Assembly (NCBI GenBank): GCA_008632985.1
Contig: QPGO01000061.1
Location: forward strand, 124,001 to 188,000
Source: Psammoneis japonica
Lineage: Eukaryota
Length of the DNA: 64,000 nt
Reading direction: 5' to 3'
Part shown: positions 1 to 64,000 of the stretch, piece after piece
Numbering within the stretch: the stretch's first letter is position 1
How the letters are laid out: each line of letters begins with the position of its first letter
Made by a program: the position numbers and the translations under genes
The notes under the pieces: generated by a model
Database searches by the model: none
Told to the model about the DNA's origin: nothing
What the model saw: the letters and a program-made list of their open reading frames with translations, nothing else

Positions 1-2
1 CG

Positions 3-371
3 GCACTTACCTTTCGAAAACGAATCGGCGGGGAAGATGAAATTCACGACTATGTTCGCAAGCTGGCGGTGGAAGCCCGTCGCCATTTGATTGAATTGTG
101 GAATGTGTCTTCGTCAGCCCCAGAGTCGATGGAAGAGTTTGTGATCAACATTGGTCTGCCAACACAAAACTTTGCCATTGTGTCCAATCTTCAGCAACAC
201 ATGTTGCAACAACACAATGTGCACATGCTGACAGTTAAAGAACCAACAAGTGAAATGCACTGTACAAGGTTGTCTGCACAGGTGCACCTGGAACTGTCTG
301 ACTTTGTTCGCATGGGGCAGCTTGTTTTGGACTGTGTCCAAGAACATGATTCGGTGCAAGCCGATGCGTGA
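3..371 (+). CDS. 3' end of a PLP-dependent class V aminotransferase-fold enzyme (Egt2 / L-cysteine desulfhydrase / isopenicillin N epimerase-like); 5' part outside window
   Basis: Open frame from base 3: ALTFRKRIGGEDEIHDYVRKLAVEARRHLIELW...TRLSAQVHLELSDF, matching the C-terminal RxSAQxYLExSDF pattern of this family, with Tyr appearing as His/Cys near the 3' end. Confidence 0.65.
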   Translation, partial: ALTFRKRIGGEDEIHDYVRKLAVEARRHLIELWNVSSSAPESMEEFVINIGLPTQNFAIVSNLQQHMLQQHNVHMLTVKEPTSEMHCTRLSAQVHLELSDFVRMGQLVLDCVQEHDSVQADA

Positions 372-450
372 GGGAAGGGCTGAAATGAGAGATCCAGCAT
401 TTGGTGCAAGCCCGATGCATGAGAGAAGGGCTGAAGTGAGAGATGCGGCA
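350..450. repeat. Two-copy tandem repeat, about 52 bp unit
   Basis: ggtgcaagcc(c)gatgcrtgagrgaagggctgaartgagagat occurs twice in tandem. Confidence 0.7.
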
Positions 451-913
451 GTTGTTCCCCCCAGAGGATGCAAGGCAAAGACACTTTAAGTTGAATGACG
501 AGATGTGCAATTTCTTCGGTGCGGGTGCATCTTCACCCCGAAAACATCCGAATGGTTCTACCTTGGCTGCTTGCCTGCTTTTCGTTCATTGCATTTGACG
601 GCCGATTGCTTGCGCGATCGAATGGTTCGTTCGAGAGAGAAATGCTCACATGCGAAATCGCATGGCGAGAGGTGTGTCGCCTTTTGGTTTAAAATGCCAC
701 CTCACTCGGCTGGAGTCGTGCTGCATTCTGCCAGTGTTGGGTACATTCGAAGAGCAAGGGAGGCACATTGCAGCAAGAACTGGCAAAAAGGACACACAAA
801 AAGCAATGTTTTATTTGGTTGAATCATCGGCACAAGCAGGCTTCCGCTACAAAATCAAATGCTTTGCACAACAAGCATTGCACTGGTTCCCCTTGTGTCA
901 CAACATCTGCGAA

Positions 914-2656
914 TTACGAAGCAACCGCTCTCGTCGTGTCACCACGGCCTTGGTTCGCGGCAGCAGCAGCTTTCATCTCGTCAATGAGCTTCACTGTTTT
1001 CCGAATGTTGCGGAGATGTTCGCCTTTGGCAATCCCCGCGAAATCCCCTGTGATCGTTAGAACATCTCTCGGCATCCTTCTCAGTTCGGTGTGAACAGAA
1101 GCCGCTCCTACGAATTCTCTCTCAAAGTTCTCTTGAGCTTCCATTTCCTCTTTAGCGCGACTCAGGCATTCTCCAAACCTCTCTTCCGTCAACAAAGGAG
1201 GAGGTCCCCAGCTGAATGGACGTCGTTGCCACCTCCGAAAGGACTCTGAGCACTTGAGTGAGAAACGTGGGTCACCCAATGCCCAAATAGCCAACCTGTA
1301 ATCTCCACTCCGCAAATCATCCAAAGCAACTTCAAAAAGACATTGGTTGATTTCCATCACTTCCTTGAGAAAGTCGGAACTGCCCCTGAGTTCCTTGGGG
1401 GCCAAATGGAGCGATCCCACCATCCAATGGTAAACTGGACAGCTGCTCACCACCAGCAAGAGCTTGTCACGGTCGCTCTTCCATTCGTCTGGATGTGTTG
1501 GTAAGATTGGAAGGCCCTCACGAAGCCACAATGCCCCAAATTTCTCATTCCACATGTGTGTTGGAATTTGGTTTGCGAGCCGTTCAACTTTGAAATGAAG
1601 CGCTTCAAACCCGCAAGGTCGGCGGCGGACATCTGTGGCTTCACGACAAACATGATGAATGTTCATGTCGTTGAGCTTGTCGGTTACGAAGACCTGATGC
1701 GCCTCAATGAACTCCGTTGATGCACGGAAAAGGCAGTTTGCATCTTCGTTGATCAGCATCTGAATGAAATTGCTGAATGATGCCTGATCAATGTGTTTGA
1801 TTGGATCGCAGTTCTCCTTGCACGCACGTTCCACAAGGTCTCGAAAGGGTGGCAAGCGCTCTTCCTGGAAAAGACCAAGAACAGCAGTTGAACAAGAGCT
1901 TAAAACATTTCCCCAAACCTGGCGATCTTCAGAAAGGCAAGGAAAACGGTCAAAAATGTTCATCACAACATTGTGAAAACTGGACCCGCACGAAAAACAG
2001 TGATCCTTGGGGTTTCCATTCGGGTCAAGCATGGGGTGGCAGAATTCTGCGTCATCTTGCAAATGCGCTGGAATGCAATCCCACGCAAGTTTCCCTTCCT
2101 TCAACGCATTGGCAAAAACTGGATTCGTCAAGAGGGGCGCATCCGCTGCTTCTCGCACTGTGCCACGTCTCAACGCCTTCAAGGACAAAGGCGCCGATTC
2201 GCGCCATTCATCCGCAGCAGGATTCACTTCTGCCCATTTCAAAAAATCACTTTCACAGGCCTTGAGCACAGCCGATCGATGGTTCTCAAGCATGTCTGGC
2301 AACACCTTTTGAAGCGCTGATCCTGAAACTTGTGACCGGTGAATTGAAATTTCGCCTGTCACTGTCGCTTGCTTCAGAACCATGGGGTCCTTGTGCAAAA
2401 CGTCAGGCAACTCGGACCAGGTGTCAACGTTGTGGTGTGGATCACATGTGATCTTCACGGCGGCTCGTGAGGACGCGTCTTTGTGCTTTGTCACCTCATC
2501 TTTGAGTCCAAGCTCCTCTTCTTTCCTTCTGAGCTCGTCTTCCTTCTGCCTGAGCAAGTCTTCGAGCTCGTGAGTGGATGCTGATGGCGAACGACTTTGC
2601 TCCTTGCCAGAGTCGTCGTTCTCTTGCTTCCTCTTCTTGTCGGGTTGCATTCTCAT
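914..2656 (-). CDS. Uncharacterised coiled-coil + DUF4116-like repeat protein; TpA-depleted, possibly a decaying gene
   Basis: Long ORF with probable start MRMQPDKKRK at 2656. Coiled coil (LEDLLRQKEDELRRKEEEL) and repeats such as SLHLAPKELRGSSDFLKEVM. Only 2 Tyr in about 580 aa, with many Cys/His. Confidence 0.5.
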   Translation of the reverse strand: MRMQPDKKRKQENDDSGKEQSRSPSASTHELEDLLRQKEDELRRKEEELGLKDEVTKHKDASSRAAVKITCDPHHNVDTWSELPDVLHKDPMVLKQATVTGEISIHRSQVSGSALQKVLPDMLENHRSAVLKACESDFLKWAEVNPAADEWRESAPLSLKALRRGTVREAADAPLLTNPVFANALKEGKLAWDCIPAHLQDDAEFCHPMLDPNGNPKDHCFSCGSSFHNVVMNIFDRFPCLSEDRQVWGNVLSSCSTAVLGLFQEERLPPFRDLVERACKENCDPIKHIDQASFSNFIQMLINEDANCLFRASTEFIEAHQVFVTDKLNDMNIHHVCREATDVRRRPCGFEALHFKVERLANQIPTHMWNEKFGALWLREGLPILPTHPDEWKSDRDKLLLVVSSCPVYHWMVGSLHLAPKELRGSSDFLKEVMEINQCLFEVALDDLRSGDYRLAIWALGDPRFSLKCSESFRRWQRRPFSWGPPPLLTEERFGECLSRAKEEMEAQENFEREFVGAASVHTELRRMPRDVLTITGDFAGIAKGEHLRNIRKTVKLIDEMKAAAAANQGRGDTTRAVAS

Positions 2657-2999
2657 TTTTTCTTGCCGTTCTAGAATGCCCCACTCTGAGTCAATTCCAA
2701 ACAGCCAATTGCGGATGTGAAGCAAGGATGAGATGGGGCAGCAACGATTCGCATTGAGTGGCAGGCATTGCGTGATGGCATTAAAATGCAACTCGTTTGT
2801 TGACAGGTGGGAGACACTGTAATGCAATGCCGAGCAACGACAAAAAACTGTGGAAGAACGAACGGCGTTTCTGCCATCGTCGTGTTGTTTGCACACGCAG
2901 AACACGCAGGGACATTTTTTCCACAATTGCGCCACAAACGATTGAATCATCAGTTGTTTTTGAGGCTTTTTACAAAAATGCATCATGTCGAAAAATCAA

Positions 3000-4720
3000 G
3001 GGGATTTGCACCCTAATTGTGACAGTCTGGCCATCTGTCAAGTTGCGTCAAAAAGGTGGCGCGGTGGAGTGGATTTGGACAGATTTGCAGCATTCATGTG
3101 AAAATCCAGAGCGGGCCACATTAGCAGGCCATTGGTGCTCACTTTGCTCACTGTTGTGGTGCACAACCCCTCCAGGCTTGCCACTGCAGTGTGTTGTTTT
3201 GCTTGCTGCTGCAGCCCTGTGGAGCATGGACATGGGCTGGCAGCAAGAAAGTGGCGCAAGTTGTGCAAACCGCCCACAACAAAAAAAAAAAGACTGCTGC
3301 CAGAGACTCGTTTTCTCATGATGTTGGAGGAATGACATCACAGTGTTCACTTGCACTTAAAAAAAGGGGTGGCTGGCCAGCGGGGCACAGACATCATTGT
3401 CTTGGTGTGCAGAAACTGAGAGAGACAACTCTGGGCAGCATGACACACATCCTCACCAGGAAGAAGTTTTGAGCTGCACCCCCGAGTGTGTTGAAATCTT
3501 GCCTGCAAACAACACCACAGTGCAAGCAAGTGTGTTGAAATCTTGCCTGCAAACAACACCACAGTGCAAGCAATCAAAGAATTGTCTCTGCTTGTCATCA
3601 GAGGAGAATGGCATGTGCTTGCCCTTGAATGAAAAAGTCAAAACGCAAAGAACATGCTCACCGCGCATGCAGTTTTCCGGAAAAGGAGTTTGGCACCAAC
3701 CAAGATCTGGTTGACATGTTGCTCTGCCCATGGAAGACCCAGCTCAGCCAGGGTGGTTGCCATCAAAATGAGTTTTGTGTCAGAAAATGGGTGTGAGCAT
3801 CTTTTGAGCATCGCCCGCACAAACTTGGCAAAACAAAAAAGAAATGGTTGAATTGGCTGCTCAGTGCAGGAGGAGTGCACCAATTTTAGACAGCACTGTG
3901 GTGCAAAGGCCTTGTCAATTTTTGACAGCATGGCGCAGGAACATTGGTGGAAACACACCCATGTGTCAGAACGACACCAAGGCTTTTGATGAGCTCCATC
4001 TGTCTTGATGTCATGTTGTGCCAGCAGGGCTGCAATTTGACAGCAACTTTTTCTCAGGTGTGGATTTGGGGCTCTAAACACACACCCCAATGCATGGAAA
4101 AATTGCCCAACTGATGGGGTTTGCCCTCAAACAACTGTGCAGCCAAGCACGCAGAGAGGCAGCCATGAGAGCAAAATTGTCAAGAGCACATGCTTTTCAG
4201 GGCTCACTTTGTGAGACACAATCATTGCAACATAAAGACAACCACTTTTGTGATGAATTGTCTGCAGCAATTCCAGCTCAATTTCATTGATCTCAGAGAA
4301 ATCTGCGCCAGGGAAGAGCCCTGGAGAGCTGCAGAGGTGTGTCTGTCATCGCGAGCTCTCTGACATGCATCATGCCCCCCCTCTGCTGTCCTCCATTTCC
4401 AGCACAAAAATGTCATGTTCCACTGGGGCATGTTGCAATTGTGTTCAATCTGGACATCCTTCTGGAGCAAAAACAGCCTCAAATTCCGGGTTGTCAGCAG
4501 CAACATGAAGCTGTTGGAGCCAGCCAAAACTGCTGGGTCCTGGGTGAAAAAGTGTCAATGCCATCAATTGATGCAATGTGTGGCACACCCACAACCTTGT
4601 TGCAAGTAGCCTTGAGAGAGGAAAAAGATGTGCTCTGCAGAACTGCCAAGCGTGATGTTGGATTGATGGGCATTGTGCGATTTCGCCGCTTTTTTCTTGT
4701 GAGTCAAGTCAGTCAGTCTC
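3000..4720. mobile_element. Degenerate TpA-depleted repeat/TE relic, family not identified
   Basis: Same TGCA-rich, TA-poor composition as the identified TE blocks; no recognisable domain. Confidence 0.35.
3487..3573. repeat. Two-copy tandem repeat, 44 bp unit
   Basis: gtgtgttgaaatcttgcctgcaaacaacaccacagtgcaagcaa twice in tandem. Confidence 0.85.
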
Positions 4721-4954
4721 ACTGATGGGTGTCGCTTTTCTCATACGACTAGTTCGATCGGAGTGCGGTGTGTGCCTTCCATCTTGTTCGAAGTCGTTCA
4801 CACGGGAAGTCAGTAACGTTTCCACACACGTACCCGTTGGTATAAGCTTACGCAGGTGCCTACGGTGTAGGGTCTTTCTCTCGTGTGCTCACATTTGAAT
4901 TTGATACTTCTCTAGTAGCTAGACTGCCCGTAATCTGAAAGATATATCAACACA

Positions 4955-5812
4955 ATGCCCTCGTACGATGATTGCTTCACTACTTTCAGCGTCGAAGTCG
5001 ACAGCAGTATCGCATGGGTGACTTTTGATTACCCGCCGGTCAACATTCAAGGTCTGCCAATGATGGCCGACCTCAACAACTTGGCTCAGAAACTTGAAGT
5101 TGACAAGTCCATCAAGGTGGTGGTCTTTCAGTCGGCGCATCCGGAAATCTTTGTCGCTCATGCCGATACGAACTTCTTAAAGGACATGTCGAACAAAGCC
5201 TACTCTCGTGACGAAGTCAAGTTGTTGGATCTTCAAGTTGTGCTAGAACGGATCAGCAAACTTCCTCAGGCAACGATTGCCAAGATTGAGGGTTTTGCCC
5301 GAGGTGGCGGCCACGAGTTTGCACTTGCTTGCGACATGCGTTTTGCAGCTCGTGGCAAAGCCAAGTTCATGCAAATGGAAGTTGGCATGGGCATCTTGCC
5401 GTGTGGTGGTGGCGCCTCGCGCATGGCTCGTCAGGTTGGCCTCGGCAGGGCGCTAGAAATCGTTTTGGGCGCCCGTGACTTTGACGCTGACGAGGCCGAG
5501 GCGTATGGTACAGTCAACCGTGCACTTGATGTGGACAAGATTGGTCCATTTGTGGAGGAACTAGCAAAGCGCATTGCATTGTGGCCGTCCGAATCAATCA
5601 ATGCCACCAAACAAGCCGTCTATGCCTCCATAGATCTCCCGATTGACGAAGCTCTTCGCGAGGAGGCTTACTGGTTGTACCAGTCCACGAGTCAAACTCC
5701 GGCCCTAAAACGCTTTAAAACGGCAGATGAGCAAGGTGCGCAATTCGACATGGGGAACCAGCGCACCTGGCCAGATATGCTGGTTAAGATCCAGGAAATT
5801 AAGAACGACTGA
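4955..5812 (+). CDS. Enoyl-CoA hydratase/isomerase (crotonase superfamily), intronless
   Basis: 285 aa ORF with IAKIEGFARGGGHEFALACDMRFA and EVGMGILPCGGGASRMARQVG crotonase motifs. Confidence 0.92.
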   Translation: MPSYDDCFTTFSVEVDSSIAWVTFDYPPVNIQGLPMMADLNNLAQKLEVDKSIKVVVFQSAHPEIFVAHADTNFLKDMSNKAYSRDEVKLLDLQVVLERISKLPQATIAKIEGFARGGGHEFALACDMRFAARGKAKFMQMEVGMGILPCGGGASRMARQVGLGRALEIVLGARDFDADEAEAYGTVNRALDVDKIGPFVEELAKRIALWPSESINATKQAVYASIDLPIDEALREEAYWLYQSTSQTPALKRFKTADEQGAQFDMGNQRTWPDMLVKIQEIKND

Positions 5813-6531
5813 GGCCAAATACAAGACATCGAGATACATGTCAGCACCTGTGGAAGAATCGAATTTTTATGGGTATTGCCTTTGCCATAGCCAAAGAAGC
5901 AAAGTCAATCTGTATCATGAACCTTTTTCAATAATTAGAACACGGACAGGAAATAGCAATAATGATCGCGTCAATTTTCAATGTCGTCGTGGCTGTACGT
6001 ACACCGAGATTGTCCTGGCTTGTGCGATTGGATGTCCCTACTAAAGTCACATCATGGGACGGCTTTCATTCTGTCGTTGCATTCCCAATGCCAAGATATT
6101 GCTGCCATCTGGCAATGTGACGCAATCGCAGGAGAACCTGTTCACCCTTGCGCCGTTTCTCCAACGATAAACCTTGTAGTATTGACGAGACTCAAACCAT
6201 CCGGAATGCGGTTGCGGGATACACAAACACAAGACGCTGTTACACTACTTCATTGACTTTTATGCCTCGCTTTGCGGACGAGCAAGCGATTTCTCCTTAG
6301 AATGCATTGTTTCAAACGGGGAGATACTGCTCATCATTGCATAAGTTTGTGAAGGTGGTGTGCGAGCCTTAATGGCGAGAGAGAGGAGAGAGAGAGAGAG
6401 ATTTGTCAACATGATACTTCATTTGGCCTTGTACGAAAGCGTGTTCAGCTAGGAAAATGACCGAAAGCTAGGAGCTTTGTGCCACGGTCCGATATTGCAG
6501 TTCTCCAAGCGCTTTGCAACCACCAAACCAC

Positions 6532-8016
6532 TCAATTCTCTCTAGCGAAAATGACGCCAAAAATCAGCTCAATAATGTCGATCATGAGAATCTTCAATGA
6601 AGCGCCCGGAGGCACGCAAACAGAGTTTTGCTTTGGAATACACCTTCGTCCATGTGGACTTGCTGCCAAATTGACTACACCCGTACCATGTTGTAATCGA
6701 ATGAAAGAATAAGGAGTCAACCGCTCGTGTTTTCGGTCTTGCTGATTGAATCCGCACTGCCACCAAAACTGGCATTGTTTGGGAAAGTCTCTCCACGGCT
6801 TGTAGCTCCCGGCATTTTCATCACAGCACGCTCCGCCGTCGATACTATTCAACTCCAACACGGTTGAAAAGTTTCCAGTGGAGGGAACAACCTTGAGTTT
6901 GTTCTGTATAGTAGGCACGTCAGACTCGTGTGCCAATGGCTGGAACCGGTGTGGAGCGAGAATTAACCCCTCGTCAAGAGCATCCTTTAGCTGCGGCAGG
7001 ACCCACGGTTTGGATAGAAGAATCGTATCGGGCTCCGTCAAGTACACATATTTCCAGTAGGATGCATTATGAGTCCGTCCCAGCCACGCTTTTCCCGTTC
7101 CTCTTCGAGTTCTCCCTTGAACGCCTTTTGCAATACATACAACGCCCCCCTGGGAATGTTGATGGGAACAAACTTAGATTTGACCTCCTCGGTTGTAACA
7201 TTTGCGTATCCTACCTCGGTTGAACCAATCTAAGCACTGGCTCGTCATTATTGTTTGTAATGTTTGTTCCTTCCATATTGTCACGGACGTGGCGGAATGC
7301 GCGTTGCACATGGTCCTCGTCGTGCATTCGGTGTCCCACCACTACAACTCGACCAAAGCCAACCTGAAGAAGTGATGCTAACGTAGCCGCAAGTGCTGAT
7401 GCGGTAAGCTCCTTTCCTCGATCTTCCTTGTTTGGACTTGTATATGGCTGGAACGCAATCACCGCCAATGTCGGTCGCAGCGGTGAATCCTCTTGGATTG
7501 TAGCTTTCTGGACGTAATTGTGAAAACTCGAAATTGCCTTTTCAAACGGAGCAGGATCCTCTCCAAACACGTCCATGATTTTCCACCACTTGGACATGTG
7601 TTCCACGGAGAAATCCAACCAATCCAACGTCATTCGAATATCTCTTCTGTTGGTGTTGAAAAAGGCAAAGCACGCCGACTCGACCGTCGCAATGCGGTTA
7701 ATGTCGTAATGATGTACAAACTTGGACGTTGGTGCGAGCCACGAGGCGGAAAAGAAATCGTTAATTTCGGGAATACTTGCTCGATTGAGAAAGAAAACCT
7801 TGTTGTTCTTGTTGTTCTTGTGTTGTGTATGGTTTTGTAGTATGGCAGTAGTAGCATTGTAGTTTGATTTCCGCAGGCTTCATGCGATGAAATGTCGTTC
7901 TGATTCTGAATGCCCCATGTCACCAGATTTTTCTTTCCATCTCGGATATTCCATGCAGCAAGAATTACCACTAGTGCAAGCAATGTGAATCCTTGTGGAT
8001 GTCCGCTGAAAGGCAT
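6532..8016 (-). CDS. Type II membrane protein (putative Golgi glycosyltransferase-like), broken by about 3 frameshifts
   Basis: N-terminal TM (FTLLALVVILAAW). Frames join at about 7865, 7232 and 7092 to give ...WLDFSVEHMSKWW...GFGRVVVVG...PINIPRGAL...YWKYVYLTEPDTIL...PHRFQP. No GT-AG intron explains the shifts. Confidence 0.55.
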
Positions 8017-8644
8017 GGTTATTGAAGTAGAGGCAGTCGCAAGAATAAGCGAAGTAGAGTTTTCGAAGTTCCGGCAACGTGTATGTATTGCACAACGATT
8101 TTCCTATTTCTAAGAGTAAAACGAGATAAACCATGAACAAATTGGTCGTGACGTCATGATTTAGATGGTAATTCCTTCAACTTTTGAAATTTGATTTGCC
8201 AATTTTTGAAAATAAAAAACCAATCATCCAACAATCTACCGCAGGTATCGCACATTCGCACGATGACGTTCGCCTCCGCCTCCCACGCCGTTGCTGTCCA
8301 TTTCCAGTCCAGAAACGATTGAAAAGTGCTCAAGTTTACAGTATTCAATTGTGGTGGAGGATAATGAAACCCGAGGAGAGAGTCCTGTTTTAGCTCCAGT
8401 TCGAAGTTGTTTGTGATTGTCAATCTCCGTCCATCTGTTTATCAGAGAAAGGTATTCGAACTTCACTATTTTCCCCCTCGAAGAAAGTGACGTCATGCGT
8501 TGCCGTAGTGACAAGAAAATCGAAAGAGAACTCTGTCGACGCGAGGCAAATGCGAACTCCGATCGTTGGATCTTTTGCTCTTCTCAATTCTCATCGCTGT
8601 CGTGCGAGCCATCGCACAAAAAAACACGAGAAAAAGAAAGCACA

Positions 8645-10667
8645 ATGATAATCATGAAACGATTTCTTCTATTAGCGTTGAGTATCGCCCTGCAGTTCAG
8701 CACGAGCAATTCCTATGTGGTCCCTCGGATTATTCAGGTAAGGAGGAGAGTAGCTGATGGCTTGATCTCACTCCTAAGACACATAATATCCTCAGCATAC
8801 TCAACGCTTTCTCGCTTTGTCGCGTGACTCGTTTCTTTCTACTACTAGGGCGGAATGGGTGTTCGGATATCGTCATGGCAGCTTGCCCGTGAAGTAAGTC
8901 GTAAAGGAGAGCTTGGTGTAATCTCTGGAACGGCCATGGACACAATCTGTGTCCGGACGCTTCAGAATGGTACGTATTGCAAGAACTCAACATTATTTGT
9001 CAATCACGACTCCTTCCCCCTCAATATATATAAATTGTCTACTCTTTGTTGATGTAAATCTTTTAGGTGATCCAAACGGTGATATGCGTCGAGCTCTTGC
9101 TACATTTCCAGATCAAGACATGGCAAACCGGTTCCTCAAAAAGTACTTTATTGAAGGCGGAAAGGATCCGGAGAAGCCTTTCAAGAGCCTCCCCATGTGG
9201 ACGGTTACGCCGTCTCAGTCGTTGCTTGAAGCTGCCGTATTGGGTAACTACTGCGAGGTTTGGTTGGCAAAGCACAATGACGATGGGACCCCAACCGGTG
9301 GCATTGTGGGGATCAACCGGCTTACCAAAGTTCAGCTGCCAACGATCGCTTCCTTGTATGGTGCCATGCTGGCAGACGTGGATTATGTAATCATGGGAGC
9401 CGGAATCCCTCTTCAAATTCCAGGAGTGCTGGATAATCTTTGTGAAGGAAAAGAAGCAACCTTTCCAATTGACGTTCAGAACAGTGAAGATAACCACTGC
9501 ATCAAGTTGGATCCTGTGGAGTTTTGGGAAGCGGCCGGAAAACCAAATCTGCTTGCCGACTTACCACTCAAGAGGCCTGCATTTGTCCCGATTGTTTCTT
9601 CCGTGGTTCTGGCTCAAAGTATGGTAAAGGTAAGTTCAGAATCATGCGCTACTCTCTTGTCGCCAAGAGAGCAAAATGTTATTCCGCCGCCGTCTCACAG
9701 TATCATTTTGTGTGTTTGTGTGTTTCAATAATAGCGTGCCAATGGAAAAGGACCAACCAAGGGAATTGACGGCTTTGTTGTAGAGTTACCGACAGCTGGA
9801 GGTCATAATGCACCACCGCGTGGCTTTCAATACGACCCCGTCTCCAAGTCTCACGCTCTAGCACTCAATGACAAGGGGGAACCCATCTATGGACCCAAAG
9901 ATGAAGTTGATCTTTCCAAGTTCCGCAAGGCAGCCAAGGGATTGCCATTCTGGATGGCGGGGTCTTATGCACACGCGGACAAGTTTTGCGATGTGATTGA
10001 AATGGGCGGTGCCGGTGTTCAGGTCGGAACCATGTTTGCCTTGTCCAAGGAGTCCGGAATGGAAGCACAGACCAAACAGGATATTCTTAGCCGAATCGCA
10101 GTGGAGGACCTTGACGTGTTTACGGATCCTGTTGCCTCTCCTACCGGATATCCCTTCAAAGCACTCCAGCTTGAAAATACCTTGTCGGACGACGACAAGT
10201 ACTTGGCTCGTCCTCGTGCTTGCACACTTGGATATCTTCGCACTCCGTATATTGATGAAACGACTGGCAGAATCGCGTACCGATGCGCAGCAGAGCCCGT
10301 GGACGACTGGATCAAAAAGGGAGGAAATGTCGAGGCAACCAAGGGCCGAAAATGTCTCTGCAACTCGCTCTGTGCCAATGTTGGCTTTCCTCAGACGAGG
10401 TTGGTCAAAAACAAGGACGGCGAAAAGACCTTGTATGAAGAAGAAAAGTTCATCACCATCGGTGATGAGGTCAATCTATGTAGAAGGTTTTTGAAGCAAG
10501 ATGAAAATGGCCAGTGGGGCTACTCGGCGGGTGACGTTGTGGACTATCTCAAGTCTGAATGGGAGGAGACCACTGCCCAGAAAGAGCTCGAAGAAATCAT
10601 TCTTGATGCTGTAAATACGGACACAAAGGTCGAAGTCGAGGATTACGCCAACTACAATTATCCCTAG
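8645..10667 (+). CDS. Nitronate monooxygenase / 2-nitropropane dioxygenase family flavoprotein, 4 exons, N-terminal signal peptide
   Basis: Exons 8645-8737, 8849-8969, 9067-9629 and 9735-10667 joined by GT-AG introns restore PRIIQ/GGMGVRISSWQLA, MGAGIP, VELPTAGGHNAPPRG, WMAGSY, GVQVGTMFA and SPTGYPFK. Confidence 0.88.
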
Positions 10668-10928
10668 AGACCATGATATGATTGGATGGATGCTGCTGTA
10701 CAGCCTCGCTATCATCATCAGACAATCCAAGAACTACATTTTACATTATTTACATGGTCGTTGGAGGAACCAATAAGTGGTCGCTAATGAAATATATTGA
10801 ATCGGAGATGCAAACAACTGCCGAAGGATAAGAAACAGAATCGCACAAGCCAAGCGTATAATACACACTAGTAGAGATTCATTGGTTCTGTCGCATTCAT
10901 CTTTATCAACATCTCTACTCTAGTATTA

Positions 10929-12983
10929 TTAGGATCTGCTGGACCGCCCGCCCCAGTCCGCGTAGGATCCGCGTCCCGTCAGAGACCCACCACCACTATC
11001 CTTCCACCGAGATTGATGACGACGAGACTGCTTTCGCCACGAATTATTTCTCTTTTTGCTGGATCTACCATTACGTCCTTGTCGAACGTCACCTTGTGCT
11101 TGAATGTTGAGACCACGCAAACCATGTACACCCATGTTTTTTGCCGTCTTGTAACTAATCGATGGTAATTCCGTCAAACCAACCTCCATGGCAAAGCCAT
11201 TGACCAAATCAATCAAGTCTTCCTTGGAACGAATACCCACCGTATGAAGACGTCCACTGTAAAATCCCAACAAACTACGGTAGGCATTTTGTGCATCACG
11301 CATCAATTCCTGGTTGGTACCCCGCCGAATCGAAGCAAGAATGGGTTCGAGCTCATCCATGACTTGATTTTTGGATGATGATGATTCATTCAATAATGTT
11401 TGCAAGTCATCGTTTCGTGTCACATTCAAATCCCCCAATTGTTTTGTCAAGAATCCCTCTTCGATTGGATGAAGCATTAAAATTCCCTCACCACTTGTTT
11501 GATTTGCACCACGTCCGGTTCGACCCAACCGATGAATGTAGGCTTGACGTGTTTCCGCCATGCCATATTGTACAACATGAGTGACATTGGGATAATCGAC
11601 ACCACGTGCGGAAACATCACTGGTAAACAAAATGGAAGAATTGGCTTCACGAAAACGATTGGACGCGCTGGTACGGTAGGCTTGTGTCTTTTTCGAATGC
11701 AATTCCAATACGGGACGGCCCAAACCGAAATTGAATAAATTGGAATAAAATTTAACCATGTTTGTCGTGGGGAAGAAACAAATAATCTTGTGATGATTTG
11801 GATTCGATTCAACAAGCTCATAAAGGACTTGGACAAAGCTCGTCATGGTTCTGTAGTGCTGCGGCATCATGGACGACGAGGATGGTACCATGACATGAGA
11901 TTGTTGAACGTGTGCATTGGTGTGTGTTGCACTATCGTCTTGTTGAATACAATCGACCGTTTCATAATTCGGCTTGAGTGTTGCCAGTATGACAGATTGT
12001 ACATTTTGTGGCAGAGTTGCCGAAAAGAGCAACGTTTGTTTGTTGCGAGGCAAATAGCTCGTGATTGCCTCCACGTCACGTCGAAATCCCATATCCAACA
12101 AACGATCCATCTCATCCAAAACCAACGTTTTGACGTTGGTAAGTATCTTGGGAAATGGTGATTTTTTCTTTTTCTTGTTATTCAGTGTCAAAACGGTCGT
12201 TTGTAAATGATCTTGAAGACGTCCCGGTGTGGCAATCAAAATATCCGGCACACCACTGCGTTGGAGTTGTGTAATGTCCTTGTGTTTGGGAGATCCACCC
12301 ACCAAGACTTGGCACGTCATCAAGTCATGTTGTTTGTGATTCTTTTGTTTGTACAGACCCGTCGTCGTCAAGGCTCGTACTTGTTGTGCAATTTGCATTG
12401 CCAATTCACGTGTTGGACTTAAAATCAGCATACCCACCTTATTCTTGTCGGGACGGTTGTTTTCTTCCAACAGCAGCCTCTGTAGAGTGGGTAACAAAAA
12501 GGCCAATGTTTTGCCCGTGCCTGTTCGAGCTCGGGCTAAAACGTCCTTGTCTTCCATAAGGGGTTTCCACGTTTTGGCTTGAATTTCCGTCATTTGATTC
12601 AAACCCATTCCATGTTGGAGTCGGTGTTTGAGAGAATCGTCGAGTTCCGATAAATCCGAAAAGGACGGCAGTTCCAACTCATCAAACTCATCTTCTTCAT
12701 CATCGGCTTGTTGTGCGAGTGTGGAGAAACATGATCGAGAATATAGCAGAAGTGCTCTGTGTCTTTTTCCTGAACTTGTTGTTGTTGTTGCGTTGTTGTT
12801 GTACGAACAAGTGCCGGTATTAACCGTGCTCGTCGAAAGGACTGCCGTTGCGTTTATTTTCTGCTTGTTGGAAATCAACGTTGAAACACATGACAACGGA
12901 CGAGTAGCAGTAGATCTAATTATTGCATTGCGTCTTGTATGGGTCAATTGCCGACGGCCTTGCAACACAACGAGACTCCTCAT
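10929..12983 (-). CDS. DEAD-box RNA helicase (Mss116-like, probably mitochondrial)
   Basis: Q motif (MTEIQ), ARTGTGKT, PTRELA, TPGRL, DEMD, SAT, ARGVD and HRLGRTGR. Arg/Ser/Thr-rich presequence and basic tail. Confidence 0.93.
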   Translation of the reverse strand: MRSLVVLQGRRQLTHTRRNAIIRSTATRPLSCVSTLISNKQKINATAVLSTSTVNTGTCSYNNNATTTTSSGKRHRALLLYSRSCFSTLAQQADDEEDEFDELELPSFSDLSELDDSLKHRLQHGMGLNQMTEIQAKTWKPLMEDKDVLARARTGTGKTLAFLLPTLQRLLLEENNRPDKNKVGMLILSPTRELAMQIAQQVRALTTTGLYKQKNHKQHDLMTCQVLVGGSPKHKDITQLQRSGVPDILIATPGRLQDHLQTTVLTLNNKKKKKSPFPKILTNVKTLVLDEMDRLLDMGFRRDVEAITSYLPRNKQTLLFSATLPQNVQSVILATLKPNYETVDCIQQDDSATHTNAHVQQSHVMVPSSSSMMPQHYRTMTSFVQVLYELVESNPNHHKIICFFPTTNMVKFYSNLFNFGLGRPVLELHSKKTQAYRTSASNRFREANSSILFTSDVSARGVDYPNVTHVVQYGMAETRQAYIHRLGRTGRGANQTSGEGILMLHPIEEGFLTKQLGDLNVTRNDDLQTLLNESSSSKNQVMDELEPILASIRRGTNQELMRDAQNAYRSLLGFYSGRLHTVGIRSKEDLIDLVNGFAMEVGLTELPSISYKTAKNMGVHGLRGLNIQAQGDVRQGRNGRSSKKRNNSWRKQSRRHQSRWKDSGGGSLTGRGSYADWGGRSSRS

Positions 12984-13538
12984 GGTGATGAGGCGATTCT
13001 CTGATCTTGCCTTTTTGTGTGTGAGAAGAAAAGTTGGAAATTCCGATGCGATGCAAAATAATAACGCGTGGCTGTGATTGGATGAGTTTGTCTGAAATGA
13101 GGGTGTGGGAAATGATAAAGAAATTTTGTCAAAGGTCTGCGTCTGTGCCTCTCACGTTTATTCGCGCTATTCTTCGCGCGTTCCCATCCTCCAACAAACA
13201 CCCAAATCCAACAATTATTTTTCTCAACACTGCAAAACAAAGCATGAACCACTGCACATTGCCACAAACAATGTGTGTCATCATTGTGTTGTTGGAAACT
13301 GCAACTGTGAGAGTTGGCATGAACAATTGACTTCTTGGATGCACCCTTCTGGTGGTGTGTTCTTCTCATCCACACACGCTGCAAAAAAAAAAAGCCGCGC
13401 TGCCCCGCCGTCAAACGCATCTTGTGTTTCCCGACCAAGAGCTGTGGTGCACCACTCACCAGGTTGTTCTTGTGTGCTTGTGTTTGAGAGCCAAGCAAGT
13501 GAGGAGCCTGTGTGTGTGCCATTGCCACTCTGCATCAC

Positions 13539-13625
13539 GACGTGCTCCAGTCGCCCCCGACGTGTTCCAGCCCCAGGTGACACACAAAACGACAATCCAT
13601 TTTCAACACAAATTGTGTGTCTCTC
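13539..13625 (+). mobile_element. Terminus of a GACGTGTTCCAG-TIR element (same end as the 47078/58946 MITE), preceded by a second TIR-like 12-mer
   Basis: 13559 gacgtgttccagccccaggtgacacacaaaacgacaatc matches the MITE end gacgtgttccagtcccaggtgacgcacaaaacgacaatc. A further gacgtgctccag lies at 13539. Confidence 0.7.
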
Positions 13626-13799
13626 GTGTGTGAAGCATTTGAATGTTAGTCTGGAGAATCACTCTGCCAAAGCCAGAAGCCAAGCAACCTCTTGGGTGTT
13701 TTGCCAAGGCCTTGGACCTGCAGCTCTCAAGGGGGCAGCTTTTTCAGCTCCATCTCAAAGTTTTCCTTCTCTGTCTTGGTCAGTCCAAAGTGCAATGCT

Positions 13800-16700
13800 T
13801 GCATGACATTTTCTGCACCACCAGCTTTTCAGCAGGAATGGAGGTGATCACCAGCCATTGCCAAAACAAAACCCCATGTGGGTTGCTGCCAAAGTCAACA
13901 CACTGTCAAAGGCATTTTGCAAAATGGATGCATTGTGTGCAAATGGGAAAGAAGGGCCACCCAATGAACTGTCCTTGTTGACTGCAGCAGTGAAGCCAGT
14001 GCATCCAACTGCCAGCTTGTTAAGATGGGAAACAATCTTCACATCATTGATTGGAGAACAGGAAAGGCCCAGCTCATTGGTTGGATGGGAAGTGTTTGCA
14101 ACATTGTTGGCAGAGCACATGCAGAAGCAATGCACTTGACCGGCACCACCCCCATTGGTTGCTCTCCAACTGCAGATAAAGTCTTGTCACTTCTGGTCCC
14201 CAAATGTTGGCCCTTGCACAAGGAGGACATGCATCAGCCGCCAAACACCACCCAAGTTTTCCATCACAAGGGGGGGGGCTCAGCCTGCAAGGCCTTCAAA
14301 TCTTCCAAGAGGAAAGACAACATGTCATGGCAAGCCTGCATGTTGGAGGAAGACAACCCATCACCCACTTGTCATTGTGAATTGTCTTTGTTCACATTGC
14401 CACTCTCATCCAGTGTGCCACTTGCACCCCCCTTGTCTGTGCTTGGTGTGAACCCAAGGTGATGCCAAGCACAATCATGCTCCCGCACATGCCTCTTGGC
14501 CAGAAGAATGCAAAACACAACCAGGGTTCAAGGGGATGCCTTTGATGGGCATCAGTGCCTGCCTGTCAGATCAGCATGGAAGCTGATGGGCAAGAGCAAG
14601 CCGTTCTTGCAAAGTCCTCAGGGAGGTCATTGCGTGTGTCGGAGTGCCATTTGTTGGACATGATCTTGCCAAGATTGTGCTTGTTGACAGAAATGAACTT
14701 GTGCAAACGTGCCTGCATGGACTGATGCACATTGAGATTGTGCTCGTCATCAAACATTGAGTGGGTGAACAAATCTCTCAACATGTCCCACATGCAGAAG
14801 CAAGTGACTTCCCATCCACCAATGATCCAAGTGTTGGGTTGGGGCAGGAAAACCTTCCTTCTTGTGGAGATTCTTTGCCAACAAGTCCCACTCAAGACAC
14901 TGGGAACAATCAAATTGCTGCTTCTTGCAAAATCATTGTAACAGGGCAAGCAACTGACAACAAAATTGATGGGCAGTGTCGGAATTGTCACACAGCGCAA
15001 TCAGCTCCAACAAAGCTTCCTCCATGAGTGAAAAGGTTGGTGGGTCAGGTGCCTTGTCCAAGGGATGTGGGTTGGCAGTGGTGGGAGGGAAGGATGGTGG
15101 ATCCAGGAGCAACATAGATTCTTCAGAAGACTCATCCAGAGGAAAGGACAGAGAAGCAGCAACAGTGCCAGGGAACATTTTGTAAGAGGAGTCATCATCA
15201 CGTTCATCATCTTCCTTGTTCTCCGCACATTCTGCGGGTGTGGCAAACTGGGCAGGTCATTGCCTCTGTTGAAGTCTGTGCTGGGGTTGGCTGATTCGTC
15301 TTCCTCATCAGGAGTGGCAGTGGATGACTGACAAGCAATTTGCTGTTCTTGGAAAACAAAAACGGCGGCTTGCAACAACTGGCTCAATTGAGTTGCAGCA
15401 GACATGCTGGGGTGGGCTGTGTTTTGCCTGCATTGGCAGCAATGGTGGTGAAAAGGCATGCTGAGCAAAGAGTCAAATTGGAAAAGGCAGGCTGCAGGAG
15501 TGTGATGAAACAATTTGATGCTTGTTTGCATTCATTTGTTGGCAAGCAGATGTCTGATTGATTTTTGAATCAAATTGTTGAGTGGACACTCCGTCATTTT
15601 TTAATGACACTTGGTTGGCATGCTGGCAACAGCCCCGTTGAAGAGTTGGCTGTGAAGAGACAATGCAGTTCATGGCACACACATGTCCAGTCATCAAAGA
15701 TGCACAGATTTGAATTGGATGGATGGTCTGTTTAAATTTGAGTGCAGATGTGCAGCCACAGTTTAAAAAAAATGGTGGCAAACGCCCTTTTCAGGCAAGC
15801 AAGAAAACATTAAAAAAGGGAAAAGACAACTCTTGCATGCACATCATTCACAAGACTCAACCACATCTGTCACCTCACTTCAGTGAACTTCAGCAAACAC
15901 TGGAAAAATTACTTTGGCAACAGTGGAGGATGATTGTCATTGTGGAGCAGCAGATGAGCTCCAGCGAATGGATGGCGGATCATGCCAAGGTCATGCAGGA
16001 CATGGCAAAGGTGAGAGAGCATGTCAAGGAAACATTGTGCCTCAGTGCCACACTCACATTCAACAACAAAGAAGTGGAGGAAATGGGAATGCTCTGCAGA
16101 GATTGTGAGCAGAACTGCACACCCAAGATGATGGATGGGATGCCACAGGAACTGCCCAAGCCGGAGCAAAAAATGCACCTGCACCACCTGTGGCTTACGA
16201 TGAAACAAAAAAAGATGCATCAGGAGTGGCTGGCAATTGAGAGGTCAAATGCGCACCAGGCACAGCATGGCAAGTTCCACAGCAAGTGCAAATGGAGGGT
16301 GCAACAGTGCAATTGCTGACAGCATTGTCACTTGTTTTCCCTGCTGCAAATGAAGCTCTTTGTGCATGCTGCAATGAAGACAATTGCATCATGCCATCTG
16401 CAGAAAAATTCCAAGATTGCTTGGGAAACTGGGCTTTGCAGATGGTGCTCTGTGACCACATGCTGTGTGATCCGATTGAAGCAGACACACACTGGAAAGA
16501 ATTCATTTCCAAGGACAAAAGGACAGGCGCAGCATGCACTGAGAGGCGTTTGCCCACAAGCTCCTCAAGAACAACTGCAATGCAAGGCATGCAGACTGCA
16601 AGAGCCGGAACAAGGATGAGACTTTTGTGTCAGATTACGATGTGAAGTTGCTTGACAATGGAGGCCCAGTGGACCAAGAGGGGGAAGCAAGGGCTTGTGC

Positions 16701-17750
16701 AAGACAATCACACCAGCCAAGGAGATGGACAACCAGGACAAGAGCATGTTTGTGCTGCCACAGAAAGATCCACAAGAGCGGTTGTCAGAGGAAGGAGGTC
16801 TGTCTGCACAAGAACTGAAACAGAGGTTCAAGCAAACAAGGGATGCAATGGTCAAGAAGATCAGAAATGAGCCAAAGACTGCAGCACAAGTCACAGCTTT
16901 GATCAAGGTTACAAAAGTGCTCATTGACAGCCAAAACAATGTGGTTGCATCCAGCAAGAAGAGAGAGGTTGTCAAGAAACTCAAGCATTTCATGGCGGCA
17001 AAGCCAAAGGACACAGACACAAATGCGGGACCAAGGAAGCAAAAGACACTGAGGAAGAGCAAAGGGTGGTCACCAAATGCCAACAAGTTCTTTGTTGACA
17101 TGGTCATGGAGATCAAGCAAGATGTTGCAAGAGGACAACTTGGGCAGTGGGAAGAGCTCTATAGAGCCATCGCACCAAGCAAGATCAATGGGTGGCAGAA
17201 GAAGCACAAGAAGGCTCTGATGATGAAGACAACCACCAGGTCAACTGTGCCAAAACATGTGAACTGAAGTTGGCAGCGGTTCAGGCAAGATTCACTCAGC
17301 GGCGATCACTCACATGCACACTTGTTGACAATCAATTGCAGCAGCGACGTGCAACAAATGGGTGGGAAAATGGAAATGATTGTTTGCACATGCAAGTCAA
17401 CCAAATGAGTTTTACACCAAATGTTGAAAACTGATCCAAGCACTGCATTTGGTTGTCACTCAGTCAGCAACAACAAGACAAGTGAAGCCCCACAAAGCAA
17501 CTTGTTTGGCATTGCAACTGATTGAGTTGCAGCTCACTTGTTGGGATTGACCACAGTTTGTTGATGTCACCAGACACTTGTTGGTTTGCATGGACATTTG
17601 TTTGTTCTTAATCACACCCATTTTTGTGGCAAATGGGTGTGATTTGTGTCAAGTGGCAATGATTCATCACAAATCAATTTATGTTCCGACACTGCAACAT
17701 TGTCCACTGGTCCGACCACAAGACAATTCATGAAAATGGATCTCTGATGC
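13800..17750 (-). mobile_element. Degenerate Plavaka-like DNA transposon, copy 1 (transposase relic on -, accessory ORF on +)
   Basis: Inverted homology to 55370-59915. The transposase relic reads ...SNKWHSDTRNDLPEDF... followed by a degenerate PI-L-ADxTG...AWxHLGFxP segment. ORF 16695-17267 is homologous to 56013-56765. Confidence 0.65.
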
Positions 17751-19939
17751 TGCTGAACAAAACAGTCATCAATTCTTGCCTCCACTGACTTTTCCAAATG
17801 GATTGTTGCAAAGGGGTGTCAACATTGCAGCATGGTGGCATCTTCAATTGACAGCAAGGAGGGCAGTTGCATTGGACATCAGGTGTTTTGATGGTGCCAG
17901 TGACAATGATGGCACATGTCCGGTCATGCAGGTGGCTCTGAGTTTATGAAACAAAGGAGAAGAAAAGGAGGAGGAGAGAGAGAGAGAGATGCGTTCACAG
18001 TGGAAGCAATGCTTTCAATGCACGTGCTCGATGCCCAGACAATTGTCACTTCCAATGTGCCCACCAGCCACAGCTCTCCACTCTAGAGGGCAAACACTCT
18101 AAAGAACAGTGACATGCCATGGGCCACATCTGAGTGCAATGTCCACTGCTTCATTGCTCATGGAAAATGCAGAAAAAGCACACACCCACAGCTGACTTGC
18201 TCTACAGTCAACATGCAGCAGCACACTTGCCAAATGTTTCATCACAAGAAATCTTCAACAGGTCCCACATCATTCTGTCCATTTCCTCTCTGGACTGAAA
18301 GTTTCACAAACCAACATTCCCAATTCAATGAACAACGTCAAAAGACTCATGCCATGCAAAAGATTGGTCCAGAAAGGCCACTGCAAGCTCAGGCAAAATG
18401 ACAGTCAAAATGAAAATGTGAGTGGGACAAAGTGCCAAGTGCAAGTCACTGGGACACATGTCACAGCACACTCGCCAGCGCACCTTCCAGAGAAAGTTCT
18501 GAGTCAACCGGCCAAATTTTGTGGCACCCTGACCATTGCCAGCAGTTCATTGCATCCACAAGGAGACCAGCAAAACCATCCTCCCTTTCTCTGTTTTGCC
18601 AAGTGCAAAGCCCAGGCTGGAAGGCACACTGCCAAGTTCTCCCAAAACAATGCAGAAAGCATTGCATGATGGACAGTGAAGATGACACCATTGCAGAGCA
18701 GGAAAAAAGGGCCATTGCAGACCAGACACTTGCAGGCATGTTGACAAGATGCACAAAGAAAGACTTTTGAAAAACAACTCTAAAACTCAATCAATCACAA
18801 TGCACGCACAGGATTGTCTTCTTTGGAGCATGCCAAGTCTGTCTGACAGGTGCCAACATTGCAAGTGTCCCCCCCAATGACACCCAGACAGCAGCACACA
18901 GTGTCCGTGCCCTCCAGCCAGATGATGCAACAAAGAGGTGCATTTGACAAAGGAGACGTGCCTTTCTCCTCCAGCCCAAGCACACCCCGGGGTGCTCCAT
19001 CTTCTCCTGCAGCAAAGAAATCCACTCAAGGCCCAGCTCCTGGAATGGAGTCCCCTCTGTGGGATCCACCTGATGTTCCGTCTAACCTGGGATCCCGGCC
19101 ATCACATTCACCCTGGAAACTGTGGGTGTCATTGGCCTGAGGAGAGATGACTTCCCCCAGTTCAGTCCATTGGAAGCAAGGTCAGAGTCACCTTGCGGAT
19201 GACCAAGTCCAGCCAGACTTGAGCCCCCTCAAGAACTTGAGCCCCCCCCCTCATGACCCTCCTGATGACCTGAGCCAAAGGAGGGAGGGGGGCCCAAGAC
19301 AAGGGCGACAACAGAGAACTTGACAAGAATGAAGAAACAACATCAGTCTCAAGCTGATGTGCGAGCTTGACAAAGGCATCATTGTTGATGCCAGAAGCAA
19401 AACAACCAGACATGGCAGGAGAGACAAAGCAAAAAAGAAAAGCACTTCTCCAGAGCATGTGTGTGATCCGGTCACATTGACCAGGGTTCTTGCCTCAACA
19501 ATGCCGGAAAAGTGAGAGGTTTTTTGTGTGCAAGTTGGCAACTGCCTGGTGTGCATGCATGAGAAGTTCACATGCTGCATTGCCCAGTGGTGTGGTGTGA
19601 GTGACAGATGGGGTTTTGCTGAAAAACTGGGTCATGCAGGCAGGAAACGGCAGGGGTGTTGGAGATGGAGTGGCAAGCTGGGCCTTCAGTTTGGTTGTGT
19701 GTCTTGCAAGTTGGTCAGCCAGAGATTTTGCAAGTGCAAGACTTGGGGCTTTGGAAACCACATTGGGATGGTGTGGAGGCGTGACAAGTGTGACCAAAGA
19801 GGGAGCAAGAGACTGTTTGCCATGCAGCTGAAGCAGCAGGGAAAATTCAGAGGAAGACATTTTTGCACACATGTGTGCACTGCAAGCAGCTGCATGCAGA
19901 AAGGATGATGCAACCGTCCAAGGGGGGGGGGGGGGGGGG

Positions 19940-20091
19940 NNNNNNNNNNNNNNNNNNNNNNNNNNNNNNNNNNNNNNNNNNNNNNNNNNNNNNNNNNNNN
20001 NNNNNNNNNNNNNNNNNNNNNNNNNNNNNNNNNNNNNNNNNNNNNNNNNNNNNNNNNNNNNNNNNNNNNNNNNNNNNNNNNNNNNNNNNNN
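19940..20091. other. Assembly gap (N run) preceded by a poly-G tract
   Basis: Run of N directly visible. Confidence 1.
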
Positions 20092-20175
20092 TCCTGTTAA
20101 ACTTCCGCGTGGCGCTCTCATGGTTTGCCTCGGTGCAAGGGTTGTCAGGTGGGGCAGGCAAGCCAGGAGCAGGGA

Positions 20176-20681
20176 GACATGTTCCAGCCCTGGGTGGGAG
20201 CTCGCATTGCTGATGTGTGACACAAACAATTTTTAACATCCGCTGTGTGTTTTGCATGCCCATTTCTGCATGTGACACTCCAAAAAAATTCTCCAGACTC
20301 ACTGTTTTGCAAAGCCCCAGACATTTTGCACAGTGCACCCACAGAATCAACAGCGTGCCAGTGGCATTCTTCAATGTCTGAGGAGTGTAACTGGCCAAGT
20401 GAAAAATGATGTGCTTTTGCGAAGCCCCGGACATTTTGCACAACGCACCCACAGAATCAACAGCATGCCAGTGGCGTTCTTCAATGTCTGAGGAGTGCAA
20501 CTGGCCACGTGAAAAATGATGTGCTTTGATCATGGACAAGTTTGTGCATTTGCAAAATTGCCTCATTTTCTGTCAGCGATCATTGACATTTTCATTGCCT
20601 GACAATTTTGCTGCAGAGCTCGCACGCAGAATTCTGCAGGCCCAATGTCACACGGATTCTCACCTGCATCTGGAATGCATC
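20176..20681 (+). mobile_element. Degenerate MITE, family B, with an internal ~117 bp tandem duplication
   Basis: Ends gacatgttccagccctgggtggga... and ...ggcccaatgtcacacggattctcacctgcatctggaatgcatc are homologous to the ends of 37227-37619. TSD not preserved. Confidence 0.7.
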
Positions 20682-21018
20682 AGAAGAGGAGGTGGTTTGA
20701 GAGCTGTGATTTCAACAGCAAGGACACTGTGCGATGCAGGAGAGGCAGTGTTTTGTGCTGGTGTGAGAGCCATGCCAACGTCAGCGGTTGAGGGGCGAGT
20801 GAGGGAAAAGATCTGCAGCTTTGTGGTGCACTGAAGAGGAATCAGTGCACAGTCCGGACAGTGGGCCAATGATGTTGGTTGAGCAACAGCAAATGGCCCA
20901 TTGCAAATTGCATTGGAAATTGTGGTTTTGTGGCCCAAAGACTGACAACAGAAGGCATGAACTGAAAGTTTGACGGGTCACGAATGCAAAAGACCATGAC
21001 CAGTCATCTTGGCCTGGA

Positions 21019-21180
21019 TGCAAGGTCTGACGAGATGAAGACTTCAGTGATGACAAAACTGTGAGCGAAAGATCGAGGTGACGAGGGTCGCTTTCAGCGA
21101 AGCCCGTTGCAACTGCTTCCATTGTGTCCAACAGGTCCATCAATGCCGCACATCAGAAAAATGAGGTGCGAGACACTGCA
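21019..21180 (-). repeat. 3' LTR of Gypsy element
   Basis: TGCA...TGCA termini; aligns without gaps to 26242-26403. Confidence 0.9.
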
Positions 21181-21409
21181 CTCTTCCCTTCCATGATTCG
21201 AGTGTCGAGAATCATGCGGGACTCAAAAAATTTAAATTCCAATGGATGAGGATAGAAGGGAAACCCAAATGTTGGGGAGAAAACCCTTGACCTCAGGTGT
21301 GATGTGGTACAACGCGACGCATGTTCAATCGTTCTGTCACATGAGGTGTGCGTTGGACCGCAAGCGCACCGTTGGCGTGCACTTGAACGACAGGATGTGG
21401 ACCGTGAGC

Positions 21410-24400
21410 TCATGGCTTGAGCTTGGTTGGGTCGACAGCCTTGAGCAGAACTTGTCCGCCAACTTGAAAATCGCAGGATCGGCGTTCAGCGTTGGCTCGA
21501 CGGAGATTCGCATTGATGATCGCTTGTCGGTGTTCTTGAATGGCAGCAAGATTGGCTGGGACCGGTGAGTCGAGAATCATGTCACGTTGAAAAACCATGG
21601 CACCGGGTGAAATCTTAAGAGCACGAGAAACCGCACATCGCATTGCATGCATGGCGGTTGCCAATGCATTGTCCACTGGTTGATTGGCCTGCTCAACATT
21701 CTGTGGAGGACAAACATGAAGCAAAGTGCGCAAGACATTTCCAACAGTTTGATGCATGCGCTCGCATGCCGCATTGGCTTGTGGATTTCGCGACGCAGTC
21801 GGAGCGTCTTCCACTCCTGCTCGTTGCAATGACAATTGAAAGTCCTCTCCAATGAATTCTCCACCATTGTCATGGATGCACCGGTTGGGACGAGGACAAC
21901 GAGACAACCAACAATTTTCAAATTGTTGAGCAATGTGAGATGAGGTTTTGTTGTCGATGCGAATGAGTTCAGTCACATTCGAAACGGTGTCAACACAAGT
22001 CAAAGCGTTGAACTCGATTTCATGGTTTTGAATTTCAATCTTCCAGGGACCGATGAGATCAACCGCAACTTCCGTCCATGGCAACAAAGGCGCTTCTCGT
22101 TCAGGCAGGTCCCCACATCCAGGGCCTAAAGTTTTCAAACGTTGACAATCAGCACAATGAAATCTTTCACAGGATTGACGAAGGGCAGGATGACAGAAAT
22201 GTGCGCCAACAGTGGAATGCATTCGGTGCACTCCTGCATGTCCCAAAATCCCATGATGCCATCGTATGATGTCATGCAGCAACGCCGTTGGAACACAAAT
22301 TTTCCACACAGTCGGAGGATCATTCGGTCGAGCACGATGACAAATTACAGGACGCTGATTCACACATTCCACAACGAAGCGTTCTGGATGTTGTTGTCGC
22401 ACATTGTTCAGCTCCACGTCGATGAATTGGTGTTCTTGAATTCGTTGCATGGTTGCAGGGTTTTGCATTTCCTCGAGAGAAGGACAGTTCAAAAATGATT
22501 CACACAATTCGGGGTCGTCCACGACAGAAGAGTAAAATGGAGATGGTTCTTCACGACGACAGGAAAAATGAGACACACGGTTTTGGTCGTCCAGTTCTTC
22601 TTCACGCGGCAGCATGGCAGGGTTGATCGCCTTAAAATCAATCAGCTTGCCCTTGTTAGGAGCACACTTCCCTTCCGCAGGAGGGTCCATGCGCGGCAAT
22701 CTTGAAAAACAATCCGCTGAGAGATTGTCTTTGCCATCAACGTGTTCGAAAGTTGGGGCAAAATCTTCCAAGAAGAGTCGCCACCTGAGAACTCGTTGAG
22801 AATTGAGCGCACGAAAGGTGAGATTTTTATGATCCGTAAAAACAGTGCAGTCAGCTCCAAACAACATGCTTCGAAATTCTTTGAAACACATCACCACCGC
22901 CAATGATTCTTTTTCAATCGTAGAGCAGTTCTGTTGTGCTGTGCTGAGTTTCCGGGACCAGCAAGCCACTGGTTTCCCGTCTTGCACAATTGCGGCCCCC
23001 ATCTGACAGTCCGAAGAGTCAGCACAAATGTGGAATGGCTTGTTGTGATTCGGGTAGACCCAAAGGGTGTCGTCCAGCATCAAGGTTTTCACATCTTCAA
23101 AGGCTCGTTGACATTCAGGGGTCCATTCCAACTTGCTCTTGCCTGTCAACTTCGTGAGTGGAGCGAGCACGTGTGAGCGACGAGGCCACATGTTGCGACA
23201 ACAAGTTGCCGCACCGATAAACGATCGTAGTTCCGTCACAGTTTTAGGTGGTTGCATTCGTAGCACCGCTTCCACTTTCTTCTTCCACGGTCGGACTCCT
23301 GCAGGCGTGAGCCAATGGCCCAAAAAATCCGTCTCTTGGACACACCATTCGCACTTGAGTGGGTTAATTTTCAGGTTGTTCTCTTCTAGTCTGGACAACA
23401 GCTCATCGAGTCGATGCACATGAGCATCAAACAAATCATCAAATTGAGCAATGTCATCGATGTAAGTTTCAACATCGATTCCTTTTGCCACTTTTTCAAT
23501 GATGGCTTGAGCAACATCGGGAGAGGTTTTCAAACCCATGGCCAATCGACAATGTCGAAATTTCCCAAACGGAGCAACAATGGCACACAAATCCTTGGAT
23601 TCTTCGTCAAGCTCGACATGACAATAAAACACAGTGAGGTCCAACTTGGTCAAGCACTTGCATCCCGAGCGTCGGTGAACAACGTCTTGAATGATCGGCA
23701 GAGGATGGACCTTTCGTTTGAGCACCTTGTTCAACTCTCGAAAATCAGATGCCCATCGAACTCGTCCATCCTTTTTGGGAGTTACAAAAGTTCCGGCTGC
23801 CCATTCAGTTGGTCCCACTGGTTCCAGTGCGCCAATGTTGCATGGATGTTGTGGTTCTTTCTTAAAAACGGCTTCATCCCTCTTGGACACTTCGCAAGCC
23901 TTAGAATGGAAGGGAACAGCGTTGGGATCAACTTCCAAGTGAACAGTCTCATGCGGATGTTCACCAAGCGTTCCATCAAAGAGGGTTTCATGCTTTTCAA
24001 GCACAGCCTGCAGCTCATCACGTTGTTCTTGAGTCAAGTGAGTTTGAGCTTGCGCCACTTTCGCGGGTGACACTTTCTCGTATTTGGCGTCCATCATAAA
24101 AGATTGTCCGAAGGCTTCCTCATCGTCTTCGTCCTCTCCGTCGTCTTCCAGTGCATCCAACCAATTCTGAACTGAGTTCCAATGATTGGATTGCTTCATT
24201 GGGATCGACGTTTCCAACCACTTTGTCATTCCAAATCGAAAATCAAGCACGATTCCGGCTTTCGACAAAAAGTCTTGTCCCAAAATTAAATCACACTTGC
24301 ATGGGGCATCAAAAACTTGAGCCGCAATGCCATCGACTTGTTTTGACTTGTCAAATTCTGGCAAGATCAAGTCCTTCATAACAACGTGTCGGGAGGATTC

Positions 24401-24472
24401 ATGTCGTCCGGCTGCCGTCTGAAAGCTCAACCATCCTTCATCGTTCATGGTTGGATTCGCTCCCTTCGGCAA
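21410..24472 (-). CDS. pol: Gypsy Pol (end of protease, RT, RNase H, integrase); probably non-functional
   Basis: KKDGRVRWASDFRELN, ETYIDD, RNase H ADSSD/TDHKNL, integrase H..H..C..C, VAVDLIGP, DNGGEF and NPQANAACER. The protease DSG motif (VPLDSGG) is in the upstream frame 24476-24775. Confidence 0.93.
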   Translation of the reverse strand: MPKGANPTMNDEGWLSFQTAAGRHESSRHVVMKDLILPEFDKSKQVDGIAAQVFDAPCKCDLILGQDFLSKAGIVLDFRFGMTKWLETSIPMKQSNHWNSVQNWLDALEDDGEDEDDEEAFGQSFMMDAKYEKVSPAKVAQAQTHLTQEQRDELQAVLEKHETLFDGTLGEHPHETVHLEVDPNAVPFHSKACEVSKRDEAVFKKEPQHPCNIGALEPVGPTEWAAGTFVTPKKDGRVRWASDFRELNKVLKRKVHPLPIIQDVVHRRSGCKCLTKLDLTVFYCHVELDEESKDLCAIVAPFGKFRHCRLAMGLKTSPDVAQAIIEKVAKGIDVETYIDDIAQFDDLFDAHVHRLDELLSRLEENNLKINPLKCEWCVQETDFLGHWLTPAGVRPWKKKVEAVLRMQPPKTVTELRSFIGAATCCRNMWPRRSHVLAPLTKLTGKSKLEWTPECQRAFEDVKTLMLDDTLWVYPNHNKPFHICADSSDCQMGAAIVQDGKPVACWSRKLSTAQQNCSTIEKESLAVVMCFKEFRSMLFGADCTVFTDHKNLTFRALNSQRVLRWRLFLEDFAPTFEHVDGKDNLSADCFSRLPRMDPPAEGKCAPNKGKLIDFKAINPAMLPREEELDDQNRVSHFSCRREEPSPFYSSVVDDPELCESFLNCPSLEEMQNPATMQRIQEHQFIDVELNNVRQQHPERFVVECVNQRPVICHRARPNDPPTVWKICVPTALLHDIIRWHHGILGHAGVHRMHSTVGAHFCHPALRQSCERFHCADCQRLKTLGPGCGDLPEREAPLLPWTEVAVDLIGPWKIEIQNHEIEFNALTCVDTVSNVTELIRIDNKTSSHIAQQFENCWLSRCPRPNRCIHDNGGEFIGEDFQLSLQRAGVEDAPTASRNPQANAACERMHQTVGNVLRTLLHVCPPQNVEQANQPVDNALATAMHAMRCAVSRALKISPGAMVFQRDMILDSPVPANLAAIQEHRQAIINANLRRANAERRSCDFQVGGQVLLKAVDPTKLKP

Positions 24473-24787
24473 AACTCAAGAATGAACAAGAGTGTTGGTG
24501 CCTCCTGAATCCAATGGCACTCGCAACACTCGCTTGCTCTCTTGATTTTGAATGGTGCGCACCGCCATCAACGTCGTTGGCACCACATTCAATGGTTTGG
24601 GAGTCGCAGTTTTAGGGGTTGGCACAGCGCACTCCAAAACGCCGCCCAATTTCTCTTCATTCACAGCATGAGATTCCATCAGGTCTCCCACATTGTCATC
24701 AACATTAAAACACACATTTTCTTCACGATCACGCGAAACATAAAAAGATTGAGCGACACGCTCTGACTCAGGCACTTCCGTCCCTTG

Positions 24788-26000
24788 TCAATTACACCAA
24801 CTTCGTTGACCTTGATGGGTGCGACCATTCTGATCGCATCCATTTCCACCTCGCATCTCACGAGGCCCTCCTTGATCAAAATGGTGCGACTCCATTTGCC
24901 AGCCACCAGGAGGAGCTGCTCCAGCCGGATTTCCACAGCCTTGGGCATCACCGTTGGCTTGGGTGCCATTTTGATTTTGGTGATGGGATCCATTCCCTTG
25001 AGAATTCTGGGAGTCATCACAATTGCCGTAACCTCGGCCTCCATGTCCTCCTTGATTGCCACAATTGCCACGTCCTCGACCTTGGAAGTTGCCACGACCA
25101 CCTCGACCTTGGGGTCCTCCACCTTGGCAGTTTCCTCGGCCTCCACCACGACCTCCGCTATGACCACCACGGTCGGACCTCGGTCGACAGTTTTGGCTTT
25201 CTGGATTCAAAATGCAGTCCTTCCACTTGTGGTCGTGATTCGCATGCACCGGGCATCTAGATTCTGGATCCGTTCCACCACCATTGCCACGAGAGCATCT
25301 TGAAGCTTGAGACGAAGCACTGTTGCTTTTCCTCTTCTTGTCCTGCTTCTTGTTGCCACTCTTGTCAGCAAAAGATTTCTCGTTGTTCCTGCAACCAATG
25401 ATCTCAGCGAGAGCATCGTTCGCCATCACTCGTCCTGCTCGAGTGTGCATCTCACGCCACGGATGAGGGAAGCCATCGAATGTCATCTTTTTCTTCTGAG
25501 CTTCGTTGACTTGAGGAGCATTTCCTGGAAGTTTGTTGGAGCACCGAATCAAGGTTTCCATGCGATCTGCATGTGCCTGCACTTCAGATTTGAGTGGTTT
25601 TTTCAAAGTTGGCAAACATTCAATCATCGCATCACGCGCTTCATTGTCACAATGAGACAAGTAAAAACGATTGATTTCCTGATCAAAACGCTCGACGGTT
25701 TTATCGGCATCGTCAATTGCATTGGTCAAGTTCGCCCACTTGTCCTCTGCAGCATCCGCAAGCACTTCCTCGAAATTTTCGAACAACTCCTCGCCAGCAG
25801 TGCACTCCAATTTCACAGCAATTTTCCGAAAACGATCCTCAACGAATGACAATGCTTCAACACCATGAGTGCCATCAAAACGCGGACACTTTTTTGTACG
25901 AGCACTGCGTCATCATGCGATTGGGTCAATTTCACTTCCTCCAAGTCAGAATGCTCAAATTCAGCTTCACAGCTGATGCAAGGCTCCTTCAACGATTCAC
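24788..26000 (-). CDS. gag: Gypsy Gag (frameshifted near 25850)
   Basis: Upstream of pol, with zinc knuckle CPVHANHDHKWKDC and an RGG-rich tail. Confidence 0.8.
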
Positions 26001-26241
26001 TCATCATGAAAAAGGGAATGCAATTGTTCAACAGTCCTCTCCAGGGACTCTGCCTTTGACTCCAAATGATGCACTCGGCTCGCCAAATTCTGTTCGTGTC
26101 GTTTGCGTTGTTGCACTTGTTTCTGGTGCTCAATGGCCCAAACTGCTGCTCTTGCGCGCAGTTCTCTTTTCTCACGTTTGGTCAATTTGTTTGCATTGTT
26201 CCCAGTCTCCATCCAGTTCTTTGAATCGACTGCAATTACAG

Positions 26242-26403
26242 CGCAAGGTCTAACGAGATAAAGACTTCAGTGATGACAAAATTGTGAGCGAAAGACGGAG
26301 GTGACGAGGGTCGCTTTCAGCGAAGCCCGTTGCAACGGCTTCCGTCATGTCCAATGGGTTCATTGACACCATGCATCAGAAAAATGAGGTGCAAGACACT
26401 GCA
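26242..26403 (-). repeat. 5' LTR of Gypsy element
   Basis: Aligns to 21019-21180 and is followed by TSD CTGGA. Confidence 0.9.
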
Positions 26404-27594
26404 CTGGAGGCACCCTCCTCCAGAAAGATCCACTTCAAAGACCCCCCAAAAGGTGCGGAGCTCTCTGCGCCTCTGACGTGCAGCACTTCAAAGTCACGGC
26501 TTTCTTGAACTACTGCAACACGTCAGTGATGATAATGCCGGCATTTTAAGGCTAAATCTTTAGCACACCACTTCAATGTACTGTGCTGTACATGTGTTTT
26601 GATGATGCGCATTCGATGTTATTTATGCACCTCTGAAAGTACTTCAAAGTGTCACGTTGTTGATAAAAATCTTTTTGTACTTCTTTTGTACGGAAAAAAG
26701 ATACGGACCGCGACGCCGCGACGTCAGCGTCACTTGTACTTCTTTTGTACGCAGTCCCATTTTCTACAGCATAAAAAGATGCGGACCGCGATGCGACGTC
26801 CTCATTTTTACTTTTTCGAGTCGCAAAAAAAGGTCACAGTACGATGCAGCTCACGAAGTTCCTTACCACCTCGCTCCCACTTTGCGTTCCTGCCTTCGTC
26901 ACTGGCGGGCACCTCCGCAACACCGTTCAGGTGAGCATCCTGCGACAGAAATTGAAAATCGACGTGCATCAGCTTGAGAATCAGAACCAAGGCATCGCGC
27001 CATTGGCTCCTTTGTCGAGAATGTCTTGGCGACTCATCTCACGTCCATCTCATTTGCTGCCATTGTTCTTGCGGGAGAAGGAGGGAAACTGTGACAGCTC
27101 CAACAACGTGGAGATGATCGTCGAACGTCTCTTGCAGGACAACACGACGAAGATGAACACGATGAACATGAACACGACGACCTCTTCTTCAGGATCTTCG
27201 AGCTGCTCTTCAGGATCTTCGGGCTCTTCTTAAAAATCTTTGGACTCTGACTCAGAGACACAGTTTTGGTCTTTGTCTTCTTGATGAGACAGAGGACAAT
27301 GAATGAGGTGTTGTGGCTTTCAACATGCTTGCAGACTCATGTGGTTTGGCAGGCAACGCTTGATGCCTCAAACAAATGACTGTGTTCATGTTTCGGTTCG
27401 TTTTCGTGTTGGCATTTAATTGTGTGTAGACTGTGTCAGGTGAGGCACTCGGTCATTGTGTTTGGGACATTGCTGCAAGTTTGACTGGATCCCTTCGTGC
27501 ACTGGTGTGCTCAGTCAAAATGGTGATTGCAAGTTGGCTGTAAGTCCAGGTTGCGCGTTCATTTCCATGACTCCACATGATGAACTGAAGACGA

Positions 27595-27640
27595 GAAAGC
27601 TCGCTCTACACTCTTTCCGAAAGCTCGCTCTACACTCTTT
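27595..27640. repeat. Perfect 22 bp direct repeat (period 24)
   Basis: gaaagctcgctctacactcttt twice. Confidence 0.9.
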
Positions 27641-28334
27641 TACAATCCAAGGAAAACACTGACCGGGGTGCGTCACTGACGAAAATCATGGCGCAATTTT
27701 ATGATGAGCACCCCGTCAAACTCGCCGGAATGGATTGGGAAAGTTTGAACATTTCGGGCGGGCAAAGCATCATTTCCTGCTTATTGAAATCTACTGCAGA
27801 CCGGTAATCCAGGTGACTTGTGGGGAAATGGGCTGAGTTGGGTTGAGTTGAGGAAGACCATGTATTTCTGTGTGTGTGCCATGCACTAGAGAATGACGGG
27901 ATTCCCCATCCCCAATAATCCCACCATGGGCAAGGGAACCAAGATATGGAGAGACTTCGTATCCTCTTTGATCGCAATAGTGATAAGAAAGTCGTATTCC
28001 TAATTCACTTTTTAAGGTACAATCGATAGCAAATCTTGCGTTTCTTAACAGTATTATGCAGCTGTGCAACACGCCAAAATGGTGTATCAGTCTTCACGCG
28101 CATCATGTCCAACTACTATAATGTGACTGAATCTACAATCCTCAGACATGTCGAGAACGCCAAGGAAGCAACAACATCAAGAAGAGAAATGGTTAAAAAT
28201 CTATGCCGCGTCCGCACTCCACCTAAGAAAAAAATACAAAGATGCTGCGGCGATCGACTGCTGACAATCTCTGTTCGGATGTATGCCAAAACAAAATCGC
28301 TACCGTATAAGCAGAGAACTCGATATGGACATTG

Positions 28335-30988
28335 TCAATGTTTGGCTTTTGATTGGGAATTCAAAAGTATTCGGTCAGTTCCAGCATCTATCAGAGCTTC
28401 CTTCATTTCATCGTAGCTAGACTGTGATCTTTTTAGCATATTCAACACATTTTCAAGTCGTTTCGACACGTTCAACGGTTTTTCAAGTTGATCCTGTTTG
28501 CAGTTTGGTGTCGTTGGAGCAACGCCGAGGAACTTGAATATTCTGTCCCACTGCAATTCGTTTTCAAAGTCCGCGGGGTCAACCTTGAGATGCGGCACCT
28601 TGTATTTTTCTAGCGCATCATCTATCTCATCCTCCCAGTCCCGTTGTCCCCGTATCTTGTCCGAGACGAAGCTAATAGGCAACGACTCATTATGAAACCA
28701 AATACACTTCGATTTGTTTTCTCCACACGGCGAAACGCCCCGAGCAGAAAAGTATTTGAAAGCGGATATGGCTACATCAAGTGGGTTTTGAACGGCCCGA
28801 ATAACCTTCACAGGGGGCGTCAATGAAGGCAGTGAACGAAGCGCTTCTATGAATCCACTCATAGTGAGCGATCCTTGGACGGGGTTCCACTTCAAGGCAG
28901 CAACAGCGGCATGTGGAGCACCCGCCTGTGTTTTACAAATTGCGTCGGCAAGCCACGAGCCATCCGCGTTGTCCCGAAAAAAATTTTCCACTTGCATTTC
29001 GTTTTTTTCAAAATACTTTGTTGGAGAAGTGAGGTTCCCGGCTCGAAAGCTTAATGCTGCCCACATCGCACTCGAGACTCCAGAATGCCGAGATCCTATC
29101 GAGCTGTTTGTTTCGGCGGCCATGAGAACTACAGGGATCGGACCGTTGGGATCAGGACATGGTGGAGCATGTTGATCTGAAGAATAATTTGCCTGGATCC
29201 AAAGCGTCTGATACTCGTCCCGAAATGTCTTCACGACATCATACTTGGTTGTGTGATACCCATCAGTAGTCCAATCCGTGTCCGCTCCTTTGCGCATGCG
29301 AGCGATGCGGTCACTGATTCTATTGTAGCTTGTCCAGTGCATGCCGCGCCCCGTATGATGCTTGTCGTTACTACAGTCACAATATCCCATGCCGTCAGGG
29401 CGACGGCGTAAACGATCGTAATTTGGAGGGTCCAGAAGATTTTTCGCCTTAAAACGATGAAATAGTTCATCATCTTCGGCGCCCCAGCCCCATACCTCGT
29501 TCGTCAAGCCATTCACTATTCGCCAGTTCGCAAGAGACGCAGCCACGACACCACCTGAAAAGGAAGCATACGGAACGCCTCCTCCAAAGCAAGGGATCGC
29601 TGAACAGACAAGCTGTGGTTTTTCGCACCATGAATAGTCGACTGTGTCCAGGTTTGGTAGCAAGTCGACGTCATGCTGCACAACACAAGTTTCATTTGTC
29701 TTGAATCGTTTCGAAATCTCGTGTAATCCAACGTTACTAAGCCAACCTCTTCGAAAGAAGTCATCGTTCATCTGTTCCACAACAAAAACATGTAAATGAT
29801 AATTAAGCCGTCGATGGCGGAGTCGCTGAATGTGAGCCATAAATCGACGATAGTGTATTTTGCGGTCGCGATAGGGAATCATGATTACAACCGTTTTTTG
29901 ATTATTCGAGCGCTTGGAGACGGGGTAATATTTCGCATCAACTGCTGCGGGCCCGTCTCTCGAAACTCGAAACCATGAGGATCCATACCCGTCGAGAGTC
30001 TGGCTGATCATCTGGTAAGAGAAGCTGTTCAACCCATCATTTTTCCATTCACTGGAACCCGAAGCTAGACGCTCAATGCGATCAATAATTCTATGCTGGT
30101 CACCAATATGGAATTGATTCGCACCTTGATGTGTCCAGATAGGTGTGGGAAGGCAAATGCTTCTCCCACTTCCATCGGGAGGGCGACGGAGAGTGTCATT
30201 TCTAGTCAACAAATCATTCTGTTGGAAGCGCCAGTACATGTCCTCATCTTCTCCCCACATATCATACAAGGAGTCCGTGAATCCGTTGATGCGATGCCAT
30301 GCGGATAATCTTGCAGCAATAATGCCGCGAGAGAATTTCTCGTGTGGCAATGAGCCATTGTAGCACGAGAGTTCTGATGAAACAAGAGTCGGCCGATCAC
30401 ACCACGACATGTATGATGCAGTATCCACCGTACTCGGAAGTACGTCGAGATCGTGAACGACGAAACATGTTTCGTCAGAGAAGCGCTCCCCAGCCTGTAG
30501 TAAAGCGACGTTCAGCAACCACGCACGTCGAAAGTGACTGGCATTTTCCTCGTTAACAATCATGGTGTGAAACGTCACGTTCTTTATCGTGTGATTCAAC
30601 ATCTGAATTCGATGCATCACTAAGTCGTAGTTTTCTGATGACTCCGGCGGAATGGAATAGCAATCACGACATTATCTGAAGAAGGCTCGGGTGGCGTCCA
30701 CGATGACGACGGCAACTCGAATGCTTCCAAATCACTCGCTTCATTTTCCGATGCGGTCTTCCGGATATTCCTCTTGAAATTGGGTTGGCTCAAAGGAGCT
30801 TCCTTAGAGCTGCCTGCTGGAAAAGGAGACAAAGAGTGTTCAATCTCAAAGATCAGAAGGCTGACGAAAGGGAGGAGGGCCACACAGACGAGAATGATCA
30901 AGAAAGCTCCAGCCGTGAAAACGAATCGATTTTCGCGTCCTCTGTGATAATACTTTCGTCGAATCTGTGCCATGCTGAGGCGCTTCAA
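28335..30988 (-). CDS. Type II membrane protein: two GT7 (beta-1,4-galactosyltransferase-like) domains + C-terminal sulfotransferase-like domain; 1 bp frameshift near 30630
   Basis: TM helix FVFTAGAFLIILVCVALL. GT7 motifs twice (IPFRR/FRRAWLLNV/HDLD/WGEDED and IPYRDR/FRRGWLSNVG/HDVDLLP/WGWGAEDDEL). C-terminal GSRHSGVS and VIRAVQNPLDVAIS. The frames join in an A-run (cagaaaactac). Confidence 0.8.
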
Positions 30989-31527
30989 CCAGTGATGGCT
31001 CTAGAGCTGTTGTAGAAAAGGGAAGAGTTTTGATGATGAGTGGCCGTTCTAAGTTGTGCTCCAAATGGCAAGCTTATTTGGACAAAGTGGCAGCTTCAAG
31101 CTACTTTCAAATTGATGGTGTCTGCGGTTTCTGTGTCCGTGTGGAGAGTGCGTGCGCAATTTTCCGGATGAGACCCCACACGGGAAGACAGGGCGTCCGC
31201 GCGCGCGCACAGACGGTGCTCCATTATTTTTTTACCTTGTTTTCCGTTGAGCGATGCGCGTCGATTATGTATAGGGCCTACATCTGTACATGCCGCATTA
31301 TACTGTAATTCAGCGTGCTACTTTCCTCAGATTTGCAGAGACGTTAAACTTTTGCCGTTGAGGCAATTCAAAACCGATGGCATGCCTCTCCGAGGATTCA
31401 AATCAATTTTTGAAACTTTCAAAATCAACCCGATTTATTTGCCGAGATGAATTGGCTTTGGCACATGTCTGGTCAATCACGTGGGGGCAGCTCGCGTTTT
31501 GTGAAAAAAAGAGGAGGAAAAGAGGAG

Positions 31528-31529
<2 letters not shown>

Positions 31530-31581
<52 letters not shown>
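31530..31581. repeat. (GA)n microsatellite
   Basis: About 26 GA units. Confidence 0.98.
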
Positions 31582-31584
<3 letters not shown>

Positions 31585-34500
31585 AAGTTGAGCGCGTGCG
31601 CACTTTGCCCAAAGATGATGACTGGCGCACCTCAGGCACCTCAGCAAGGCCTCGATGCAAAAACAACCATGGTGGCAGCAACAGCCGCTGCTCGACATTG
31701 TTGCAAAATCTTTTCCTGCAGCATGTGCAGCTGCATGTCATTCTGTGTTTTTCTCTGATTGGCGCATCTGCTGAAAGAGAGGGAGAGAAAATCCAAAAAT
31801 GGGTGAAAACTTCCGTCTGTTGACATTGCTGCTGTGGCGCCAAACTGTTCTCACAACTTGCACGCTTCAATCCCTGTTTGTGCACTGGACAGATGAACAA
31901 GCACAGAGCTTCTGCTTGTGAAAGAGTGATGGCTGCAGCTTGTTCTGACAGCAAAACAAATTCCTCGCAAGTGCGCCGTCACTTCACTTTGCCACTGCTT
32001 GCCACACTCTGTTGCGCTGGCACCTGCAAGAATGGCATTGCATGACACAGTCAGCATTTGAAGGCAATGCTGCAGTCTGCACAAAAGTCTTTGGAGCAGC
32101 CTTTCAAGAGTTGCTGGTGCTGTTGACACGCAATTTGATGAGCAGCCAGGCAGTGCAGGAGGTGTTGGTGTTTGAGTGGCTGGGGTGCACAAGGGTTGAT
32201 TCTGCTGGAGTGGCTGTTTTGTGCAGGCAGTGGGTGGAGTCAGAGCAGCTGTGCTGCTTTGTGGTCCATGCAGTGTTGGGCAGCCATGAAGGCATGGAAG
32301 TGGACAGCATTGGAGTGTCCAGTTGGCACCTTCTGGGCATGGGCAAACAACTGCAATGGACAGGAAGAGCTAGCATTGTGAGAATGACTGGTGCTCATCC
32401 TTTGAATGGCACATGGCAGAACTCACGAGCACATTTGCAACCTTGGCAAAAGATGATGATGAGCACAAAATTGACAGGCAGAAAGTTGATGTGCAGTCCT
32501 CCTCCAGGAGATCAAGGCTGACAATGTCCACTGCAAGCTTGCACGCCTGTGTGATGTCAGCCTGCGGCATCCTTGTGACTTCACTGGTGCTTGTGCATTC
32601 TTTTCTGCTGAAGTTTCTTGTTTGCATGGTGCAGCTCAGCTGGAGGCCCAGTGTCACTCAAAGCATGAGATCTTAGAAATGTTTCATGATGGAGGCCCGG
32701 GTGGAGGTTTTGCACAAGAGGTGGTGATCAAGGACCCAGCCAGAGGGGGTGGTGGAGGCCATGGGTCAGGAGGAGGCAGAGGCCAAGGCAGGCAATGCTT
32801 TAGAGGCAGAGGTGCAATGGCCAATGGCACAAATGTGGCAGATCCCACTCACAGCATTTCACCCAATGACTGGCAGTGGTTTGAAAGCCCGTGAGCACCA
32901 CATGGTCAGACATGGTGGTGGTCCTGGACATGGATGTGGCAGCCCCAGTGGCTGACTGGTGGCAGGTGTGTGCCAGAGTGCAGACAAGTTGGCACAGCAG
33001 CAACACGCGCAACCACCAATCAATGCTCCAAGTGCAGGTCACAGATGATGATGATGTGAGAACAAGAAGTGCGGCAGGCATGGAGCAGGCTTTGGTCATG
33101 GTGATTGTGCATGAACTTGATGGTTTGGGGTGACAGCCGCACAAGCCTTGTTTGCATGTCACATGGGTGTGATTGCATTTTCTTTGCTGTTGCTGCTCCT
33201 GCTGTCTCAACCCCACCAAAACATGTTAAAAAGAGCTTCCACAGAATTGAAAGGCAACCTCCAAGAGATTGGTGTAGTCAGCAAATGCAGCGCCAATCTC
33301 AAACAATGCAGTTCCCAGTCATGTGTCCCACAATTAATGTGGAGCACATGCCAACAACACATGCAGTGCAGGAGCAAACTGGAAGTTGGTGGAAGAAACC
33401 AATGAAGTGTGTGAGCAAGTCCATTTCTTGAATTGCACAACCCAGTCAAACAAGTTCCCTTTGCATTGTGTTGTGGTGTTTGGACACACCTGGGTGCAAC
33501 AATTGAGCACCTGTTGAATGGTGACCAGACACTGTGGTTTGAACAACAAATGGAACATTCCCTTTTCAATCTAAATCAGTTGCGAGCACACAATGTGCTT
33601 CATCCCTTTTCATGCCATGGGGACAATTGTGTCTTCTGAGTCTTGAGCACATGCAGAGTGGGAAGAGCAGAACTTGCCAGTCATCTTGCTCACAGGCAAC
33701 ACTTGGAATCCATCAGAGGCTGACATGGGCATCCCAAACAAGACCCAAGCACAGCAGGAGATGTGTGTCATCTGATCATCAATGTCTCACATGCGAAAGT
33801 TGGAGATGTTGGAGCTGAAGGCCAAGTGGGGGGGAGTCTGTGGCAGTTCAATGGGGAGTGGTCAAGGAGACTGTGGCAAGTGTGCCCCTGATTTGTTGCT
33901 TCCAAACCTTTTGTGAACACATGGTTGCATCTGCAAAGATTGCGTGCATCACCTGCAGGGAAGATGTTGACAAGCCAGAGTGCCAGGTGTTGGAATTCTG
34001 AACAAAGATCACACAACAGAAAAGCTGGCAAGGAAGTGGAGCTCAGGCCCAGATGCAGCAAAAGATGCACTCAACATTGTGACTTAGAGAGGTGTCAGAA
34101 CAGCAATGCAGCCATTGTCAAGGCACATTTGTGCAGACAATTTGGGTTTGCATCAGAAGAGATTGAAGGGGACATGGTTCATAAACACTCTCATTTCAAA
34201 GGTTGAGTCCATGCTGGACAAATCTTGTGCCAATGTTTGCACTCAGGGGAAGTTCACAAAGGTCATGCCAATGATGGCTTGGTCAGAGGCGCAGGATGAT
34301 CATTGGTCAAGTTGACAGATGACATTCACAGATGACATCAGAGCACCTGAGTTTTTGTTTTGAAGGGTGGAGCAGGAGAGTTCACTGGCAAGAATGCAGA
34401 GTTTGAGAAGTGCACAAGGCAATGTGCACACAACTCAGAAACTCAGAGCAAGGCAGGAAGAATCAAAATCATGCAGTGGAACAAGAGACAGTGACCAAGA

Positions 34501-35986
34501 AAAAGGTCCCAAAACAATTGTGGGATTTTGGTCTTGTGTGCAAAGCAAAACTCTTGTCCAGGATGGCAAAAGACAGGGGCTGGAGAACTGGATGTGAAGA
34601 AGTTTCAGGACAAATGCCAGAGATTGGAGATCACCTGGATTTTGGATTTTGTGAACTGGTTTGGTGGTGGGATGGACCAGGCTCAAAACCAAGTGCTGCT
34701 GAAGATCCTGCATGACTTGGAAGTTGGCTTGGGACATCACACAAGTTTGGGTCAGATGTGTGTGGCCATTGGATTGTGACCAAGAGCAGCAAAGTCAAAG
34801 TGGTGCCATGTCCAAAACCTCAGTGGAGTGCATTGCACAGGCTGACTTTGTTGAGTTGGAGAAGAGGAAGTGCACTGACAAGTTCAATGAAGAGCCTTGA
34901 CAGAACAGTTGGATGCCACCAACTTTGCACTGGAAGGCAACAAGGCAGTGCCAGCATCCAGCTTGGATGACCATGCAATTGACAGAGACAATGGAGTGCA
35001 GTGTGATGGCGGAGCAATGCTGGATGACAAAGATCATGACAACATGTCATTTGATGATGAGCAACCCGACAGCAATGAGATGAAGCAGCAACAGATCAGC
35101 ACCTTTGTGTGTGGAGTTGATCCTGGACATTGGGACAGAGCAACAAGCCAGCCAACAGACATGGTGCAGTCTCAAAGATGAGAGCAAGAGGCCATGGTGG
35201 CAAGCCAACCAAGAGAAGGCACCAGAACCCATTGTTTGAAGTGAGGGAGCATGAATTTGAGCACACAGATGGGATGACAGATGAGTGTGCTGCCAATGTC
35301 ACAGCTGAAAATGTGTTTGCTCAGGTTGACAATGAGGGTCATCAGCTCTCTGTCCTGCATGAAGCTGAAGATCATGGGGAAACCCATGACACAATTTCAA
35401 GAGATGACAGCATGGCTCAAGCTGCAGGAGGTTAGAACAAGAAGAAGAAGAAGATGACAAAAGGCTGGAACCACTGGTGGCATGTAGAAGGATGGCAGCT
35501 TTGGATCAAGTTGAAAGACATCAAAGACTCCAACCCGGCAGAAGTGGCCAATTGTGTGCGGTCGTGAGCCAAGTTGTTGATGAGCCAGCATTTGCTGGGT
35601 TGGTGCCTCATGCATTGAGGAAGAGGAGTCATGCATCATGTCAAAGGTCAAGCAAAAATGATGGAGAACTGCACATGAGTTTGGGGTTGAGTTGCCAAAG
35701 AGAGTTGATGAGGTGCCACAAATTGATCATGAGATGGGGACAGGCTGGTGGGCTGGAGCAATTGACAAGACATGTTTGTCATGACAATTCGGCGAGTGTC
35801 GATCCAAGAATCAGCAAAGCCACTTGATGGGACCAGCCTTAGAGACTCGTGCAACACCATGGAGCATGCGCGTTTTATGATCATAGATGGTGATCCAGCA
35901 TGTTTCACCATCATGGCCAAGACAATCAGACGTGCGGTTGTCATTCTTGGACGCTCAACCAGCAAAAGCAAAGTCCACAGTGAGGC

Positions 35987-36383
35987 GACGTGTTCCAATC
36001 CCAGGTGGGACTCCTTGTGACATTGGGCCCGCACAATTCTACGTGCAAGCTCTGTGTCAAAATTGTCAATCAACAAAAACACACATGATCACCAACAGAA
36101 AAAGAGGCAATTTTACGAACGCATCTCCTCCTTCACACTCAGAGTGCATGAACAACAGTTTGCATGGGCACATTCCACAGACATTGAAGAACACACCCAG
36201 TGCATTTTCATTGTCACAAATGTTGAAAATAGAAAGCCTTTGGCTTCACAAAATGGGAAGCATGAAACAATTTCGTAGAATGTCACACGTGGCCATCTAC
36301 GTGCGCAACATGCGGCACGATCCAAAAAACTGTTGATGTCACAGTTCAGCACTGCGAGGTCCCACCCAGAGCTGGAACGCGTC
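35987..36383 (-). mobile_element. MITE family B
   Basis: TIRs gacgtgttcca / ctggaacgcgtc; 4 bp TSD AGGC; splits the copia integrase. Confidence 0.9.
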
Positions 36384-37226
36384 AGGCCTTGATGCTGTTG
36401 AGTTGCCTTGCGAGTTGAGTTTGGTCCAGCAGGTGTCTTGACTTGTTTTGCCTGGATGCACGTGGGGCAAATGTCAAGAACTGGGTTGGCATGGTGGAAC
36501 TCAGGAACCCCTTTGATGTTCTTGTGAGCATGGTGCAAACAATGATTGCTGGGATGTCCAAGGCGTTGGTGCCAAAGGAGACATTCAGTCTCAACTTTGA
36601 GAGAGCGGACCGGGGTGGAACTTGGCAGAGGTGATGACAGGTGTGCAATGGAACAGCATTGTGTCGGAAACAACTCAGTGTCTGTCATCCATGGATCAGA
36701 CGGCGTTTGCTGAACATTGGCGCAGAAGATTGCACATTGGCATGCATTGTCAATGTCATCAACCGGAGTCAAGTCAGGAGTTGCAGGCGCATCAAGGGAG
36801 CATTGCTCAGAGATGGTGGGACTGGGGGCTGGGTAAAAACTTTTCCATGTCGGAGAACACCATGGACAGCCACTTTTGGGCATCTGTCGAAGCAGTTTGC
36901 ATGCAGGTTCCATCGGCATGAGTCTTCTTGAGAGACTCAGAATGAATGGCTTTCGGTGTAAGACCAGAAGCCCATGCAAAATCGCGTTCATCAATCAAGG
37001 TGGAACGCAGGCTGGGGTGGCAGAAGGTGCGCGCGAGAAGGAAGCCATCAGTGTTTGCAGCAGGCACTTGCAAACAACCGAAGCCATGAGGGACCATGTC
37101 AGAGCCTTTGGCAGCAGGAAGCATCTTCAAAGGACAGGGATTATCCGGGCCAAATGGGGTGCAGGCATGAAGGAGGTGTTTGTCTCCTGTGCAGGATGCC
37201 CAAGCACCAGTGTCAATTTGTGCACG

Positions 37227-37619
37227 GACGCGTTCCAGGTCTAGGTGGGACCTCGCACTGCTGAACTGTGACATCGATAGTTTTTTGAGTCTCGTCGTAT
37301 GTCGCGCACGTAGATTTCTACGTGATTTTTTCGATATTTTGTGTCATTTTACGGTACATTTATTGAGCGATCCGTCCAACAACTTTTGACATTTTTTGTT
37401 ACAGCGCGATTCTATAATGTCTTAAGAATCGCGTAGGGCAGGCGAAGTTGCAAAAACGTCGAGTGGTAAGAGGCATAATTGTACCACAAACTTGGCCGTT
37501 TATTTGATGTTGAAGATAAATGTGTCCTCCATTAATTAAATTCTCGTACTACGGAGCTCGCACGTAGAATTCTACGGGCCCAATGTCACACGGAGTCCCA
37601 CCTAGGGCTGGAACGCGTC
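37227..37619 (+). mobile_element. MITE family B (young, TpA-rich)
   Basis: Perfect 12 bp TIRs gacgcgttccag / ctggaacgcgtc; 4 bp TSD CACG; inserted just upstream of the copia protease motif. Confidence 0.93.
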
Positions 37620-40600
37620 CACGGCACATCGTTGAATCACGCATTACATGGTTGATGGGGACAACAGGAGCAGTCAAGGATTCAAATGCCGTGGGTGCTT
37701 TGGGAGGAGAAAAATCGGGGAGACACGCACTGCACTCAAAGGTGATGGGTGTTGGCTGGTGTCCATGTCAACGCACTCAAAATCTTGGTCGTGATCACTG
37801 GACAGAGGGACATCATTCTCTTTGATGGAGGGTTCATGAGAAGGCGTTTCCCTCCCCCAATTGGCAGCATCAGGGTGATCATCCGCAATGGTCCTGAGAT
37901 CCAGAGCTCCAGTCTTTGTTGAGGTTGACAGAAGGTCAGCAAATGAGACATGTGAAAGAGGCATTTCAGTGGGAGGCAGCAAGTCTGTGAGATCCTCGTT
38001 CGCAGTCACCCTGCTTGCATGCATTTTTGGATTGAGAGGAGATGGGCGGCATTGTTCATCCAAATGCAACAATGGCCCTGGGAAAAATCCTTTTAAAGGT
38101 TTGCCATCCTCAAGTGCATCTCGGGCACGTTGGTCACGTTGAAGGAATTGGCAGAATTGGATGAGGTGAGCACGCAGATGCTCGGCATTGTTCAAGACCA
38201 GGCACTCATGGAACAAGTGGCTGTCACCACAGACAGCACATGGTTGAGTCTGTGCAACAGCAAGGGATGACTTGATCCTGCAGATGCAAGCCTCGCAAAT
38301 GCCGTGCAGTGCTTGTGCCTTGTCATCTGGAGGAATTTCCATGGTGGCAACCTCGTTTGCAAAGCACTCCACAGTTTCCACAGGTTCTTCCACAGGAGGA
38401 TGATCAGGTTCCATTGGAGTTTCCTGAACAATCGTGGGTGGATCTGGCACCTCATCCTCAGGCAACAAATCAAGGGGGCTCGAAGAGGAGCTGCAAGAGG
38501 AGGGTTGGCCGGGTTCTGGCTGTGGAGGCGTCATGCAGGGCATTTGGGAGGATCCTTGAGACAAAGAGCAGGACTGTCTGGTTTCTTGAGGATCGTGGCA
38601 ATCGTCTTGGCAATCTTCTTCTGAGTGAATTTGTGTTGCTTGCTCTTGTCTTCCCTGGCATCGACTGTCTTTCGATGCAGGTGCTCTCCACATCAGGTGT
38701 TGCTGAGAAAGATGTCTGGCTCACCAGGATCATCAAGAGAGGCATCAACGTTGGAAATGATGGCCCGCAGCTGGAGGAAATCCCTGAATGGAGCACAGCA
38801 ACTGAGGATTGTGAGATTGTTTTGATGTGGGCAGCTCTTGATCAGTTCATGTGGGCGCTTGGTCCAGATTGGGAGAATGTCAAGTGGGGTCATCTTGAGG
38901 GCAGTGTGTCAATCTCCACAGCATTGGTGAACAACATCGGGGCACTTGGGGAATCAGCTGGGAAAATCCCAACCTTGTGGACATGCTGAAAAAGTGCAAG
39001 CTTCATGCGGTCAAGAGGTGCACGCGTGCGGAGTGGCACAGGTCATCAGTCGGGTTGTTGCCACTCGTGAAACCCCAGTTTCCACCATCCTTGATGAAAC
39101 ACCACAGAGGATGCATGTGTGTGCCACAAGCCAAGGCTTGTTGGGTCACTGCAGTGTGCCATGCTTGGATTCCTTGAGGTGAAATGTCATCACATTTCAA
39201 AGGGTCACAAAGAAATGATTTGGCATCCCAATCAGTGCGATGGACAAAGAGTGAACCATCAGCAAGAATGAGGCGTTCAGTGCCATCTTCACAGTGAAAA
39301 TTTCCCGACTTGCAAGGTGCTGGTGACTTCCCCAACACTGCTTTCCCGGCTTCCTTGCATTGATTGCGGGCTGGTGCATCCTTTGGAAGTCCTTTTGGAT
39401 TGAAGGCACGTGTGGCACTGGTGGTTGTCGAGAAAGAAACCGCAGCAGCAGTGGTCTTGGTGGAAGGTGTGGGAGGTGGTGAAGAAGCCGCAGAGGTCTT
39501 CAATGCATTGCTCACAGCTTGCTCAACTCTTTTGGACCAGGCAAATGAGCAGCTAAGGCCTCAGCAAAATCTTCAGGAGTCAGGCCTGCAGTGGGGGTCG
39601 ATTGAGATGCAGAACTTGAAGGAGACGCTGGCGGTGGGTGTGGGGCATCAGAGACATCATCCCAACACAGACAACCCTCAAAACCAGGACAAAGGAAGAG
39701 ACTGATGGTCCCAACACATGTCGTCATGGCATCTTGATTGTCTGAGATTGCTTTGATCATGTGGCCTTCTGAAGATTTGTGTGGTTCAGATGGATCGGAG
39801 CATCTTGAGGGGCAGCCACAAAGATGGGAGCTTTGTCAATGAGTGGTCCAATCTGTTTGAGGTCCTCACAATTCTACGCAAGCGCCAGTGGGATTGTCCC
39901 ATGTGAGAGTGTGGTGGCATGCCAACCTCCTTGGGCACTTTGGGACGTCAGGCAGTTGCGCCAATGACAGAGAAACCAAACGGTGTTGGAGGGGATGCTC
40001 TGTTGTGTCTGCGTTCGGGGGAGCGGTGCCGCCATGGTGTCGCATCTCTTTGCATTTTCCATCCCGATGTCAGCATGTTTTCTGCGCTAAATTCTACGCG
40101 ATTCAGCAATTTTCCGAGTCAGTTCTTTCAGCACAAATTTCATGTGCAATTCCACGCATTTGGCCAGAATTTTGAGTCAACGACCGTGTCAGGTTTATCC
40201 TCTTGTTCTTCTCACCAACGCACTTCCTTGAGTTTTCTTTCCAATGCACTGCAATTCATGATGGACATTCTGCGGTTTTCCAAAGTGGGTCGCCACAAGT
40301 CTTCCAGGTGGCAGCATTTCCAAGTCTCGATGTTGCTCCTCTTGCTCTTTGACATTGCAGCTTCAGTGCACAATTTCTGTGCAATTCCACGCATGACAGA
40401 AATTTCATCCAACAACTCCGATCATCATTTCCTTTCCTTCGTTGGGGTCTGTGTTGGACTTTCTTGGGTGTTTTTCATCCCAGGAATTTCTCTCACATTC
40501 GCTTCAAGCATGTTGTCTTCGGAGACAGACACGTGTTCAGTTTTCTGCAGTGTTTGTTTTGGTGTCTCCCAAGTGGTGTGGCTGGGCTTGTCCATTCTTT

Positions 40601-42479
40601 GAGGCACAGCAACTGTGGTTGCCGTGTGACAAGCATCCGGTCAGTTGCTGTTCTGACTTGAAACAAACAGCCTCTTTCTGACGATGTGTTGACGGCATTG
40701 CCTTCGGACAATGTGTCAATGGCGTTGTCTTTCTGACAATGTTTGACAGTGCTTCAATTGTCCCTGCCGCCCTTTGTGGGCACTGTGGAATGTGGGTTGG
40801 TGTGGGTGGTGGCGAGGCAGCAGCAAAACAGATTTCCAGTTTTGTTGTTTGAGGTCCTCAGTTAAGGCAGTTTGAGGGATGATCAGATCATGAACAATCT
40901 TGTGACGGATGGTTGCGATTGCATCAGGCTTGAGGCCTGGAGGAGCAAATCCATCCAGAACATCTTCAGGAGCAGGTGTCATGTCGGAGTGAAGTTCATT
41001 CAGGTGAGAATGGGCATCAGGTGAGCAATTTTGCGGTCTGAATTTGACCTGTGTTGACTTGATCTTGGTCAAATTGACGGAAGTTTGCTCAGTCGGCACC
41101 ATGGCTGTGCAGGAAAAAAATCAAAATCCTGTGCAGAGCACTGGCATGTGGTCTGCGGTGGTCATGATGATCACAAATCAAGTGAGAAAAACAGCTGTGA
41201 CAAAGATGATGATTTCAATGGAGAAATGTCACCAAATCACACAGAGAACGTTGCACGCAGTTGCACTGAGCAAGACAAACAGCACGCTGCTGTGCTCATA
41301 ACCTCATGGACCAGTGGCATCGGGACGATCTAACTGACATCTGGGACAGATGACAATTGTGTGCTGGATGAGAAAGAAAGAAAGCAGCAAAGAGAAATCA
41401 TTGGATCTCTCAATGCTGTCTGTGCCAGTCTGTCCGAGACAAGGGAGTGCACTCCCCATCTCGGATGTCTGTCAGAAATGACCAAGCAGCTTGTGTGTTG
41501 TGGACACAACTGCAATTGACTTGGAAAGTGCTCACTTGAATGCACCATGTGCAGAGAAGATGGGTTTGAAGGTGGAGCCAAGTGATTGTGGCAAGTTCAA
41601 ATGGTGTGCATTGGTTGTGGCAAAAGCATTTTGTGGATTGAAGAGTGCAAGGTTTTTGTGGCAACCATCATTTTCTTCTGCTTTGTGAGATGCAGGTTTT
41701 GAGCTGATGCATGCAGCCAGACCCAAATGTGCACATGTGCAAGCAGCAGCCCATGAGGACAGACACTGGCACTGCAAGATGCCATTGGTCTGTTTGGATG
41801 ATGTGTTGATTTGTGTTGCATCAAGGCAAGTTGGTTGTAAAGTTTGTTGCCAAGCATTGCAAGACGGAGCCTGGGAATGAAGGTCAGCCCAAGACTTGTC
41901 TGGGAACGACTGCAGAAAAGATCCAGGCACAGGATGGCTGCAATGGTTTGGGCCAGTTTGCCAAGAGACTGCATCAAGAATGCAGTCAAGACAGTGGAGG
42001 ATTTGCTGAGCAAGAATGGAGATGGCGCAGTTCTGAAGAATGAAGTGAAAGATCCATTCCCAGTGAAGTGCAAACCAGAGTCAGACATGACAGATGAGCT
42101 GGGTCCCAAATTGACATCCTGACACTTGCAGCTCATTGGCATTGCAAGATGGGCAATTGAGTTGGGCTGTGTTGGTGTTTTGTTTGAAGCATCTTTGATT
42201 TCTCAACATCAGGCAAATCCAAGGAAGGGTCATTTGGAAGGCTTGTGCTGCACATTTGCACACATGAAGAAGCATCTGAGCAGGGGAACAAAACTTTGAA
42301 CTCGCCACATCTTTTGCACAGGCACCAGATCTTGCACCACCATTCACGCAATCTTTCTCTTGGGAGAGATGAATCTGCAGTGCTGACAGGTGCCATTGGA
42401 ACAGGTTGAACCTTGGTGATCTCCAGCAGATGTGACCTGTGCTGCAAAGAATGTTCAAAACGTCATCTTGTCTTCCAAA

Positions 42480-43292
42480 ACGGGTGCATGCCTGTGCCAC
42501 ATGGGTCCAACAGTGGCTCACACCCAGAGGCATGACAATGTCTTTGGCCACAGAAAAGTGTGGATGGTGTTTCAGTGCTTGGTCCAATCCCCGGCATGCC
42601 GAGCACCAAATCCCTGTGCAAACACAAAGATGCGGTCTCGTCCATCACTGTTGTTTGCAGCTCCGAAAAGTCACCATTATGTTCTGCACGAGAAAAATGG
42701 CGTTTCGGCACTTGGTCCAATCCCCGGCTTGCCGAGCATCAAATCCCTGTGCAAAACTTAAAGGTGTGATCTCGTCCTTCACTGTTGTTCAATGAGGACA
42801 CTTGGTTTTCATGTGTTCCATCGCTTCTGAAATGTTTCTTCCTGACTTGTTGAGATCGTTGTGTAAATTCAGCATGAGGAAGCACGTCTCAAGAAGTGGC
42901 AAATAGAAGAAGTCGGCTTCGCTCGCGTTTCTAACTGGACCATTCTTGAAGCGTTGTGTTCTCAGCTGAACAGAGGCTTTGATTGCAGCAAGGATCTCGA
43001 ATGTGCGGAGGTGTTTCAAATGAGCGCTCTACAAGCTCCTCGTTGAACCGAGGCGGGGATCTTGGTTCGATCTGTGGAACACGTTGGATTTGCGAACTTC
43101 CGTCTTTTCCTAGGAGCTTTAGTCACATTATAGGAAGTATAGATTCTACCTTCTTGACTGGCGGTGTCGGTGCAGGCAGAAATCGTTGGCAGCCTAGCAA
43201 TTGTGATAGTTGAGGGGAATACAGGAAGCCAACTAAAAGCAATCCTTGGACGAGTCTGTCGCTCGTCTATTCGTACGAGAGAGGGACGGCAT
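42480..43292 (-). pseudogene. Exostosin-like (GT47) glycosyltransferase pseudogene with frameshifts and an internal ~135 bp duplication
   Basis: Fragments: TM (QGLLLVGFL), PPRFNEELV, PVRNASEADFFYLP, TKCPH/(W)NNSEGRDH, duplicate NNSDGRDRIFVFAQG and FSVAKDIVMP, following the GT47 pattern EADFFYVP...YPYWN..GRDHIF...KDIVIP. Confidence 0.7.
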
Positions 43293-43718
43293 GGTAGTGG
43301 TCTGTGATTACGTTTTTGTGACCACGACTTTCATGAAGAGAGTCTATCATCAACAATCTAGACACAAAAAATTCTTGTGACATCAACGATCTCTGTGCTC
43401 AAAGACGGAACAGAACCGATGAAGACACCCAACTCCACTATTGTCGAGGCTGTTCTACATGAGACTGTTGTCTGGACTCTGGAGGTGTTTTCCAAAAGTG
43501 ACTTCGTATGGTATACTTGGATCGCATGTTTCAGATACAGTCAAACACATCGAGATCTCCCCAAGCCGCTCGAGAGCTTACCGAGTCGCATCATAGTCTC
43601 GCCATTGTTATCCAACTCAAAGACCCATGATTCTTTGCAGCTTTTTCACTAGCTTACCATCACCCAGCTATGGAGTAAACGAAAAACATCTCTCGATTGT
43701 CCGTTTGGCAATGTTTCA

Positions 43719-44822
43719 TCATTTCGGCATGTTGTCATAGGTGTCGTTCTTGAAAAGAAACGAATAGACATCATTTGTGTAATCCATTCTGTTGAATTCT
43801 TTCACCTGATTGAAAAGCTGTTCATCATAGTACTTGGACATAATTGCTTTAGAGCCTGTCGCATGGTGAGTTTTGGTAGCTCCAAAGATGGATTCATTGC
43901 CAAATTGACCCCATCCAGACTGGCCATAGGCTTCCCACAAGTCAACTTTCTTCAGTAACGCTTCTGCGTCATGCTTCACATTGTCAAAGCTCCCAACAAA
44001 ATTGATTTGACGCCAATATTTCGGTTCCATTCGTTCCCACTGAGGACTCCAATGATGATCCCTACACGACCCTTTCTGGGCTGCCCGAAGAAATAGTAGA
44101 AGTGATTTCTGAAATGCAGCGATACACTGCTTCCTCTCAACTGAGTTTTCAAACAACATCTTGCAACAGTAGTCGTCAACATACCAGCCACCGCCTTCGA
44201 AAGCCTTGTCGAGATAAGCAGAAAGGAATCGTTCTTGGGGCTTTCGTAGAAAAACGGCGCGCGTCCATTCCGGAGACGTCATCATCTCGTTTGCTTGGTC
44301 AATGGGAAAGTCCCGAAGATATGTCAACCCGTTTGTTTCGGGGTCGTGAAAGCGAATGATGTCTGTTGAATTTATCTCTGGAAGACCCTCAACCCGTCGA
44401 AAGAGTTGCTTCCACACAGTGCAACCGACTTTGGGAATGGTGAAGAAGACCAACTTGTGCTCGAGCAATACAACAGGTGAGGAGTCCCATCCAAGCTTAT
44501 ACACCGAGTCGTGTCGATACACCACAAAAGATCGAGAGTTTGACAACAGAGGATGATGTGCTGGCTCACCCTTCAATCGAGGATGACCTCTAAACTTGTA
44601 CACCGAGTCGTCGCGTCGAGACACCACAAAAGATTGAGATTTAGACATCAGCAGAGGATGTTTTGGCTCATCCTTCAATCGAGGATGGCCTCTAAGCAGT
44701 GCTGGAACAAAAACGCACGTCCAGAATGCCATGCCCAAAAGGCAGCAAACGAAAAGACGTTGGGAGCTTATTACCATGCCGCTGCGTTGCGATTTTGCGG
44801 AGTCAATGGGCAAAGACTTCAT
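43719..44822 (-). CDS. Carbohydrate sulfotransferase (Sulfotransfer_2 / CHST8-14-like), type II membrane
   Basis: TM helix; 5'-PSB FFTIPKVGCTVWK; 3'-PB FLRKPQERFLSAY; HWSPQ. Confidence 0.88.
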   Translation of the reverse strand: MKSLPIDSAKSQRSGMVISSQRLFVCCLLGMAFWTCVFVPALLRGHPRLKDEPKHPLLMSKSQSFVVSRRDDSVYKFRGHPRLKGEPAHHPLLSNSRSFVVYRHDSVYKLGWDSSPVVLLEHKLVFFTIPKVGCTVWKQLFRRVEGLPEINSTDIIRFHDPETNGLTYLRDFPIDQANEMMTSPEWTRAVFLRKPQERFLSAYLDKAFEGGGWYVDDYCCKMLFENSVERKQCIAAFQKSLLLFLRAAQKGSCRDHHWSPQWERMEPKYWRQINFVGSFDNVKHDAEALLKKVDLWEAYGQSGWGQFGNESIFGATKTHHATGSKAIMSKYYDEQLFNQVKEFNRMDYTNDVYSFLFKNDTYDNMPK

Positions 44823-44902
44823 GATCGTGGCTGAATAACGATAAGCCCATAACCCAGACTCGACATTTGACTTCGAGTCAAAGTAAGCTAAATGAATAGT
44901 GT

Positions 44903-45000
44903 AAAACGTTAAGTGTCATTTCCACTTCGACACAGAGACAGCTATATGATTAGTGCAAATCGTTAAGTGTCATTTACACTTCGACACAAAGAAAGCTAAA
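44903..45000. repeat. Two-copy tandem repeat, about 54 bp unit
   Basis: cgttaagtgtcattt(c/a)cacttcgacaca(g/a)aga(c/a)agcta twice. Confidence 0.8.
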
Positions 45001-46349
45001 TGCTTAACGGCAGTGGTCAGATTTCAAATTCTGAGCAATACAGAAATGTCAATGATGAATAAGGATTTTAGATCCCTTCTGCCCTTAATGTCATTATTCC
45101 AATGCCACTAATGAATACACAAATGAATTTGTATTCCATCCTTTTCGTAAACTTTGATCTATCGGCATTTTCAATACGAGCACGCGATGACAACAATAAA
45201 GCATGCTTGTATGTGTCATGGTCATAAGCTGTAAGGCATACCGTCACATTTGGATTGAACTCGGGGATGTTGGTGTCGAAAGCAGCCATTTGTTTGACAT
45301 TCGTGATTTTTCATCGCCCACAAATTGGGATTTCAACTGAGTCGAGTTGATGTTGGACGTGTGCAAAGCACTGCGTTTGATGAAACAATTGAGGGCTCTG
45401 GGCTTATGGCATTTTATGCCATGGAGACTTAAAATGGTGAATGGGTTGAAAATCAGGCCAGTGATCGGGTTTGCCAACATTTCCAAAAATGTGACAACAA
45501 AAATTGCATCACTCAACAACCAACAACCCCTCAAGAGAAAGAAACAAGAAAAGTGATTCCTCTTTGCACTTGAATTAAAAGAGACAACAATGCACAACAA
45601 ATGTTCAAGAAGGACAAGAAGCTCTTGAATGCATGAAACAAGAAGAGAGTCAACGAATCACTCTTGTTTCGAACCTCTTGCCCTGTTCTCTCCTCCATGG
45701 TGGTTGGTTGAAAGGTTGGTGGTGGTTTTTTGTGAGACTTGCAGCTTGATGCATGTTGATGCATGAACAAATGGCCCATGTGTGGTGTCACCTTTGGAAT
45801 GTGCCACTTGTGGAGCTTGAGTGGACAGCTCTCTGTGCTCAAGCTTTGTCTGCCAAATGCTCCGTCAAAGTCCAGATGCTGCCCCATCCCACCCAACCAT
45901 TGAAAAAAAAACAGTTCTTGCAAAATGCTGTTGCCTGTTTCCCTCTTCCTCTGCAGAGCAGCTCTCTTGGTGACAGTGCCACCCACACACCAGACTGCGC
46001 TCAAGAATGCTTTCCAACCTGCCAGCCAAGACACCCAGCTCGGGGCTGTGTGGGCTCGAATCTCTCTCAAGACAAGCGGCTGAGCATGTTTCTGGCACTG
46101 GCGGCAATGCTGAGCCCTCCTTCCTGTTTGACTTTCCAGGGGTGTGCCCAGACTGCCTGCATGCTGGCCCAACCACAAGAGTTGCTGTTTTGCCAGTTTT
46201 GTCAGCAGGATGTGCCAAGGCTGCTCTGGCCATGTGTGCCTGGCTGGCACCACAAAGCAAAGACAGGTGCGACAGCACTTTCTGCTGTCAGCAAAGAGTG
46301 TGAGCTGGCTGGACTGCCCAACCCCACACTTCCCAGTGCCAAAAGGTCA

Positions 46350-48800
46350 TTTTGTTGAACTGTAGAATGTCCTGTTGTCCCTCGCGTTGTGTCCTCGAGG
46401 CAGGCCGGTGCGCACTTAGCGTCTGAAATGCGCGAAATCCGGTCGGTTTCCGAAGACAAGGCTTCTGGATCTTGAAGATAGAAGGAGGTTTCTACCGCAG
46501 CATCTACGTGCCTCATTGGCACTTCTCCATTGACTGATGGCCACTCTGTCATCTGTTTAGAGAAGACAGTGTCAATGCCTTGTGTCTCCAGAATGTCACG
46601 TCCAACAATCATGTCGCACTTGCCCAACTTTCCGTTGTGTGCGTGGACGGCATGTTTAAGTTCTGCAGTTTCGGATAATTCTGGCAACCGAAATTTAACG
46701 GTGCAGTCGTTGGACGCACTGAACGAGCCTGCTGCCGCAGCCCAGTTTGTCTCAGCCGTTGAATGGCTTCGCAGACGTTTGCAGCATCGACTGTCGAGTA
46801 GAGCACTGCTGGCGCCACTGTCCAGCAGTGCCTTGATGGTTTGAGTCTTGCCCTTGCCATGTTTGAGCATTCACAGCTGTGAACAAGATTGGAACAAGAT
46901 GAGTCTTTTTAACTCGTTTGCGAGATTGGCCTACAACACGTGTACGATGGCAACTCAGTTGTTCATTTGTGCATTCATCCAATGTGTCAAAACCACCTGC
47001 ATCGTGTCGGCCCCCTTCTCAGGTGTCCGAATCTTCGGAACCACTCAAGTTGAGGTCGCGGAAGTGATTGAGCTCCTGACGTGTTCCAGTCCCAGGTGAC
47101 GCACAAAACGACAATCGGATTTTGAACATGGTTTATGTGTGTTTTAGTGCACACAGCATCAAAAATGCTCAGATGGATTGACTTTCACAGGCTTCTAGAG
47201 CATGCACATTTAAACAGTTTTTTGAGGGGTGCTCAAATCTTCATGGGATGTGTGTCACAAACTTCCTCAGCAGACTCAATGCTGATTGCACGTCAGCAGA
47301 TTTACACTGAGATTTTTTTGTAGGCAGAAAACCTGCCAAGTGGCATCGTAGAAAGACACATTTAGTCAACATCCAAACAACGGCAATGTTTTGCCGAAAA
47401 TCATCCGTTGTGTTACGAATCTTTTGATGCAATGAAAAACATGGACAGCACAATGACAATGACATTGCAACACTCACACGAGTCTTGTCAGTGTTGCAAA
47501 ACATTTGCATTTGTGCAAATCCATGCTTTTGGTGGTGAAAGTTTGATCGTAAGTTAGGGACCGCGCAAAAATCGCGCAAATGTTGTTTTTGTGCACGATT
47601 TGGTTCACGTGCGGCTGGAACACGTCTCCTCCTCGCGTGCCTTGCGCTTTTTCTGAGCGTTGGCAAAGAACTCCTCGACCTTTGATCCGATGAGAGCATT
47701 GATGTCTTCCTCATTCCGAGGTTTTGCATTGGGTTTGCTGCCTCCATCATTGGAATGTCCAGTCTTGACACGTTTCACGCGGTGCTTGAGCTGACGGCAA
47801 TCCTCCGCATGATGTCCACAGTTGGTCCCGTGCAGCATGCACGACTTCTGAGTGTTCCGTTGGGTCGTGATCAACGACTCAGGATTGTCCGTTCTACGTC
47901 CCCGCTTGCGTGGAACCTCAGCATGTTGGTCCAGGTTACCTTTGGCAAGCTCGACCTGCTCGATGCGCTCGCAGAACTGCACAAATTCGGCGATGGCATG
48001 CGCCAACGGGTCAAAATTCTGTAGCGTCATGAACTTCTGCCATGCGTTCGGCACACCGTGCTCGAACACATCGCACAGTTCGTCATTGGGCAATGGTGCC
48101 GGTGCTTCTCCATCCTCCGTCACGGGTGGAAACTGAGAGATGTGGCCGTTAATTTCAACAGCCCTTGCGACGCAGTCACGAGCAGAAACCTCTGCGGGCT
48201 TGCACATGAAGCGCCTCAGACAGCGCTTCTGCAACAGTGACGCCCTGTGTGGGAAGATACTTTCCTTTAGCTTCGCGACGCATGCTGCGCACGTGGCGTT
48301 GGTTTGGGATGCCTGCTTGTCAGCGGCATTGTTGGATGATGTCAGAGCATTGCCCTGCAGCAGGTCACGCATGAGGGCAAATTTTGCTGGCCCGGTTGTC
48401 ATGTTTTGTCCTTCGTGCACGCAATCCACGTTGCGTGGAAAGATCAGGAGTGTCTCGCATGTAGCCGCAGAAAGGTGCGGATTCATGGTCGTTTTAAGAT
48501 TTGTCGGTCCCACCAACATTTCGTAGTTTCGTTTCTGCAGATTTTGTCACCTCGCACAACATGCGGGAGTGACATCACTGTGCCCCATGCATGCACTGGG
48601 CGCTGAAAAGAAGATGTGTTACGACCTTGTCGTTGTGAAAATTGTGAGCCAGTTTAGAGTGGAGAAAGTGGGATCGTGCGAATGGGGAATCTTGCCAATT
48701 CCCTGTTCGTTCGCATTTGGATCGCATCAAATCGATCGTGCGTTCGCATTGTGGATCGTGCGAATCAAGCCATCACGCGCTGTGCATGAGTGATGTCATC
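46350..48800 (-). mobile_element. Truncated Ty3/Gypsy element (5' LTR end, gag, protease)
   Basis: Gag ORF 47605-48519 with CMLHGTNCGHHAEDC; protease ALLDSGASS...KCDMIVGRD in 46202-46870; putative LTR end TGTTA at 48617. Confidence 0.8.
47078..47626 (+). mobile_element. MITE family A, TpA-depleted copy
   Basis: 12 bp TIRs gacgtgttccag / ctggaacacgtc; 4 bp TSD TCCT; inserted at the end of Gypsy gag; inverted copy at 58946-59500. Confidence 0.95.
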
Positions 48801-50760
48801 GTGTGGAATCACGCTGCCATCGTGGGCCAGACGACGGGCCAGTGTGCTTCACACGGATGCTCTCTCAGCATCCTTCTGGAATTGCCTGAGACCTGGAGCC
48901 ACGCCCTCCTGTGGTCGTGCTTCCCAGGTGCGTGTTAACAACACTGCGTTGCCACGTGCAAGAGGCTTGTGCACGGTCTCGCCGTGTTGTCCAGCAGCGA
49001 GGCACACTGCACGTGGTGACTGGGGCAATTGCGAATGCGACAAGAACTGCCTTCATGCAGAATGCCCATGTCTGGAGTGCCTTCCGGACTGGTCATTCCT
49101 CGGACTCGAGATCCTCGATGATTGAGGCCAGAGCATTGGCGCAGGGTGCTTTCTTGTTGGAGTCTTTTGTTCTGCTTTCGGATTCTTGAGTGCTTTGCGA
49201 AGTCGACAACCTTTGTCTCCCGGATCATCAGGTGAGTGAGCCACCCAAGCAGAGTGGTGCTTGCACCAACAATGGTCTCGTCCCTTCTGACTCTTGTGAT
49301 GACACTTGTGCCCGTTGACAGTCTTCGCAGGGTCGCTGTCCTTTGGCGGAGTCTTCTTCCAGGCTTCATCCTGTTTCTTGGCGTGCTTCGGGTTCTTGCT
49401 TTTGTTCTTGGAGTTCTGCTTGCCACCACCTCCCTTGGACTTGCTGGGACCACTCTTGAGAGCCTTGGAGAGCTTGAGGTTGTAATCCTTGATGGTCTCC
49501 ACTTCCGTGGTGAGTGCAACAATCCTTTCCTGCTCAGGAGAGAGTGCTCCCCACTTGTCTGCTCGATCGAGGTTCGTGCACTTGTTGAGTGCTAGCTGCA
49601 TGACTTGTTCCGGGTTGCAGTCCTCACCATCATCATGCTTCTGTTCCATGTCAGCCGTGCACTTGACAAATGCTTGATTGCTGGCTGCTGTGTGTCCTTT
49701 GAACAGGTTGACCACAAGGTCATCGCAGTCTTCTCCCCTGGCTCTGAGTCCGTCATGGTTGAGTTTGACGCACTTGTTGAACTCCTCGATGTTCGAGTTG
49801 CAGGTCGACATGTGTGAGTCAAGGCTGGACAAGTTCTCGCGGAAGCAGTTTGCGGTTGAGCGAGTGTCCACGATGGCCTTCTGAGCAGGCAGTTTAAAGA
49901 ACAGTGCACTGACTTGTGCTCCGTTGATCTTGTGTTGCTTGCTTTCGGCGATGATCTTGTCTCCAGCTTCCACAGTTAGGGTCTGAGAGATTGCCTCAGC
50001 CATTTGGACTTGGTTCTGGGCTTGCCTTGACTGAGCAGCCATGCAGGCAGTGGCGTGGTCGCGCACGTTTTGTGCAGCAAGTCTGCCACACTTGGTGATC
50101 AAGTCTTGATCGATTCCATTGCTGTCGGGGATCGATGTGATGTTTCCCGTTCCTGACTTCCATCCTGACTCAGAATTTGTTGAGACCTTCAGAGTCTCCA
50201 TTGAACTCGTGAGGCAGTGGAGCTGTAGCAGCACTCCAGAGCTTGAGACCTTGCAAGACGCCGCAGTCCATCCAGTCATCTGGACGGTGCTGACCAGGGG
50301 TCAATGCGAATGTGGGTCCTGCAGCAGGTGCTGCAGGAGGAACCGGAGGCACTGGAGGTGCTGGAGGTGCACCTCCTCCACCACCGCCTCCACCACCACC
50401 ACCTCCTGGAGGGACTGGTGGAACCGGTGGAACTGGTGGTGTTGGCATGGGTGCGCCTGCTGGAGTGGCAGCAGGGGCAGCAGCGGGAGCTGCAGCAGGA
50501 GCTGAAGCAGGAGCTCCAGTTGCAGCAGACGAGGTGCGGGTGGCCACCATTGTTGGGTGGTTTTGGGTCTCGATCAACAGCTGGCTTGAAACCGAAGTTG
50601 CAAAGAAGCAGGTCACAGAGGAAGCGTGTGGGATTCTACCTGGGATGCAGGTCCCATCTGTAGAATGTGCTGCTGACAATCAGTGCAAGGCACTAAAAGC
50701 CAGCAAAACAGCAATGAGTTGTCTCACCAACTCGTGCTTGGTTGAAACCATGAGCTGAAA
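48800..50760 (-). mobile_element. CoDi-type Ty1/copia gag relic
   Basis: ORFs 50170-50679 and 49053-50279 (frameshifted): TFALTPGQ...GLKLWSAATAPL...VVNLFKGH...WCKHHSAWVAHSPDD..C. Confidence 0.65.
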
Positions 50761-51299
50761 CTAATCTAAAAGTGAGTCTCTCATTTTGTGACAATGCCAC
50801 ATCAGAAAACAGACATTCTTCGAATGTCACTCATGCAGAATGTGCACTGAGAGTCATGGCGCAAGTTCGTCACTTGAACTGTCCTTTCCGATGTCCAACT
50901 CAGCCGCGTGGAAATTCCAAGAAGATTGGACATCCTGAGATGTCCACAGTCATGCTAAATTGTCACAACCTGAAAACCAGGACATGGAGTTGCTTGTTTG
51001 TGAACACTCTCTTCATCTTGTTTCTCTTCTCCACAAATCTGGACCCACTTTTTCCCTCCTCTCACCTTCTTCTTGGCGGGCAACTTCTGTTGACAATTTA
51101 TCGTGGCAAGGCAGAGACGACAGAGTTTTGACAATGCACTCAGTTTCAAAAACAATGTGCACCACTGGGATCATTCCTTTTTGTGCCACGACTCAGCTTT
51201 TGCGTTTTTGGTTGGTTGATGCAAACGCGACTTGTCTGTTGTCGATCCCGTCTGACCGTGGCCACCTGAAAATTTTTCACCGCGAAATTTTTTTCTTTT

Positions 51300-52290
51300 T
51301 TTTCTCATGGAACAAATCCACCATGGCGACATCTCAAGCAGTTCCAATGGGCCGTTGCGGCCTCTCCATGAACCAATGTGGAACATTCTACAAGAACGGT
51401 GCTTCGTGCAGAATTGCCAAGAAGATGGAGGTCACTGCTGTCTTCTCTGTCAACTCAAAACACCTGGTGACTGTCCTTCAGAGCGGAAACTTGCCAAACA
51501 TGCCAAAGTTTCCCGCGGCTTTGCAAAGAAAGTCATCAATGAAATGGAACAAGGGGCATCAACAGATCCCTTGAAAACAAAGAGGCGGTCTGGGGGTGTT
51601 GGATCTCGGCTCTTTGTGGAGACAGATGAAGTTGTTTCATTGAAGTTGTGATGTGAACGACCAACTCGCAGCCTCCAAAGCTGTCGCAGGCAGCTTTTTT
51701 GATGCACAGGAATGTTGGAGTCGGAAATGATGATCTGTCATTGGTTTCTACATTGGTTTGAAATCAAGGGTGGAATGCGGAAGTCAAATCTTGTCCCTTT
51801 TGACAAATTTGCTCCCGAGAACATTGTTCGTACGATGGAACACAAGAGTGTCATTGCCGAAATGGATCCTTGGCGGATCAAGTTTGGTGATGAGAAGCAC
51901 TTGATGGGTGAAGAGCTTGTTGATCGCAAAGTGCGTCATTGTCCAATGACTGGCATTGTTGAGGACATTGTCATTGATCCAGATTTCCAAAATGAGCACA
52001 CAATCATTGGAATCTGTGGAATCGACAAGGAGGTGCCCGTGTTTGATTGCTGCCTGCATGATGGAACCAACAATGCTGACACCTTCTCTTCCTACATTGA
52101 GTTGTGTGCAGCAAGGGGATGTCTCCGATCGGAGATGTGTTGGTGCTCGATGGTGCTTTGATTCACCTCTGTCGCGAGTCGGAATCTCTCGATGAGTGGC
52201 TTTTCAATGAGTTTGGAATCTTGCTTCTATTCCCACCTGCTTGCTCCCCCAAGTTGAATCCCACAGAGAAAATGTGGCTTGCGCCAGCAC
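51300..52290 (+). mobile_element. IS630/Tc1-mariner-like DDE transposase relic
   Basis: KFGDEKH (first D), GDVLVLDGALIH (second D) and LFPPACSPKLNPTE (degenerate LPxYSPELNPIE), across frameshifts. Confidence 0.75.
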
Positions 52291-53043
52291 TCAGCAGCAA
52301 AGTGCAACACAAGGACAACCTTGTTGCAGTGGTCCGAGTCTCAAAATCAAAGTGACAGTCAAGAAAAGGAGGGGTCAAGCACAAAATGCAAAAAATGGCA
52401 CCTCAAAAATGTGGGTCTGCAACAATGGTGAGTGCTTGTCACTGCATGCACAGCAGACTTGTTCCAGACTCAGGTGGCGTGCTCATGCCCCTTTTCGCAC
52501 AAAAATCAAACATTTTGTGCTTCATTCAACATCAAACAAATTTAACTTAAATGCTGACACTGATGGCTTTTAATTAAACTTGACAGATGAATTCCAAGCC
52601 AACCAACAGCCAAAACAGCCGTGGCTTTCAGCACCCATGACGGCCGCTTTTTCAACCTCGTGGAACATTTGATGACATGACAAGGACCCCACAGCATTTT
52701 GCACAGTCCATGTGTCATCAATGAATGTGATGAAAATGCTTGTTGCAGGCTGCAGCACAGCACAAGCAGACAAATCTGTAAGCAACAACAAAAAATTGAG
52801 CCTCATTTCCTCACTCACAATTTGCCTTTGGGGGCAAGTGCTTTTCCACTGCTTGTGTGCATTTCCTCGACGAATGAAGGTTTCTTGAGGGAGCGAGCAT
52901 GCCGCCTAAACGAAATAGACTTTGCTGATGTGGCGATCATCCACACGATGATGAGCGCTAAAGACGATCTGCCGCTGCATCTTGTTTTACGTTGCGCTGT
53001 TCCTGCAAGTTGCCAGGTTCACAATTGCACTGTCGTAATCACC

Positions 53044-54015
53044 ATGGTGAAATATTTCTTTCCCTTTCTGAGCGCCGTTCTCGTTATTGCTGGCAGTACG
53101 AGCAAGAGTTCATCATCTGTTGTCGGCTTTGAACCTGCCGCATACAAAACACACAAATCTCTCGTTAGCTTGACGAGAAAGAATGTTGTTGGAGGGACCC
53201 AATCATTCAGTGGCTCTGCTATACTCAAATCGAATCGTCACTCTGATGAAAAGTCATCTTTGAGATTGTATTCAACTGCAGACAAAAGCAGTGGAGACGG
53301 CACTATATCCTCGAAAGAATTGGACGTGGATGCTCTTGTCAAGTACGGAGTTTCCATTGCTGTTCAAATGGGTCTCCTTTATGGTGTAACCAAGGGATTG
53401 GATCTCGGTCTGGGAGCAGCAGACGTGTCTCTTCCATTCCCAGCGGCGTTTGTACTCTTTTACGGTCTTTCTCTCAAATCAAGAGTCTTTAATCCTCTCG
53501 ACAATGAGCGTCCCAACATCCAAAAAGCCTCTCAAAACAAGGGATCCGCTGGATTCAAGGATCGTGTCATGCCATCCTTTACGCCGCCGGGTTTTATTTT
53601 TCCAATTGCTTGGATTCTTGTCAATGGCCCGCTTCGAGCCTATGCTTCCGCCCTTGTCTACAGTGCAACCGGAGCTTTGGCGAGTCCAGCCATTCTCGCC
53701 TTTTTGTTTCACTTGTCGGTGGGTGACGTTTGGAACACAATCAACAATACCGAACAACGATACGGAGCGTCGGCCACAACGGTTCTCGCCGTTTGGGCGT
53801 CGGCAGCCTATGCGGCATTCATGTACAGCCAAGTGGATCCACTGGCGGGCAAACTATTGGGAGGAACACTTGTTTGGTTGACGCTTGCTTCCTCTCTAGT
53901 GATTACCACCTGGCGGATCAATCCTGATGATGAAGGAAAGCTGGACACACTCTATCCTGCCCAAGGTGAAACCAAGACAGAGTTTGCATGGTTTAAGAAT
54001 AGCGCGGAAGACTAG
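53044..54015 (+). CDS. TspO/MBR-family membrane protein with a probable bipartite plastid-targeting presequence
   Basis: Start MVKYFFPFLSAVLVIAG...VVG-FEP (ASAFAP-like) followed by a Ser/Lys-rich transit peptide. TspO motif PSFTPPGFIFPIAW, WNTIN and several TM helices. Confidence 0.85.
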   Translation: MVKYFFPFLSAVLVIAGSTSKSSSSVVGFEPAAYKTHKSLVSLTRKNVVGGTQSFSGSAILKSNRHSDEKSSLRLYSTADKSSGDGTISSKELDVDALVKYGVSIAVQMGLLYGVTKGLDLGLGAADVSLPFPAAFVLFYGLSLKSRVFNPLDNERPNIQKASQNKGSAGFKDRVMPSFTPPGFIFPIAWILVNGPLRAYASALVYSATGALASPAILAFLFHLSVGDVWNTINNTEQRYGASATTVLAVWASAAYAAFMYSQVDPLAGKLLGGTLVWLTLASSLVITTWRINPDDEGKLDTLYPAQGETKTEFAWFKNSAED

Positions 54016-54241
54016 AAACTTAAAAAAAGCTAAAAAGCAAGGTTTGATGCTAGCATATTCTAGACTTTGGCACGTTCTTTCGGTTCCCAGCACTAAAGCA
54101 TTATTGAAAAGGATTCTGATGGTTACTGTAATATCATTTTCTAGAGAACTATTGCCTCGGGGGGACTCATCCAGACGCAATCGTTGAACTATTGCCATGC
54201 GTCGCTCGTCGCTCTGCCATTCACCTTTTTTATTGTTTTTT

Positions 54242-54727
54242 TCAAAGAGAAGGTAAAGGCTGAACCAACACACATCCTTGTTCAACAATGATCCCTAATT
54301 CTTCTGCTCTGGATAATACATTTGGTGCATCCGCACCGGGTTGAATAAAACAGTATCGAATGTTCCTCTTTTTCATTTCTTCCAACACGGAGACACCCAC
54401 GCGTGGTGATACAATCAGATTGACAGCATCAATTTCTACATTGGCAGGAATATCCGAAAGCTGTCTGTACAAGTTATTATTTTCGCCGGTTTTTCGGAGA
54501 TAAGGTGAAACTCGGTACACGGTACGACCTGATTGCTCCAACCGATTCGCCACGGCAAACGCCGGTTTTGCAGTGTTGGTCACGTCTCCTACCACCGCCC
54601 ATCGCGACAAACCTTTGACACCAAGAACGGGACCCGATGATGACATTGTAAGAGATGATGAATGACCAACAAAGAGTGATAACAGTGCCAGCAGCACGAC
54701 AACTGCCGCCATTGATGAGGTCGACAT
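54242..54727 (-). CDS. CoA-binding domain protein (YccU-like) with signal peptide
   Basis: WAVVG...KPAFAVANRL...VYRVSP...LSDIP...IDAVNL...FIQPGA...GCVLV pattern; hydrophobic N-terminus. Confidence 0.82.
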   Translation of the reverse strand: MSTSSMAAVVVLLALLSLFVGHSSSLTMSSSGPVLGVKGLSRWAVVGDVTNTAKPAFAVANRLEQSGRTVYRVSPYLRKTGENNNLYRQLSDIPANVEIDAVNLIVSPRVGVSVLEEMKKRNIRYCFIQPGADAPNVLSRAEELGIIVEQGCVLVQPLPSL

Positions 54728-55369
54728 CGTCAGACTGTAGACTGTCCATCTTCATCTGCGCGCGATACGTGGAGAGCAATCTTTCATTCGTGAGCCGCGA
54801 CCACGCAGGGTGACCGCATCTGGCCAAAACGCACTGATTTTGTCTGATTCATCTTTCAGCACAAATTCTTCACAAGGTTCTTTGACCACAGCAGCTGGTT
54901 GGAGGTGTCCCTCATTTTGAGCGTGCTTCACTCACAGTCACCAAGCACAAGGAGAGGATCACTTTTGGGTGGTTAAACTCTTGGCAAAATCGGCGCTCTC
55001 AAGAGCATCACACAGGAGAGGGCAGGAGAGATGAGTCGCACAGCTGGCCCCAGACAACAGACATAAAAGAATGATGAGAGAGAGGCCACCCCAGCTCTCC
55101 TCTTTCTTTTTTGGCAGATGATGCGCAGCAATGGGGTCAGCTGTGGCAACCCAAAATGGTGGGTCAACAGTGCTGAAACATTGTTTTTCTGCTCAGTTGC
55201 TTGTGTGCATTTTCGCGCAGCAGCTGCCCACACAAGCTGCGTTTGGCACACCTGCCTGCTCTTGAAGGTTGCATCACTTGATTGATTGGTGACCCAGCCA
55301 TCTGTGTGCAACCTCTTTCTGCATCTCTTGTCCTCTCTTGCACACAATGCTGTCAGAGTGCATGCTCTG

Positions 55370-58300
55370 GTCATCAGAGGTCCGTTTCCACCATGAATTG
55401 TCGCGTGATCAGACCAGTTGACAATGTTGCAGATGGCATGTGTGAGTGTCATCACATGAATTCACTTGTGATGATTCATTGCCATTTAACATGAGAATCA
55501 CTTGAAAACAAACAAATGTCCATGCAAACAAAAAATGTCTGGCAATGTCAAAAAACAGACGTCAATCCCAACAAGTGAGGTGCAACTCAACAAGTTCATG
55601 ACTCCAAACAAGTTGCTCAGCGGGATTTCACTTTGCTTGTTGTTGCCAACTGAGTGATGACCAAATGCAGTGGTGGGATTTGTTTTCAATTTTTGCTGTC
55701 AAAGTGGACTTGCATGTCAAAACAATTGTTTTCCATTGTCCCATCCATTTGTTGCATGTTTGCTGCTCTGCAATCGATTGTCAACAGTTGTGAATGCAAG
55801 CAATCGCTGCCAAGTCAATCTTGACTAAACTGCCACCAACTCCAGTTCACAGATTTTAGCACAGTTGACCTGATGGTCATCTTTGCCATCTGAGCCATCC
55901 TGTGCTTCTTCTGCCACCTGTTGATCTTGCTTGGTTGCAACAGCTCTGCAGAGCTGTTCCCACTGGCCGAGGCACCCCCACTTGCAACATCTTGCTTGAT
56001 CTCCAGGACCATTTAAACAAAGAACTTGTTGGTCTTTGGCAACCACCCTTTGCTCTTCCTTTTTATCTTGCACTTCCTTGGTCCTGTGTTTCTGTCTGTG
56101 TCTTTTGGCTTTGCTGCCGTGAAATGCTTGAGTGTCCTGACAACCTTTCTCTTCTTGCTGGATGCACTTGCATTGCTTTGGCTGTCAATGAGTGCTTTTG
56201 CAGCCTTGGCCAGACCTGTCACTCATGCTGCAGTCTTTGGCTCATCTCTGATTTTCTTGACCATTGCTTCCCATTTTGCAATGGATTCTTCCCTTGTGTT
56301 CTCAAACTTCTGTTTCAGTTCTTGCACCGACAAACCTTCCTCCTCCAACGGCTCTTCTGGTGGATCTTTCCAGAGCAGCACAAACATGCTCAGGTCCTGG
56401 TTGTCCTTCTCCTTGGCTGTCACGAGGTCTGGCATGATGGTCTTGCACAAGTCATTGCTTCCCTCTTTGTCCATCATGCCTCCATTGTCAAAGTCCTGTC
56501 CTTGTTTTGGCTCTTGCAGTTGGCATGCCATGCACCACAGTTGTTCTCTCAAGGAGCATGTGGGCAAACACCTTGGTGTGTGCTGTGCCCATCCTCTTGT
56601 CCTTGGCAATGCACTCTTTCCAGTGTGCACCTCTGACAATTGGGTGCAGCATGCAGTCACAGAACTCTGTCTGCAAAGCTGTGTTTCCCAAGCAATCTTG
56701 GAATCTTTCTGCGGATGGCAAGACTCAATTGTTGTTGCCATTGCAGCATGCACAAAGAGCTTCATTCATGGCAGGGAAAGCAAGTGACAACACTGTCAGC
56801 AATTGCAATGACTGTTCTTGTTGCACCCTCCACACTTGCTGTGGAAATTGTCCTGCTGTGCCTGGCGCACATTCGACCTCTCAATTGCTGGCCACTCCTG
56901 ACACATCCTTTTTTGTTTCATCACAAGCCACAGGCAGCACAGGCATGTTGTTTGCTCTGGCTTGGGTGAATCCTGCAGCATCCTGTCCATCATCTTGGGG
57001 CTGCAATTCTGTTCACAATCCCTGCAGAGCATGTCTGTTTCCTCCATTTCCTTGTCATTGAACATCAGTGTGGCATTGAGGAACAATGTTTCCTTGACAT
57101 GCTTTCTCACCTTTTCCATGTCCTGCATCACCTTGGCATGATCCGCCATCCAATCAGTTGAGGTTGTCTGCCACTCCACAATGTCCCCATCATTCTCTGC
57201 TGCTGCCGCCGTGTTTTTTTTTTTGGTGTGTGCTGAAGCACACTGAAGTGAGGTGATGGGTGAGGTTGAGTCTTGCAAATGATGTGCACACAACAGTTGT
57301 CTTTCTTCCTTCAATGTGTTTTTTTGCTTGCCTGAATGGGGTCTTTTCCCCACATTTTTTTATTTGGCTGGACATCTGCATTCAAATTTAAACAGATCCT
57401 CTCTCTCTCCAATTTAAAATGTTTCATCATCAATGTCTGAACATGTGTTTGCCATGATGTCCAATGTCTTTTTACAGCTGACTCTCTAATGGCTGTTGCC
57501 GCCATTCCAAGTGACTCCCACTCAAACATCAATCAAGTCTTCACTCAACAACTTGATTCAAAAATCAATCTGACACCTGCACACCAACAAATGGTTGTGA
57601 ACAAGAAAAAAATTGTCTCACCTGGCTTCTGCCAATGCCGGCAAAATGCACCCTGTCCAGTGTGTCTGCCACAACTCAATTGAGCCAGCTGTTTTTGTTT
57701 TCCAAGAACAGTGAGTTGTTTGTCAGTTGTCCGTTTCTGCCTCTGAGAAAGACAAAGCAGCAAATCCCAGCACGGACTTCAATGCAGACAATGACCCACC
57801 CAGCTTCCCACCCGCAGAAGACCCGGAGCTTTTTCCCACACCCAATGAGAAAGCAGAGGAGGAGGAGGACAAATGTGATGACAATTCCTCACATTGCAAA
57901 ATGTTCCCTGGCACTCTTGCTGCATCTTTGTCCTCTCCTCTGGATGAGACATCTGAAGAATCCACCCTCCCCCCAGATCCACCCACTGTCCCTCCCACCA
58001 CTGCCAACTTGGATCCCTTGCATGGGAAGGCACCTGATCCACCAACCTTTTCACTCACAGAGGAAGCTTTGCCAGAGCTGATCACTCCATGTGACAATTT
58101 TGGCGCCACTCGTCAACTTCACAGTCAGTTGCTCACCCTGTTGCAATGATTTTGCAAGAAGTGGAGTTTCAGTTGTTCCTGGTGTTGTGGGCGGGACTTG
58201 TTGGTGAAGAAACTCCACAAGAAGCTTTTCCTGCCCCAACCCGACACTTGCATCATTGGCAGATGGGAAGTCACTTGCCTCCTCATGCTGGACATGTTGA

Positions 58301-61300
58301 GAGATTTGCTCACCCACTCAATGTTCAATGACGAGCACAATGTCAATGTGAACAAGTCCATGCAGGCATGTTTCCACAAGCCACCAAACTTTTTGCTGGC
58401 AGAGGAAGCTTCACTGGAGCTGATCACATTGGGGGACAATTCTGTTGCCACTTGCAACCAGCACAATCTCAACATCAACAAGTCCCCACAGGCGCGTTTC
58501 CACAAGTTTGTTCCTGTTGACGACTGTGATCTCCGCATGATCATGTCCAACAAATGGTGCTCCAACACATGCGATGACCTCCCCAAGGACTTTGACTGCA
58601 AGAAAGACTTGCTCTTGCCAATTGGCTTGTGCGCTGATCAGACTGGGACTGATGCCTGTCAAGGGAGTCCCCTCAAACCCTGATTGTTTTGTGTTCTTCT
58701 TGCCAAGAGGCATGTGTGGGAGCGTGATTGTGCTTGGCGTCACCTCGGGTTCATGCCAAGCATGGACAAGGGTGAGGTCAGTTGCTCACTTGACAAGAAC
58801 GGCAACATGAGCAAAGATGGACAAGCAGTTGAGTCTTCTTCATCAAACATACAAGCTTGCCACGACATGTTGTCTTTTCTTTTGGAAGATTTGAAGGCAT
58901 TGCAGGCAGAGCCTCCAATCATGAAGGTAAAAGTGGGTGGTGTTTGACGTGTTCCAGCCGCACGTGAACCAAATCGTGCACAAAAACGACATTTGCGCGA
59001 TTTTTGCGCGGTCCCTAACTTACGATCGAACTTTCGCCACCAAAAGTATAGATTTATACAAATATAAATGTTTTGCAACACTAACAAGACTCGTGTGAGT
59101 GTTGCAATGTCATTGTTATTGTGCTATCTATGTTTTTCAGTGCGTTAAAAGATTCGTAACACAACGGATGATTTTCGGCGAAAATATTGCCGTTATTTGG
59201 ATGTTACCTAAATATATTTTTCTACGATGATACTTGGTAGGTTTTCTACCTACAAAGAAATCTCAGTATAAATCCACTGACGTACAATCAGTATTGAGTC
59301 TACTGAGGAAGTTTATGATACATGTCCTATGAGGATTTGAATACCACTCAAAAAACTATTTAAGTGTTCATACTCTAGAAGCCTATAAAAGTCAATCCGT
59401 CTAAGTATTTTTATTAAAATGCTATATACACTAAAATATACATAAATTATATTCAAAATCCGATTGTCGTTTTGTGCGTCACCTGGGACTGGAACACGTC
59501 GTTTGCCGGCTCATGCGCACCCTCCTTGTGCAAGGGCCAACATTCAGGGACCAGAAGTCACAAGACTTTGTTTGCAGATGGAAAGCAACCAATGGTGGAG
59601 GTGCCGCATTGCCTCTGCATGTGTTCTGCCAATGATGTTACAAACACCTCCCGCCCAACCAATGAGCTTGGTCTTTCTTTTTCTCTGGTCAATGTGAAGA
59701 TTGTGTCCCGTCTTGATCATTTTGCAAGGACAGTCCATTGGATGGCTGCCTCAAGAGGCAACAAAGGCTTGCAGCAGCTGTTCTTTTCCATCCGCACATG
59801 CACTGGCTGAGAAATGCCTTTGACGGTGTCAACTTTGGAAGCAATCCATGGGGTGTGTTGTGGCTGACAACCACCTTTGTTCCTGGGAAGCCGGTGGTGC
59901 AGAGAATGTTGTGCATCCCAAAAAAAAAGGTGGATCTGTTGGCCATGCAGGAATCATGTGATGGGGAGGATGTTGCAGTTCAAAATCTGCACCAGTTCTC
60001 TAACCCATTTAGAGTTGTGTCATGAAGCACCATCAGAGGAAACCAACAATCAAGGGAGCCAGACACACGGGTGCAACATCATCCAACATGAAGACCTGCT
60101 CTTCTTTCTTGGAGCATGTTCTTTGCCGCCATGCATTTTGTCACTGCTCGCACAGACTTCTGGGGCAGTGATGCACAAGGATCATGCCATGATTCACTTT
60201 GGGATGAAGCAAGTGGTTGGCCAGCACATGGACACCATCCCATGCTGTGGCAACAACTTGGCCGCAGACTTTGACATGGGAAAGGTTGAAGCCCAGAACC
60301 ACAAGGACTTTCATCATTCATTGCTTGGTGACAACATGCAATCATGCACATCAACGGGTGAGAGACTGTAGAAAACCAAAGCAAAGAAGATTTCCAAGAT
60401 GGTGCAGAAGTGCGGTGAGGCCACTTTCCTCCAACAGACTTGCAAACAAATTTGTGAAGCCCTTCTGGTGTGCGGAAGGTGTGTGGACAAGACAGCCATG
60501 CAGAAGTTGGGAGACAAAAGGTCACATCACGTGGTCTTGCAGATGATGCATCCTCTGTTGCCAATGAGGATGGAGAATCCAAGGTTGCCAGACGCGTGCC
60601 ATGCTTTTTCTTCTGGCACGATTGTTTTGACAATGTGTTGTCACTCAATTGACACGTCAACAAAAGCCCGACCAACATGGAAATGGGTGCACCATGCTGA
60701 GCTTTCCTGGGAGCCATCCAAGAACTGTGGCCAAACCAAACAAGGTTTCACACATGGAACAAAGCAAAACTTTCCAATGGTGACTGCCTCTGAGCTTGCC
60801 CAGAGCACTGCTCCAAAGAGGGCCCATGGTTTGGCTTGGCAGAAGTCAATTTTGACATGGACGATGCATCCAGCAAGCCACACCCTGCCCATGTTGTTGG
60901 TTTCTACAAGGAATCCAAAGGGTTTGCCAAGGCAATTGTTCACTCTGTTGACTGTGAGTTGGCATCTGCCTGGGCAACTGAGTCAGATTTCGGGAACACA
61001 AGATTGTTCACTCGTTGTGCACAAGAATTTTAATCATCCAGAAGACCGTTGATGTGGAACCTTTGCATTCATTTGATGTGGTGCGACATTTCCTGTTGCA
61101 CATCACAGCAATGCAAAGACCCACCCCCCAAGTGCACAACAAAAACCAGAGGAGGGAACACAGAGTGATGGTGGTCAAACCCCTCTTGGACTGGGCAAAG
61201 ATCTTTCATGCATGAATGGACCAGGGAAATGACATCAAGAGAGGACAGCGCTGAGGGCACTGACAAGTGCATCTTTCAGAGCGATTGCCATGCAGACAAT

Positions 61301-64000
61301 GTGGGCTCACAGGAGACAAGAACAGCCCAAGTTGCACGATGTAAAAGGGGAGTTTCTTGATCAACATGTTGGGTGTCCCCCATCATGCGTGGTCCATGCT
61401 TTCACCATGAACACATCACAGGGGTTTTGCGTGCATGTGAGGGGTCTTTGCACATGTCAAGGGAGTGCATGATGCATGACCCCCCACATGCTCTCCCCTC
61501 ACATGCACGCCGATGCGTCACTTGTGCATCATCATGGAACACTGCCAAGTTCCTCTCAAATGTCATTCACATGTCACCAAGTCCTCCCCCCTGCACCATC
61601 ATGACATCACATCTTGTTCCTGCACCAAGCAACAGATGGACACTTGACAGATCAAAAACTGTTTCATTTGAGCTCACCGCCTTTCTCTCACAGTGCAATT
61701 TTTTGAAATTTGGACCAAGCGACCACATGCATGAATCCCCCCCCACTGGCGCCGCTTGATTCAACTGACCTCAAGACAACTGTTTTGTTGTGCAGCATTG
61801 TTGAAAACAGCTGCCACATTTTTAACAGGGACCCCCCGCAAGTCTGCACATTGTCTGCAGCTCCTTTAGCTCCGTGATTGCTGCATGACATTTTTCATCA
61901 CAAAAACAGCAAACCAACCACGGAGATTGTCAAGGCCACACAGCTTCTCATTGCCGCTTTTCCAGCTGTGGTTTCCATGTGTGTGGATGGCCAGTGACCT
62001 TGTGCTGAAGCCACTGCAATCTGGCAGCTTTCTAGGACTCCACAAGTCCAATGTCTCATCTGCCCTCTAAGTCACATCAAATTCCATTGCCCTCCTGGCA
62101 AACAACTGCAGAGGCAAGTGCCACTGCGCTGTTGCTCTGACGGGTGAAGAAATCCAATGCAATTGCTGTGAGGCACAGAATTTTGAAGGGTGTCTTCCTC
62201 AAAGAATTGGGAACATGCATCTCTTCAGCAATGCAAGGGAAAAGGATGGTGTGGCAGTGGTGGAGGCAGCTCAGACATTGTGGGAAGCAGGCCATGTGCA
62301 CAAGAAGAGAACAAAGGCGATGCTTCTCCCAATGCTTCTGGCAACTTAGAAACACGTCACAGTGATTCAGAATCCAAGACTGTTGTTGATGGCGGATCCA
62401 AAGGATTGGGCAAGAAATTGGCAGATTCCTTGATTGCTTCTGCAAATGAGCTGCGGCAGAGCAGCACGTCATTGCATGCCGGCATGCGGCAGGATGATGC
62501 TTGAGAGAGGTTTCTCTGTGTGGGAGTTGCTTGAGCACAGCAATGGCTGTTCACACATGATCACAAGACACCAATGCAATGCTTTGCAGAGTGTTTCAGT
62601 TCGACAATGACGGAGTGGTCAAGTCCATCTGCAAGAACACAACGACTGGTGTGTTGGGTGTTTCTCTGTGCGGGAATTGCTCAAGCACTGCAGCAACTGC
62701 CATTGTGAGACACCAATGCAATGCTCTGCAGAGTCTTTCCATTGGATGCTGCCTCTCCTCTGATGCATGAAGTGAAGTTAACTCCACCATTTCCATTCAA
62801 GGTCCCTCTCAAGCTGAGCTGCCTGCTTCTCACAAAGAGAGAACTGTCTGTCTCCAAATCTCCCAGCAAAAACCAGGTTTTGGGGTGCTTGTAAAAACCA
62901 TCAGGTGTGGGAACTTTGAGATGACTTTTTCAGTGGTGCTCAGGAAGCCGCGGCATTGCCTCTCCTCTGGGGTGTCACTTGCCACCATCGGTGCGCATCC
63001 TGACCCTCACCAACAACACCTTGAAAGTTCCCACACTTCTGCAAGCCACTCTCAAGGTAAGTCTGGAGGCAGTGGTGCTGGCAGTGTCAAACTCTGAAGT
63101 GGGGAATGTGTTGAAAAACTTTCTGCTTGGGTGCCCATCTTCATTCTCATCAGAGAAGTGTGAAGGACACCAAGGGTCACCTGCAACACACTTTTCAAAG
63201 AAGTTGAAGCAGATTCAAAATGACTGGCTCATTGGGAAGGGAGCTCCTGGACTGGCTGGTGGGCCAAAAACCTCAAAGAGTGACCCAATCATGTTGAACT
63301 TGGCAAACCGGCTCTTTCTGAATTGGTGGCTCATGTCCTTGAGAACGGAAGTGTCACTCACCCAAAGGTGTCTGACACCATCAAACTCACCCTTGTCCAT
63401 CAAGCTGAGTGTCTTTGACAGGAGGTTGTCTGGGTCAGCCAGCTCTGCCATTGGCTTCTTAATCAGCTCCTGTTTGTGAAGTGAGAACAGCAAAGTCAAC
63501 AAATTGTCCAGCCTGCAAGTGTTGTTGATGCCAGGATGGTCTCCTTTGCTGGGACATTCCATGGGATGCCTTGGAATGAGGTCACAGCATGCCTGGGTGC
63601 AGTTTTCTTTGATGCTGGTGTCTTTGTTTGATTTTTGTTTGCTTCATGGTGCCTCCTGACTGCTTCTTGCTCAAAGAACAAAGCTTTGCTGCCTCCCCTG
63701 GCCTCTTTTTGGGCGCAAGCTTCTTTTTGGCCTTGCCAGCTGCTTTGTGGTGTCTGGTGCTCTTCCATCATTGGGTTTTTTCCCTTGCTTTCTTTTGCTC
63801 TTGGACTTCTTGTGGCCTGACTGGATGGTTTTGTGAGCTCGCAATGGTGTGAAATTCCCCTTGCCACTGCCTTTCTGTCAAAGACATTTGCATTGCAGAA
63901 CTTGAAAGCATGCAAAACTGCTTCTCCAATGGTCAACTTGGTCTTTGGTGCACTGCGCGGAAACTGTTTCCCAACATTTTCCTGTGCATTTGTGTCTGTG
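55370..64000 (+). mobile_element. Degenerate Plavaka-like DNA transposon, copy 2 (transposase relic about 58050-61215 on +, accessory ORFs on -); right end uncertain
   Basis: LLPIGLCADQTGTDACQGSPLKP...AWRHLGFMP and WLRNAFDGVNFGSNPWG; inverted homology to 13800-17750. Confidence 0.65.
58946..59500 (-). mobile_element. MITE family A, TpA-rich (young) copy
   Basis: Same TIRs as 47078-47626; 4 bp TSD GTTT. The empty site (single GTTT on the minus strand) is present in the paralogous element near 14243. Confidence 0.96.

Follow-up and report, generated by a model that had tools for sequence, protein, structure and literature searches.

Probable footprint of targeted, TpA-specific hypermutation in transposable-element DNA of the diatom Psammoneis japonica

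Why should most of a long stretch of diatom DNA be nearly devoid of a single dinucleotide, TpA, while the genes lying within it keep an ordinary supply? The window in which this question arises is 64 kb of Psammoneis japonica DNA (assembly GCA_008632985.1, contig QPGO01000061.1, positions 124,001-188,000, forward strand). An initial annotation described most of it as TpA-poor and rich in TG and CA, with ordinary gene islands in between, and dinucleotide observed/expected ratios (o/e) bear this description out. Over the whole window TA occurs 963 times (o/e 0.23), with CA at 1.57, TG at 1.50 and CG at 0.60. TA o/e is at most 0.20 in 41 of the 64 one-kb windows (0.02-0.20), as against 0.39-0.70 in one-kb windows of gene islands. 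When pooled, the TA-poor blocks (44,495 bp) contain 223 TA at an o/e of 0.08, with TG and CA both at 1.67 and CG at 0.44, whereas the pooled gene islands (18,396 bp) have TA at 0.50, TG and CA at 1.22 and CG at 1.00. AA is nearly level between transposable-element (TE) blocks and gene islands (1.21 versus 1.18), and among dinucleotides the depletion in the former relative to the latter is confined to TA, plus CG in some blocks. TG and CA ratios are alike in each of 10 blocks, with no strand bias. The depletion is graded across blocks (TA o/e 0.02-0.26) and its borders are sharp, falling within about 100 bp of genes; for example, there is a TA at 4750 and TA is then dense from 4814, and at a second border a TA at 26259 is followed by the next at 26511. 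The block coordinates given in the initial annotation hold within about 100 bp, including those of a small block at roughly 26.8-27.4 kb. The TpA depletion in this window is therefore confirmed as real. The features of the window are as follows.

1..4750: TA-depleted block with 32 TA, CG partly retained; no TE protein recognised
4751..13216: gene island (control), TA o/e about 0.4-0.7; enoyl-CoA hydratase, NMO-like gene, DEAD-box helicase
13217..19939: degenerate TE, TA- and CpG-depleted (25 TA, 76 CG); inverted paralogue of 55372-59915
20305..20527: TA-poor tandem repeat of a 110-bp unit, very high read depth
21020..26405, minus strand: Ty3/Gypsy LTR retrotransposon, LTRs at 21020-21182 and 26243-26405; TA o/e about 0.12, CG about 0.9
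21410..24475, minus strand: Gypsy pol ORF (RT, RNase H, integrase), frame open, sequence hypermutated
26773..27416: stretch without any TA inside a gene island, bounded by TA at 26772 and 27417
27417..31436: gene island (control), GT7 galactosyltransferase-like gene; depth about 54 in run X1
31437..37224: TE block, TA- and CpG-depleted; copia-type gag-pre-integrase fragment at 36116-36994, minus strand
37225..37620: TA-rich, unmutated MITE with terminal inverted repeats (26 TA, o/e 0.89), nested in a TA-poor block
37621..42903: TA-depleted block, 12 TA in 37621-42750
42904..45239: gene island (control), sulfotransferase
45240..52542: TA-depleted block, in part less complete (o/e 0.06-0.26); weak Asp-protease match at 46205-46870, minus strand
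47078..47626, plus strand: mutated MITE copy with 11 TA (o/e 0.24)
49056..50300, minus strand: putative gag-like retroelement ORF, hypermutated, Tyr 0.2%
52543..54766: gene island (control), TspO/MBR gene
54767..58945: TE block, TA- and CpG-depleted; inverted paralogue of 13.8-17.7 kb
58946..59500, minus strand: unmutated MITE copy with 53 TA (o/e 0.92), lying within a TA-poor block
59501..64000: block, TA- and CpG-depleted, 16 TA

The two TA-rich MITE insertions inside TA-poor blocks (37225-37620 and 58946-59500) were absent from the initial annotation. A Pfam scan of 105 ORFs in the TA-poor blocks returned only gag-pre-integrase, weak Asp-protease and weak DEAD matches. Of the TE classes named at the outset, Gypsy, copia (as a gag-pre-integrase fragment) and MITEs are seen, next to the gag-like ORF, whereas IS630/Tc1 and Plavaka-like elements found no Pfam match among these ORFs. 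The name gag-like is itself a putative one, and Pfam searches on eight homologues of that ORF gave no match that assigned a family. Two other long ORFs are probably spurious: ORF 917-2995, minus strand, has only a below-threshold match to DUF4116, no homologues and no atlas match, and ORF 37677-38720, minus strand, gave no usable match in Pfam or the atlas. Such frames stay open because TAA and TAG are gone.

The direction of change was read from outgroups. The Gypsy pol alignment has 23 conserved Tyr columns, of which four are kept and 19 altered (12 to Cys, 6 to His, 1 to Phe), compared with 56 changes in 467 other conserved columns. The protein is left with 0.5% Tyr, 4.0% Cys and 4.1% His, while Tyr content is normal in 119 of 120 homologues, and alignment to the Ty3 structure reveals YY->CC and NY->NC replacements. 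The gag-like ORF has lost Tyr at all 11 columns where it is conserved, five times to Cys, five times to His and once to Ala, versus changes in 24 of 96 other columns; among its homologues (n=150) the median Tyr content is 3.3% and the minimum 1.6%. Replacement of Tyr by Cys or His, which the initial annotation had attributed to TA->TG/CA changes, therefore accounts for 18 of the 23 columns in Gypsy pol and 10 of the 11 in the gag-like ORF, and at conserved Tyr columns TA is ancestral and TG/CA derived. The same Tyr-to-Cys/His pattern occurs in 13 of 18 conserved Tyr columns of an independent JGI/IMG protein, P0214. A scan with P0214 covered 31 related metagenome loci, its own contig not among them, where TA o/e is 0.48-0.98 and none is TA-depleted. 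A viral-contig scan with Gypsy pol found no relative. Judged by these sequences, TpA loss appears not to be a trait of the TE lineage.

Specificity was assessed with the MITE pair, in which the copy at 58946-59500 served as an ancestral-like reference for the copy at 47078-47626. Of the 52 TA sites in the reference, 41 are TG or CA in the other copy (24 CA, 17 TG), compared with none of 11 TA sites in the opposite direction, and T->C or A->G changes at TA make up 41 of the 69 mismatches. Sorted by 5' neighbour, A->G occurs at 41 of 104 TpA, 3 of 120 ApA, 2 of 69 CpA and none of 59 GpA sites, an enrichment at TpA of about 16-fold over the other NpA contexts. A Pol-eta-like polymerase (WA->WG), one of the candidates put forward originally, fits poorly; such mutagenesis would be expected to cause A->G at both TpA and ApA, but ApA is unaffected and AA o/e is level between blocks and genes. 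The flanking bases also matter: relative to gene islands, TA survival is 0 in ATAT, 0.019 in ATAC/GTAT, 0.39 in CTAA/TTAG and 0.52 in TTAA. In the MITE pair TAY is changed at 32 of 63 sites versus 9 of 41 for TAR (Fisher p = 0.004). The preferred target is TAY, equivalent to RTA on the opposite strand, with T best at +1.

Comparisons between copies locate the process in integrated DNA. The two LTRs of the Gypsy element differ by 20 mismatches in 163 nt, including five CA/TG double differences and two TA/TG differences, with CG retained; we estimate that each LTR lost about 90% of its TA sites, against a divergence between the two LTRs of about 5% at other sites. In the paralogue pair (13.8-17.7 kb and 55.4-59.9 kb), CA/TG accounts for 104 of 236 double-mismatch dinucleotides and the next class for 14, although CpG loss may lie behind part of this discordance, CpG being depleted there too. 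TG and CA outcomes form 20 runs along the sequence against 20.9 expected, so that a runs test gave no strand-coordinated runs. The discordant LTR outcomes within one element, together with the absence of strand bias, support a process at the DNA level on both strands, as first proposed. The hypermutation took place after integration, in place, on both strands and site by site.

Read support came from X1, a public DNA run with Logan contigs that is possibly the source sample of the assembly and whose platform is not on record. Over 31655-35901 the window is matched by X1 contigs with a word depth of about 48-55, the same as in a gene island; these pieces of 449-1507 nt each differ from it in 1-13 letters. 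Between the window and X1 contigs of single-copy depth, CA/TG double differences occur twice and a TA/TG difference once, a weak hint of new mutation. The TA-poor sequence is thus present in independently built contigs and does not stem from the assembly. Runs X2 and X3 contained next to nothing of the window, and no RNA runs were listed among the sequencing runs matching it. Those TA-poor blocks that were compared with X1 reads are multi-copy, at about 2- to 400-fold, and the 110-bp tandem repeat reaches a word depth of about 23,700 in bin 20100-20763 versus about 54 for single-copy sequence. TpA loss therefore coincides with multi-copy, TE-derived DNA and spares gene islands. The initial annotation had named four outcomes that would refute it (TG/CA ancestral in outgroup or consensus sequences, no A->G enrichment at TpA, TpA loss uncorrelated with repeats, reads at odds with the assembled bases), and on each of them the evidence went in its favour. 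This much of the original description, repeat-targeted, stands, but a RIP-like trigger by repetition is only a possibility, since two high-copy MITEs are unmutated: the one at 37225-37620 has an X1 depth of 50,000-81,700 in its covering bins, about 1000-fold, yet keeps its TA, as does the copy at 58946-59500. These unmutated copies may simply be younger.

We consider it highly likely that a real, targeted, TpA-specific mutational process produced this pattern. Our findings probably reflect long-term TpA-specific hypermutation by a regulated mutator acting on silenced or foreign DNA, of the same kind as the process in the alga Bigelowiella natans described in a recent preprint (Mettrop et al., bioRxiv 10.64898/2026.01.13.699255, 14 Apr 2026). 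What the window itself shows is a real and fixed hypermutation of its TE-derived DNA, in which A:T pairs became G:C almost solely at 5'-TA-3' steps, giving TA->TG or, for events on the other strand, TA->CA. The target was integrated, double-stranded TE copies where they are located, with strands equal and sites independent, and the rate was highest with a pyrimidine after the mutated A (TAY, or RTA on the other strand). Action ended sharply at the edges of TE blocks and its pace lay far above that of CpG decay. The mutator would be regulated and aimed at silenced or foreign DNA as a mirror image of fungal RIP; both the enzyme and the defence role are presumed. As for the chemistry, the leading candidate, which we put forward tentatively, is an enzyme that deaminates adenine at TpA in DNA; the resulting hypoxanthine would be read as G at the next replication. 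The deaminase step is the weak one, because the TAY preference, with T best at +1, is unlike the tRNA anticodon substrate of ADAT/TadA, which would not predict that context. Given that TAA and TAG are destroyed and a stop codon is never created, dead elements retain long open frames.

An unlikely but chemically related alternative places the change on the thymine side: T at TpA in silenced DNA would be modified, for instance by TET/JBP-type oxidation to 5-hydroxymethyl- or 5-formyl-uracil, and would mispair with G, giving T->C, which is A->G on the other strand. 5-Formyluracil is mutagenic, and the T targeted by JBP in telomere repeats precedes an A. T->C and A->G leave the same trace in sequence, TA being self-complementary and the outcomes symmetric, and the RTAY preference would suit an enzyme working by base flipping at a flexible TpA step in double-stranded DNA. 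Against this, a literature search for 5-hydroxymethyluracil in diatoms found none, the sole match being a dinoflagellate review.

Slow, untargeted decay is also improbable, a shade more so. A spontaneous or UV-type TpA lesion, or a polymerase or repair bias (Pol-eta-like, WA), would build up in silent DNA where transcription-coupled repair is absent, with no defence system involved. The graded depletion between blocks, the independence of outcomes between sites and the unmutated state of young insertions, as slow accumulation with age expects, are all compatible with it. It does not readily explain why TA changed about 16 times more than other NpA with ApA unaffected, why about 90% of TA was lost per LTR at an estimated 5% difference elsewhere, why borders fall so close to genes, or why the 31 other loci with related elements retain TA. 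Moreover, the B. natans process was on in only 11 of 15 mutation-accumulation lines and limited to particular regions, as reported in the preprint (bioRxiv 10.64898/2026.01.13.699255).

A sequencing, base-calling or assembly artefact, such as a modified base misread and left unpolished in repeats, is very unlikely. It draws what support it has from X1 being the sole run that carries the window, with its platform not on record and its sample possibly that of the assembly. X1 contigs nevertheless reproduce the TA-poor sequence at the depth of adjoining genes (about 54); a modified base would affect reads of its own strand only and should yield mixed TA/TG/CA calls instead of one clean state. TA-rich MITEs sit inside TA-poor blocks of the same assembly, and the independent protein P0214 has the same signature.

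Even less probable is A-to-I editing of TE transcripts by an ADAR/ADAT-like enzyme, fixed through reverse transcription and re-integration. Several affected elements are retrotransposons, and A-to-I RNA editors typically favour a 5' U, according to the Discussion of the B. natans preprint (bioRxiv 10.64898/2026.01.13.699255). This explanation was rejected, being contradicted by TG versus CA at the same sites in both LTRs of one integrated element, by the mutated MITE copy, a non-autonomous DNA transposon, and by the TG/CA symmetry of 10 blocks without strand bias or runs, where editing of one strand would yield sense-strand TA->TG only. Finally, the notion that these TE families were always TA-poor, by horizontal origin or by selection against UpA/TpA, can appeal to UpA avoidance in expressed RNA, a known bias, but it is scarcely tenable and contradicted by the outgroup and LTR tests, given that conserved catalytic-core tyrosines are replaced, TG/CA outcomes are copy-specific in LTRs and paralogues, and unrelated element types share a state that related elements elsewhere (TA o/e 0.48-0.98) do not.

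Returning to TpA-specific hypermutation by a regulated mutator, only one earlier report of this signature exists so far, the 2026 preprint on an unrelated alga. The initial annotation was aware of no description in diatoms, and the literature searched gave none either, including two diatom TE papers searched by term. If the pattern is genome-wide, it would add a second and much more extreme example from an unrelated lineage, so that what is now a single observation in B. natans would become a class of genome defence in eukaryotes, with TpA as its target instead of CpG or CpA. The annotation of diatom genomes would be affected as well: TA-poor blocks yield spurious long ORFs in every frame, dead TEs appear intact, and TE ages estimated from LTR divergence are inflated several-fold. 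Engineered TadA base editors exist, and to our knowledge no natural enzyme erases TpA from chromosomal DNA; the pattern predicts one that makes A:T->G:C changes there in a defined context, which would be relevant to DNA repair, epigenetics and base editing. The Gypsy family and the pair of mutated and unmutated MITEs supply experimental substrates. We speculate that diatoms, and perhaps much of SAR together with B. natans, may have a dedicated editor that works on double-stranded DNA under the guidance of chromatin or RNA and converts A:T to G:C at TpA (RTAY/TAY) in silenced selfish DNA, either a natural DNA adenine deaminase or a thymine-side modifier, as a RIP-like defence whose chemistry runs the opposite way. 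Such an editor would kill elements without creating stop codons and would raise GC content.

Among known systems, decay of 5-methylcytosine at CpG resembles the diatom process in raising TpG and CpA in silenced TEs, and it has acted on some of the TA-poor blocks, at 14-20 kb, 32-36 kb and 55-64 kb, where CG o/e is 0.02-0.3. Unlike the diatom process, CpG decay cannot remove TpA, as the initial annotation had argued. As a sole cause it was rejected: the Gypsy element has CG at about 0.9 with TA at about 0.12, and Tyr codons, which contain no CpG, are affected. Since the Gypsy element keeps its CG, and since all CpG-poor one-kb windows are TA-poor too while the converse is false, TA is lost through a process of its own, faster than CpG decay. 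APOBEC enzymes likewise leave fossil footprints of deaminase-type hypermutation in integrated retroelements, but they act by C->U on minus-strand cDNA during reverse transcription, so that G->A is strand-biased and DNA transposons are untouched. ADAT2/3, TadA and ADAR convert A to I, read as G, and commonly prefer a 5' U or T; however, their natural substrates are RNA, the +1 pyrimidine (T best) mismatches the tRNA anticodon context, and strand symmetry in the diatom window speaks against RNA as an intermediate. The B. natans preprint cites cases in which ADAT2 of amphioxus and of trypanosomes edits DNA (bioRxiv 10.64898/2026.01.13.699255).

Fungal RIP (for example PMC2621366 and PMC7296669) shares dinucleotide-specific transitions on both strands of integrated selfish or repeated DNA and irreversible inactivation. 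Its direction is opposite, which agrees with what was claimed at the outset: RIP causes C->T, mostly CpA->TpA, makes TpA and stop codons and lowers GC, whereas in the diatom TpA is lost and CpA and TpG are gained (in the MITE pair, Tyr columns and dinucleotides alike), stop codons are impossible and GC rises. RIP is also duplication-dependent and pre-meiotic, while high-copy MITEs of the diatom are unmutated.

The closest counterpart is the ongoing TpA-specific hypermutation of silent, integrated viral DNA in B. natans, whose authors likewise draw the comparison with RIP (bioRxiv 10.64898/2026.01.13.699255). According to the preprint, two integrated viral regions gained 231 mutations, 230 of them A->G or T->C and all of these at TpA, at a rate about 1000 times background (about 6e-7 per site per generation); the main targets are a single-copy NCLDV insert (Rho TpA 0.45, still mild) and a virophage insert, reverse-transcriptase and DDE domains are over-represented in TpA-poor CDS, and the machinery is unproven, with an ADAT2-like deaminase as candidate (bioRxiv 10.64898/2026.01.13.699255). 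The diatom window agrees with this account in changes that are almost exclusively A->G/T->C, only at TpA and yielding TpG/CpA, and in their confinement to foreign or selfish DNA with sharp boundaries, host genes being spared here (0.08 versus 0.50). It differs in that new mutations were measured in B. natans, a rhizarian, whereas in the window of this stramenopile LTR retrotransposons, MITEs and degenerate repeats display only an end state, almost saturated at o/e 0.02-0.15, with a TAY/RTA flanking preference that is absent from the abstract, Results and Discussion of the preprint. We infer that the same type of process is at work in both, seen in the diatom as its long-term footprint.

Dinucleotide counts revealed that the TpA deficit is uneven along the window and that the borders of the depleted blocks are abrupt. 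The entire window contains 963 TpA (observed/expected ratio, o/e, 0.23), with o/e values of 0.60 for CpG, 1.50 for TpG, and 1.57 for CpA. TpA o/e is 0.02-0.20 in 41 of the 64 one-kb windows and 0.39-0.70 in the other, gene-bearing windows. When pooled, the TpA-poor blocks (44,495 bp) hold 223 TpA (o/e 0.08; CpG 0.44, TpG and CpA both 1.67), and the gene islands (18,396 bp) have o/e values of 0.50 for TpA, 1.00 for CpG, and 1.22 for both TpG and CpA. Hypermutation is limited to DNA derived from transposable elements (TEs) and ends no more than about 100 bp from genes; the block limits in the initial annotation were accurate to about 100 bp. Two TpA-rich islands occur within TpA-poor blocks, at 37225-37620 and 58946-59500, both of which are MITE insertions with terminal inverted repeats.

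The gene islands encode an enoyl-CoA hydratase, an NMO-like protein, a DEAD-box helicase, a GT7 glycosyltransferase, a sulfotransferase, and TspO. The named matches of highest identity to the helicase (about 45-53%) are all from diatoms; a few longer plant proteins outscore them, yet with an identity of just 38-40%. These matches identify the host as a diatom with no close sequenced relative in the searched database. Within the sulfotransferase ORF (43719-44915, minus strand), a direct repeat of about 102 bp (83-85% alike) at 44490-44695 would encode a repeated peptide segment. The following elements are recognizable in the TpA-poor blocks:

21020-26405, minus strand: Ty3/Gypsy element, with LTRs at 21020-21182 and 26243-26405 and pol at 21410-24475
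49056-50300: gag-like ORF
Copia-type gag-pre-integrase fragment
Aspartic protease (weak match)

The remaining TpA-poor sequence is mostly too decayed for Pfam, and a Pfam scan of 105 ORFs of these blocks did not confirm the IS630/Tc1 and Plavaka-like elements previously proposed. In X1, a public DNA sequencing run with a single-copy word depth of about 54, sampled TpA-poor bins have roughly 2- to 400-fold single-copy depth and therefore represent repeat families. TpA loss accordingly correlates with repeats: the TpA-poor blocks are TE-derived and, in the bins sampled, multi-copy, and the gene islands are spared. A 110-bp tandem repeat of two units (20305-20527, 93% alike) adjoins the sole assembly gap (N run 19940-20091) and may be a satellite, because X1 depth in its bin is about 23,700.

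Three independent tests agree in showing, by comparison of related sequences, that TpA is the ancestral state. The Gypsy pol was aligned with 60 of 120 homologues found (53-70% identity), giving 490 conserved columns, 23 of which are Tyr. At these 23 columns the pol of the window keeps four Tyr and carries 12 Cys, six His, and one Phe, and 56 of the 467 non-Tyr conserved columns are changed. The 56 changes include the replacement classes expected from TpA loss (five Ile to Val, five Thr to Ala, and two each of Met to Val, Leu to Pro, Leu to Ser, and Val to Ala). Relative to the solved Ty3 structure, a conserved YY has become CC and NY has become NC, and the Tyr of YxDD is kept. The composition is shifted accordingly, with 0.5% Tyr, 4.0% Cys, and 4.1% His (homologue medians 3.5, 1.8, and 3.0). 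The gag-like ORF has lost all 11 conserved Tyr (five Cys, five His, one Ala), with 24 of 96 other conserved columns changed, and its Tyr content of 0.2% lies below that of all 150 homologues (median 3.3%, minimum 1.6%). Conserved Tyr has thus become Cys or His, as predicted, at 18 of 23 columns in pol and 10 of 11 in the gag-like ORF, and with these homologues as outgroup, TpA comes out as ancestral.

Two copies of a MITE family of about 555 bp form a natural before/after pair, one hypermutated (47078-47626, plus strand) and one pristine (58946-59500, minus strand); their terminal repeats resemble those of the MITE at 37225-37620. The pristine copy has 53 TpA (o/e 0.92) and the hypermutated copy 11 (o/e 0.24), all 11 of which are also TpA in the pristine copy. 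The 52 aligned TpA sites of the pristine copy correspond to 24 CpA, 17 TpG, and 11 TpA in its mutated counterpart. With strands collapsed, A to G changes affect 41 of 104 TpA versus 3 of 120 ApA, 2 of 69 CpA, and 0 of 59 GpA, an enrichment at TpA over other NpA contexts that bears out the proposed specificity. ApA is not depleted either (o/e 1.21 in TE blocks, 1.18 in gene islands), and this immunity of ApA speaks against the WA signature of Pol-eta-type synthesis.

The bases flanking TpA influence its loss, as measured by the fraction of each word left in TpA-poor blocks relative to gene islands:

Surviving fraction of TpA-containing words
ATAT: 0
ATAC/GTAT: 0.019
GTAC: 0.053
ATAG: 0.067
ATAA: 0.10
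CTAG: 0.11
CTAC: 0.17
GTAA: 0.20
CTAA/TTAG: 0.39
TTAA: 0.52

These values would roughly fit two independently mutating strands on which the A of TAY changes faster than the A of TAG or TAA. The polarized MITE pair agrees, with 32 of 63 TAY but 9 of 41 TAR changed (Fisher p = 0.004).

The two Gypsy LTRs differ at 20 of 163 positions, including five CA/TG double differences and two TA/TG differences, and CpG is retained. Since LTRs are identical at integration and are now discordant, the same ancestral TpA was resolved differently after insertion; we estimate that about 90% of TpA sites changed in each LTR, against a divergence between the two LTRs of about 5% at other sites. In a paralogue pair (13.8-17.7 kb and 55.4-59.9 kb), CA/TG makes up 104 of 236 double-mismatch dinucleotides, and the next class 14. 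Part of this discordance may derive from CpG, because CpG is depleted in both paralogues too. The o/e of TpG approximates that of CpA in each of 10 blocks, so strand bias is absent, and no strand-coordinated bursts were detected along the MITE, where TpG and CpA outcomes form 20 runs versus 20.9 expected. Together, these patterns indicate that integrated double-stranded DNA was hit in many separate events, and they rule out an RNA or cDNA intermediate as the edited molecule.

On compositional grounds, CpG loss is a distinct, slower process. The Gypsy element has a TpA o/e of about 0.12 but a CpG o/e of about 0.9, and all CpG-poor one-kb windows are TpA-poor, although the converse is false. CpG o/e falls to 0.02-0.3 in just some TpA-poor blocks (14-20 kb, 32-36 kb, and 55-64 kb) and is kept in the Gypsy element and the block at 1-3 kb. 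The CpG-depleted blocks suggest cytosine methylation of older elements.

The assembled bases are supported by reads. X1 contains 0.87 of the sampled words of 26001-36000, and its contigs (word depth about 48-55) span 26325-35901 with equal depth in the TpA-poor part and the gene island. They thus carry the TpA-poor sequence at single-copy depth; in that part, each piece (449-1507 nt) differs from the window by just 1-13 letters. An assembler or polishing artefact is therefore ruled out, although this falls short of platform independence, since X1 (platform unrecorded) may itself have been the source of the assembly. A modified base would be expected to alter only those reads that come from the strand carrying it, and so to give mixed calls, whereas each site here has one clean state. 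At 31302, 32036-32037, and 35914-35915, contigs of single-copy depth depart from the window by one TA/TG difference and two CA/TG double differences; between 31735 and 34763 they also differ at several CpG sites (CpG/TpG or CpG/CpA). Allelic or strain variation at the two hypermutable dinucleotides may explain these differences, in which case both the TpA and CpG processes may be recent or ongoing. The footprint is also present, at the protein level, outside the P. japonica assembly: P0214, an independent JGI/IMG pol of another Gypsy lineage (members P0242 and P0243; 56% identical to the window's pol), has three Tyr, nine Cys, four His, and two Phe at 18 conserved Tyr columns, and thus Cys or His at 13; nine control homologues keep 18-23 Tyr columns. 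Related elements in 31 metagenome loci are normal (TpA o/e 0.48-0.98).

Repetition alone does not seem sufficient as the trigger, because two MITEs keep their TpA. One (37225-37620; about 396 bp, terminal inverted repeats of about 26 nt) has a TpA o/e of 0.89 at about 1000-fold single-copy depth in X1, and looks like a member of a very abundant, apparently young family; it is nested in an old copia-type fragment. The other is the pristine copy at 58946-59500, whose relative at 47078-47626 is mutated. Either both TpA-rich MITEs inserted after the process was last active, or what is targeted is a state of chromatin or silencing and not homology. The latter is favoured by analogy with Bigelowiella natans, in which a viral insert that is single-copy and transcriptionally silent is the main target (bioRxiv 10.64898/2026.01.13.699255).

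We have little doubt that a targeted, TpA-specific A:T to G:C mutational process acts on chromosomal DNA. We infer that an enzyme drives it and that its role is genome defence. In the simplest chemistry, adenine would be deaminated to hypoxanthine, which we propose tentatively. A thymine-side modification mispairing with G would leave a record indistinguishable from an adenine-side one, and we regard it as improbable. CpG decay, APOBEC-type editing, RNA editing, and Pol-eta mutagenesis each fail a tested defining feature, and RIP is rejected as acting in the opposite direction. The preferred TpA steps, flanked by R and Y, are the most flexible in DNA and would suit any base-flipping enzyme. 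TAA and TAG are lost in the process and, given the genetic code, no stop codon can arise from it; dead elements therefore keep long open frames, and TpA-poor DNA gives spurious ORFs in every frame, which can mislead gene callers. Such frames, expected because just TGA stops remain without TpA, include 917-2995 (minus), 37677-38720 (minus), and 55869-56784 (plus); several overlap in different frames, and searches with the ORFs tested found no homologues for several of them.

We found no description of TpA hypermutation in diatoms in the literature searched, including two diatom TE papers. The finding is real and striking, the first case that we found in diatoms and the second in any organism, of a kind of process first described in 2026 in B. 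natans. As presented in the accessible part of that preprint, mutation-accumulation lines carry the same signature: 231 of 302 nuclear mutations fell within two integrated viral regions, of which 230 were A to G or T to C, all at TpA, at about 1000 times the background rate and in just 11 of 15 lines (bioRxiv 10.64898/2026.01.13.699255). The same source describes 324 coding sequences almost without TpA, enriched for reverse-transcriptase and DDE domains, and 124 window clusters poor in TpA and rich in CpA and TpG; its authors draw the comparison with RIP and put forward an ADAT2-like DNA adenine deaminase, and diatoms are unmentioned in that part (bioRxiv 10.64898/2026.01.13.699255). Set against this account, the window has the appearance of a long-term footprint, now saturated, left in a stramenopile by a process of the B. 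natans kind. Beyond what that part of the report contains, the window provides a flanking-base preference, LTR proof of action in place, and independence from CpG decay.

Follow-up and report, generated by a model that had tools for sequence, protein, structure and literature searches.

Graded neighbour preference of TpA erasure in transposon DNA of Psammoneis japonica

In Neurospora and other fungi, RIP introduces dense, dinucleotide-directed transitions into repeated and mobile DNA, with sharp domain edges and a graded neighbour preference, and it changes C to T at CpA, creating TpA. Adenines in double-stranded RNA are changed to G by ADAR hyper-editing, which prefers a U at the 5′ side, shows few-fold neighbour effects and favours G as the 3′ neighbour. 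TadA and ADAT2, together with the TadA-derived adenine base editors, deaminate adenine with T or U at −1 and tolerate C at +1; their native loop is U-A-C-G, and early TadA-derived editors prefer YAC. In Bigelowiella natans, the preprint of Mettrop et al. (bioRxiv 10.64898/2026.01.13.699255) describes in its main text a TpA-restricted hypermutation of integrated viral and transposon-like DNA, with ADAT2 as the candidate enzyme, and its Discussion also notes the upstream U of ADAR. In dinoflagellates, according to the account in PMC11572971, TET/JBP homologues produce 5-hydroxymethyluracil (5hmU), which takes the place of T preferentially in TA and TC; the base is concentrated on transposable elements and silences them.

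All data presented here come from one 64-kb window, the 64,000 nucleotides of P. japonica contig QPGO01000061.1 that were analysed, in which TA observed/expected is ~0.05 in transposon blocks and ~0.5 in adjoining genes (Table 1). The changes described in the B. natans preprint, nearly only A>G and T>C, all on TpA, in foreign DNA only and with long-term low TpA alongside high CpA+TpG, are like those in this window; the organism is another, and the erasure here is far deeper, the B. natans viral region having a TA observed/expected of 0.45. The present analysis adds the +1/+2 context of TA erasure; the main text of that preprint (bioRxiv 10.64898/2026.01.13.699255) reports neither such a preference nor a CpG effect.

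Table 1. Features of the window, with the TA sites left in depleted blocks B1 to B8 by class
Feature	Position	Strand	Basis or remark
TA-depleted block B1, CpG largely intact	1310..4600	.	14 TA left; survival against genic control RTAY 0, mixed 0.083, YTAR 0.357
TA-depleted, CpG-decayed repeat block B2	13150..19900	.	CG observed/expected ~0.2; 28 TA left: RTAY 0, mixed 17, YTAR 11
Repeat-family copy, contained in B2	13800..17749	+	Aligned to reverse complement of 55372-59915 (MITE removed), 79% identity
TA-depleted block B3, Gypsy with intact CpG inside	20200..26250	.	CG observed/expected 0.8-0.9; 42 TA left: RTAY 4, mixed 23, YTAR 15
Gypsy LTR, left copy	21020..21182	.	88% identical to 26243-26405
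Gypsy pol reading frame, still open, 1021 aa	21410..24475	-	Pfam domains RT, RNase H, integrase
DAKYEK, surviving Tyr codon TAC then G	24074..24091	-	Residue 132; RTAY site kept
Gypsy gag-like reading frame, Gly/Arg repeats	24791..25909	-	Translation; Tyr 0.5%, Cys 4.3%
RGYGN, TAC-G tyrosine kept; neighbouring gag repeats GNC	25022-25036	-	Translation
Gypsy LTR, right copy, edge of depleted block	26243..26405	.	Alignment with left LTR
TA-depleted block B4, copia-like remnant	31500..37000	.	gag_pre-integrase match 36116-36994; 21 TA left: RTAY 0, mixed 12, YTAR 9
TA-depleted block B5	37750..42800	.	12 TA left: RTAY 0, mixed 6, YTAR 6
TA-depleted block B6, depletion less complete	45400..52700	.	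61 TA left: RTAY 3, mixed 30, YTAR 28
Mutated MITE copy	47078..47626	+	12-nt terminal inverted repeats; 4-bp target duplication TCCT
TA-depleted, CpG-decayed block B7, second repeat-family copy	54800..58850	.	Pairs with 13800-17749; 12 TA left: RTAY 0, mixed 4, YTAR 8
Unmutated MITE copy, proxy ancestor	58946..59500	-	Target duplication GTTT; TA observed/expected ~1
TA-depleted block B8	59640..64000	.	15 TA left: RTAY 0, mixed 5, YTAR 10

Each TA offers one half-site per strand, so that a preference for a pyrimidine at +1, the base after the A, predicts the order of loss RTAY, then YTAY/RTAR (mixed), then YTAR. Ancestral states are proxies, except in the MITE, the Gypsy element and the repeat pair. 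The counts in automatically defined depleted blocks and in genic DNA were 6 vs 182 for RTAY, 88 vs 304 for mixed and 83 vs 94 for YTAR sites, giving survival proxies of 0.011, 0.098 and 0.298 on the genic control (chi-square p = 6e-22), and the order RTAY < mixed < YTAR was common to 8/8 blocks. A transposon control of 78 unmutated Gypsy relatives (TA observed/expected 0.46-1.08; 22,276 TA sites) returned a relative survival RTAY : mixed : YTAR of 0.12 : 1 : 2.46. On this control, a logistic fit placed survival with C, G or T at +1 at 0.31, 0.63 and 0.32 of that with A, and the values for C, G and T at +2 at 0.38, 0.41 and 0.22, half-site survival ranging over ~40-fold. By position, the signal was carried by +1 (chi-square 152) and +2 (133), with less at +5/+6 and little at +3, +4, +7 and +8. 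The second base counts as much as the first: TAYY and TATA are lost fastest and TAAA and TAGA slowest, and no ATAT survives where 19.6 were expected.

Conversion is far from equal across NTAN contexts, survival differing strongly between them, in the form of a graded preference (~3.7-fold at +1) that is far from absolute. The initial annotation had described YTAR as spared, which holds for TTAA (relative survival 3.65) and CTAA/TTAG (2.21) and fails for CTAG, which at 1.03 is average. It had also described the residual TA as mostly YTAR-like or CpG-adjacent; among the 164 TA left in the depleted blocks of 13170..52900, 69 are YTAR and 25 CpG-adjacent, a narrow majority (94/164, 57%). Counts of the products agree with the context preference in the pooled blocks only, with 2622 preferred vs 1980 disfavoured products, as against 535 vs 522 in genes (p = 0.0002). 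In the Gypsy element alone, product gains were without preference (8.2 vs 9.5 per kb), and the scatter among control elements (standard deviation ~5 per kb) matches the signal in size; TGT hardly increases there, yet TAT is the largest loss.

The two MITE copies allow changes to be counted against a known ancestor, every TA of the 47-kb copy being also present in the unmutated one. The latter is matched by 1129 contig pieces (run X1) and sits inside a heavily mutated repeat. Inside the element the pair differs by 61 substitutions (26 T>C, 20 A>G, 9 C>T and 6 others), and the 53 ancestral TA became CA in 24 cases and TG in 17, with 11 kept and 1 deleted; 41/52 scorable TA sites are converted, vs 5/25 CpG. 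About 31 of 40 changes had been assigned to TAY at first, and a recount gives 32/41 conversions on the TAY half-site. Normalised to the half-sites available, this is 32/63 for TAY vs 9/43 for TAR (odds ratio 3.9, p = 0.002), and by class 19/19 RTAY, 19/25 mixed and 3/8 YTAR sites were converted. A competing-risk fit gave a rate of 1.30 with Y at +1 vs 0.35 with R (3.7-fold; likelihood-ratio p = 0.0003), and two-position rates of 3.4 for TAYY, 0.83 for TAYR, 0.65 for TARY and 0.27 for TARR (p = 0.004).

In the Gypsy pol frame, 25 conserved tyrosine columns now read Cys in 13 cases, His in 7, Tyr in 4 and Phe in 1. Where T and A meet across a codon boundary, conversion reached 5/5 with T at +1, 5/7 with C and 1/4 with A; with a base other than T preceding, the same G-variant change was found in 0/55 codons with A at +1, 0/20 with C, 0/4 with G and 3/34 with T. 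At matching sites one of the two Gypsy LTRs has TG where its partner has CA, and conversion is therefore later than insertion. The two copies of the repeat family likewise have CA in one vs TG in the other at 105 sites, and TA kept in one copy only at 18.

The graded preference for TAYY, its assignment to a strand and its timing after insertion are all observed, and we consider it fairly probable (about 0.6) that this is the intrinsic preference of a predicted enzyme acting on nuclear DNA, and that the behaviour of TACG mostly belongs to the same preference. TpA was converted to TpG or CpA at the DNA level, the preferred site on the A-to-G strand being 5′-T-A-Y-Y-3′; a pyrimidine at +1 speeds conversion ~3.7-fold and one at +2, T above all, a further 3- to 4-fold, with TA followed by AA or GA slowest. 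Written on the other strand, the same data describe T-to-C changes at 5′-R-R-T-A. The enzyme-like trinucleotide preference proposed initially is borne out in that the neighbour effect is large, recurs with two independent controls and in direct-ancestor comparisons, and is strand-specific; it falls short in that the preference extends to +2, beyond a trinucleotide. Such a context preference is a fingerprint that should help in naming the responsible enzyme. The process resembles RIP in its graded neighbour preference, its sharp domain edges and its dense, dinucleotide-directed transitions in mobile DNA, but here TpA is destroyed and CpA/TpG created, and the abundant MITE copy left unmutated inside a mutated repeat means that, unlike in RIP, repetition alone is no trigger. 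ADAR shares the A-to-G change, the T or U on the 5′ side and effects of a few-fold, but here G at +1 is worse than C or T, and the differing LTRs and an affected DNA transposon place the changes in DNA, post-insertion. TadA and ADAT2 share the chemistry suggested here, the T or U at −1 and the tolerance of C at +1; the base at +2 in their native loop is G, a context that in this window favours survival, TACG outlasting TACC and TACT 4- to 8-fold.

TACG is also where the main competing account arises. All nine TACG/CGTA positions listed in the initial annotation are present, plus three in the 47-kb MITE, as are the TAC-G tyrosine codons in DAKYEK and RGYGN, but its view of TACG as especially spared did not hold: on the Gypsy-relative control its relative survival of 1.29 equals that of TACA (1.31), lies well under TAAA (3.46) and TAGA (2.53), and stands out only beside TACC (0.34) and TACT (0.17). 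After normalisation, an excess of TACG is seen over an additive model, 2.64-fold on the transposon control (z = 3.5) and 3.6-fold on the genic control (z = 3.5), and is gone when TACA is the reference. A TAY-preferring enzyme blocked by 5-methylcytosine at +1, with transposon CpG methylation shielding the adjacent TA, as the initial annotation proposed on the premise that diatom transposons are CpG-methylated, would produce this excess, and would fit the CpG adjacency of surviving RTAY sites (5/7 vs 34/182 in the control, p = 0.0045), the retention of TACG-half sites in 6/11 direct-ancestor cases vs 6/88 other TAY half-sites (p = 0.0003) and the enrichment of CpG over background at offset +1 (2.72, vs 0.9-1.98 at +2 to +11). 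In two survivors, cgTAtg and cgTAtt, the half-site facing TACG is a fast TAT that was kept all the same, as a duplex-wide shield predicts. We nevertheless find such a block rather unlikely. TACA is equally spared; in the MITE, TACR was converted in 2/10 cases vs 8/11 for TACY (p = 0.03), and a slowing +2 purine fits as well as a special TACG (negative log-likelihood 43.1 vs 43.8). The partner half is a slow TAR in 5/6 kept TACG sites. Among the 11 direct-ancestor cases, the TACG half itself was converted in 3 and the opposite half in 2 others, with one further conversion in the repeat pair, and 2/4 MITE TACG half-sites (59022 and 59157) are converted in many genomic copies (31 and 42 contigs, respectively). 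The excess is 2.4-fold in the Gypsy block, which lacks CpG decay, and 2.65-fold in the other blocks. The sparing of TACG would then be mostly an intrinsic +2 preference: conversion ~2.6-fold slower than C at +1 and G at +2 predict, TACA-like and not immune.

The chemistry is most likely adenine deamination, in which A becomes inosine and is then read as G, which would agree with the proposal of the B. natans preprint. The target might instead be the T of TpA, for instance through TET/JBP-type hydroxylation to 5hmU, mispairing with G and change of T to C, in which case the preference would read 5′-R-R-T-A-3′. The sequence data are symmetric and every count fits this equally, and dinoflagellates, chlorarachniophytes and this organism, if a diatom, all belong to the SAR group, which would favour it; 5hmU opposite A is weakly mutagenic. 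A precedent exists in dinoflagellate 5hmU, which is directed at the T of TA, and of TC, and is concentrated on transposable elements (PMC11572971), but that account presents an epigenetic mark without reporting a mutational footprint. TC is without depletion in the window, few T>C changes fall outside TA (A>G and T>C together, 5/46 in the MITE pair), and deamination of adenine is the reading preferred in the B. natans preprint (bioRxiv 10.64898/2026.01.13.699255). We find a thymine target decidedly unlikely. Considered as a whole, the initial observation is partly confirmed and its first interpretation partly supported.

The strand of change can be scored at asymmetric sites, where the ratio TAY : TAR is 13:6 in the MITE, 9:2 in Gypsy tyrosine codons and 8:3 in the repeat pair; pooled, 30/41 changes lie on the TAY strand (95% interval 0.57-0.86; p = 0.004), in agreement with the 3.7-fold rate ratio (expected ~0.79). 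That RTAY is recognised as a duplex palindrome, with either strand changed at random and without strand-specific trinucleotide preference, is highly improbable in view of this 30/41, even if, algebraically, survival alone leaves an effect at +1 indistinguishable from one at −2 of the opposite strand, RTAY sites split evenly (TG/CA 10/9 in the MITE, 4/5 in Gypsy), and contigs matching the unmutated MITE give TAY 7 and TAR 6 (n=13) among 40 of the 157 variable places. The departures among those 40 of 157 places are probably technical bias: TAAC half-sites figure in 6/7 vs 14/99 others, and the places lie in TA-poor surroundings (5.3 vs 8.3 other TA within 31 nt, p = 0.0001). Neighbouring conversions share their direction in 21/40 cases, with 20.2 expected under the null; both strands were changed, interleaved at single-site resolution and without one-strand runs.

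The process that erases TA from transposon DNA in this window, converting TpA to TpG or CpA, has a strand-specific, graded preference for pyrimidines 3′ of the target adenine, and its motif extends to the second neighbour. Each TA is treated here as two half-sites, one per strand, consisting of the target adenine and its 3′ neighbours (+1, +2); RTAY sites hold two TAY halves, YTAY and RTAR sites are mixed, and YTAR sites hold two TAR halves. The eight TA-depleted blocks (B1-B8) have sharp edges and a TA observed/expected ratio of 0.0-0.15 (about 0.05), with TG/CA raised to 1.7-2.0. Besides unclassified repeats and one weak match to a protease, they contain the remnant of a copia-like element and a Gypsy element carrying RT, RNase H and integrase domains; the blocks that bear the Gypsy element, the copia-like remnant or a MITE all lie in the range 0.0-0.15. 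The gene-bearing stretches, by contrast, have normal CpG and a TA ratio of about 0.5, read over the genes for the DEAD-box helicase, glycosyltransferase and sulfotransferase and over the TspO-domain frame; an enoyl-CoA hydratase is also encoded there. CpG is mostly gone in some depleted blocks (observed/expected about 0.2) and stands at 0.8-0.9 in the Gypsy block. Tyrosine makes up 0-0.7% of the reading frames of depleted blocks versus 2.2-4.5% in genes, with cysteine and histidine raised. Because the conversion removes TAA and TAG and makes only TGA, dead elements retain long open frames: the Gypsy pol frame is open across 1021 codons, although the conserved tyrosine is changed in 20 of 24 cases, the remaining one of the 25 columns that hold tyrosine in at least 60% of 40 homologues being phenylalanine.

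Coordinates of the features discussed in the text
Feature	Position	Strand	Remarks
Open frame of 693 aa	917-2995	-	TA-depleted block, CpG intact; Tyr 0.4%, Cys 3.9%
Intact helicase gene	10929-13151		Normal-TA stretch
Repeat pair, first copy	13800-17749		Heavily mutated
Weak DEAD/DEAH helicase match	15714-16316	+	E = 6e-4; within the heavily mutated repeat family
Assembly gap	19940-20091		152 N
Block B3	20200-26250		Holds the Gypsy element
Tandem duplication, 110 nt	20305-20527		93% identical; follows the gap, at the Gypsy block edge
Gypsy LTR	21020-21182		
Gypsy pol frame	21410-24475	-	
Gypsy LTR	26243-26405		
Island	26250-26750		Breaks up depleted blocks
Terminal sequence of second MITE-like element	36286-36383		Related to 37227-37324
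Island	37000-37550		Breaks up depleted blocks
Terminal sequence of second MITE-like element	37227-37324		Related to 36286-36383
MITE, mutated copy	47078-47626		4-bp target duplication TCCT
Repeat pair, second copy	55372-59915		Heavily mutated
MITE, unmutated copy	58946-59500		4-bp target duplication GTTT

A known ancestor is available for the MITE. This family, which has 12-nt terminal inverted repeats, is extremely abundant, with 1129 contig pieces of the sequencing run X1 matching the unmutated copy, and one X1 contig joins 58943 to 59504, that is, the host repeat with an empty site. Since the unmutated copy has near-normal TA (observed/expected near 1) and contains every TA of the mutated one, it serves as a proxy ancestor. 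The repeat that hosts it is heavily mutated, so that being repeated or lying in such a place does not by itself trigger mutation, a situation that is compatible with episodic action without showing it. The pair differs by 61 substitutions (T>C 26, A>G 20, C>T 9, others 6), of which 46 are A>G or T>C and 41 of these 46 lie in a TA context; CpG>TpG accounts for 5 of the remaining 15. The 53 ancestral TA sites became CA (24) or TG (17), were kept (11) or were deleted (1). TA erasure is faster than CpG decay, 41 of 52 TA (79%) having been lost versus 5 of 25 CpG (20%). The initial annotation had placed about 31 of 40 changes on TAY, and a recount finds +1 pyrimidine half-sites carrying 32 of 41 conversions; normalised for opportunity, TAY half-sites were converted in 32/63 cases versus 9/43 for TAR (odds ratio 3.9, p = 0.002).

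The same preference is read from the TA that survives in the depleted blocks, compared with two stand-ins for ancestral contexts, genic DNA and unmutated transposons, the latter added because genes and transposons may differ. A search of the window for paralogues of the host genes, sought as ancestors, found none. The transposon control draws on metagenome contigs, in which 78 unmutated Gypsy relatives (TA observed/expected 0.46-1.08) supply 22,276 TA sites; none of the 78 is TA-depleted, and one of the search patterns includes tyrosine and would hence miss mutated copies. Against the genic control, survival proxies are 0.011 for RTAY, 0.098 for YTAY/RTAR and 0.298 for YTAR (p = 6e-22), an order that holds in all eight blocks, and against the transposon control relative survival is 0.12 : 1 : 2.46. 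ATAT has no survivors, versus 19.6 expected at average survival. The unequal survival across TA contexts that had been proposed is thus confirmed with both controls, and residual TA is indeed mostly YTAR or CpG-adjacent (94 of 164 in the depleted blocks within 13170-52900). The accompanying claim that YTAR is spared applies to TTAA (whole-site relative survival 3.65) and CTAA/TTAG (2.21) and fails for CTAG, at only 1.03. In a logistic fit with the transposon control, survival relative to +1 A is 0.31 for C, 0.63 for G and 0.32 for T; the corresponding values at +2 are 0.38, 0.41 and 0.22, with a TATA term of 0.08, and the genic control gives the same picture. A position scan concentrates the signal at +1 and +2 (chi-square 152 and 133), with weaker contributions at +5 and +6 and slight ones at +3, +4, +7 and +8. 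Ranked by relative survival, the half-sites run from TAAA (3.46), TAGA (2.53), TAAC (1.61) and TAAG (1.49), through TACA (1.31) and TACG (1.29), to TACC (0.34), TATC (0.28), TATT (0.22), TACT (0.17) and TATA (0.09).

Survival by itself cannot separate a +1 pyrimidine on the edited strand from an upstream purine at -2 or from recognition of the RTAY palindrome, but the direction of change at asymmetric sites can. In the MITE pair, the change lies on the TAY strand rather than the other at 13:6 (RTAR gave 11 CA and 4 TG, YTAY 2 TG and 2 CA); tyrosine codons after a pyrimidine in Gypsy pol became 9 Cys and 2 His, with 3 more kept; and sites with TA left in only one copy of the repeat pair divide 8:3. 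Summed, 30 of 41 asymmetric sites changed on the TAY strand (95% interval 0.57-0.86, p = 0.004). Of the Gypsy pol tyrosine codons after a purine, 4 now encode Cys, 5 His and 1 still Tyr, the even split expected if both halves are fast. Fitted to the MITE pair, a competing-risk likelihood model puts the conversion rate at 1.30 when +1 is Y and at 0.35 when it is R (3.7-fold, p = 0.0003) and predicts that about 79% of changes fall on the TAY strand; adding +2 separates TAYY (3.4) from TAYR (0.83), TARY (0.65) and TARR (0.27; p = 0.004). The enzyme-like trinucleotide preference suggested earlier therefore stands in its strand-specific TAY bias and needs amending in two respects, being graded and extending to +2. 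At T|A sites across codon boundaries in the Gypsy element, conversion reached 5/5 with +1 T, 5/7 with +1 C and 1/4 with +1 A, and in codons without a preceding T the same change to the G variant was seen in 0/55 (A), 0/20 (C), 0/4 (G) and 3/34 (T). Both strands are changed in an interleaved manner: neighbouring conversions share a direction in 21 of 40 cases versus a null of 20.2, no same-strand runs of conversions were found, and strand bias, though present locally in blocks B3 and B6, is weak across the whole.

TACG/CGTA had been singled out as especially spared, and the tetramers and the two TAC-G tyrosine codons cited for this are all present. An excess survival specific to CpG is found: the interaction of +1 C with +2 G is 2.64-fold (z = 3.5, transposon control), and 2.6- to 3.6-fold across both controls; CpG adjoins 5 of 7 surviving RTAY sites versus 34 of 182 control sites (p = 0.0045); and among sites of the direct-ancestor sets, those with a TACG half were kept in 6/11 cases versus 6/88 for the remaining TAY halves (p = 0.0003). 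The tendency of CpG and TA to survive in the same regions accounts for only about 1.35-fold, versus 2.7-fold at offset +1; enrichment over background is 2.72 there versus 0.9-1.98 at +2 to +11, the 1.98 at +10 arising by chance. Set against this evidence, a slow TAR partner half is present in 5 of the 6 kept TACG sites, TACG ranks no better than TACA, the CpG interaction is about as large in the Gypsy block, which has no CpG decay, as in the remaining blocks, and conversions recur: in the direct-ancestor sets the TACG half was converted on its own side in 3/11 cases versus 52/88 for other TAY halves (p = 0.058), and 2 of 4 TACG half-sites are converted in genomic MITE copies, in 31 and 42 contigs. 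TACG is, therefore, slowed rather than protected. In the MITE pair, TACG was converted in 0/4 cases and TACR in 2/10 versus 8/11 for TACY (p = 0.03), and models with a +2 purine effect or with TACG alone fit equally well.

We infer that an enzyme with an intrinsic 5′-T-A-Y-Y preference would act repeatedly on transposon DNA, either in duplex form or when transiently opened. At identical sites, both the LTR pair and the two repeat copies carry TG in one member and CA in the other; because of this difference, and because a DNA transposon is also affected, the changes arose in DNA after insertion. Adenine deamination would be the simplest chemistry and is the one that a Bigelowiella natans preprint proposes (bioRxiv 10.64898/2026.01.13.699255). 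The same counts equally fit a thymine-directed enzyme reading 5′-R-R-T-A, for which dinoflagellates offer a real precedent, 5hmU at TA/TC of transposons, placed by TET/JBP homologues (PMC11572971). Beyond a T-A-Y-Y-preferring editor as such, it is conceivable, though we judge it unlikely, that the editor works on transposon DNA in duplex form and is physically impeded by a methylated CpG beside its site, so that 5mC decay and TA erasure, both mutation processes tied to silencing, would interact, and that the T-A-Y-Y versus T-A-R-A fingerprint, as seen in sequence, belongs to an uncharacterised DNA-acting adenine deaminase or thymine dioxygenase, perhaps common to SAR-group algae. If the CpG effect were methylation-dependent, cytosine methylation would be linked to a second, faster route of mutational silencing (79% of TA versus 20% of CpG lost in the MITE pair).

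Three known systems are contradicted in their defining features. TadA/ADAT2 natively act on U-A-C-G, and an enzyme of this kind would find its best substrate at +1 C, +2 G, where TACG survival is 1.29 versus 0.34 for TACC and 0.17 for TACT. ADARs prefer a 3′ G, and editing through an RNA intermediate would leave identical LTRs at insertion; the LTRs differ, a DNA transposon is hit, MITE-pair rates at +1 are 0.26 for G versus 0.43 (A), 1.04 (C) and 1.50 (T), and survival at +1 G is 0.63 versus 0.31 for C and 0.32 for T. RIP converts C to T at CpA and raises TpA, the opposite of the direction seen here.

The process is a further case of a phenomenon so far described in one preprint of 2026, the TpA-restricted A:T>G:C hypermutation that integrated viral DNA undergoes in B. 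natans (bioRxiv 10.64898/2026.01.13.699255), with which it shares substitutions consisting almost entirely of A>G and T>C (46/61 in the MITE pair), their location on TpA (41/46) and the targeting of mobile or foreign DNA with neighbouring host genes untouched. The extended motif is new information: a term search of that preprint's main text returned no statement on flanking context. For the process itself, full-text literature searches found no description in diatoms. The motif invites comparison with the 231 de novo B. natans mutations reported in the preprint, argues against an enzyme with an ADAR-like 3′ G preference or one that keeps the U-A-C-G preference native to tRNA adenosine deaminases, and supplies a biochemical fingerprint for candidate deaminases or dioxygenases (+1 T ~ C > G > A; +2 T > C ~ G > A), with TATA and TAYY fastest and TARA slowest. 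For other genomes, the RTAY/YTAR ratio among surviving TA is a sharper index than plain TA depletion.

A>G or T>C changes make up 100 of the 157 variable places in genomic MITE copies, as read from X1 contigs. Among the 40 of these places that are listed, 20 of 21 A>G/T>C rows within the MITE lie in TA, the change falls on the TAY half at 7 of 13 asymmetric sites, and TAAC/GTTA half-sites are represented by 6/7 versus 14/99 for others. TAAC is thus enriched among the listed high-share variants, yet within the window it ranks with the contexts that survive better; the excess probably reflects a bias towards TA-poor surroundings, which appears to be one of 31-mer contigs. Because the listed rows come from TA-poor surroundings, they were not used for ranking contexts and served only for TACG half-site conversion across many copies. 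Product accounting balances in total, with a TG gain of about 31-37 per kb versus a TA loss of 35-48 per kb, and is noisy by neighbour, TGT showing almost no gain; an excess of preferred products is absent in the Gypsy element alone and present in the pooled blocks.

Several smaller features were also observed. The five CpGs lost from the mutated MITE copy all became TpG on a single strand, none becoming CpA, and C>T outnumbers G>A overall (9 versus 1); a few non-TA changes in the pair directly adjoin a converted TA, for example TAA>TGG and TAT>TGC. The 693-aa frame gave only a sub-threshold DUF4116 match and no homologue among 8000 scored candidates, and could represent either a gene copy that has mutated or an uncharacterised element. 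Similarity between the weak helicase match in the repeat family and the intact helicase gene was not detectable. The two islands that interrupt depleted blocks may be young insertions, and one arm of the second MITE-like element is mutated, the other lying in a short island of normal TA.

Follow-up and report, generated by a model that had tools for sequence, protein, structure and literature searches.

How can a gene lose nearly all of its tyrosines and still read open for about a thousand codons? The question is raised by a gypsy-type Pol gene in the 64,000-nucleotide stretch of DNA analysed here (the window). We argue that the answer is, very probably, the conversion of TA dinucleotides to TG and CA, taken as one reading that comprises the pattern, its direction as a loss of TA, and its origin at the level of DNA after the element had integrated. 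Hypermutation targeted at TA is a rare kind of DNA mutation, with one earlier report so far, from an unrelated alga, Bigelowiella natans, where hypermutation restricted to TpA has been described for integrated NCLDV and virophage DNA (Mettrop et al., bioRxiv 10.64898/2026.01.13.699255). A literature search for precedent returned this 2026 preprint only, and the passages of it that were available are drawn on below.

Results

A complete but dead Ty3/gypsy element

The element at 21019-26403, on the minus strand, is a structurally complete Ty3/gypsy LTR retrotransposon, with two LTRs flanked by a 5-bp target-site duplication, the order protease, reverse transcriptase (RT), RNase H and integrase, and a DSGG motif upstream of RT (Table 1); the extent of 21410-25852 given by the initial annotation is too narrow. 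Though structurally complete, the element is dead. Its Pol had been described as an open frame of 1020 codons, and such a frame exists (1021 aa), but it is no more than the interval that two in-frame TGA stops delimit within a longer Pol; intact relatives align across the Pol stop in a single frame (tblastn). Of these two internal stops, one probably and the other possibly arose by ordinary CpG decay. The gag-like ORF has no match to a Pfam family. The element's family is multi-copy, with a contig depth of 1000-4000 in run X1 compared with 54-97 in the flanks.

Table 1. Features of the retrotransposon in the order of its own reading direction; nucleotide coordinates of the Pol domains were converted from residue ranges.
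Feature	Position	Strand	Remarks
Target-site duplication, upstream copy	26404..26408	-	TCCAG (minus-strand reading); identical 5-mer directly outside both LTRs
5' LTR, 162 bp	26242..26403	-	Starts TG; 2 TA kept; direct repeat 5223 bp apart
N-terminal part of gag	25910-26015	-	Broken by several TGA stops; upstream of gag-like ORF
gag-like ORF, 373 aa	24788..25909	-	2 Tyr (0.54%); 37 relatives at E<=1e-5
N-terminal Pol / protease part	24479..24745	-	In frame with 1021-codon ORF; VPLDSGG at 24503-24520
In-frame TGA stop within Pol	24476..24478	-	CGA in most other run X1 copies; first base (24478) differs
Open Pol frame, 1021 codons	21410..24475	-	Stop-to-stop; closing stop TGA at 21410-21412
RVT_1	23312-23779	-	Residues 233-388 of the 1021-aa frame
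RNase H (RT_RNaseH)	22760-23125	-	Residues 451-572 of the 1021-aa frame
Integrase_H2C2	22130-22294	-	Residues 728-782 of the 1021-aa frame
rve	21782-22039	-	Residues 813-898; 25.8 bits, below Pfam cut-off of 32.6
C-terminal tail of Pol past the second internal TGA	21293..21409	-	Relatives' alignment runs on in frame to 21302; tail ends at TGA 21293-21295
3' LTR, 162 bp	21019..21180	-	TG...CA; 0 TA remaining; direct repeat of 5' LTR
Target-site duplication, downstream copy	21014..21018	-	Same 5-mer, TCCAG

Tyrosine loss in Pol and gag

The Pol frame is, as had been noticed at the outset, almost free of tyrosine, with 5 residues (132, 284, 338, 474 and 648) making up 0.49% of the frame, compared with 3.38 +/- 0.35% in 40 aligned relatives (z -8.3) and with 2.56-4.48% in every one of the 120 relatives listed. 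Cysteine stands at 4.02% (2.00% in the aligned relatives, z +8.2) and histidine at 4.11% (2.91%, z +3.2), and gag has the same pattern, with 0.54% Tyr against 3.32+/-1.01% in relatives and 4.29% Cys against 1.24%. At 18 of the 23 conserved Tyr columns in Pol, the element carries Cys or His. The 26 intact relatives keep 17-22 of these 23 tyrosines, with only 3 Cys/His cells in total, and the same Cys/His residues occur in 6 of the 720 relative cells at the 18 altered columns.

All 13 altered motifs quoted in the initial annotation are present, the 10 gypsy ones lying on the minus strand from 21887 to 24520, and the Tyr, Leu and Thr residues that it had given as canonical at the altered positions are seen in the consensus of the relatives' alignment, which reads PCxYDxILG, KVYPLP, GYKYFTKLD, GKYQYxRL, IYTDASDYQMG, PVAYWSRKL, NYSTMEKELL, SRYPRP, KKELxHL and LFDSGG.

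Direction and spectrum of the changes

Changes were polarised over 508 columns with a consensus of at least 70% among 40 relatives, 83 of which differ in the element of the window. The annotated direction, TA loss, is upheld by these conserved columns: TA to TG/CA fits 35 of the 83 changes, while TG/CA to TA fits 0, CG to TG/CA fits 3, and the next-best dinucleotide model fits 17. Permuting the consensus residues among the mismatch columns 2000 times gave a mean of 6.6 (sd 2.2, maximum 15), and the same count in the 26 intact relatives, each with its own DNA, came to 86 of 2437 (3.5%, 0-8% each). Among the changes private to this element relative to all relatives, 27 of 37 are TA-type. The 48 of the 83 that are not TA-type look like ordinary family divergence.

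The transitions observed are A:T to G:C at TpA, on either strand. Tyr to Cys corresponds to TAY to TGY and Tyr to His to TAY to CAY, and where a TA lies within or across Leu, Ile, Val, Thr, Met and Lys codons, these are altered as the same rule predicts. On the sense strand, a hand tally of the polarised changes gave 24 A to G against 11 T to C; at Tyr codons the sense-strand excess of A to G is not significant (12 vs 6, p 0.24).

TA depletion in mobile DNA

The element contains 42 TA against 354 expected (about 88% of the expectation gone) and 284 CG against 318 expected (0.89 of expectation), and the sense strand of Pol has an observed/expected ratio (o/e) for TA of 0.126, compared with 0.72+/-0.13 in the DNA of 80 relatives (minimum 0.445). 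Mobile DNA is affected and host genes are spared, and TpA loss is coupled to a gain of TpG and CpA. TA o/e is 0.12 in this element and 0.03-0.07 in other blocks; TE-like ORFs have a TA o/e of 0.02-0.28 and 0-1.3% Tyr, and ORFs with Pfam-identified host domains 0.41-0.56 and 2.2-4.5%. The block that holds a DDE_3 DNA-transposon relic has 8 TA where 69.7 are expected, and in older non-coding blocks the depletion is equal.

The initial annotation had extended the pattern to a copia RT, a Tc1 relic and a CoDi gag. For these the composition in TA and Tyr holds, and the family names are confirmed only in part: the 'copia RT' (41482-41685) has no reverse-transcriptase Pfam match, the 'Tc1 relic' (52101-52355) has a DDE_3 match marginally under the Pfam cut-off (26.7 vs 28.6 bits), and the 'CoDi gag' probably corresponds to the ORF at 49053-50300, of 415 aa with 1 Tyr, with no family match behind the name.

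Outside the 5' LTR, normal TA density returns after about 100 bp, the TA-free flank of 102 bp being not significant (P 0.07). With respect to a repeat as trigger, the family is multi-copy by depth, yet a TA-poor patch of 0.7 kb adjoining the element (26865-27540) has no recognised repeat or family in the window.

The LTR pair and the timing of the changes

A single template gives rise to both LTRs of a retrotransposon, and at integration the pair is identical. Here 21 of 162 positions differ. At 5 dinucleotides one LTR reads TG where its partner reads CA, at 2 more a TA faces a CA, 3 differences are CG-type, and only 6 of the 162 positions differ in ways that belong to neither the TA nor the CG class. 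The five sites with opposite products mean that each LTR was hit separately after integration; the TA changes arose in DNA, in each LTR on its own and on both strands. A difference of TG vs CA could in principle derive from an ancestral CG, an origin that we discount because CG is undepleted in the element and only those 3 LTR differences are CG-type. The other run X1 copies differ from this one by transitions at 200 of 223 differing places, TG/CA pairs included, and in 13 of the 34 best-supported copy differences this copy has TG or CA where other copies have CG. With an LTR identity of 87% as is and 96% excluding the TA and CG classes, insertion dating by LTR divergence is unusable here.

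Surviving TA and stop codons

The context of the 228 TA in depleted bins differs from that of the 628 TA in normal bins (chi2 142, df 9, p 4e-26), two baselines that also differ in composition. TTAA is enriched 4.5-fold among the survivors and ATAT is absent, and the survival ratio by the base 3' of A is 0.34 for T, 0.72 for C, 1.19 for G and 2.05 for A. These contexts, set against baselines of differing composition, suggest that the process prefers T-A-Y; the strand choice at Tyr codons agrees with T-A-Y in no more than 12 of the 18 cases that are informative (hand tally, Pol and gag).

All five stops of the Pol frame are TGA, and the element has 3.4 TAA and 1.5 TAG per kb, compared with 13.9 and 11.3 in relatives. 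Because TA to TG/CA never makes an in-frame stop, a dead gene can have an open frame.

Discussion

On the reading that we hold very probable, a DNA-level process turned about 90% of the element's TpA into TpG or CpA (A:T to G:C) after integration, working on both strands and on each LTR independently, and sparing the neighbouring host genes. Its agent may be an enzyme acting on DNA that deaminates the adenine of 5'-T-A-3' (A to I to G), with T-A-Y preferred; it could serve genome defence by being aimed at the chromatin of transposons or repeats, much as integrated viral DNA is reported to be hypermutated at TpA in B. natans. We would give an enzymatic adenine-deaminase defence roughly even chances. 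ADAR and ADAT/TadA deaminases have the same A-to-I chemistry, with U or T before the target; in tRNA, A34 follows the invariant U33, an order that would agree with a T-A rule. The known main substrate of these enzymes is RNA, however, and their link to the DNA process here is one that we infer. A wider proposal, which we think less likely than not, is that a dedicated, near-saturating T-A-Y editor of DNA is shared by protists as far apart as this intron-poor eukaryote and B. natans, a rhizarian, and defends them against transposons and viruses. It may be an adenine deaminase of the ADAT/TadA type whose target has shifted from tRNA (U33-A34) to chromatin, and it would disable genes without making stops, leaving genomes rich in long frames that are open yet dead and that gene finders would take for genes.

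TA is palindromic, and A to G after T on one strand is indistinguishable from T to C before A on the other, which leaves the altered base ambiguous from the sequence. Some protists carry modified thymine at TpA, and T in 5'-T-A-3' might have been modified here (e.g. by JBP/TET-like oxidation to 5-hydroxymethyl- or 5-formyl-uracil), pairing with G and giving T to C with no adenine deaminase, signature and targeting unchanged. We consider this rather unlikely; in the available passages of the B. natans preprint, the authors favour adenine deamination and propose an ADAT2-like candidate, itself a hypothesis (bioRxiv 10.64898/2026.01.13.699255). It also seems improbable to us that TpA was lost passively, i.e. 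fast in silent chromatin through faulty repair or a lesion that depends on context, an A:T counterpart of CpG decay with no dedicated defence. Depletion does follow transposon blocks, many of them CpG-poor too, and older blocks have undergone loss of both dinucleotides, as time-dependent heterochromatin decay would give. However, with about 88% of the expected TA gone while CpG stands at 0.89 of expectation, and with so few LTR differences outside the TA and CG classes, TA loss is far ahead of the best-known passive decay; a literature search found no passive lesion of such specificity, and we know of none.

Editing of transposon RNA from A to I by an ADAR-like enzyme, followed by reverse transcription and integration of the edited copy, would leave identical edits in both LTRs and touch retroelements only. 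The element is a retroelement, its sense-strand changes lean 24 to 11 towards A to G, and ADAR enzymes prefer U before the edited A, according to the passages available of Mettrop et al. (bioRxiv 10.64898/2026.01.13.699255). The LTR products are nevertheless opposite at 5 sites, with TA vs CA at 2 more, changes lie on both strands, and the depletion is the same in the block of the DDE_3 DNA-transposon relic and in the older non-coding blocks. We reject such RNA editing as very unlikely, because the LTRs carry separate hits on both strands. We regard it as scarcely credible that modified TA in transposon DNA, still TA in reality, was misread as TG or CA by a signal-based base-caller, although strand-dependent miscalls would give random TG or CA per site and copy. 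In run X1, which may be the assembly's own source, two contigs (records 1 and 7) show 0 and 1 differences from the window over TA-poor stretches, and their depth in the flanks is an even 54-66; the 1021-codon frame is free of indel noise, CpG-type and other copy differences occur alongside TA-type ones, and in B. natans new mutations with this signature were measured, as the accessible passages of that preprint state. Low Tyr and low TA as a native trait of the gypsy lineage or of host codon usage has practically no chance and is refuted by the Tyr content of all 120 relatives listed, by the TA o/e of at least 0.445 in the DNA of all 80, and by the host genes of the same window, which are normal in both.

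Among known systems, RIP of Neurospora and other fungi converts CpA to TpA (C to T), creating TA and stop codons. It is likewise confined to repeated or mobile DNA, makes transitions in one dinucleotide, kills transposons and leaves a strong dinucleotide skew; the element here, in contrast, loses TA by A:T to G:C changes and no stops arise, and RIP was set aside, as the RIP direction fits none of the 83 changes, TA is depleted and the stops are all TGA. Decay of CpG by deamination of 5-methylcytosine also turns a palindromic dinucleotide into TG and CA, and it is active here too, in the 3 LTR differences and the 13 of 34 copy differences given above. However, it starts from CG, cannot make a Cys or His codon out of a Tyr codon and explains only 3 of the 83 changes, in an element that has kept most of its CpG.

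The closest likeness is with B. natans (Mettrop et al., passages available), where nearly all changes are A to G and T to C at TpA, yielding TpG or CpA, only foreign or mobile DNA is affected, TpA depletion is coupled to CpA and TpG enrichment, TpA-poor genes are enriched in reverse-transcriptase and DDE domains, and lines switch the process on and off. For that alga, mutation-accumulation lines gave a direct measurement of the rate, whereas here there is the end state alone; the main targets there are integrated viruses, which are moderately depleted (Rho TpA 0.45), compared with LTR and DNA transposons of an intron-poor eukaryote that are far nearer saturation (0.12 and 0.03-0.07). The same passages report no preference beyond the dinucleotide and no LTR-pair test, nor do they mention that such changes make no new stops.

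If enzymatic, the process would be the A:T-directed counterpart of RIP and APOBEC editing, a third mutational way to kill invading DNA, and a second eukaryote, unrelated to the first, would now show it, with transposons as the targets and saturation nearly reached. Should the T-A-Y preference hold, it would be a fingerprint for tracing the enzyme. The locus is a clean test case: the element is complete, relatives supply the ancestral residues, and the LTR pair shows post-integration hits. TA-erased transposons keep long open frames in six frames, and their mis-annotation as genes is to be expected; over six frames this element has 1.49 ORFs of at least 150 aa per kb, compared with 0.72 in relatives.

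Structure of the element

The TA-poor gypsy sequence belongs to a complete, dead LTR retrotransposon, whose parts are listed in the table with the other features of the window; its LTR pair was recognized from a direct repeat of 163 nt at a spacing of 5223 bp. The Pol domains follow the Ty3/gypsy order (DSGG protease motif, RVT_1, RNase H, Integrase_H2C2 and a sub-threshold rve), and the gag-like ORF matched no Pfam family. The 1020-codon frame described in the initial annotation is indeed open, but because intact relatives align beyond both of its ends, it covers only the part of a ~1150-codon Pol that lies between two in-frame stops.

Features of the retrotransposon and of other TA-poor sequences in the window
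Feature	Position	Length	Strand	Remarks
Complete LTR retrotransposon	21019–26403	5385 bp	minus	encloses the initially annotated interval 21410–25852
LTR pair	21019–21180 and 26242–26403	162 bp each	minus	both begin TG; 3' copy ends CA
Target-site duplication	directly outside both LTRs	5 bases	minus	TCCAG; same bases on each side
gag-like ORF	24788–25909	373 aa	minus	between the LTRs; 37 relatives
Pol, alignment of intact relatives	24745 to 21302			single frame
Pol, open stretch	21410–24475	1021 aa
Pol, internal stop	24476–24478
Pol, second stop	21410–21412			consensus Arg column
Antisense/overlapping open frames	23390–24070; 24679–25303	175–226 aa	plus; both	inside the element
TA-poor patch	26865–27540	0.7 kb		TA 3 vs 42.9 expected; CG near normal, 32 of 40.9
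Older block	13.5–21.0 kb			TA and CG both lost
Inverted repeat pair	13800–17749 and 55372–59915			~75% identity
Tandem pair	20305–20524	two units of 110 nt		93% identity; beside the element
Open frame with weak DUF4116 match	914–2995	693 aa	minus	23.4 bits, cut-off 24.9; TA 14 vs 131.7 expected; CG near normal
gag_pre-integrs domain	36113–36994		minus	copia-type; E 6.9e-9
Block around gag_pre-integrs domain	36113–42202			TA 44 vs 388.6 expected
DDE_3 relic	52101–52355			Tc1-type; E 5.7e-6; surrounding block TA 8 vs 69.7 expected

Protein comparison fixes the direction of change

As initially reported, the Pol frame holds only 5 tyrosines, i.e. 0.49%, where 40 aligned relatives average 3.38 ± 0.35% (z −8.3), and both Cys and His are in excess (z +8.2 and +3.2, respectively). 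The aligned set consisted of 40 of the first 44 relatives listed, with P0026, P0031, P0035 and P0041 left out for a query coverage below 95%, and in all of the 120 relatives listed of 801 hits, Tyr ranged from 2.56 to 4.48%. The gag-like protein is altered in the same way when compared with 28 relatives (Tyr 0.54% vs 3.32 ± 1.01%; Cys 4.29% vs 1.24 ± 0.40%). All 13 altered motifs quoted in the initial annotation were found in the sequence, and the canonical residues it expected were borne out by the alignment consensus, which has Tyr, Leu or Thr at those sites. Of the 23 conserved Tyr columns, 4 are still Tyr in the window Pol; 12 have become Cys, 6 His and 1 Phe.

Conserved columns, defined by at least 70% agreement among the 40 relatives, numbered 508, and the window Pol matched the consensus at 425 and differed at 83. 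We scored 16 strand-symmetric models, each converting an ancestral dinucleotide to its transition product, by how many of these 83 differences they explained; TA-type calls were made codon by codon, with one TA-type step having to give the consensus residue. The TA to TG/CA model explained 35, followed by AT to AC/GT with 17 (partly the same events), GT to GC/AC to GC with 14 and CG to TG/CA with 3, while TG/CA to TA, the direction of RIP, explained none. The proposal that the conserved motifs polarize the mutation as TA loss was therefore upheld. When consensus residues were permuted among the mismatch columns (2000 shuffles), the TA model explained a mean of 6.6 differences (sd 2.2, maximum 15). 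The 35 changes comprise 12 Tyr to Cys and 6 Tyr to His; 5 Thr to Ala, 3 Ile to Val, 2 Met to Val and 1 Lys to Glu, with T as the preceding base; 1 Ile to Met; and, via NTA to NCA, 2 Leu to Pro, 2 Val to Ala and 1 Leu to Ser. The strand difference between Tyr to Cys and Tyr to His is not significant (p 0.24), and in the relatives TG already exceeds CA on the sense strand.

The count was repeated in intact relatives, with codons taken from their own DNA, using the 26 stop-free loci among 30 near-full-length ones tried of 80 fetched: TA-type changes amounted to 86/2437 (3.5%, each 0–8%), and these loci retain 17–22 of the 23 conserved Tyr, with three Cys/His cells in total. TA-type changes make up 27 of the 37 window changes that are absent from all 40 relatives, vs 8 of the remaining 46, and the TA-type columns carry 200 of the 368 bits of deficit in summed column log-odds. 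The other 48 of the 83 changes look like ordinary family divergence.

Dinucleotide composition

At the DNA level the element holds 42 TA vs 354 expected from base composition and 284 CG vs 318 expected, with a plus-strand excess of TG (423 vs 329 expected) and CA (529 vs 343). Observed/expected ratios (o/e) on the Pol sense strand are 0.126 for TA, 1.57 for TG and 1.24 for CA, vs 0.72 ± 0.13 (minimum 0.445), 1.23 and 1.13 in the homologous DNA of 80 metagenomic relatives; none of these 80 loci was TA-poor, in a set for which one of two search patterns demanded a Tyr. TA o/e is 0.226 over the whole window and 0.03–0.16 in transposon-like blocks, vs 0.41–0.56 (Tyr 2.2–4.5%) in ORFs with host domains, i.e. 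enoyl-CoA hydratase, DEAD-box helicase, glycosyltransferase 7, sulfotransferase and TspO. Protein database look-ups placed the DEAD-box helicase in eukaryotes and returned look-alikes from bacteria and viruses for the glycosyltransferase.

The LTR pair dates the changes

Both LTRs of an element derive from a single template and start out identical when it integrates. In this element, 21 of the 162 LTR positions now differ. Ten of these make up five dinucleotides that read TG in one copy and CA in the other; at two sites the 5' LTR has TA where the 3' LTR has CA, three sites show CG vs TG, and the remaining 6 positions differ in other ways. Where TG faces CA, each LTR took its own hit on an ancestral dinucleotide, the two hits falling on opposite strands. 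The changes thus took place after integration, in DNA and on both strands, so RNA editing ahead of reverse transcription is excluded as their main cause. Descent of the TG-vs-CA sites from CG rather than TA is unlikely, since CG is not depleted in the element, the protein comparison independently shows TA as the dinucleotide lost, and only 3 of ~10 CpG per LTR differ, so that a double hit on one CpG should be rare. Once the TA and CG classes are set aside, LTR identity is 96%. Together these data show a TA-specific A:T to G:C process acting on both strands after integration, local to transposon DNA and near saturation. About 88% of the expected TA is gone, with 89% of CpG and the 96% LTR identity retained, so TA loss has been much faster than CpG decay.

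On the 5' LTR side the first TA lies at 26511, from where density is normal up to 26864 (20 observed, 29.2 expected); leakage of TA loss into this flank was not significant (0 TA in 102 bp, P 0.07). Further out, 350 bp of normal DNA sets the TA-poor patch apart from the LTR; the patch has no repeat within the window and no family match. On the 3' LTR side, the element adjoins the older block, and CG o/e changes abruptly there, with 12 of 28.2 outside the LTR edge and 30 of 32.6 within it.

Contigs of a public sequencing run (X1), for which the platform is not on record and which is possibly the source of the assembly itself, contain 0.46 of the element's sampled words. Their summed depth is roughly 1000–4000 over the element vs 54–97 in the flanks, so the family is multi-copy. 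Two other runs, X2 and X3, yielded no contigs, and no RNA run was among those listed. The X1 contigs differ from the window by 200 transitions and 23 transversions. Among 34 sites grouped from the 40 best-supported of these 223 positions, 13 have TG or CA in the window and CG in other copies, which is CpG decay private to the window copy; 5 are TG/CA and 5 TA/TG or TA/CA exchanges.

Stop codons and open frames

By the genetic code, TA to TG/CA changes cannot create an in-frame stop, since TAA to TGA is a stop either way and all other products are sense, and they delete TAA and TAG in every frame. In agreement with this rule, the Pol frame contains 5 stops, every one of them TGA, and TAA and TAG occur at 3.4 and 1.5 per kb per strand in the element vs 13.9 and 11.3 in relatives. 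Six-frame ORFs of at least 150 aa are twofold denser (1.49 vs 0.72 per kb). The internal stop fits CpG decay, most other copies in X1 differing at its first base and reading CGA, and the second stop may have the same origin, being fitted by it. The long antisense and overlapping frames inside the element are a by-product of losing TAA and TAG in every frame, and gene finders are likely to annotate them wrongly as genes.

Sequence context and possible mechanism

The window has 89 TA-poor 500-nt bins, in which 228 TAs survive; their neighbors differ from those of the 628 TAs in the 30 normal bins (chi2 142, df 9, p 4e-26). Among the survivors, TTAA shows a 4.5-fold and CTAA/TTAG a 2.9-fold enrichment; ATAC/GTAT stands at 0.1 and ATAT is absent. 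Per-strand survival ratios by the base 3' of A are 0.34 for T, 0.72 for C, 1.19 for G and 2.05 for A, the ten folded contexts rank as in an additive T>C>G>A model, and the element's own 42 survivors show the same trend against the relatives' contexts (TTAA 2.75-fold, ATAT 0). Tyr codons preceded by T went to TG in 7 of 7 cases, vs 5 TG and 6 CA in the rest (Fisher p 0.038). The evidence for a preference for a pyrimidine 3' of A (T-A-Y) is suggestive; of 18 informative Tyr codons, the strand chosen agrees with it at only 12 (hand tally), and a test on gain of TGN products was confounded by the different base composition of the relatives (GC 0.435 vs 0.482).

Erasure of TA would be enzymatic and directed at mobile DNA, with targets perhaps recognized by repetition, small RNA or chromatin. 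Adenine deamination, with A converted to I and read as G, would be the simplest chemistry, and it is also proposed in passages of the single report that a full-text literature search for a TpA hypermutation signature returned (Mettrop et al., bioRxiv 2026); chemistry on the thymine side fits the sequence equally well, as TA is a palindrome. The passages searched of that report describe hypermutation confined to TpA in Bigelowiella natans, with a rate of ~6e-7 per site per generation, targeting integrated giant-virus and virophage DNA, with RT and DDE domains enriched among TpA-poor genes; they hold no wider sequence context, LTR-pair test or stop codons. The element studied here adds another very clean case of this recently reported kind of hypermutation, in a different lineage and on a transposon. 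Its host is a eukaryote whose genes are long and free of introns, which does not fit B. natans, an intron-rich species. A paper on diatom DNA methyltransferases (PMC9998398) notes an RID-related DNMT4 of unknown function in diatoms, and the passages searched mention no such TA-loss mutation pattern.

Other TA-poor sequences in the window

The Tc1 relic proposed initially has a DDE_3 match, just under the Pfam cut-off, and its TA-depleted block indicates that the process is not limited to retroelements. The proposed copia RT piece gave no RT match in a Pfam search. The frame containing the gag_pre-integrs domain has 0.7% Tyr and 7.8% Cys. The 693-aa open frame (Tyr 0.4%) looks less like a host gene than like another multi-copy or foreign gene whose TA was recently erased.

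The inverted repeat pair (about 13.8–17.7 kb vs 55.4–59.9 kb) is another element, depleted in TA and CG in both copies, with 104 TG-vs-CA double mismatches in 4075 aligned positions (44% of adjacent double mismatches), whose origin from TA or CG is ambiguous because CG is depleted too. Within the older block, 152 N fall in two assembly gaps at 19.9–20.1 kb. The tandem pair is probably a satellite-like repeat, and X1 summed contig depth reaches ~83,000 in 20500–20716.

Follow-up and report, generated by a model that had tools for sequence, protein, structure and literature searches.

We find that transposon-derived DNA in the window (the whole stretch of 64 kb that was analysed) has very probably undergone a directional and context-specific hypermutation of TA to CA or TG, while host genes and the short spacers between them were spared. 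The window falls into two compartments. The observed/expected ratio (o/e) of TA is about 0.05 in old repeats and 0.13 in the pol gene of a Gypsy element, compared with 0.41-0.53 in intronless host genes and 0.55-0.91 in the spacers between genes. In total, 75 of the 128 500-bp bins (about 60% of the window) have a TA o/e below 0.15, and the step is sharp at the end of the LTR element, where the last 500 bp hold 3 TA and the following 500 bp hold 21. The mass balance of the depleted bins is a loss of 36.5 TA and 28.9 CG per kb and a gain of 60.7 CA+TG per kb. In the old repeats CA+TG o/e is 1.8-1.9 and CpG o/e is 0.14-0.21, and the losses of TA and CpG together account for this CA/TG excess; the Gypsy pol has a CpG o/e of 0.92 alongside its low TA. 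The 64 kb also contain 79 open reading frames (ORFs) of at least 150 aa, many of them overlapping.

Two copies of one element, 549 bp (copy 1) and 555 bp (copy 2) in length, record the change directly. Both carry the 12-bp terminal inverted repeat (TIR) GACGTGTTCCAG at each end and are surrounded by perfect 4-bp target site duplications (TSDs), and a paralogous empty site exists for copy 2. The element is a real transposon, a MITE (non-autonomous TIR DNA transposon), and is short, non-coding and present in high copy number. No relatives of the longest ORF inside it were found, nor was an autonomous partner found in the 64-kb window; a 4-bp TSD by itself is insufficient for assignment to a superfamily. 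Copy 1 is nested within a retroelement-like stretch with a weak aspartyl-protease match at 46202-46870. Copy 2 is embedded in old TA-poor repeat DNA, which matches its paralogue in two segments (13800-14246 against 59915-59501, and 14239-14747 against 58949-58457) at 19% divergence, with indels too. The coordinates of all features are listed in the table.

Table. Features of the window used in the analysis, with positions, strands and properties.
Feature	Position	Strand	Properties
Partial third MITE family member	13559..13644	+	5' end only, TA fully decayed; served as third taxon
Old repeat copy A	13800..17749	+	TA o/e ~0.06, CpG ~0.18; paralogue of 55372-59915
Empty site AAAC	14243..14246	+	in paralogue of the old repeat hosting copy 2
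Ty3/Gypsy LTR retrotransposon	21019..26403	-	LTRs 21019-21180 and 26242-26403; TSD CTGGA; pol ORF 21410-24475
Second MITE family, TA-poor member	35987..36383	+	TA 5, CG 14; TSD AGGC
Second MITE family, TA-rich member	37227..37619	-	TA 26, CG 30; TSD CACG
MITE copy 1	47078..47626	+	decayed state; 11 TA (o/e 0.24), 20 CG, GC 0.43
Copy 1 TSD TCCT	left 47074..47077, right 47627-47630	+	read from sequence
Old repeat copy B	55372..59915	-	host of MITE copy 2; paralogue of 13800..17749
MITE copy 2	58946..59500	-	ancestral-like; 53 TA (o/e 0.92), 26 CG (o/e 1.47), GC 0.36
Copy 2 TSD AAAC (minus strand)	59501..59504 and 58942-58945	-	read from sequence

Aligned globally, the two copies agree in 488 of 555 columns and mismatch in 61, with gaps in the other 6. 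Of the mismatches, taken in the sense copy 1 to copy 2, 26 are C>T, 20 are G>A, 9 are T>C and 6 are of other kinds. Copy 2 has 52 TA sites in the alignment, and at 41 of them copy 1 has lost the TA (24 to CA, 17 to TG), keeping it at 11; in the reverse direction the loss is 0/11, every TA of copy 1 being TA in copy 2 as well. Five CG sites of copy 2 are TG in copy 1, and all of the CG sites of copy 1 (20/20) are CG in copy 2; a further two sites are reciprocal CA/TG differences and about 11 are other mismatches. The first-pass annotation of this DNA had claimed about 40 converted TA (about 23 to CA and 17 to TG), 5 CG->TG changes, 2 reciprocal TG/CA sites, about 10 other differences and no reverse changes, and the alignment reproduces all of these. 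Its claim that the TA-rich copy lies in a depleted host also agrees with the flanks, which have 2-4 TA per kb against 53 TA inside the element. The C>T/G>A differences create a TA in copy 2 in 41 of 46 cases, whereas just 50% of the C/G in copy 1 sit in CA or TG. The 41:0 asymmetry has a binomial p of 9e-13, and chance is excluded as the source of the pattern; the CpG asymmetry of the pair is 5:0, with a p of only 0.06. Taking copy 2 as the start, 46 of the 61 mismatches are T>C/A>G and 41 of these 46 are at TA, and the loss of TA is accompanied by a rise in GC from 0.36 to 0.43.

The window demonstrates the direction of the change, its action on both strands at the DNA level, its motif and its confinement to mobile DNA. 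For the MITE itself the polarity is deduced by parsimony and from the parallel with the Gypsy element, which carries its own record. A fragment of the Gypsy pol was aligned to 120 homologues, among which 13 columns are Tyr at a conservation of at least 70%. Only 3 of these 13 Tyr are retained, and the 10 lost ones became Cys (6), His (3) and Phe (1), compared with a retention of 73-100% for other conserved residues (F 8/11, L 23/28, up to D 13/13 and R 15/15). Correspondingly, the Tyr content is 0.7% vs 4.4% in the homologues and the Cys content 4.5% vs 1.7%. The LTRs of this element have TG...CA termini and a perfect 5-bp TSD; having started out identical when the element inserted, they now agree at 143/163 positions. 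Between them are 5 reciprocal CA/TG sites, 2 TA/TG, 0 TA/TA, 3 CG/CA and 6 CG/CG, so that 6 of 9 CpG and 0 of about 12 TA were kept in both copies. Since CpG decay gives an expectation of only about 0.1 reciprocal sites (calculated by hand from the LTR counts), the five must stem from TA.

Similar records are found in the MITEs. At one TIR site of the second MITE family, the TA-rich copy has TA at both ends, and the two ends of the TA-poor copy differ, one having CA and the other TG. Three-state sites occur in the first family at 59194 (TA in copy 2, TG in copy 1 and CA in 62% of the family depth) and at 59343 (TA in copy 2, CA in copy 1 and TG in 68% of the family depth). Compared with the partial copy at 13559, 3 of 9 shared TA sites of copy 2 show opposite products, CA vs TG, in copy 1 and in the fragment. 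The CpG count is higher in the TA-rich member of both pairs, 26 vs 20 in the first, as had been claimed for it, and 30 vs 14 in the second. The earlier claims of a TA->CA/TG direction and of a process acting on DNA and on both strands are thus upheld by evidence independent of the original pair, namely Tyr->Cys/His in pol, the reciprocal LTR sites, the three-state sites and the CpG link in two MITE pairs.

RTAY makes up 6/150 of the TA left in depleted bins vs 217/689 in TA-rich bins, and YTAR makes up 69/150 vs 109/689. Within the MITE pair, all 19 RTAY sites were lost, compared with 3 of the 8 YTAR sites (Fisher p = 0.0007). Grouped by 3' neighbour, the A was edited in 21/41 cases before T, 10/21 before C, 6/21 before A and 3/19 before G. 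The wider decay motif is 5'-TAY-3', the 3'-pyrimidine preference being drawn from one 64-kb window. The TA specificity also places a 5' T/U ahead of the edited A, as in editing by ADAT/TadA- or ADAR-type adenine deaminases, and the preferred TAY context is similar to U-A-C in the anticodon loop of tRNA.

We propose that A>G at T[A] is the underlying change, which would give TG when it strikes the top strand and CA when it strikes the bottom one; because TA is its own complement, a single activity is sufficient for both products. The rate of TA loss would exceed the rate of change at other sites roughly 100-fold and that of CpG decay about 10-fold, with an estimate of about 2.4 changes per TA site vs about 0.02 elsewhere (from the LTR counts, the MITE pair also being used), and would be highest where the target A precedes a pyrimidine (TAY, or RTA on the opposite strand). 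On this reading, copy 2, copy 1 and the old repeats represent an unmutated composition, a loss of about 80% of TA, and a loss of about 95% of TA plus most CpG, respectively. The choice of the target elements is something we infer.

Provided that the direction is right, the chemistry is possibly an enzymatic deamination of adenine to inosine (which is then read as G), carried out by a nucleic-acid deaminase in the service of genome defence; we make this suggestion tentatively, in line with what was proposed for Bigelowiella natans. Animal APOBEC3 (C>U on DNA) and ADAR (A>I on double-stranded RNA) are likewise enzymes that hypermutate mobile or foreign nucleic acid. The product of APOBEC is C>T, unlike that in the window. 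ADAR prefers a 3' G, whereas the window prefers a 3' pyrimidine; it edits RNA and reaches DNA only via retro-copies, while here a non-retroid MITE is changed on both strands. CpG methylation and deamination also feed CA/TG and have left their mark on the old repeats, but CpG decay is slower here than the TA loss, as the LTRs attest.

The closest precedent, described in Bigelowiella natans (Mettrop et al., bioRxiv 10.64898/2026.01.13.699255), is a TpA->CpA/TpG hypermutation of viral DNA integrated into the genome. In mutation-accumulation lines of that alga, two viral insertions acquired 231 mutations, of which 230 were A>G/T>C, all of these on TpA (10.64898/2026.01.13.699255). According to that preprint, as in the window, the changes are nearly only A>G/T>C, hit TpA and turn it into TpG or CpA depending on the strand; they are limited to foreign DNA with the remaining genome ordinary, and over the long term they leave DNA that is poor in TpA and rich in CpA+TpG. 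The window shares the A>G/T>C changes, the conversion of TpA to TpG/CpA and the confinement to mobile DNA. Among the TpA-poor coding sequences of B. natans, reverse transcriptase and DDE endonuclease domains are over-represented, and the Discussion of the preprint adds that ADAR favours U ahead of the edited A (10.64898/2026.01.13.699255).

There are also differences. B. natans is a chlorarachniophyte (Rhizaria), while the best named protein matches of the window are to diatoms, and no close B. natans matches were found among the window proteins; the window seems to stem from a diatom-like organism. The measured targets described in the preprint are giant-virus and virophage insertions, with only 124 depleted clusters genome-wide, whereas here they are MITEs, LTR elements and old repeats, and the process seems far more pervasive here. 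The main text of the preprint gives no wider sequence context, and the TAY preference comes from this window alone; it reports direct de novo rates, while our data are sequence comparisons.

A chemistry other than deamination could act with the same direction and targeting, although we consider it rather unlikely. A modified T in R-T-A (e.g., oxidised to 5-hydroxymethyluracil or a further derivative) could be miscopied or misrepaired to C, or biased T:G mismatch repair or gene conversion could always restore C:G; the very-short-patch repair of enterobacteria is a model for such context-biased T:G repair. In sequence, A>G at T[A]Y looks identical to an opposite-strand T>C at R[T]A, and no deaminase or other enzyme for the process was found in the ORFs of the 64-kb window. 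On the other hand, the estimated pace of TA loss is about 100 times that of change elsewhere while a repair bias is bounded by the mismatch frequency, and the authors of the B. natans preprint favour deamination, with an ADAT2-like candidate not tested there (10.64898/2026.01.13.699255).

As a speculation that we regard as doubtful, diatom-like algae would possess a natural DNA adenine base editor, ADAT2/TadA-like and aimed at transposons, which would change T-A-Y to T-G-Y on either strand and would have made most non-genic DNA of this genome TA-free and CA/TG-rich. It would share a common origin with the Bigelowiella system as an old defence of the SAR supergroup. So far, a TA->CA/TG defence on mobile DNA has been reported only once before, in the unrelated alga of that preprint. 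If the process is true, TpA-directed hypermutation is no quirk of one chlorarachniophyte; it would be a second major eukaryotic route to mutating invaders to death, beside fungal RIP and animal APOBEC/ADAR, and the main force shaping the non-coding genome of this organism. The high-copy MITE family, with all stages of decay, could then serve as a natural time series for rate, motif and targeting. The TAY motif narrows the search for the enzyme, and a native DNA adenine deaminase would be of practical interest for base editing.

Like the process in the window, fungal RIP is a hypermutation by transitions at particular dinucleotides, which inactivates repeated mobile DNA and divides the genome into two compartments. 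RIP requires duplication and a sexual cycle, and its hosts are fungi with RID-type machinery. Its direction in ascomycetes is the opposite, C>T at CpA making TA, lowering GC and leaving a TA excess, while TA is destroyed here. We rejected fungal RIP itself, given the TA o/e of 0.05 and CA+TG o/e of 1.8-1.9 in the repeats and the reversed polarity; the best named protein matches, moreover, are to diatoms. A RIP-like C>T at CpA/TpG that made the TA-rich copy out of a TA-poor ancestor is very unlikely, but the family pile-up (percentages for the 40 listed of 210 variable places, with depth weighted by k-mer abundance) offers it some ground. At the 7 listed TA sites of copy 2, CA or TG takes 62, 65, 66, 68, 70, 86 and 99% of the family depth, and the majority consensus at these sites is not TA-rich. 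The TpA/ApT of copy 2 (0.96) and its (CpA+TpG)/(ApC+GpT) (0.90) also pass the thresholds of the fungal RIP indices. The first-pass annotation had proposed a TA-rich family consensus as the check, which is too simple a test, since a CA/TG majority at the 7 sites is the expectation under pervasive decay too. At 2 of the 7 sites, the product in copy 1 is opposite to the family majority, and three-state and reciprocal sites require T>C/A>G anyway. Furthermore, the TA o/e of copy 2 is unbiased and not in excess, in both MITE pairs it is the supposedly mutated copy, not the supposedly pristine one, that is richer in CpG, the repeats of the window are TA-poor rather than TA-rich, and the sole process of proven polarity in the window runs in the opposite direction.

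Site 59328 (99% CA), which speaks for the RIP-like reading, is probably a private C>T at CpA in copy 2. At no fewer than six non-TA places copy 2 departs from the majority of the family, and it is therefore not a pristine recent copy; it may be a member of an untargeted lineage rather than a recent insertion. The claim that the TA-rich copy is both younger and ancestral-like thus holds for the ancestral-like state, which the independent polarity tests support, whereas the copy may or may not be the younger one.

It is extremely unlikely that modified bases at TA in silenced DNA were miscalled as TG/CA, although signal-based basecallers can miscall modified adenine and the platform and library type of sequencing run X1 are not on record. 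Run X1 looks like an accurate short-read run, judged by its number of records (657,387, 140.7 Mb) and its contig depths (26-90 in the 8 contigs listed), and its contigs contain 76% of the sampled 31-mers from 52001-62000. The old repeats show indels as well as 19% divergence, the TA-rich copy 2 sits within the most depleted DNA, and Illumina reads gave the same signature in B. natans (10.64898/2026.01.13.699255). On the MITE stretch run X1 has 1166 contigs, and its summed depth of 55,000-69,000 at the MITE ends vs 150-1400 in the flanks should not be read as a copy number.

Most genomes are mildly short of TA, and the host genes here have a TA o/e of 0.41-0.53, but we give almost no credence to selection (by avoidance of stop codons, TATA or poly(A) signals, or through a TA-cutting nuclease) as what strips TA from transposons, because the depletion peaks in non-coding repeats that are dead and decayed, conserved pol Tyr codons were destroyed, each LTR of a single insertion lost TA on its own and the gain of CA/TG balances the loss one for one. 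The mutational loss of TA deletes TAA and TAG stops, so that dead transposons retain long open reading frames, and it also misleads the ancestral reconstruction of repeats from a consensus.

The TA-poor MITE copy 1, aligned with the reverse complement of the TA-rich copy 2 of the same element, gave 488 identities in 555 columns. At the 52 aligned TA sites of copy 2, copy 1 carries TA in 11 cases, CA in 24 and TG in 17, and all 11 TA sites of copy 1 are also TA in copy 2, leaving no reverse case (41:0, p = 9e-13). Five further sites are CG in copy 2 and TG in copy 1, with none in the opposite arrangement, and two sites are reciprocally CA and TG, from which it follows that copy 2, too, has lost a small number of TA. 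C>T/G>A differences fall within TA of copy 2 in 41 of 46 cases, and CA/TG holds only half of the C/G of copy 1. The observed pattern is real, and the changes counted by eye in the first-pass annotation (TA sites altered in one direction, CG changes and reciprocal sites) are correct by this realignment.

Features of the window, with observed/expected (o/e) dinucleotide ratios (identical ranges in two rows were determined for the class; TSD, target-site duplication; TIR, terminal inverted repeat)
Feature	Position (strand)	TA o/e	CpG o/e	CA+TG o/e	Remarks
MITE copy 1	47078-47626 (+)				12-bp inverted repeat GACGTGTTCCAG at termini; perfect 4-bp TSDs, TCCT
MITE copy 2	58946-59500 (-)	0.9	1.5	0.94-1.08	termini as in copy 1; perfect 4-bp TSDs, AAAC
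MITE third copy	13559-13644				5' fragment only
Second MITE family, TA-poor full member	35987-36383				4-bp TSD
Second MITE family, TA-rich full member	37227-37619	0.9	1.5	0.94-1.08	4-bp TSD
Second MITE family, fragment	20176-20239				TIR fragment
Old repeat, host of copy 2	55372-59915 (-)	0.05-0.06	0.14-0.21	1.8-1.9	4.5 kb, split by the insertion
Old repeat, paralogue	13800-17749 (+)	0.05-0.06	0.14-0.21	1.8-1.9
Empty site of copy 2	14243-14246				in the old-repeat paralogue
Ty3/Gypsy element	21019-26403 (-)				162-bp LTRs, TG...CA ends, perfect 5-bp TSD CTGGA
Gypsy pol ORF		0.13	0.92	1.41
Intronless host genes		0.41-0.53	~1	1.16-1.32	DEAD-box helicase, GT7, enoyl-CoA hydratase, TspO, sulfotransferase
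Short spacers between host genes		0.55-0.91	~1	1.08-1.29

Because the MITE pair alone fits TA>CA/TG and CA/TG>TA alike, five direction tests were used. For the Gypsy element, Tyr conservation was judged from an alignment of a pol fragment and 120 homologues (45-64% identity), columns with at least 70% Tyr being taken as conserved. Only 3 of these 13 columns still hold Tyr in the fragment, while 6 now have Cys, 3 His and 1 Phe, and the pol frame (1021 aa) is still open despite these changes from Tyr to Cys or His. The other conserved residues are largely retained (C 2/2, H 4/4, D 13/13, R 15/15, P 16/17, K 12/13, W 8/9, G 13/15, L 23/28, F 8/11), and the Ty3 alignments show a like loss of Tyr at known motifs, such as YY>CC. 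Both strands are affected, because TAY>TGY reflects A>G on the coding strand and TAY>CAY reflects T>C there.

The two Gypsy LTRs, which were identical at insertion, now show 20 differences over 163 bases (reciprocal CA/TG at 5 sites, 2 TA/TG, 3 CG/CA and 5 others) and share CG at 6 sites and TA at none. By a hand estimate, double CpG decay would give about 0.1 reciprocal sites between them; CpG is too well preserved for that route, so the reciprocal sites came via TA. From these counts we estimated about 12 original TA sites, with a fraction of about 0.9 lost per LTR, and about 2.4 changes per site at TA, 0.18 at CpG and 0.02 elsewhere. The old 4-kb repeat pair, where 100 of 227 double differences are reciprocal CA/TG, was dropped as proof of a TA hub, because CpG decay yields a like pattern once CpG is exhausted too; the LTR pair, with CpG mostly intact, is the valid form of this test.

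The remaining tests come from the MITEs. Two sites show three states: at 59194 copy 2 has TA, copy 1 TG and 62% of the family depth CA, and at 59343 copy 2 has TA, copy 1 CA and 68% of the family depth TG. Likewise, of the 9 TA sites shared with the 5' fragment, 3 hold opposite products in copy 1 and the fragment. In the second family, one TIR site reads TA at either end of the TA-rich copy; in the TA-poor copy one end has CA and the other TG. The TA-rich member also has more CpG than the TA-poor one in both pairs (26 vs 20 in the first, 30 vs 14 in the second); a C>T mutator would yield the opposite. An internal palindrome of the MITE was tried as an internal outgroup and set aside, its arms being only about 75% alike and too noisy. 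On the evidence of Tyr codons, LTRs, three-state sites, TIR symmetry and CpG, the direction TA>CA/TG proposed from the two copies is correct.

The MITE family is clearly abundant. Along the stretch of copy 2, 1166 contigs were placed from X1, the one public read run containing this DNA and the source of the family pile-up, and their summed depth, which is not equal to copy number, is 55,000-69,000 at the MITE ends vs 150-1400 in the flanks. Runs X2 and X3 gave no contig there, which does not imply absence. Contig joints inside the MITE (59088-59470, 59177-59462 and 59204-59462) point to shorter internal-deletion derivatives elsewhere in the genome. One X1 contig (depth 61.7) bridges 58943 to 59504 without the MITE, with one additional letter at the junction; it may represent either a further paralogue of the old repeat or, if the insertion is heterozygous, its empty allele. 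The second family has the TIR start GACG[C/T]GTTCCA and 4-bp TSDs in common with the first; the interiors of its full members are unrelated, and likeness is limited to terminal stretches of about 60 and 100 bp. A protein-level search for translated copies with the longest ORF in copy 1 gave two candidates, neither significant, and 11 metagenome loci from a TIR pattern fitting both ends were rejected as chance hits, the BLAST match being limited to the pattern (23-27 bp).

Relative to copy 2, and with flanks included, the variable places of the pile-up comprise 72 T>C, 51 A>G, 20 C>T and 21 G>A. Among the 40 of 210 variable places listed, on which the family figures rest, are seven TA sites of copy 2, where CA or TG makes up 62, 65, 66, 68, 70, 86 and 99% of the depth; at two of them, 59157 and 59252, TA is kept in both copies. 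The first-pass annotation had held that a CA/TG consensus would indicate classical RIP acting on the TA-rich copy. The majority is indeed CA/TG at these seven sites, yet the same is expected if decay is pervasive and masters go on amplifying when partly decayed, and the three-state sites are therefore the proper test. A flank-class test under the RIP view was not significant (p = 0.10). The process is not fungal RIP. The 99% CA in family depth at 59328 suggests that copy 2 carries a private C>T there. Copy 2 departs from the family majority at no fewer than six non-TA sites and copy 1 follows it at all of them, so the two belong to different sub-lineages. Copy 2 had been described as the younger, ancestral-like state; in view of these departures it is not necessarily young, and its reading as ancestral-like stands.

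The loss of TA in the MITE pair depends on context, with RTAY lost at 19/19 sites, RTAR at 14/17, YTAY at 4/7 and YTAR at 3/8 (RTAY vs YTAR, p = 0.0007). Scored as A>G, the fraction of A edited was 21/41 before a 3' T, 10/21 before C, 6/21 before A and 3/19 before G. The 150 TA surviving in 75 depleted 500-bp bins comprise 6 RTAY, 38 RTAR, 37 YTAY and 69 YTAR, against 217, 184, 179 and 109, respectively, among 689 TA in 34 TA-rich bins. The products fit the TAY rule, the gain in depleted bins being 23 per kb for YTGY+RCAR and 10 per kb for YCAY+RTGR; at the seven pile-up sites the comparison is uninformative, the majority product agreeing with the rule at three, disagreeing at two and being neutral at two. 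Compared with rich bins, depleted bins have 36.5 TA and 28.9 CG fewer per kb and 60.7 CA+TG more, so the TA and CG deficit accounts for the CA/TG excess.

The composition of the whole window is extreme (o/e: TA 0.23, CG 0.60, CA 1.56, TG 1.50), and TA density jumps at the edge of the LTR element from 3 per 500 bp within to 21 directly outside. The best named matches of the DEAD-box helicase are diatoms (38-49% identity), the cluster of the top match containing Asterionellopsis glacialis, and those of the Gypsy reverse transcriptase are from Cylindrotheca. TAA and TAG stops are scarce because TA is almost missing from transposon DNA; the window (1-64000) contains 79 stop-to-stop ORFs that reach 150 aa or more, many overlapping on both strands, and most are not genes.

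Several other stretches were noted. A 693-aa ORF at 914-2995 (-), with a weak DUF4116 match, has the same intermediate composition as the Gypsy element (TA o/e 0.06-0.17, CpG o/e 0.8-0.9); instead of belonging to the host, this gene may be mobile or foreign. The region surrounding copy 1 (46202-51000) is richer in GC (0.52-0.54), TA-poor and normal to moderate in CpG. It matches aspartyl protease weakly, its long ORFs lack a Pfam match, and it is probably another decayed retroelement. The old 4.5-kb repeat, with a weak DEAD/DEAH helicase match at 15714-16319 (+) (E = 6e-4), may be the remnant of a helicase-bearing transposon. Next to the Gypsy element, a TA-poor stretch of 120 bp (26404-26524) has a TIR-like end, CTGCAACACGTC, at 26513-26524, with TA-normal DNA directly after, and the element may have inserted beside or into another TIR element there; a single composite element (13559-26524) was ruled out by mismatched flanking 4-mers. 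A scaffold gap of 152 N (19940-20091) lies within TA-depleted repeat DNA.

These data show a transition process that works at the DNA level on both strands, is specific for TA(Y) and is confined to mobile DNA. We infer that adenine would be deaminated enzymatically as a genome defence. Thymine-directed chemistry or biased mismatch repair, instead of adenine deamination, is possible, although a repair bias fits poorly with the roughly 100-fold rate excess. An artefact of modified bases is unlikely, as the supporting run X1 resembles accurate short reads, though no platform is recorded for it. Ordinary RNA editing of a retro-copy is ruled out, since the MITE is non-retroid and carries changes on both strands.

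A search of the full-text literature found no diatom report of a TA>CA/TG signature and one relevant paper, a 2026 preprint on Bigelowiella natans (bioRxiv 10.64898/2026.01.13.699255), whose main text, by term search, mentions neither diatoms nor a wider sequence context. According to that preprint, 231 of 302 nuclear mutations in mutation-accumulation lines fell within giant-virus and virophage insertions, 230 of these 231 being A>G/T>C, all stated to be on TpA, at rates about 1000-fold over background and in only some lines; reverse transcriptase and DDE domains were over-represented among TpA-poor coding sequences, and an ADAT2-like protein was proposed as an untried enzyme candidate (bioRxiv 10.64898/2026.01.13.699255). 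The process in the window is of the same kind, but it occurs in a lineage that seems different, acts on transposons rather than virus insertions, reaches much more widely and has a motif extended to TAY.
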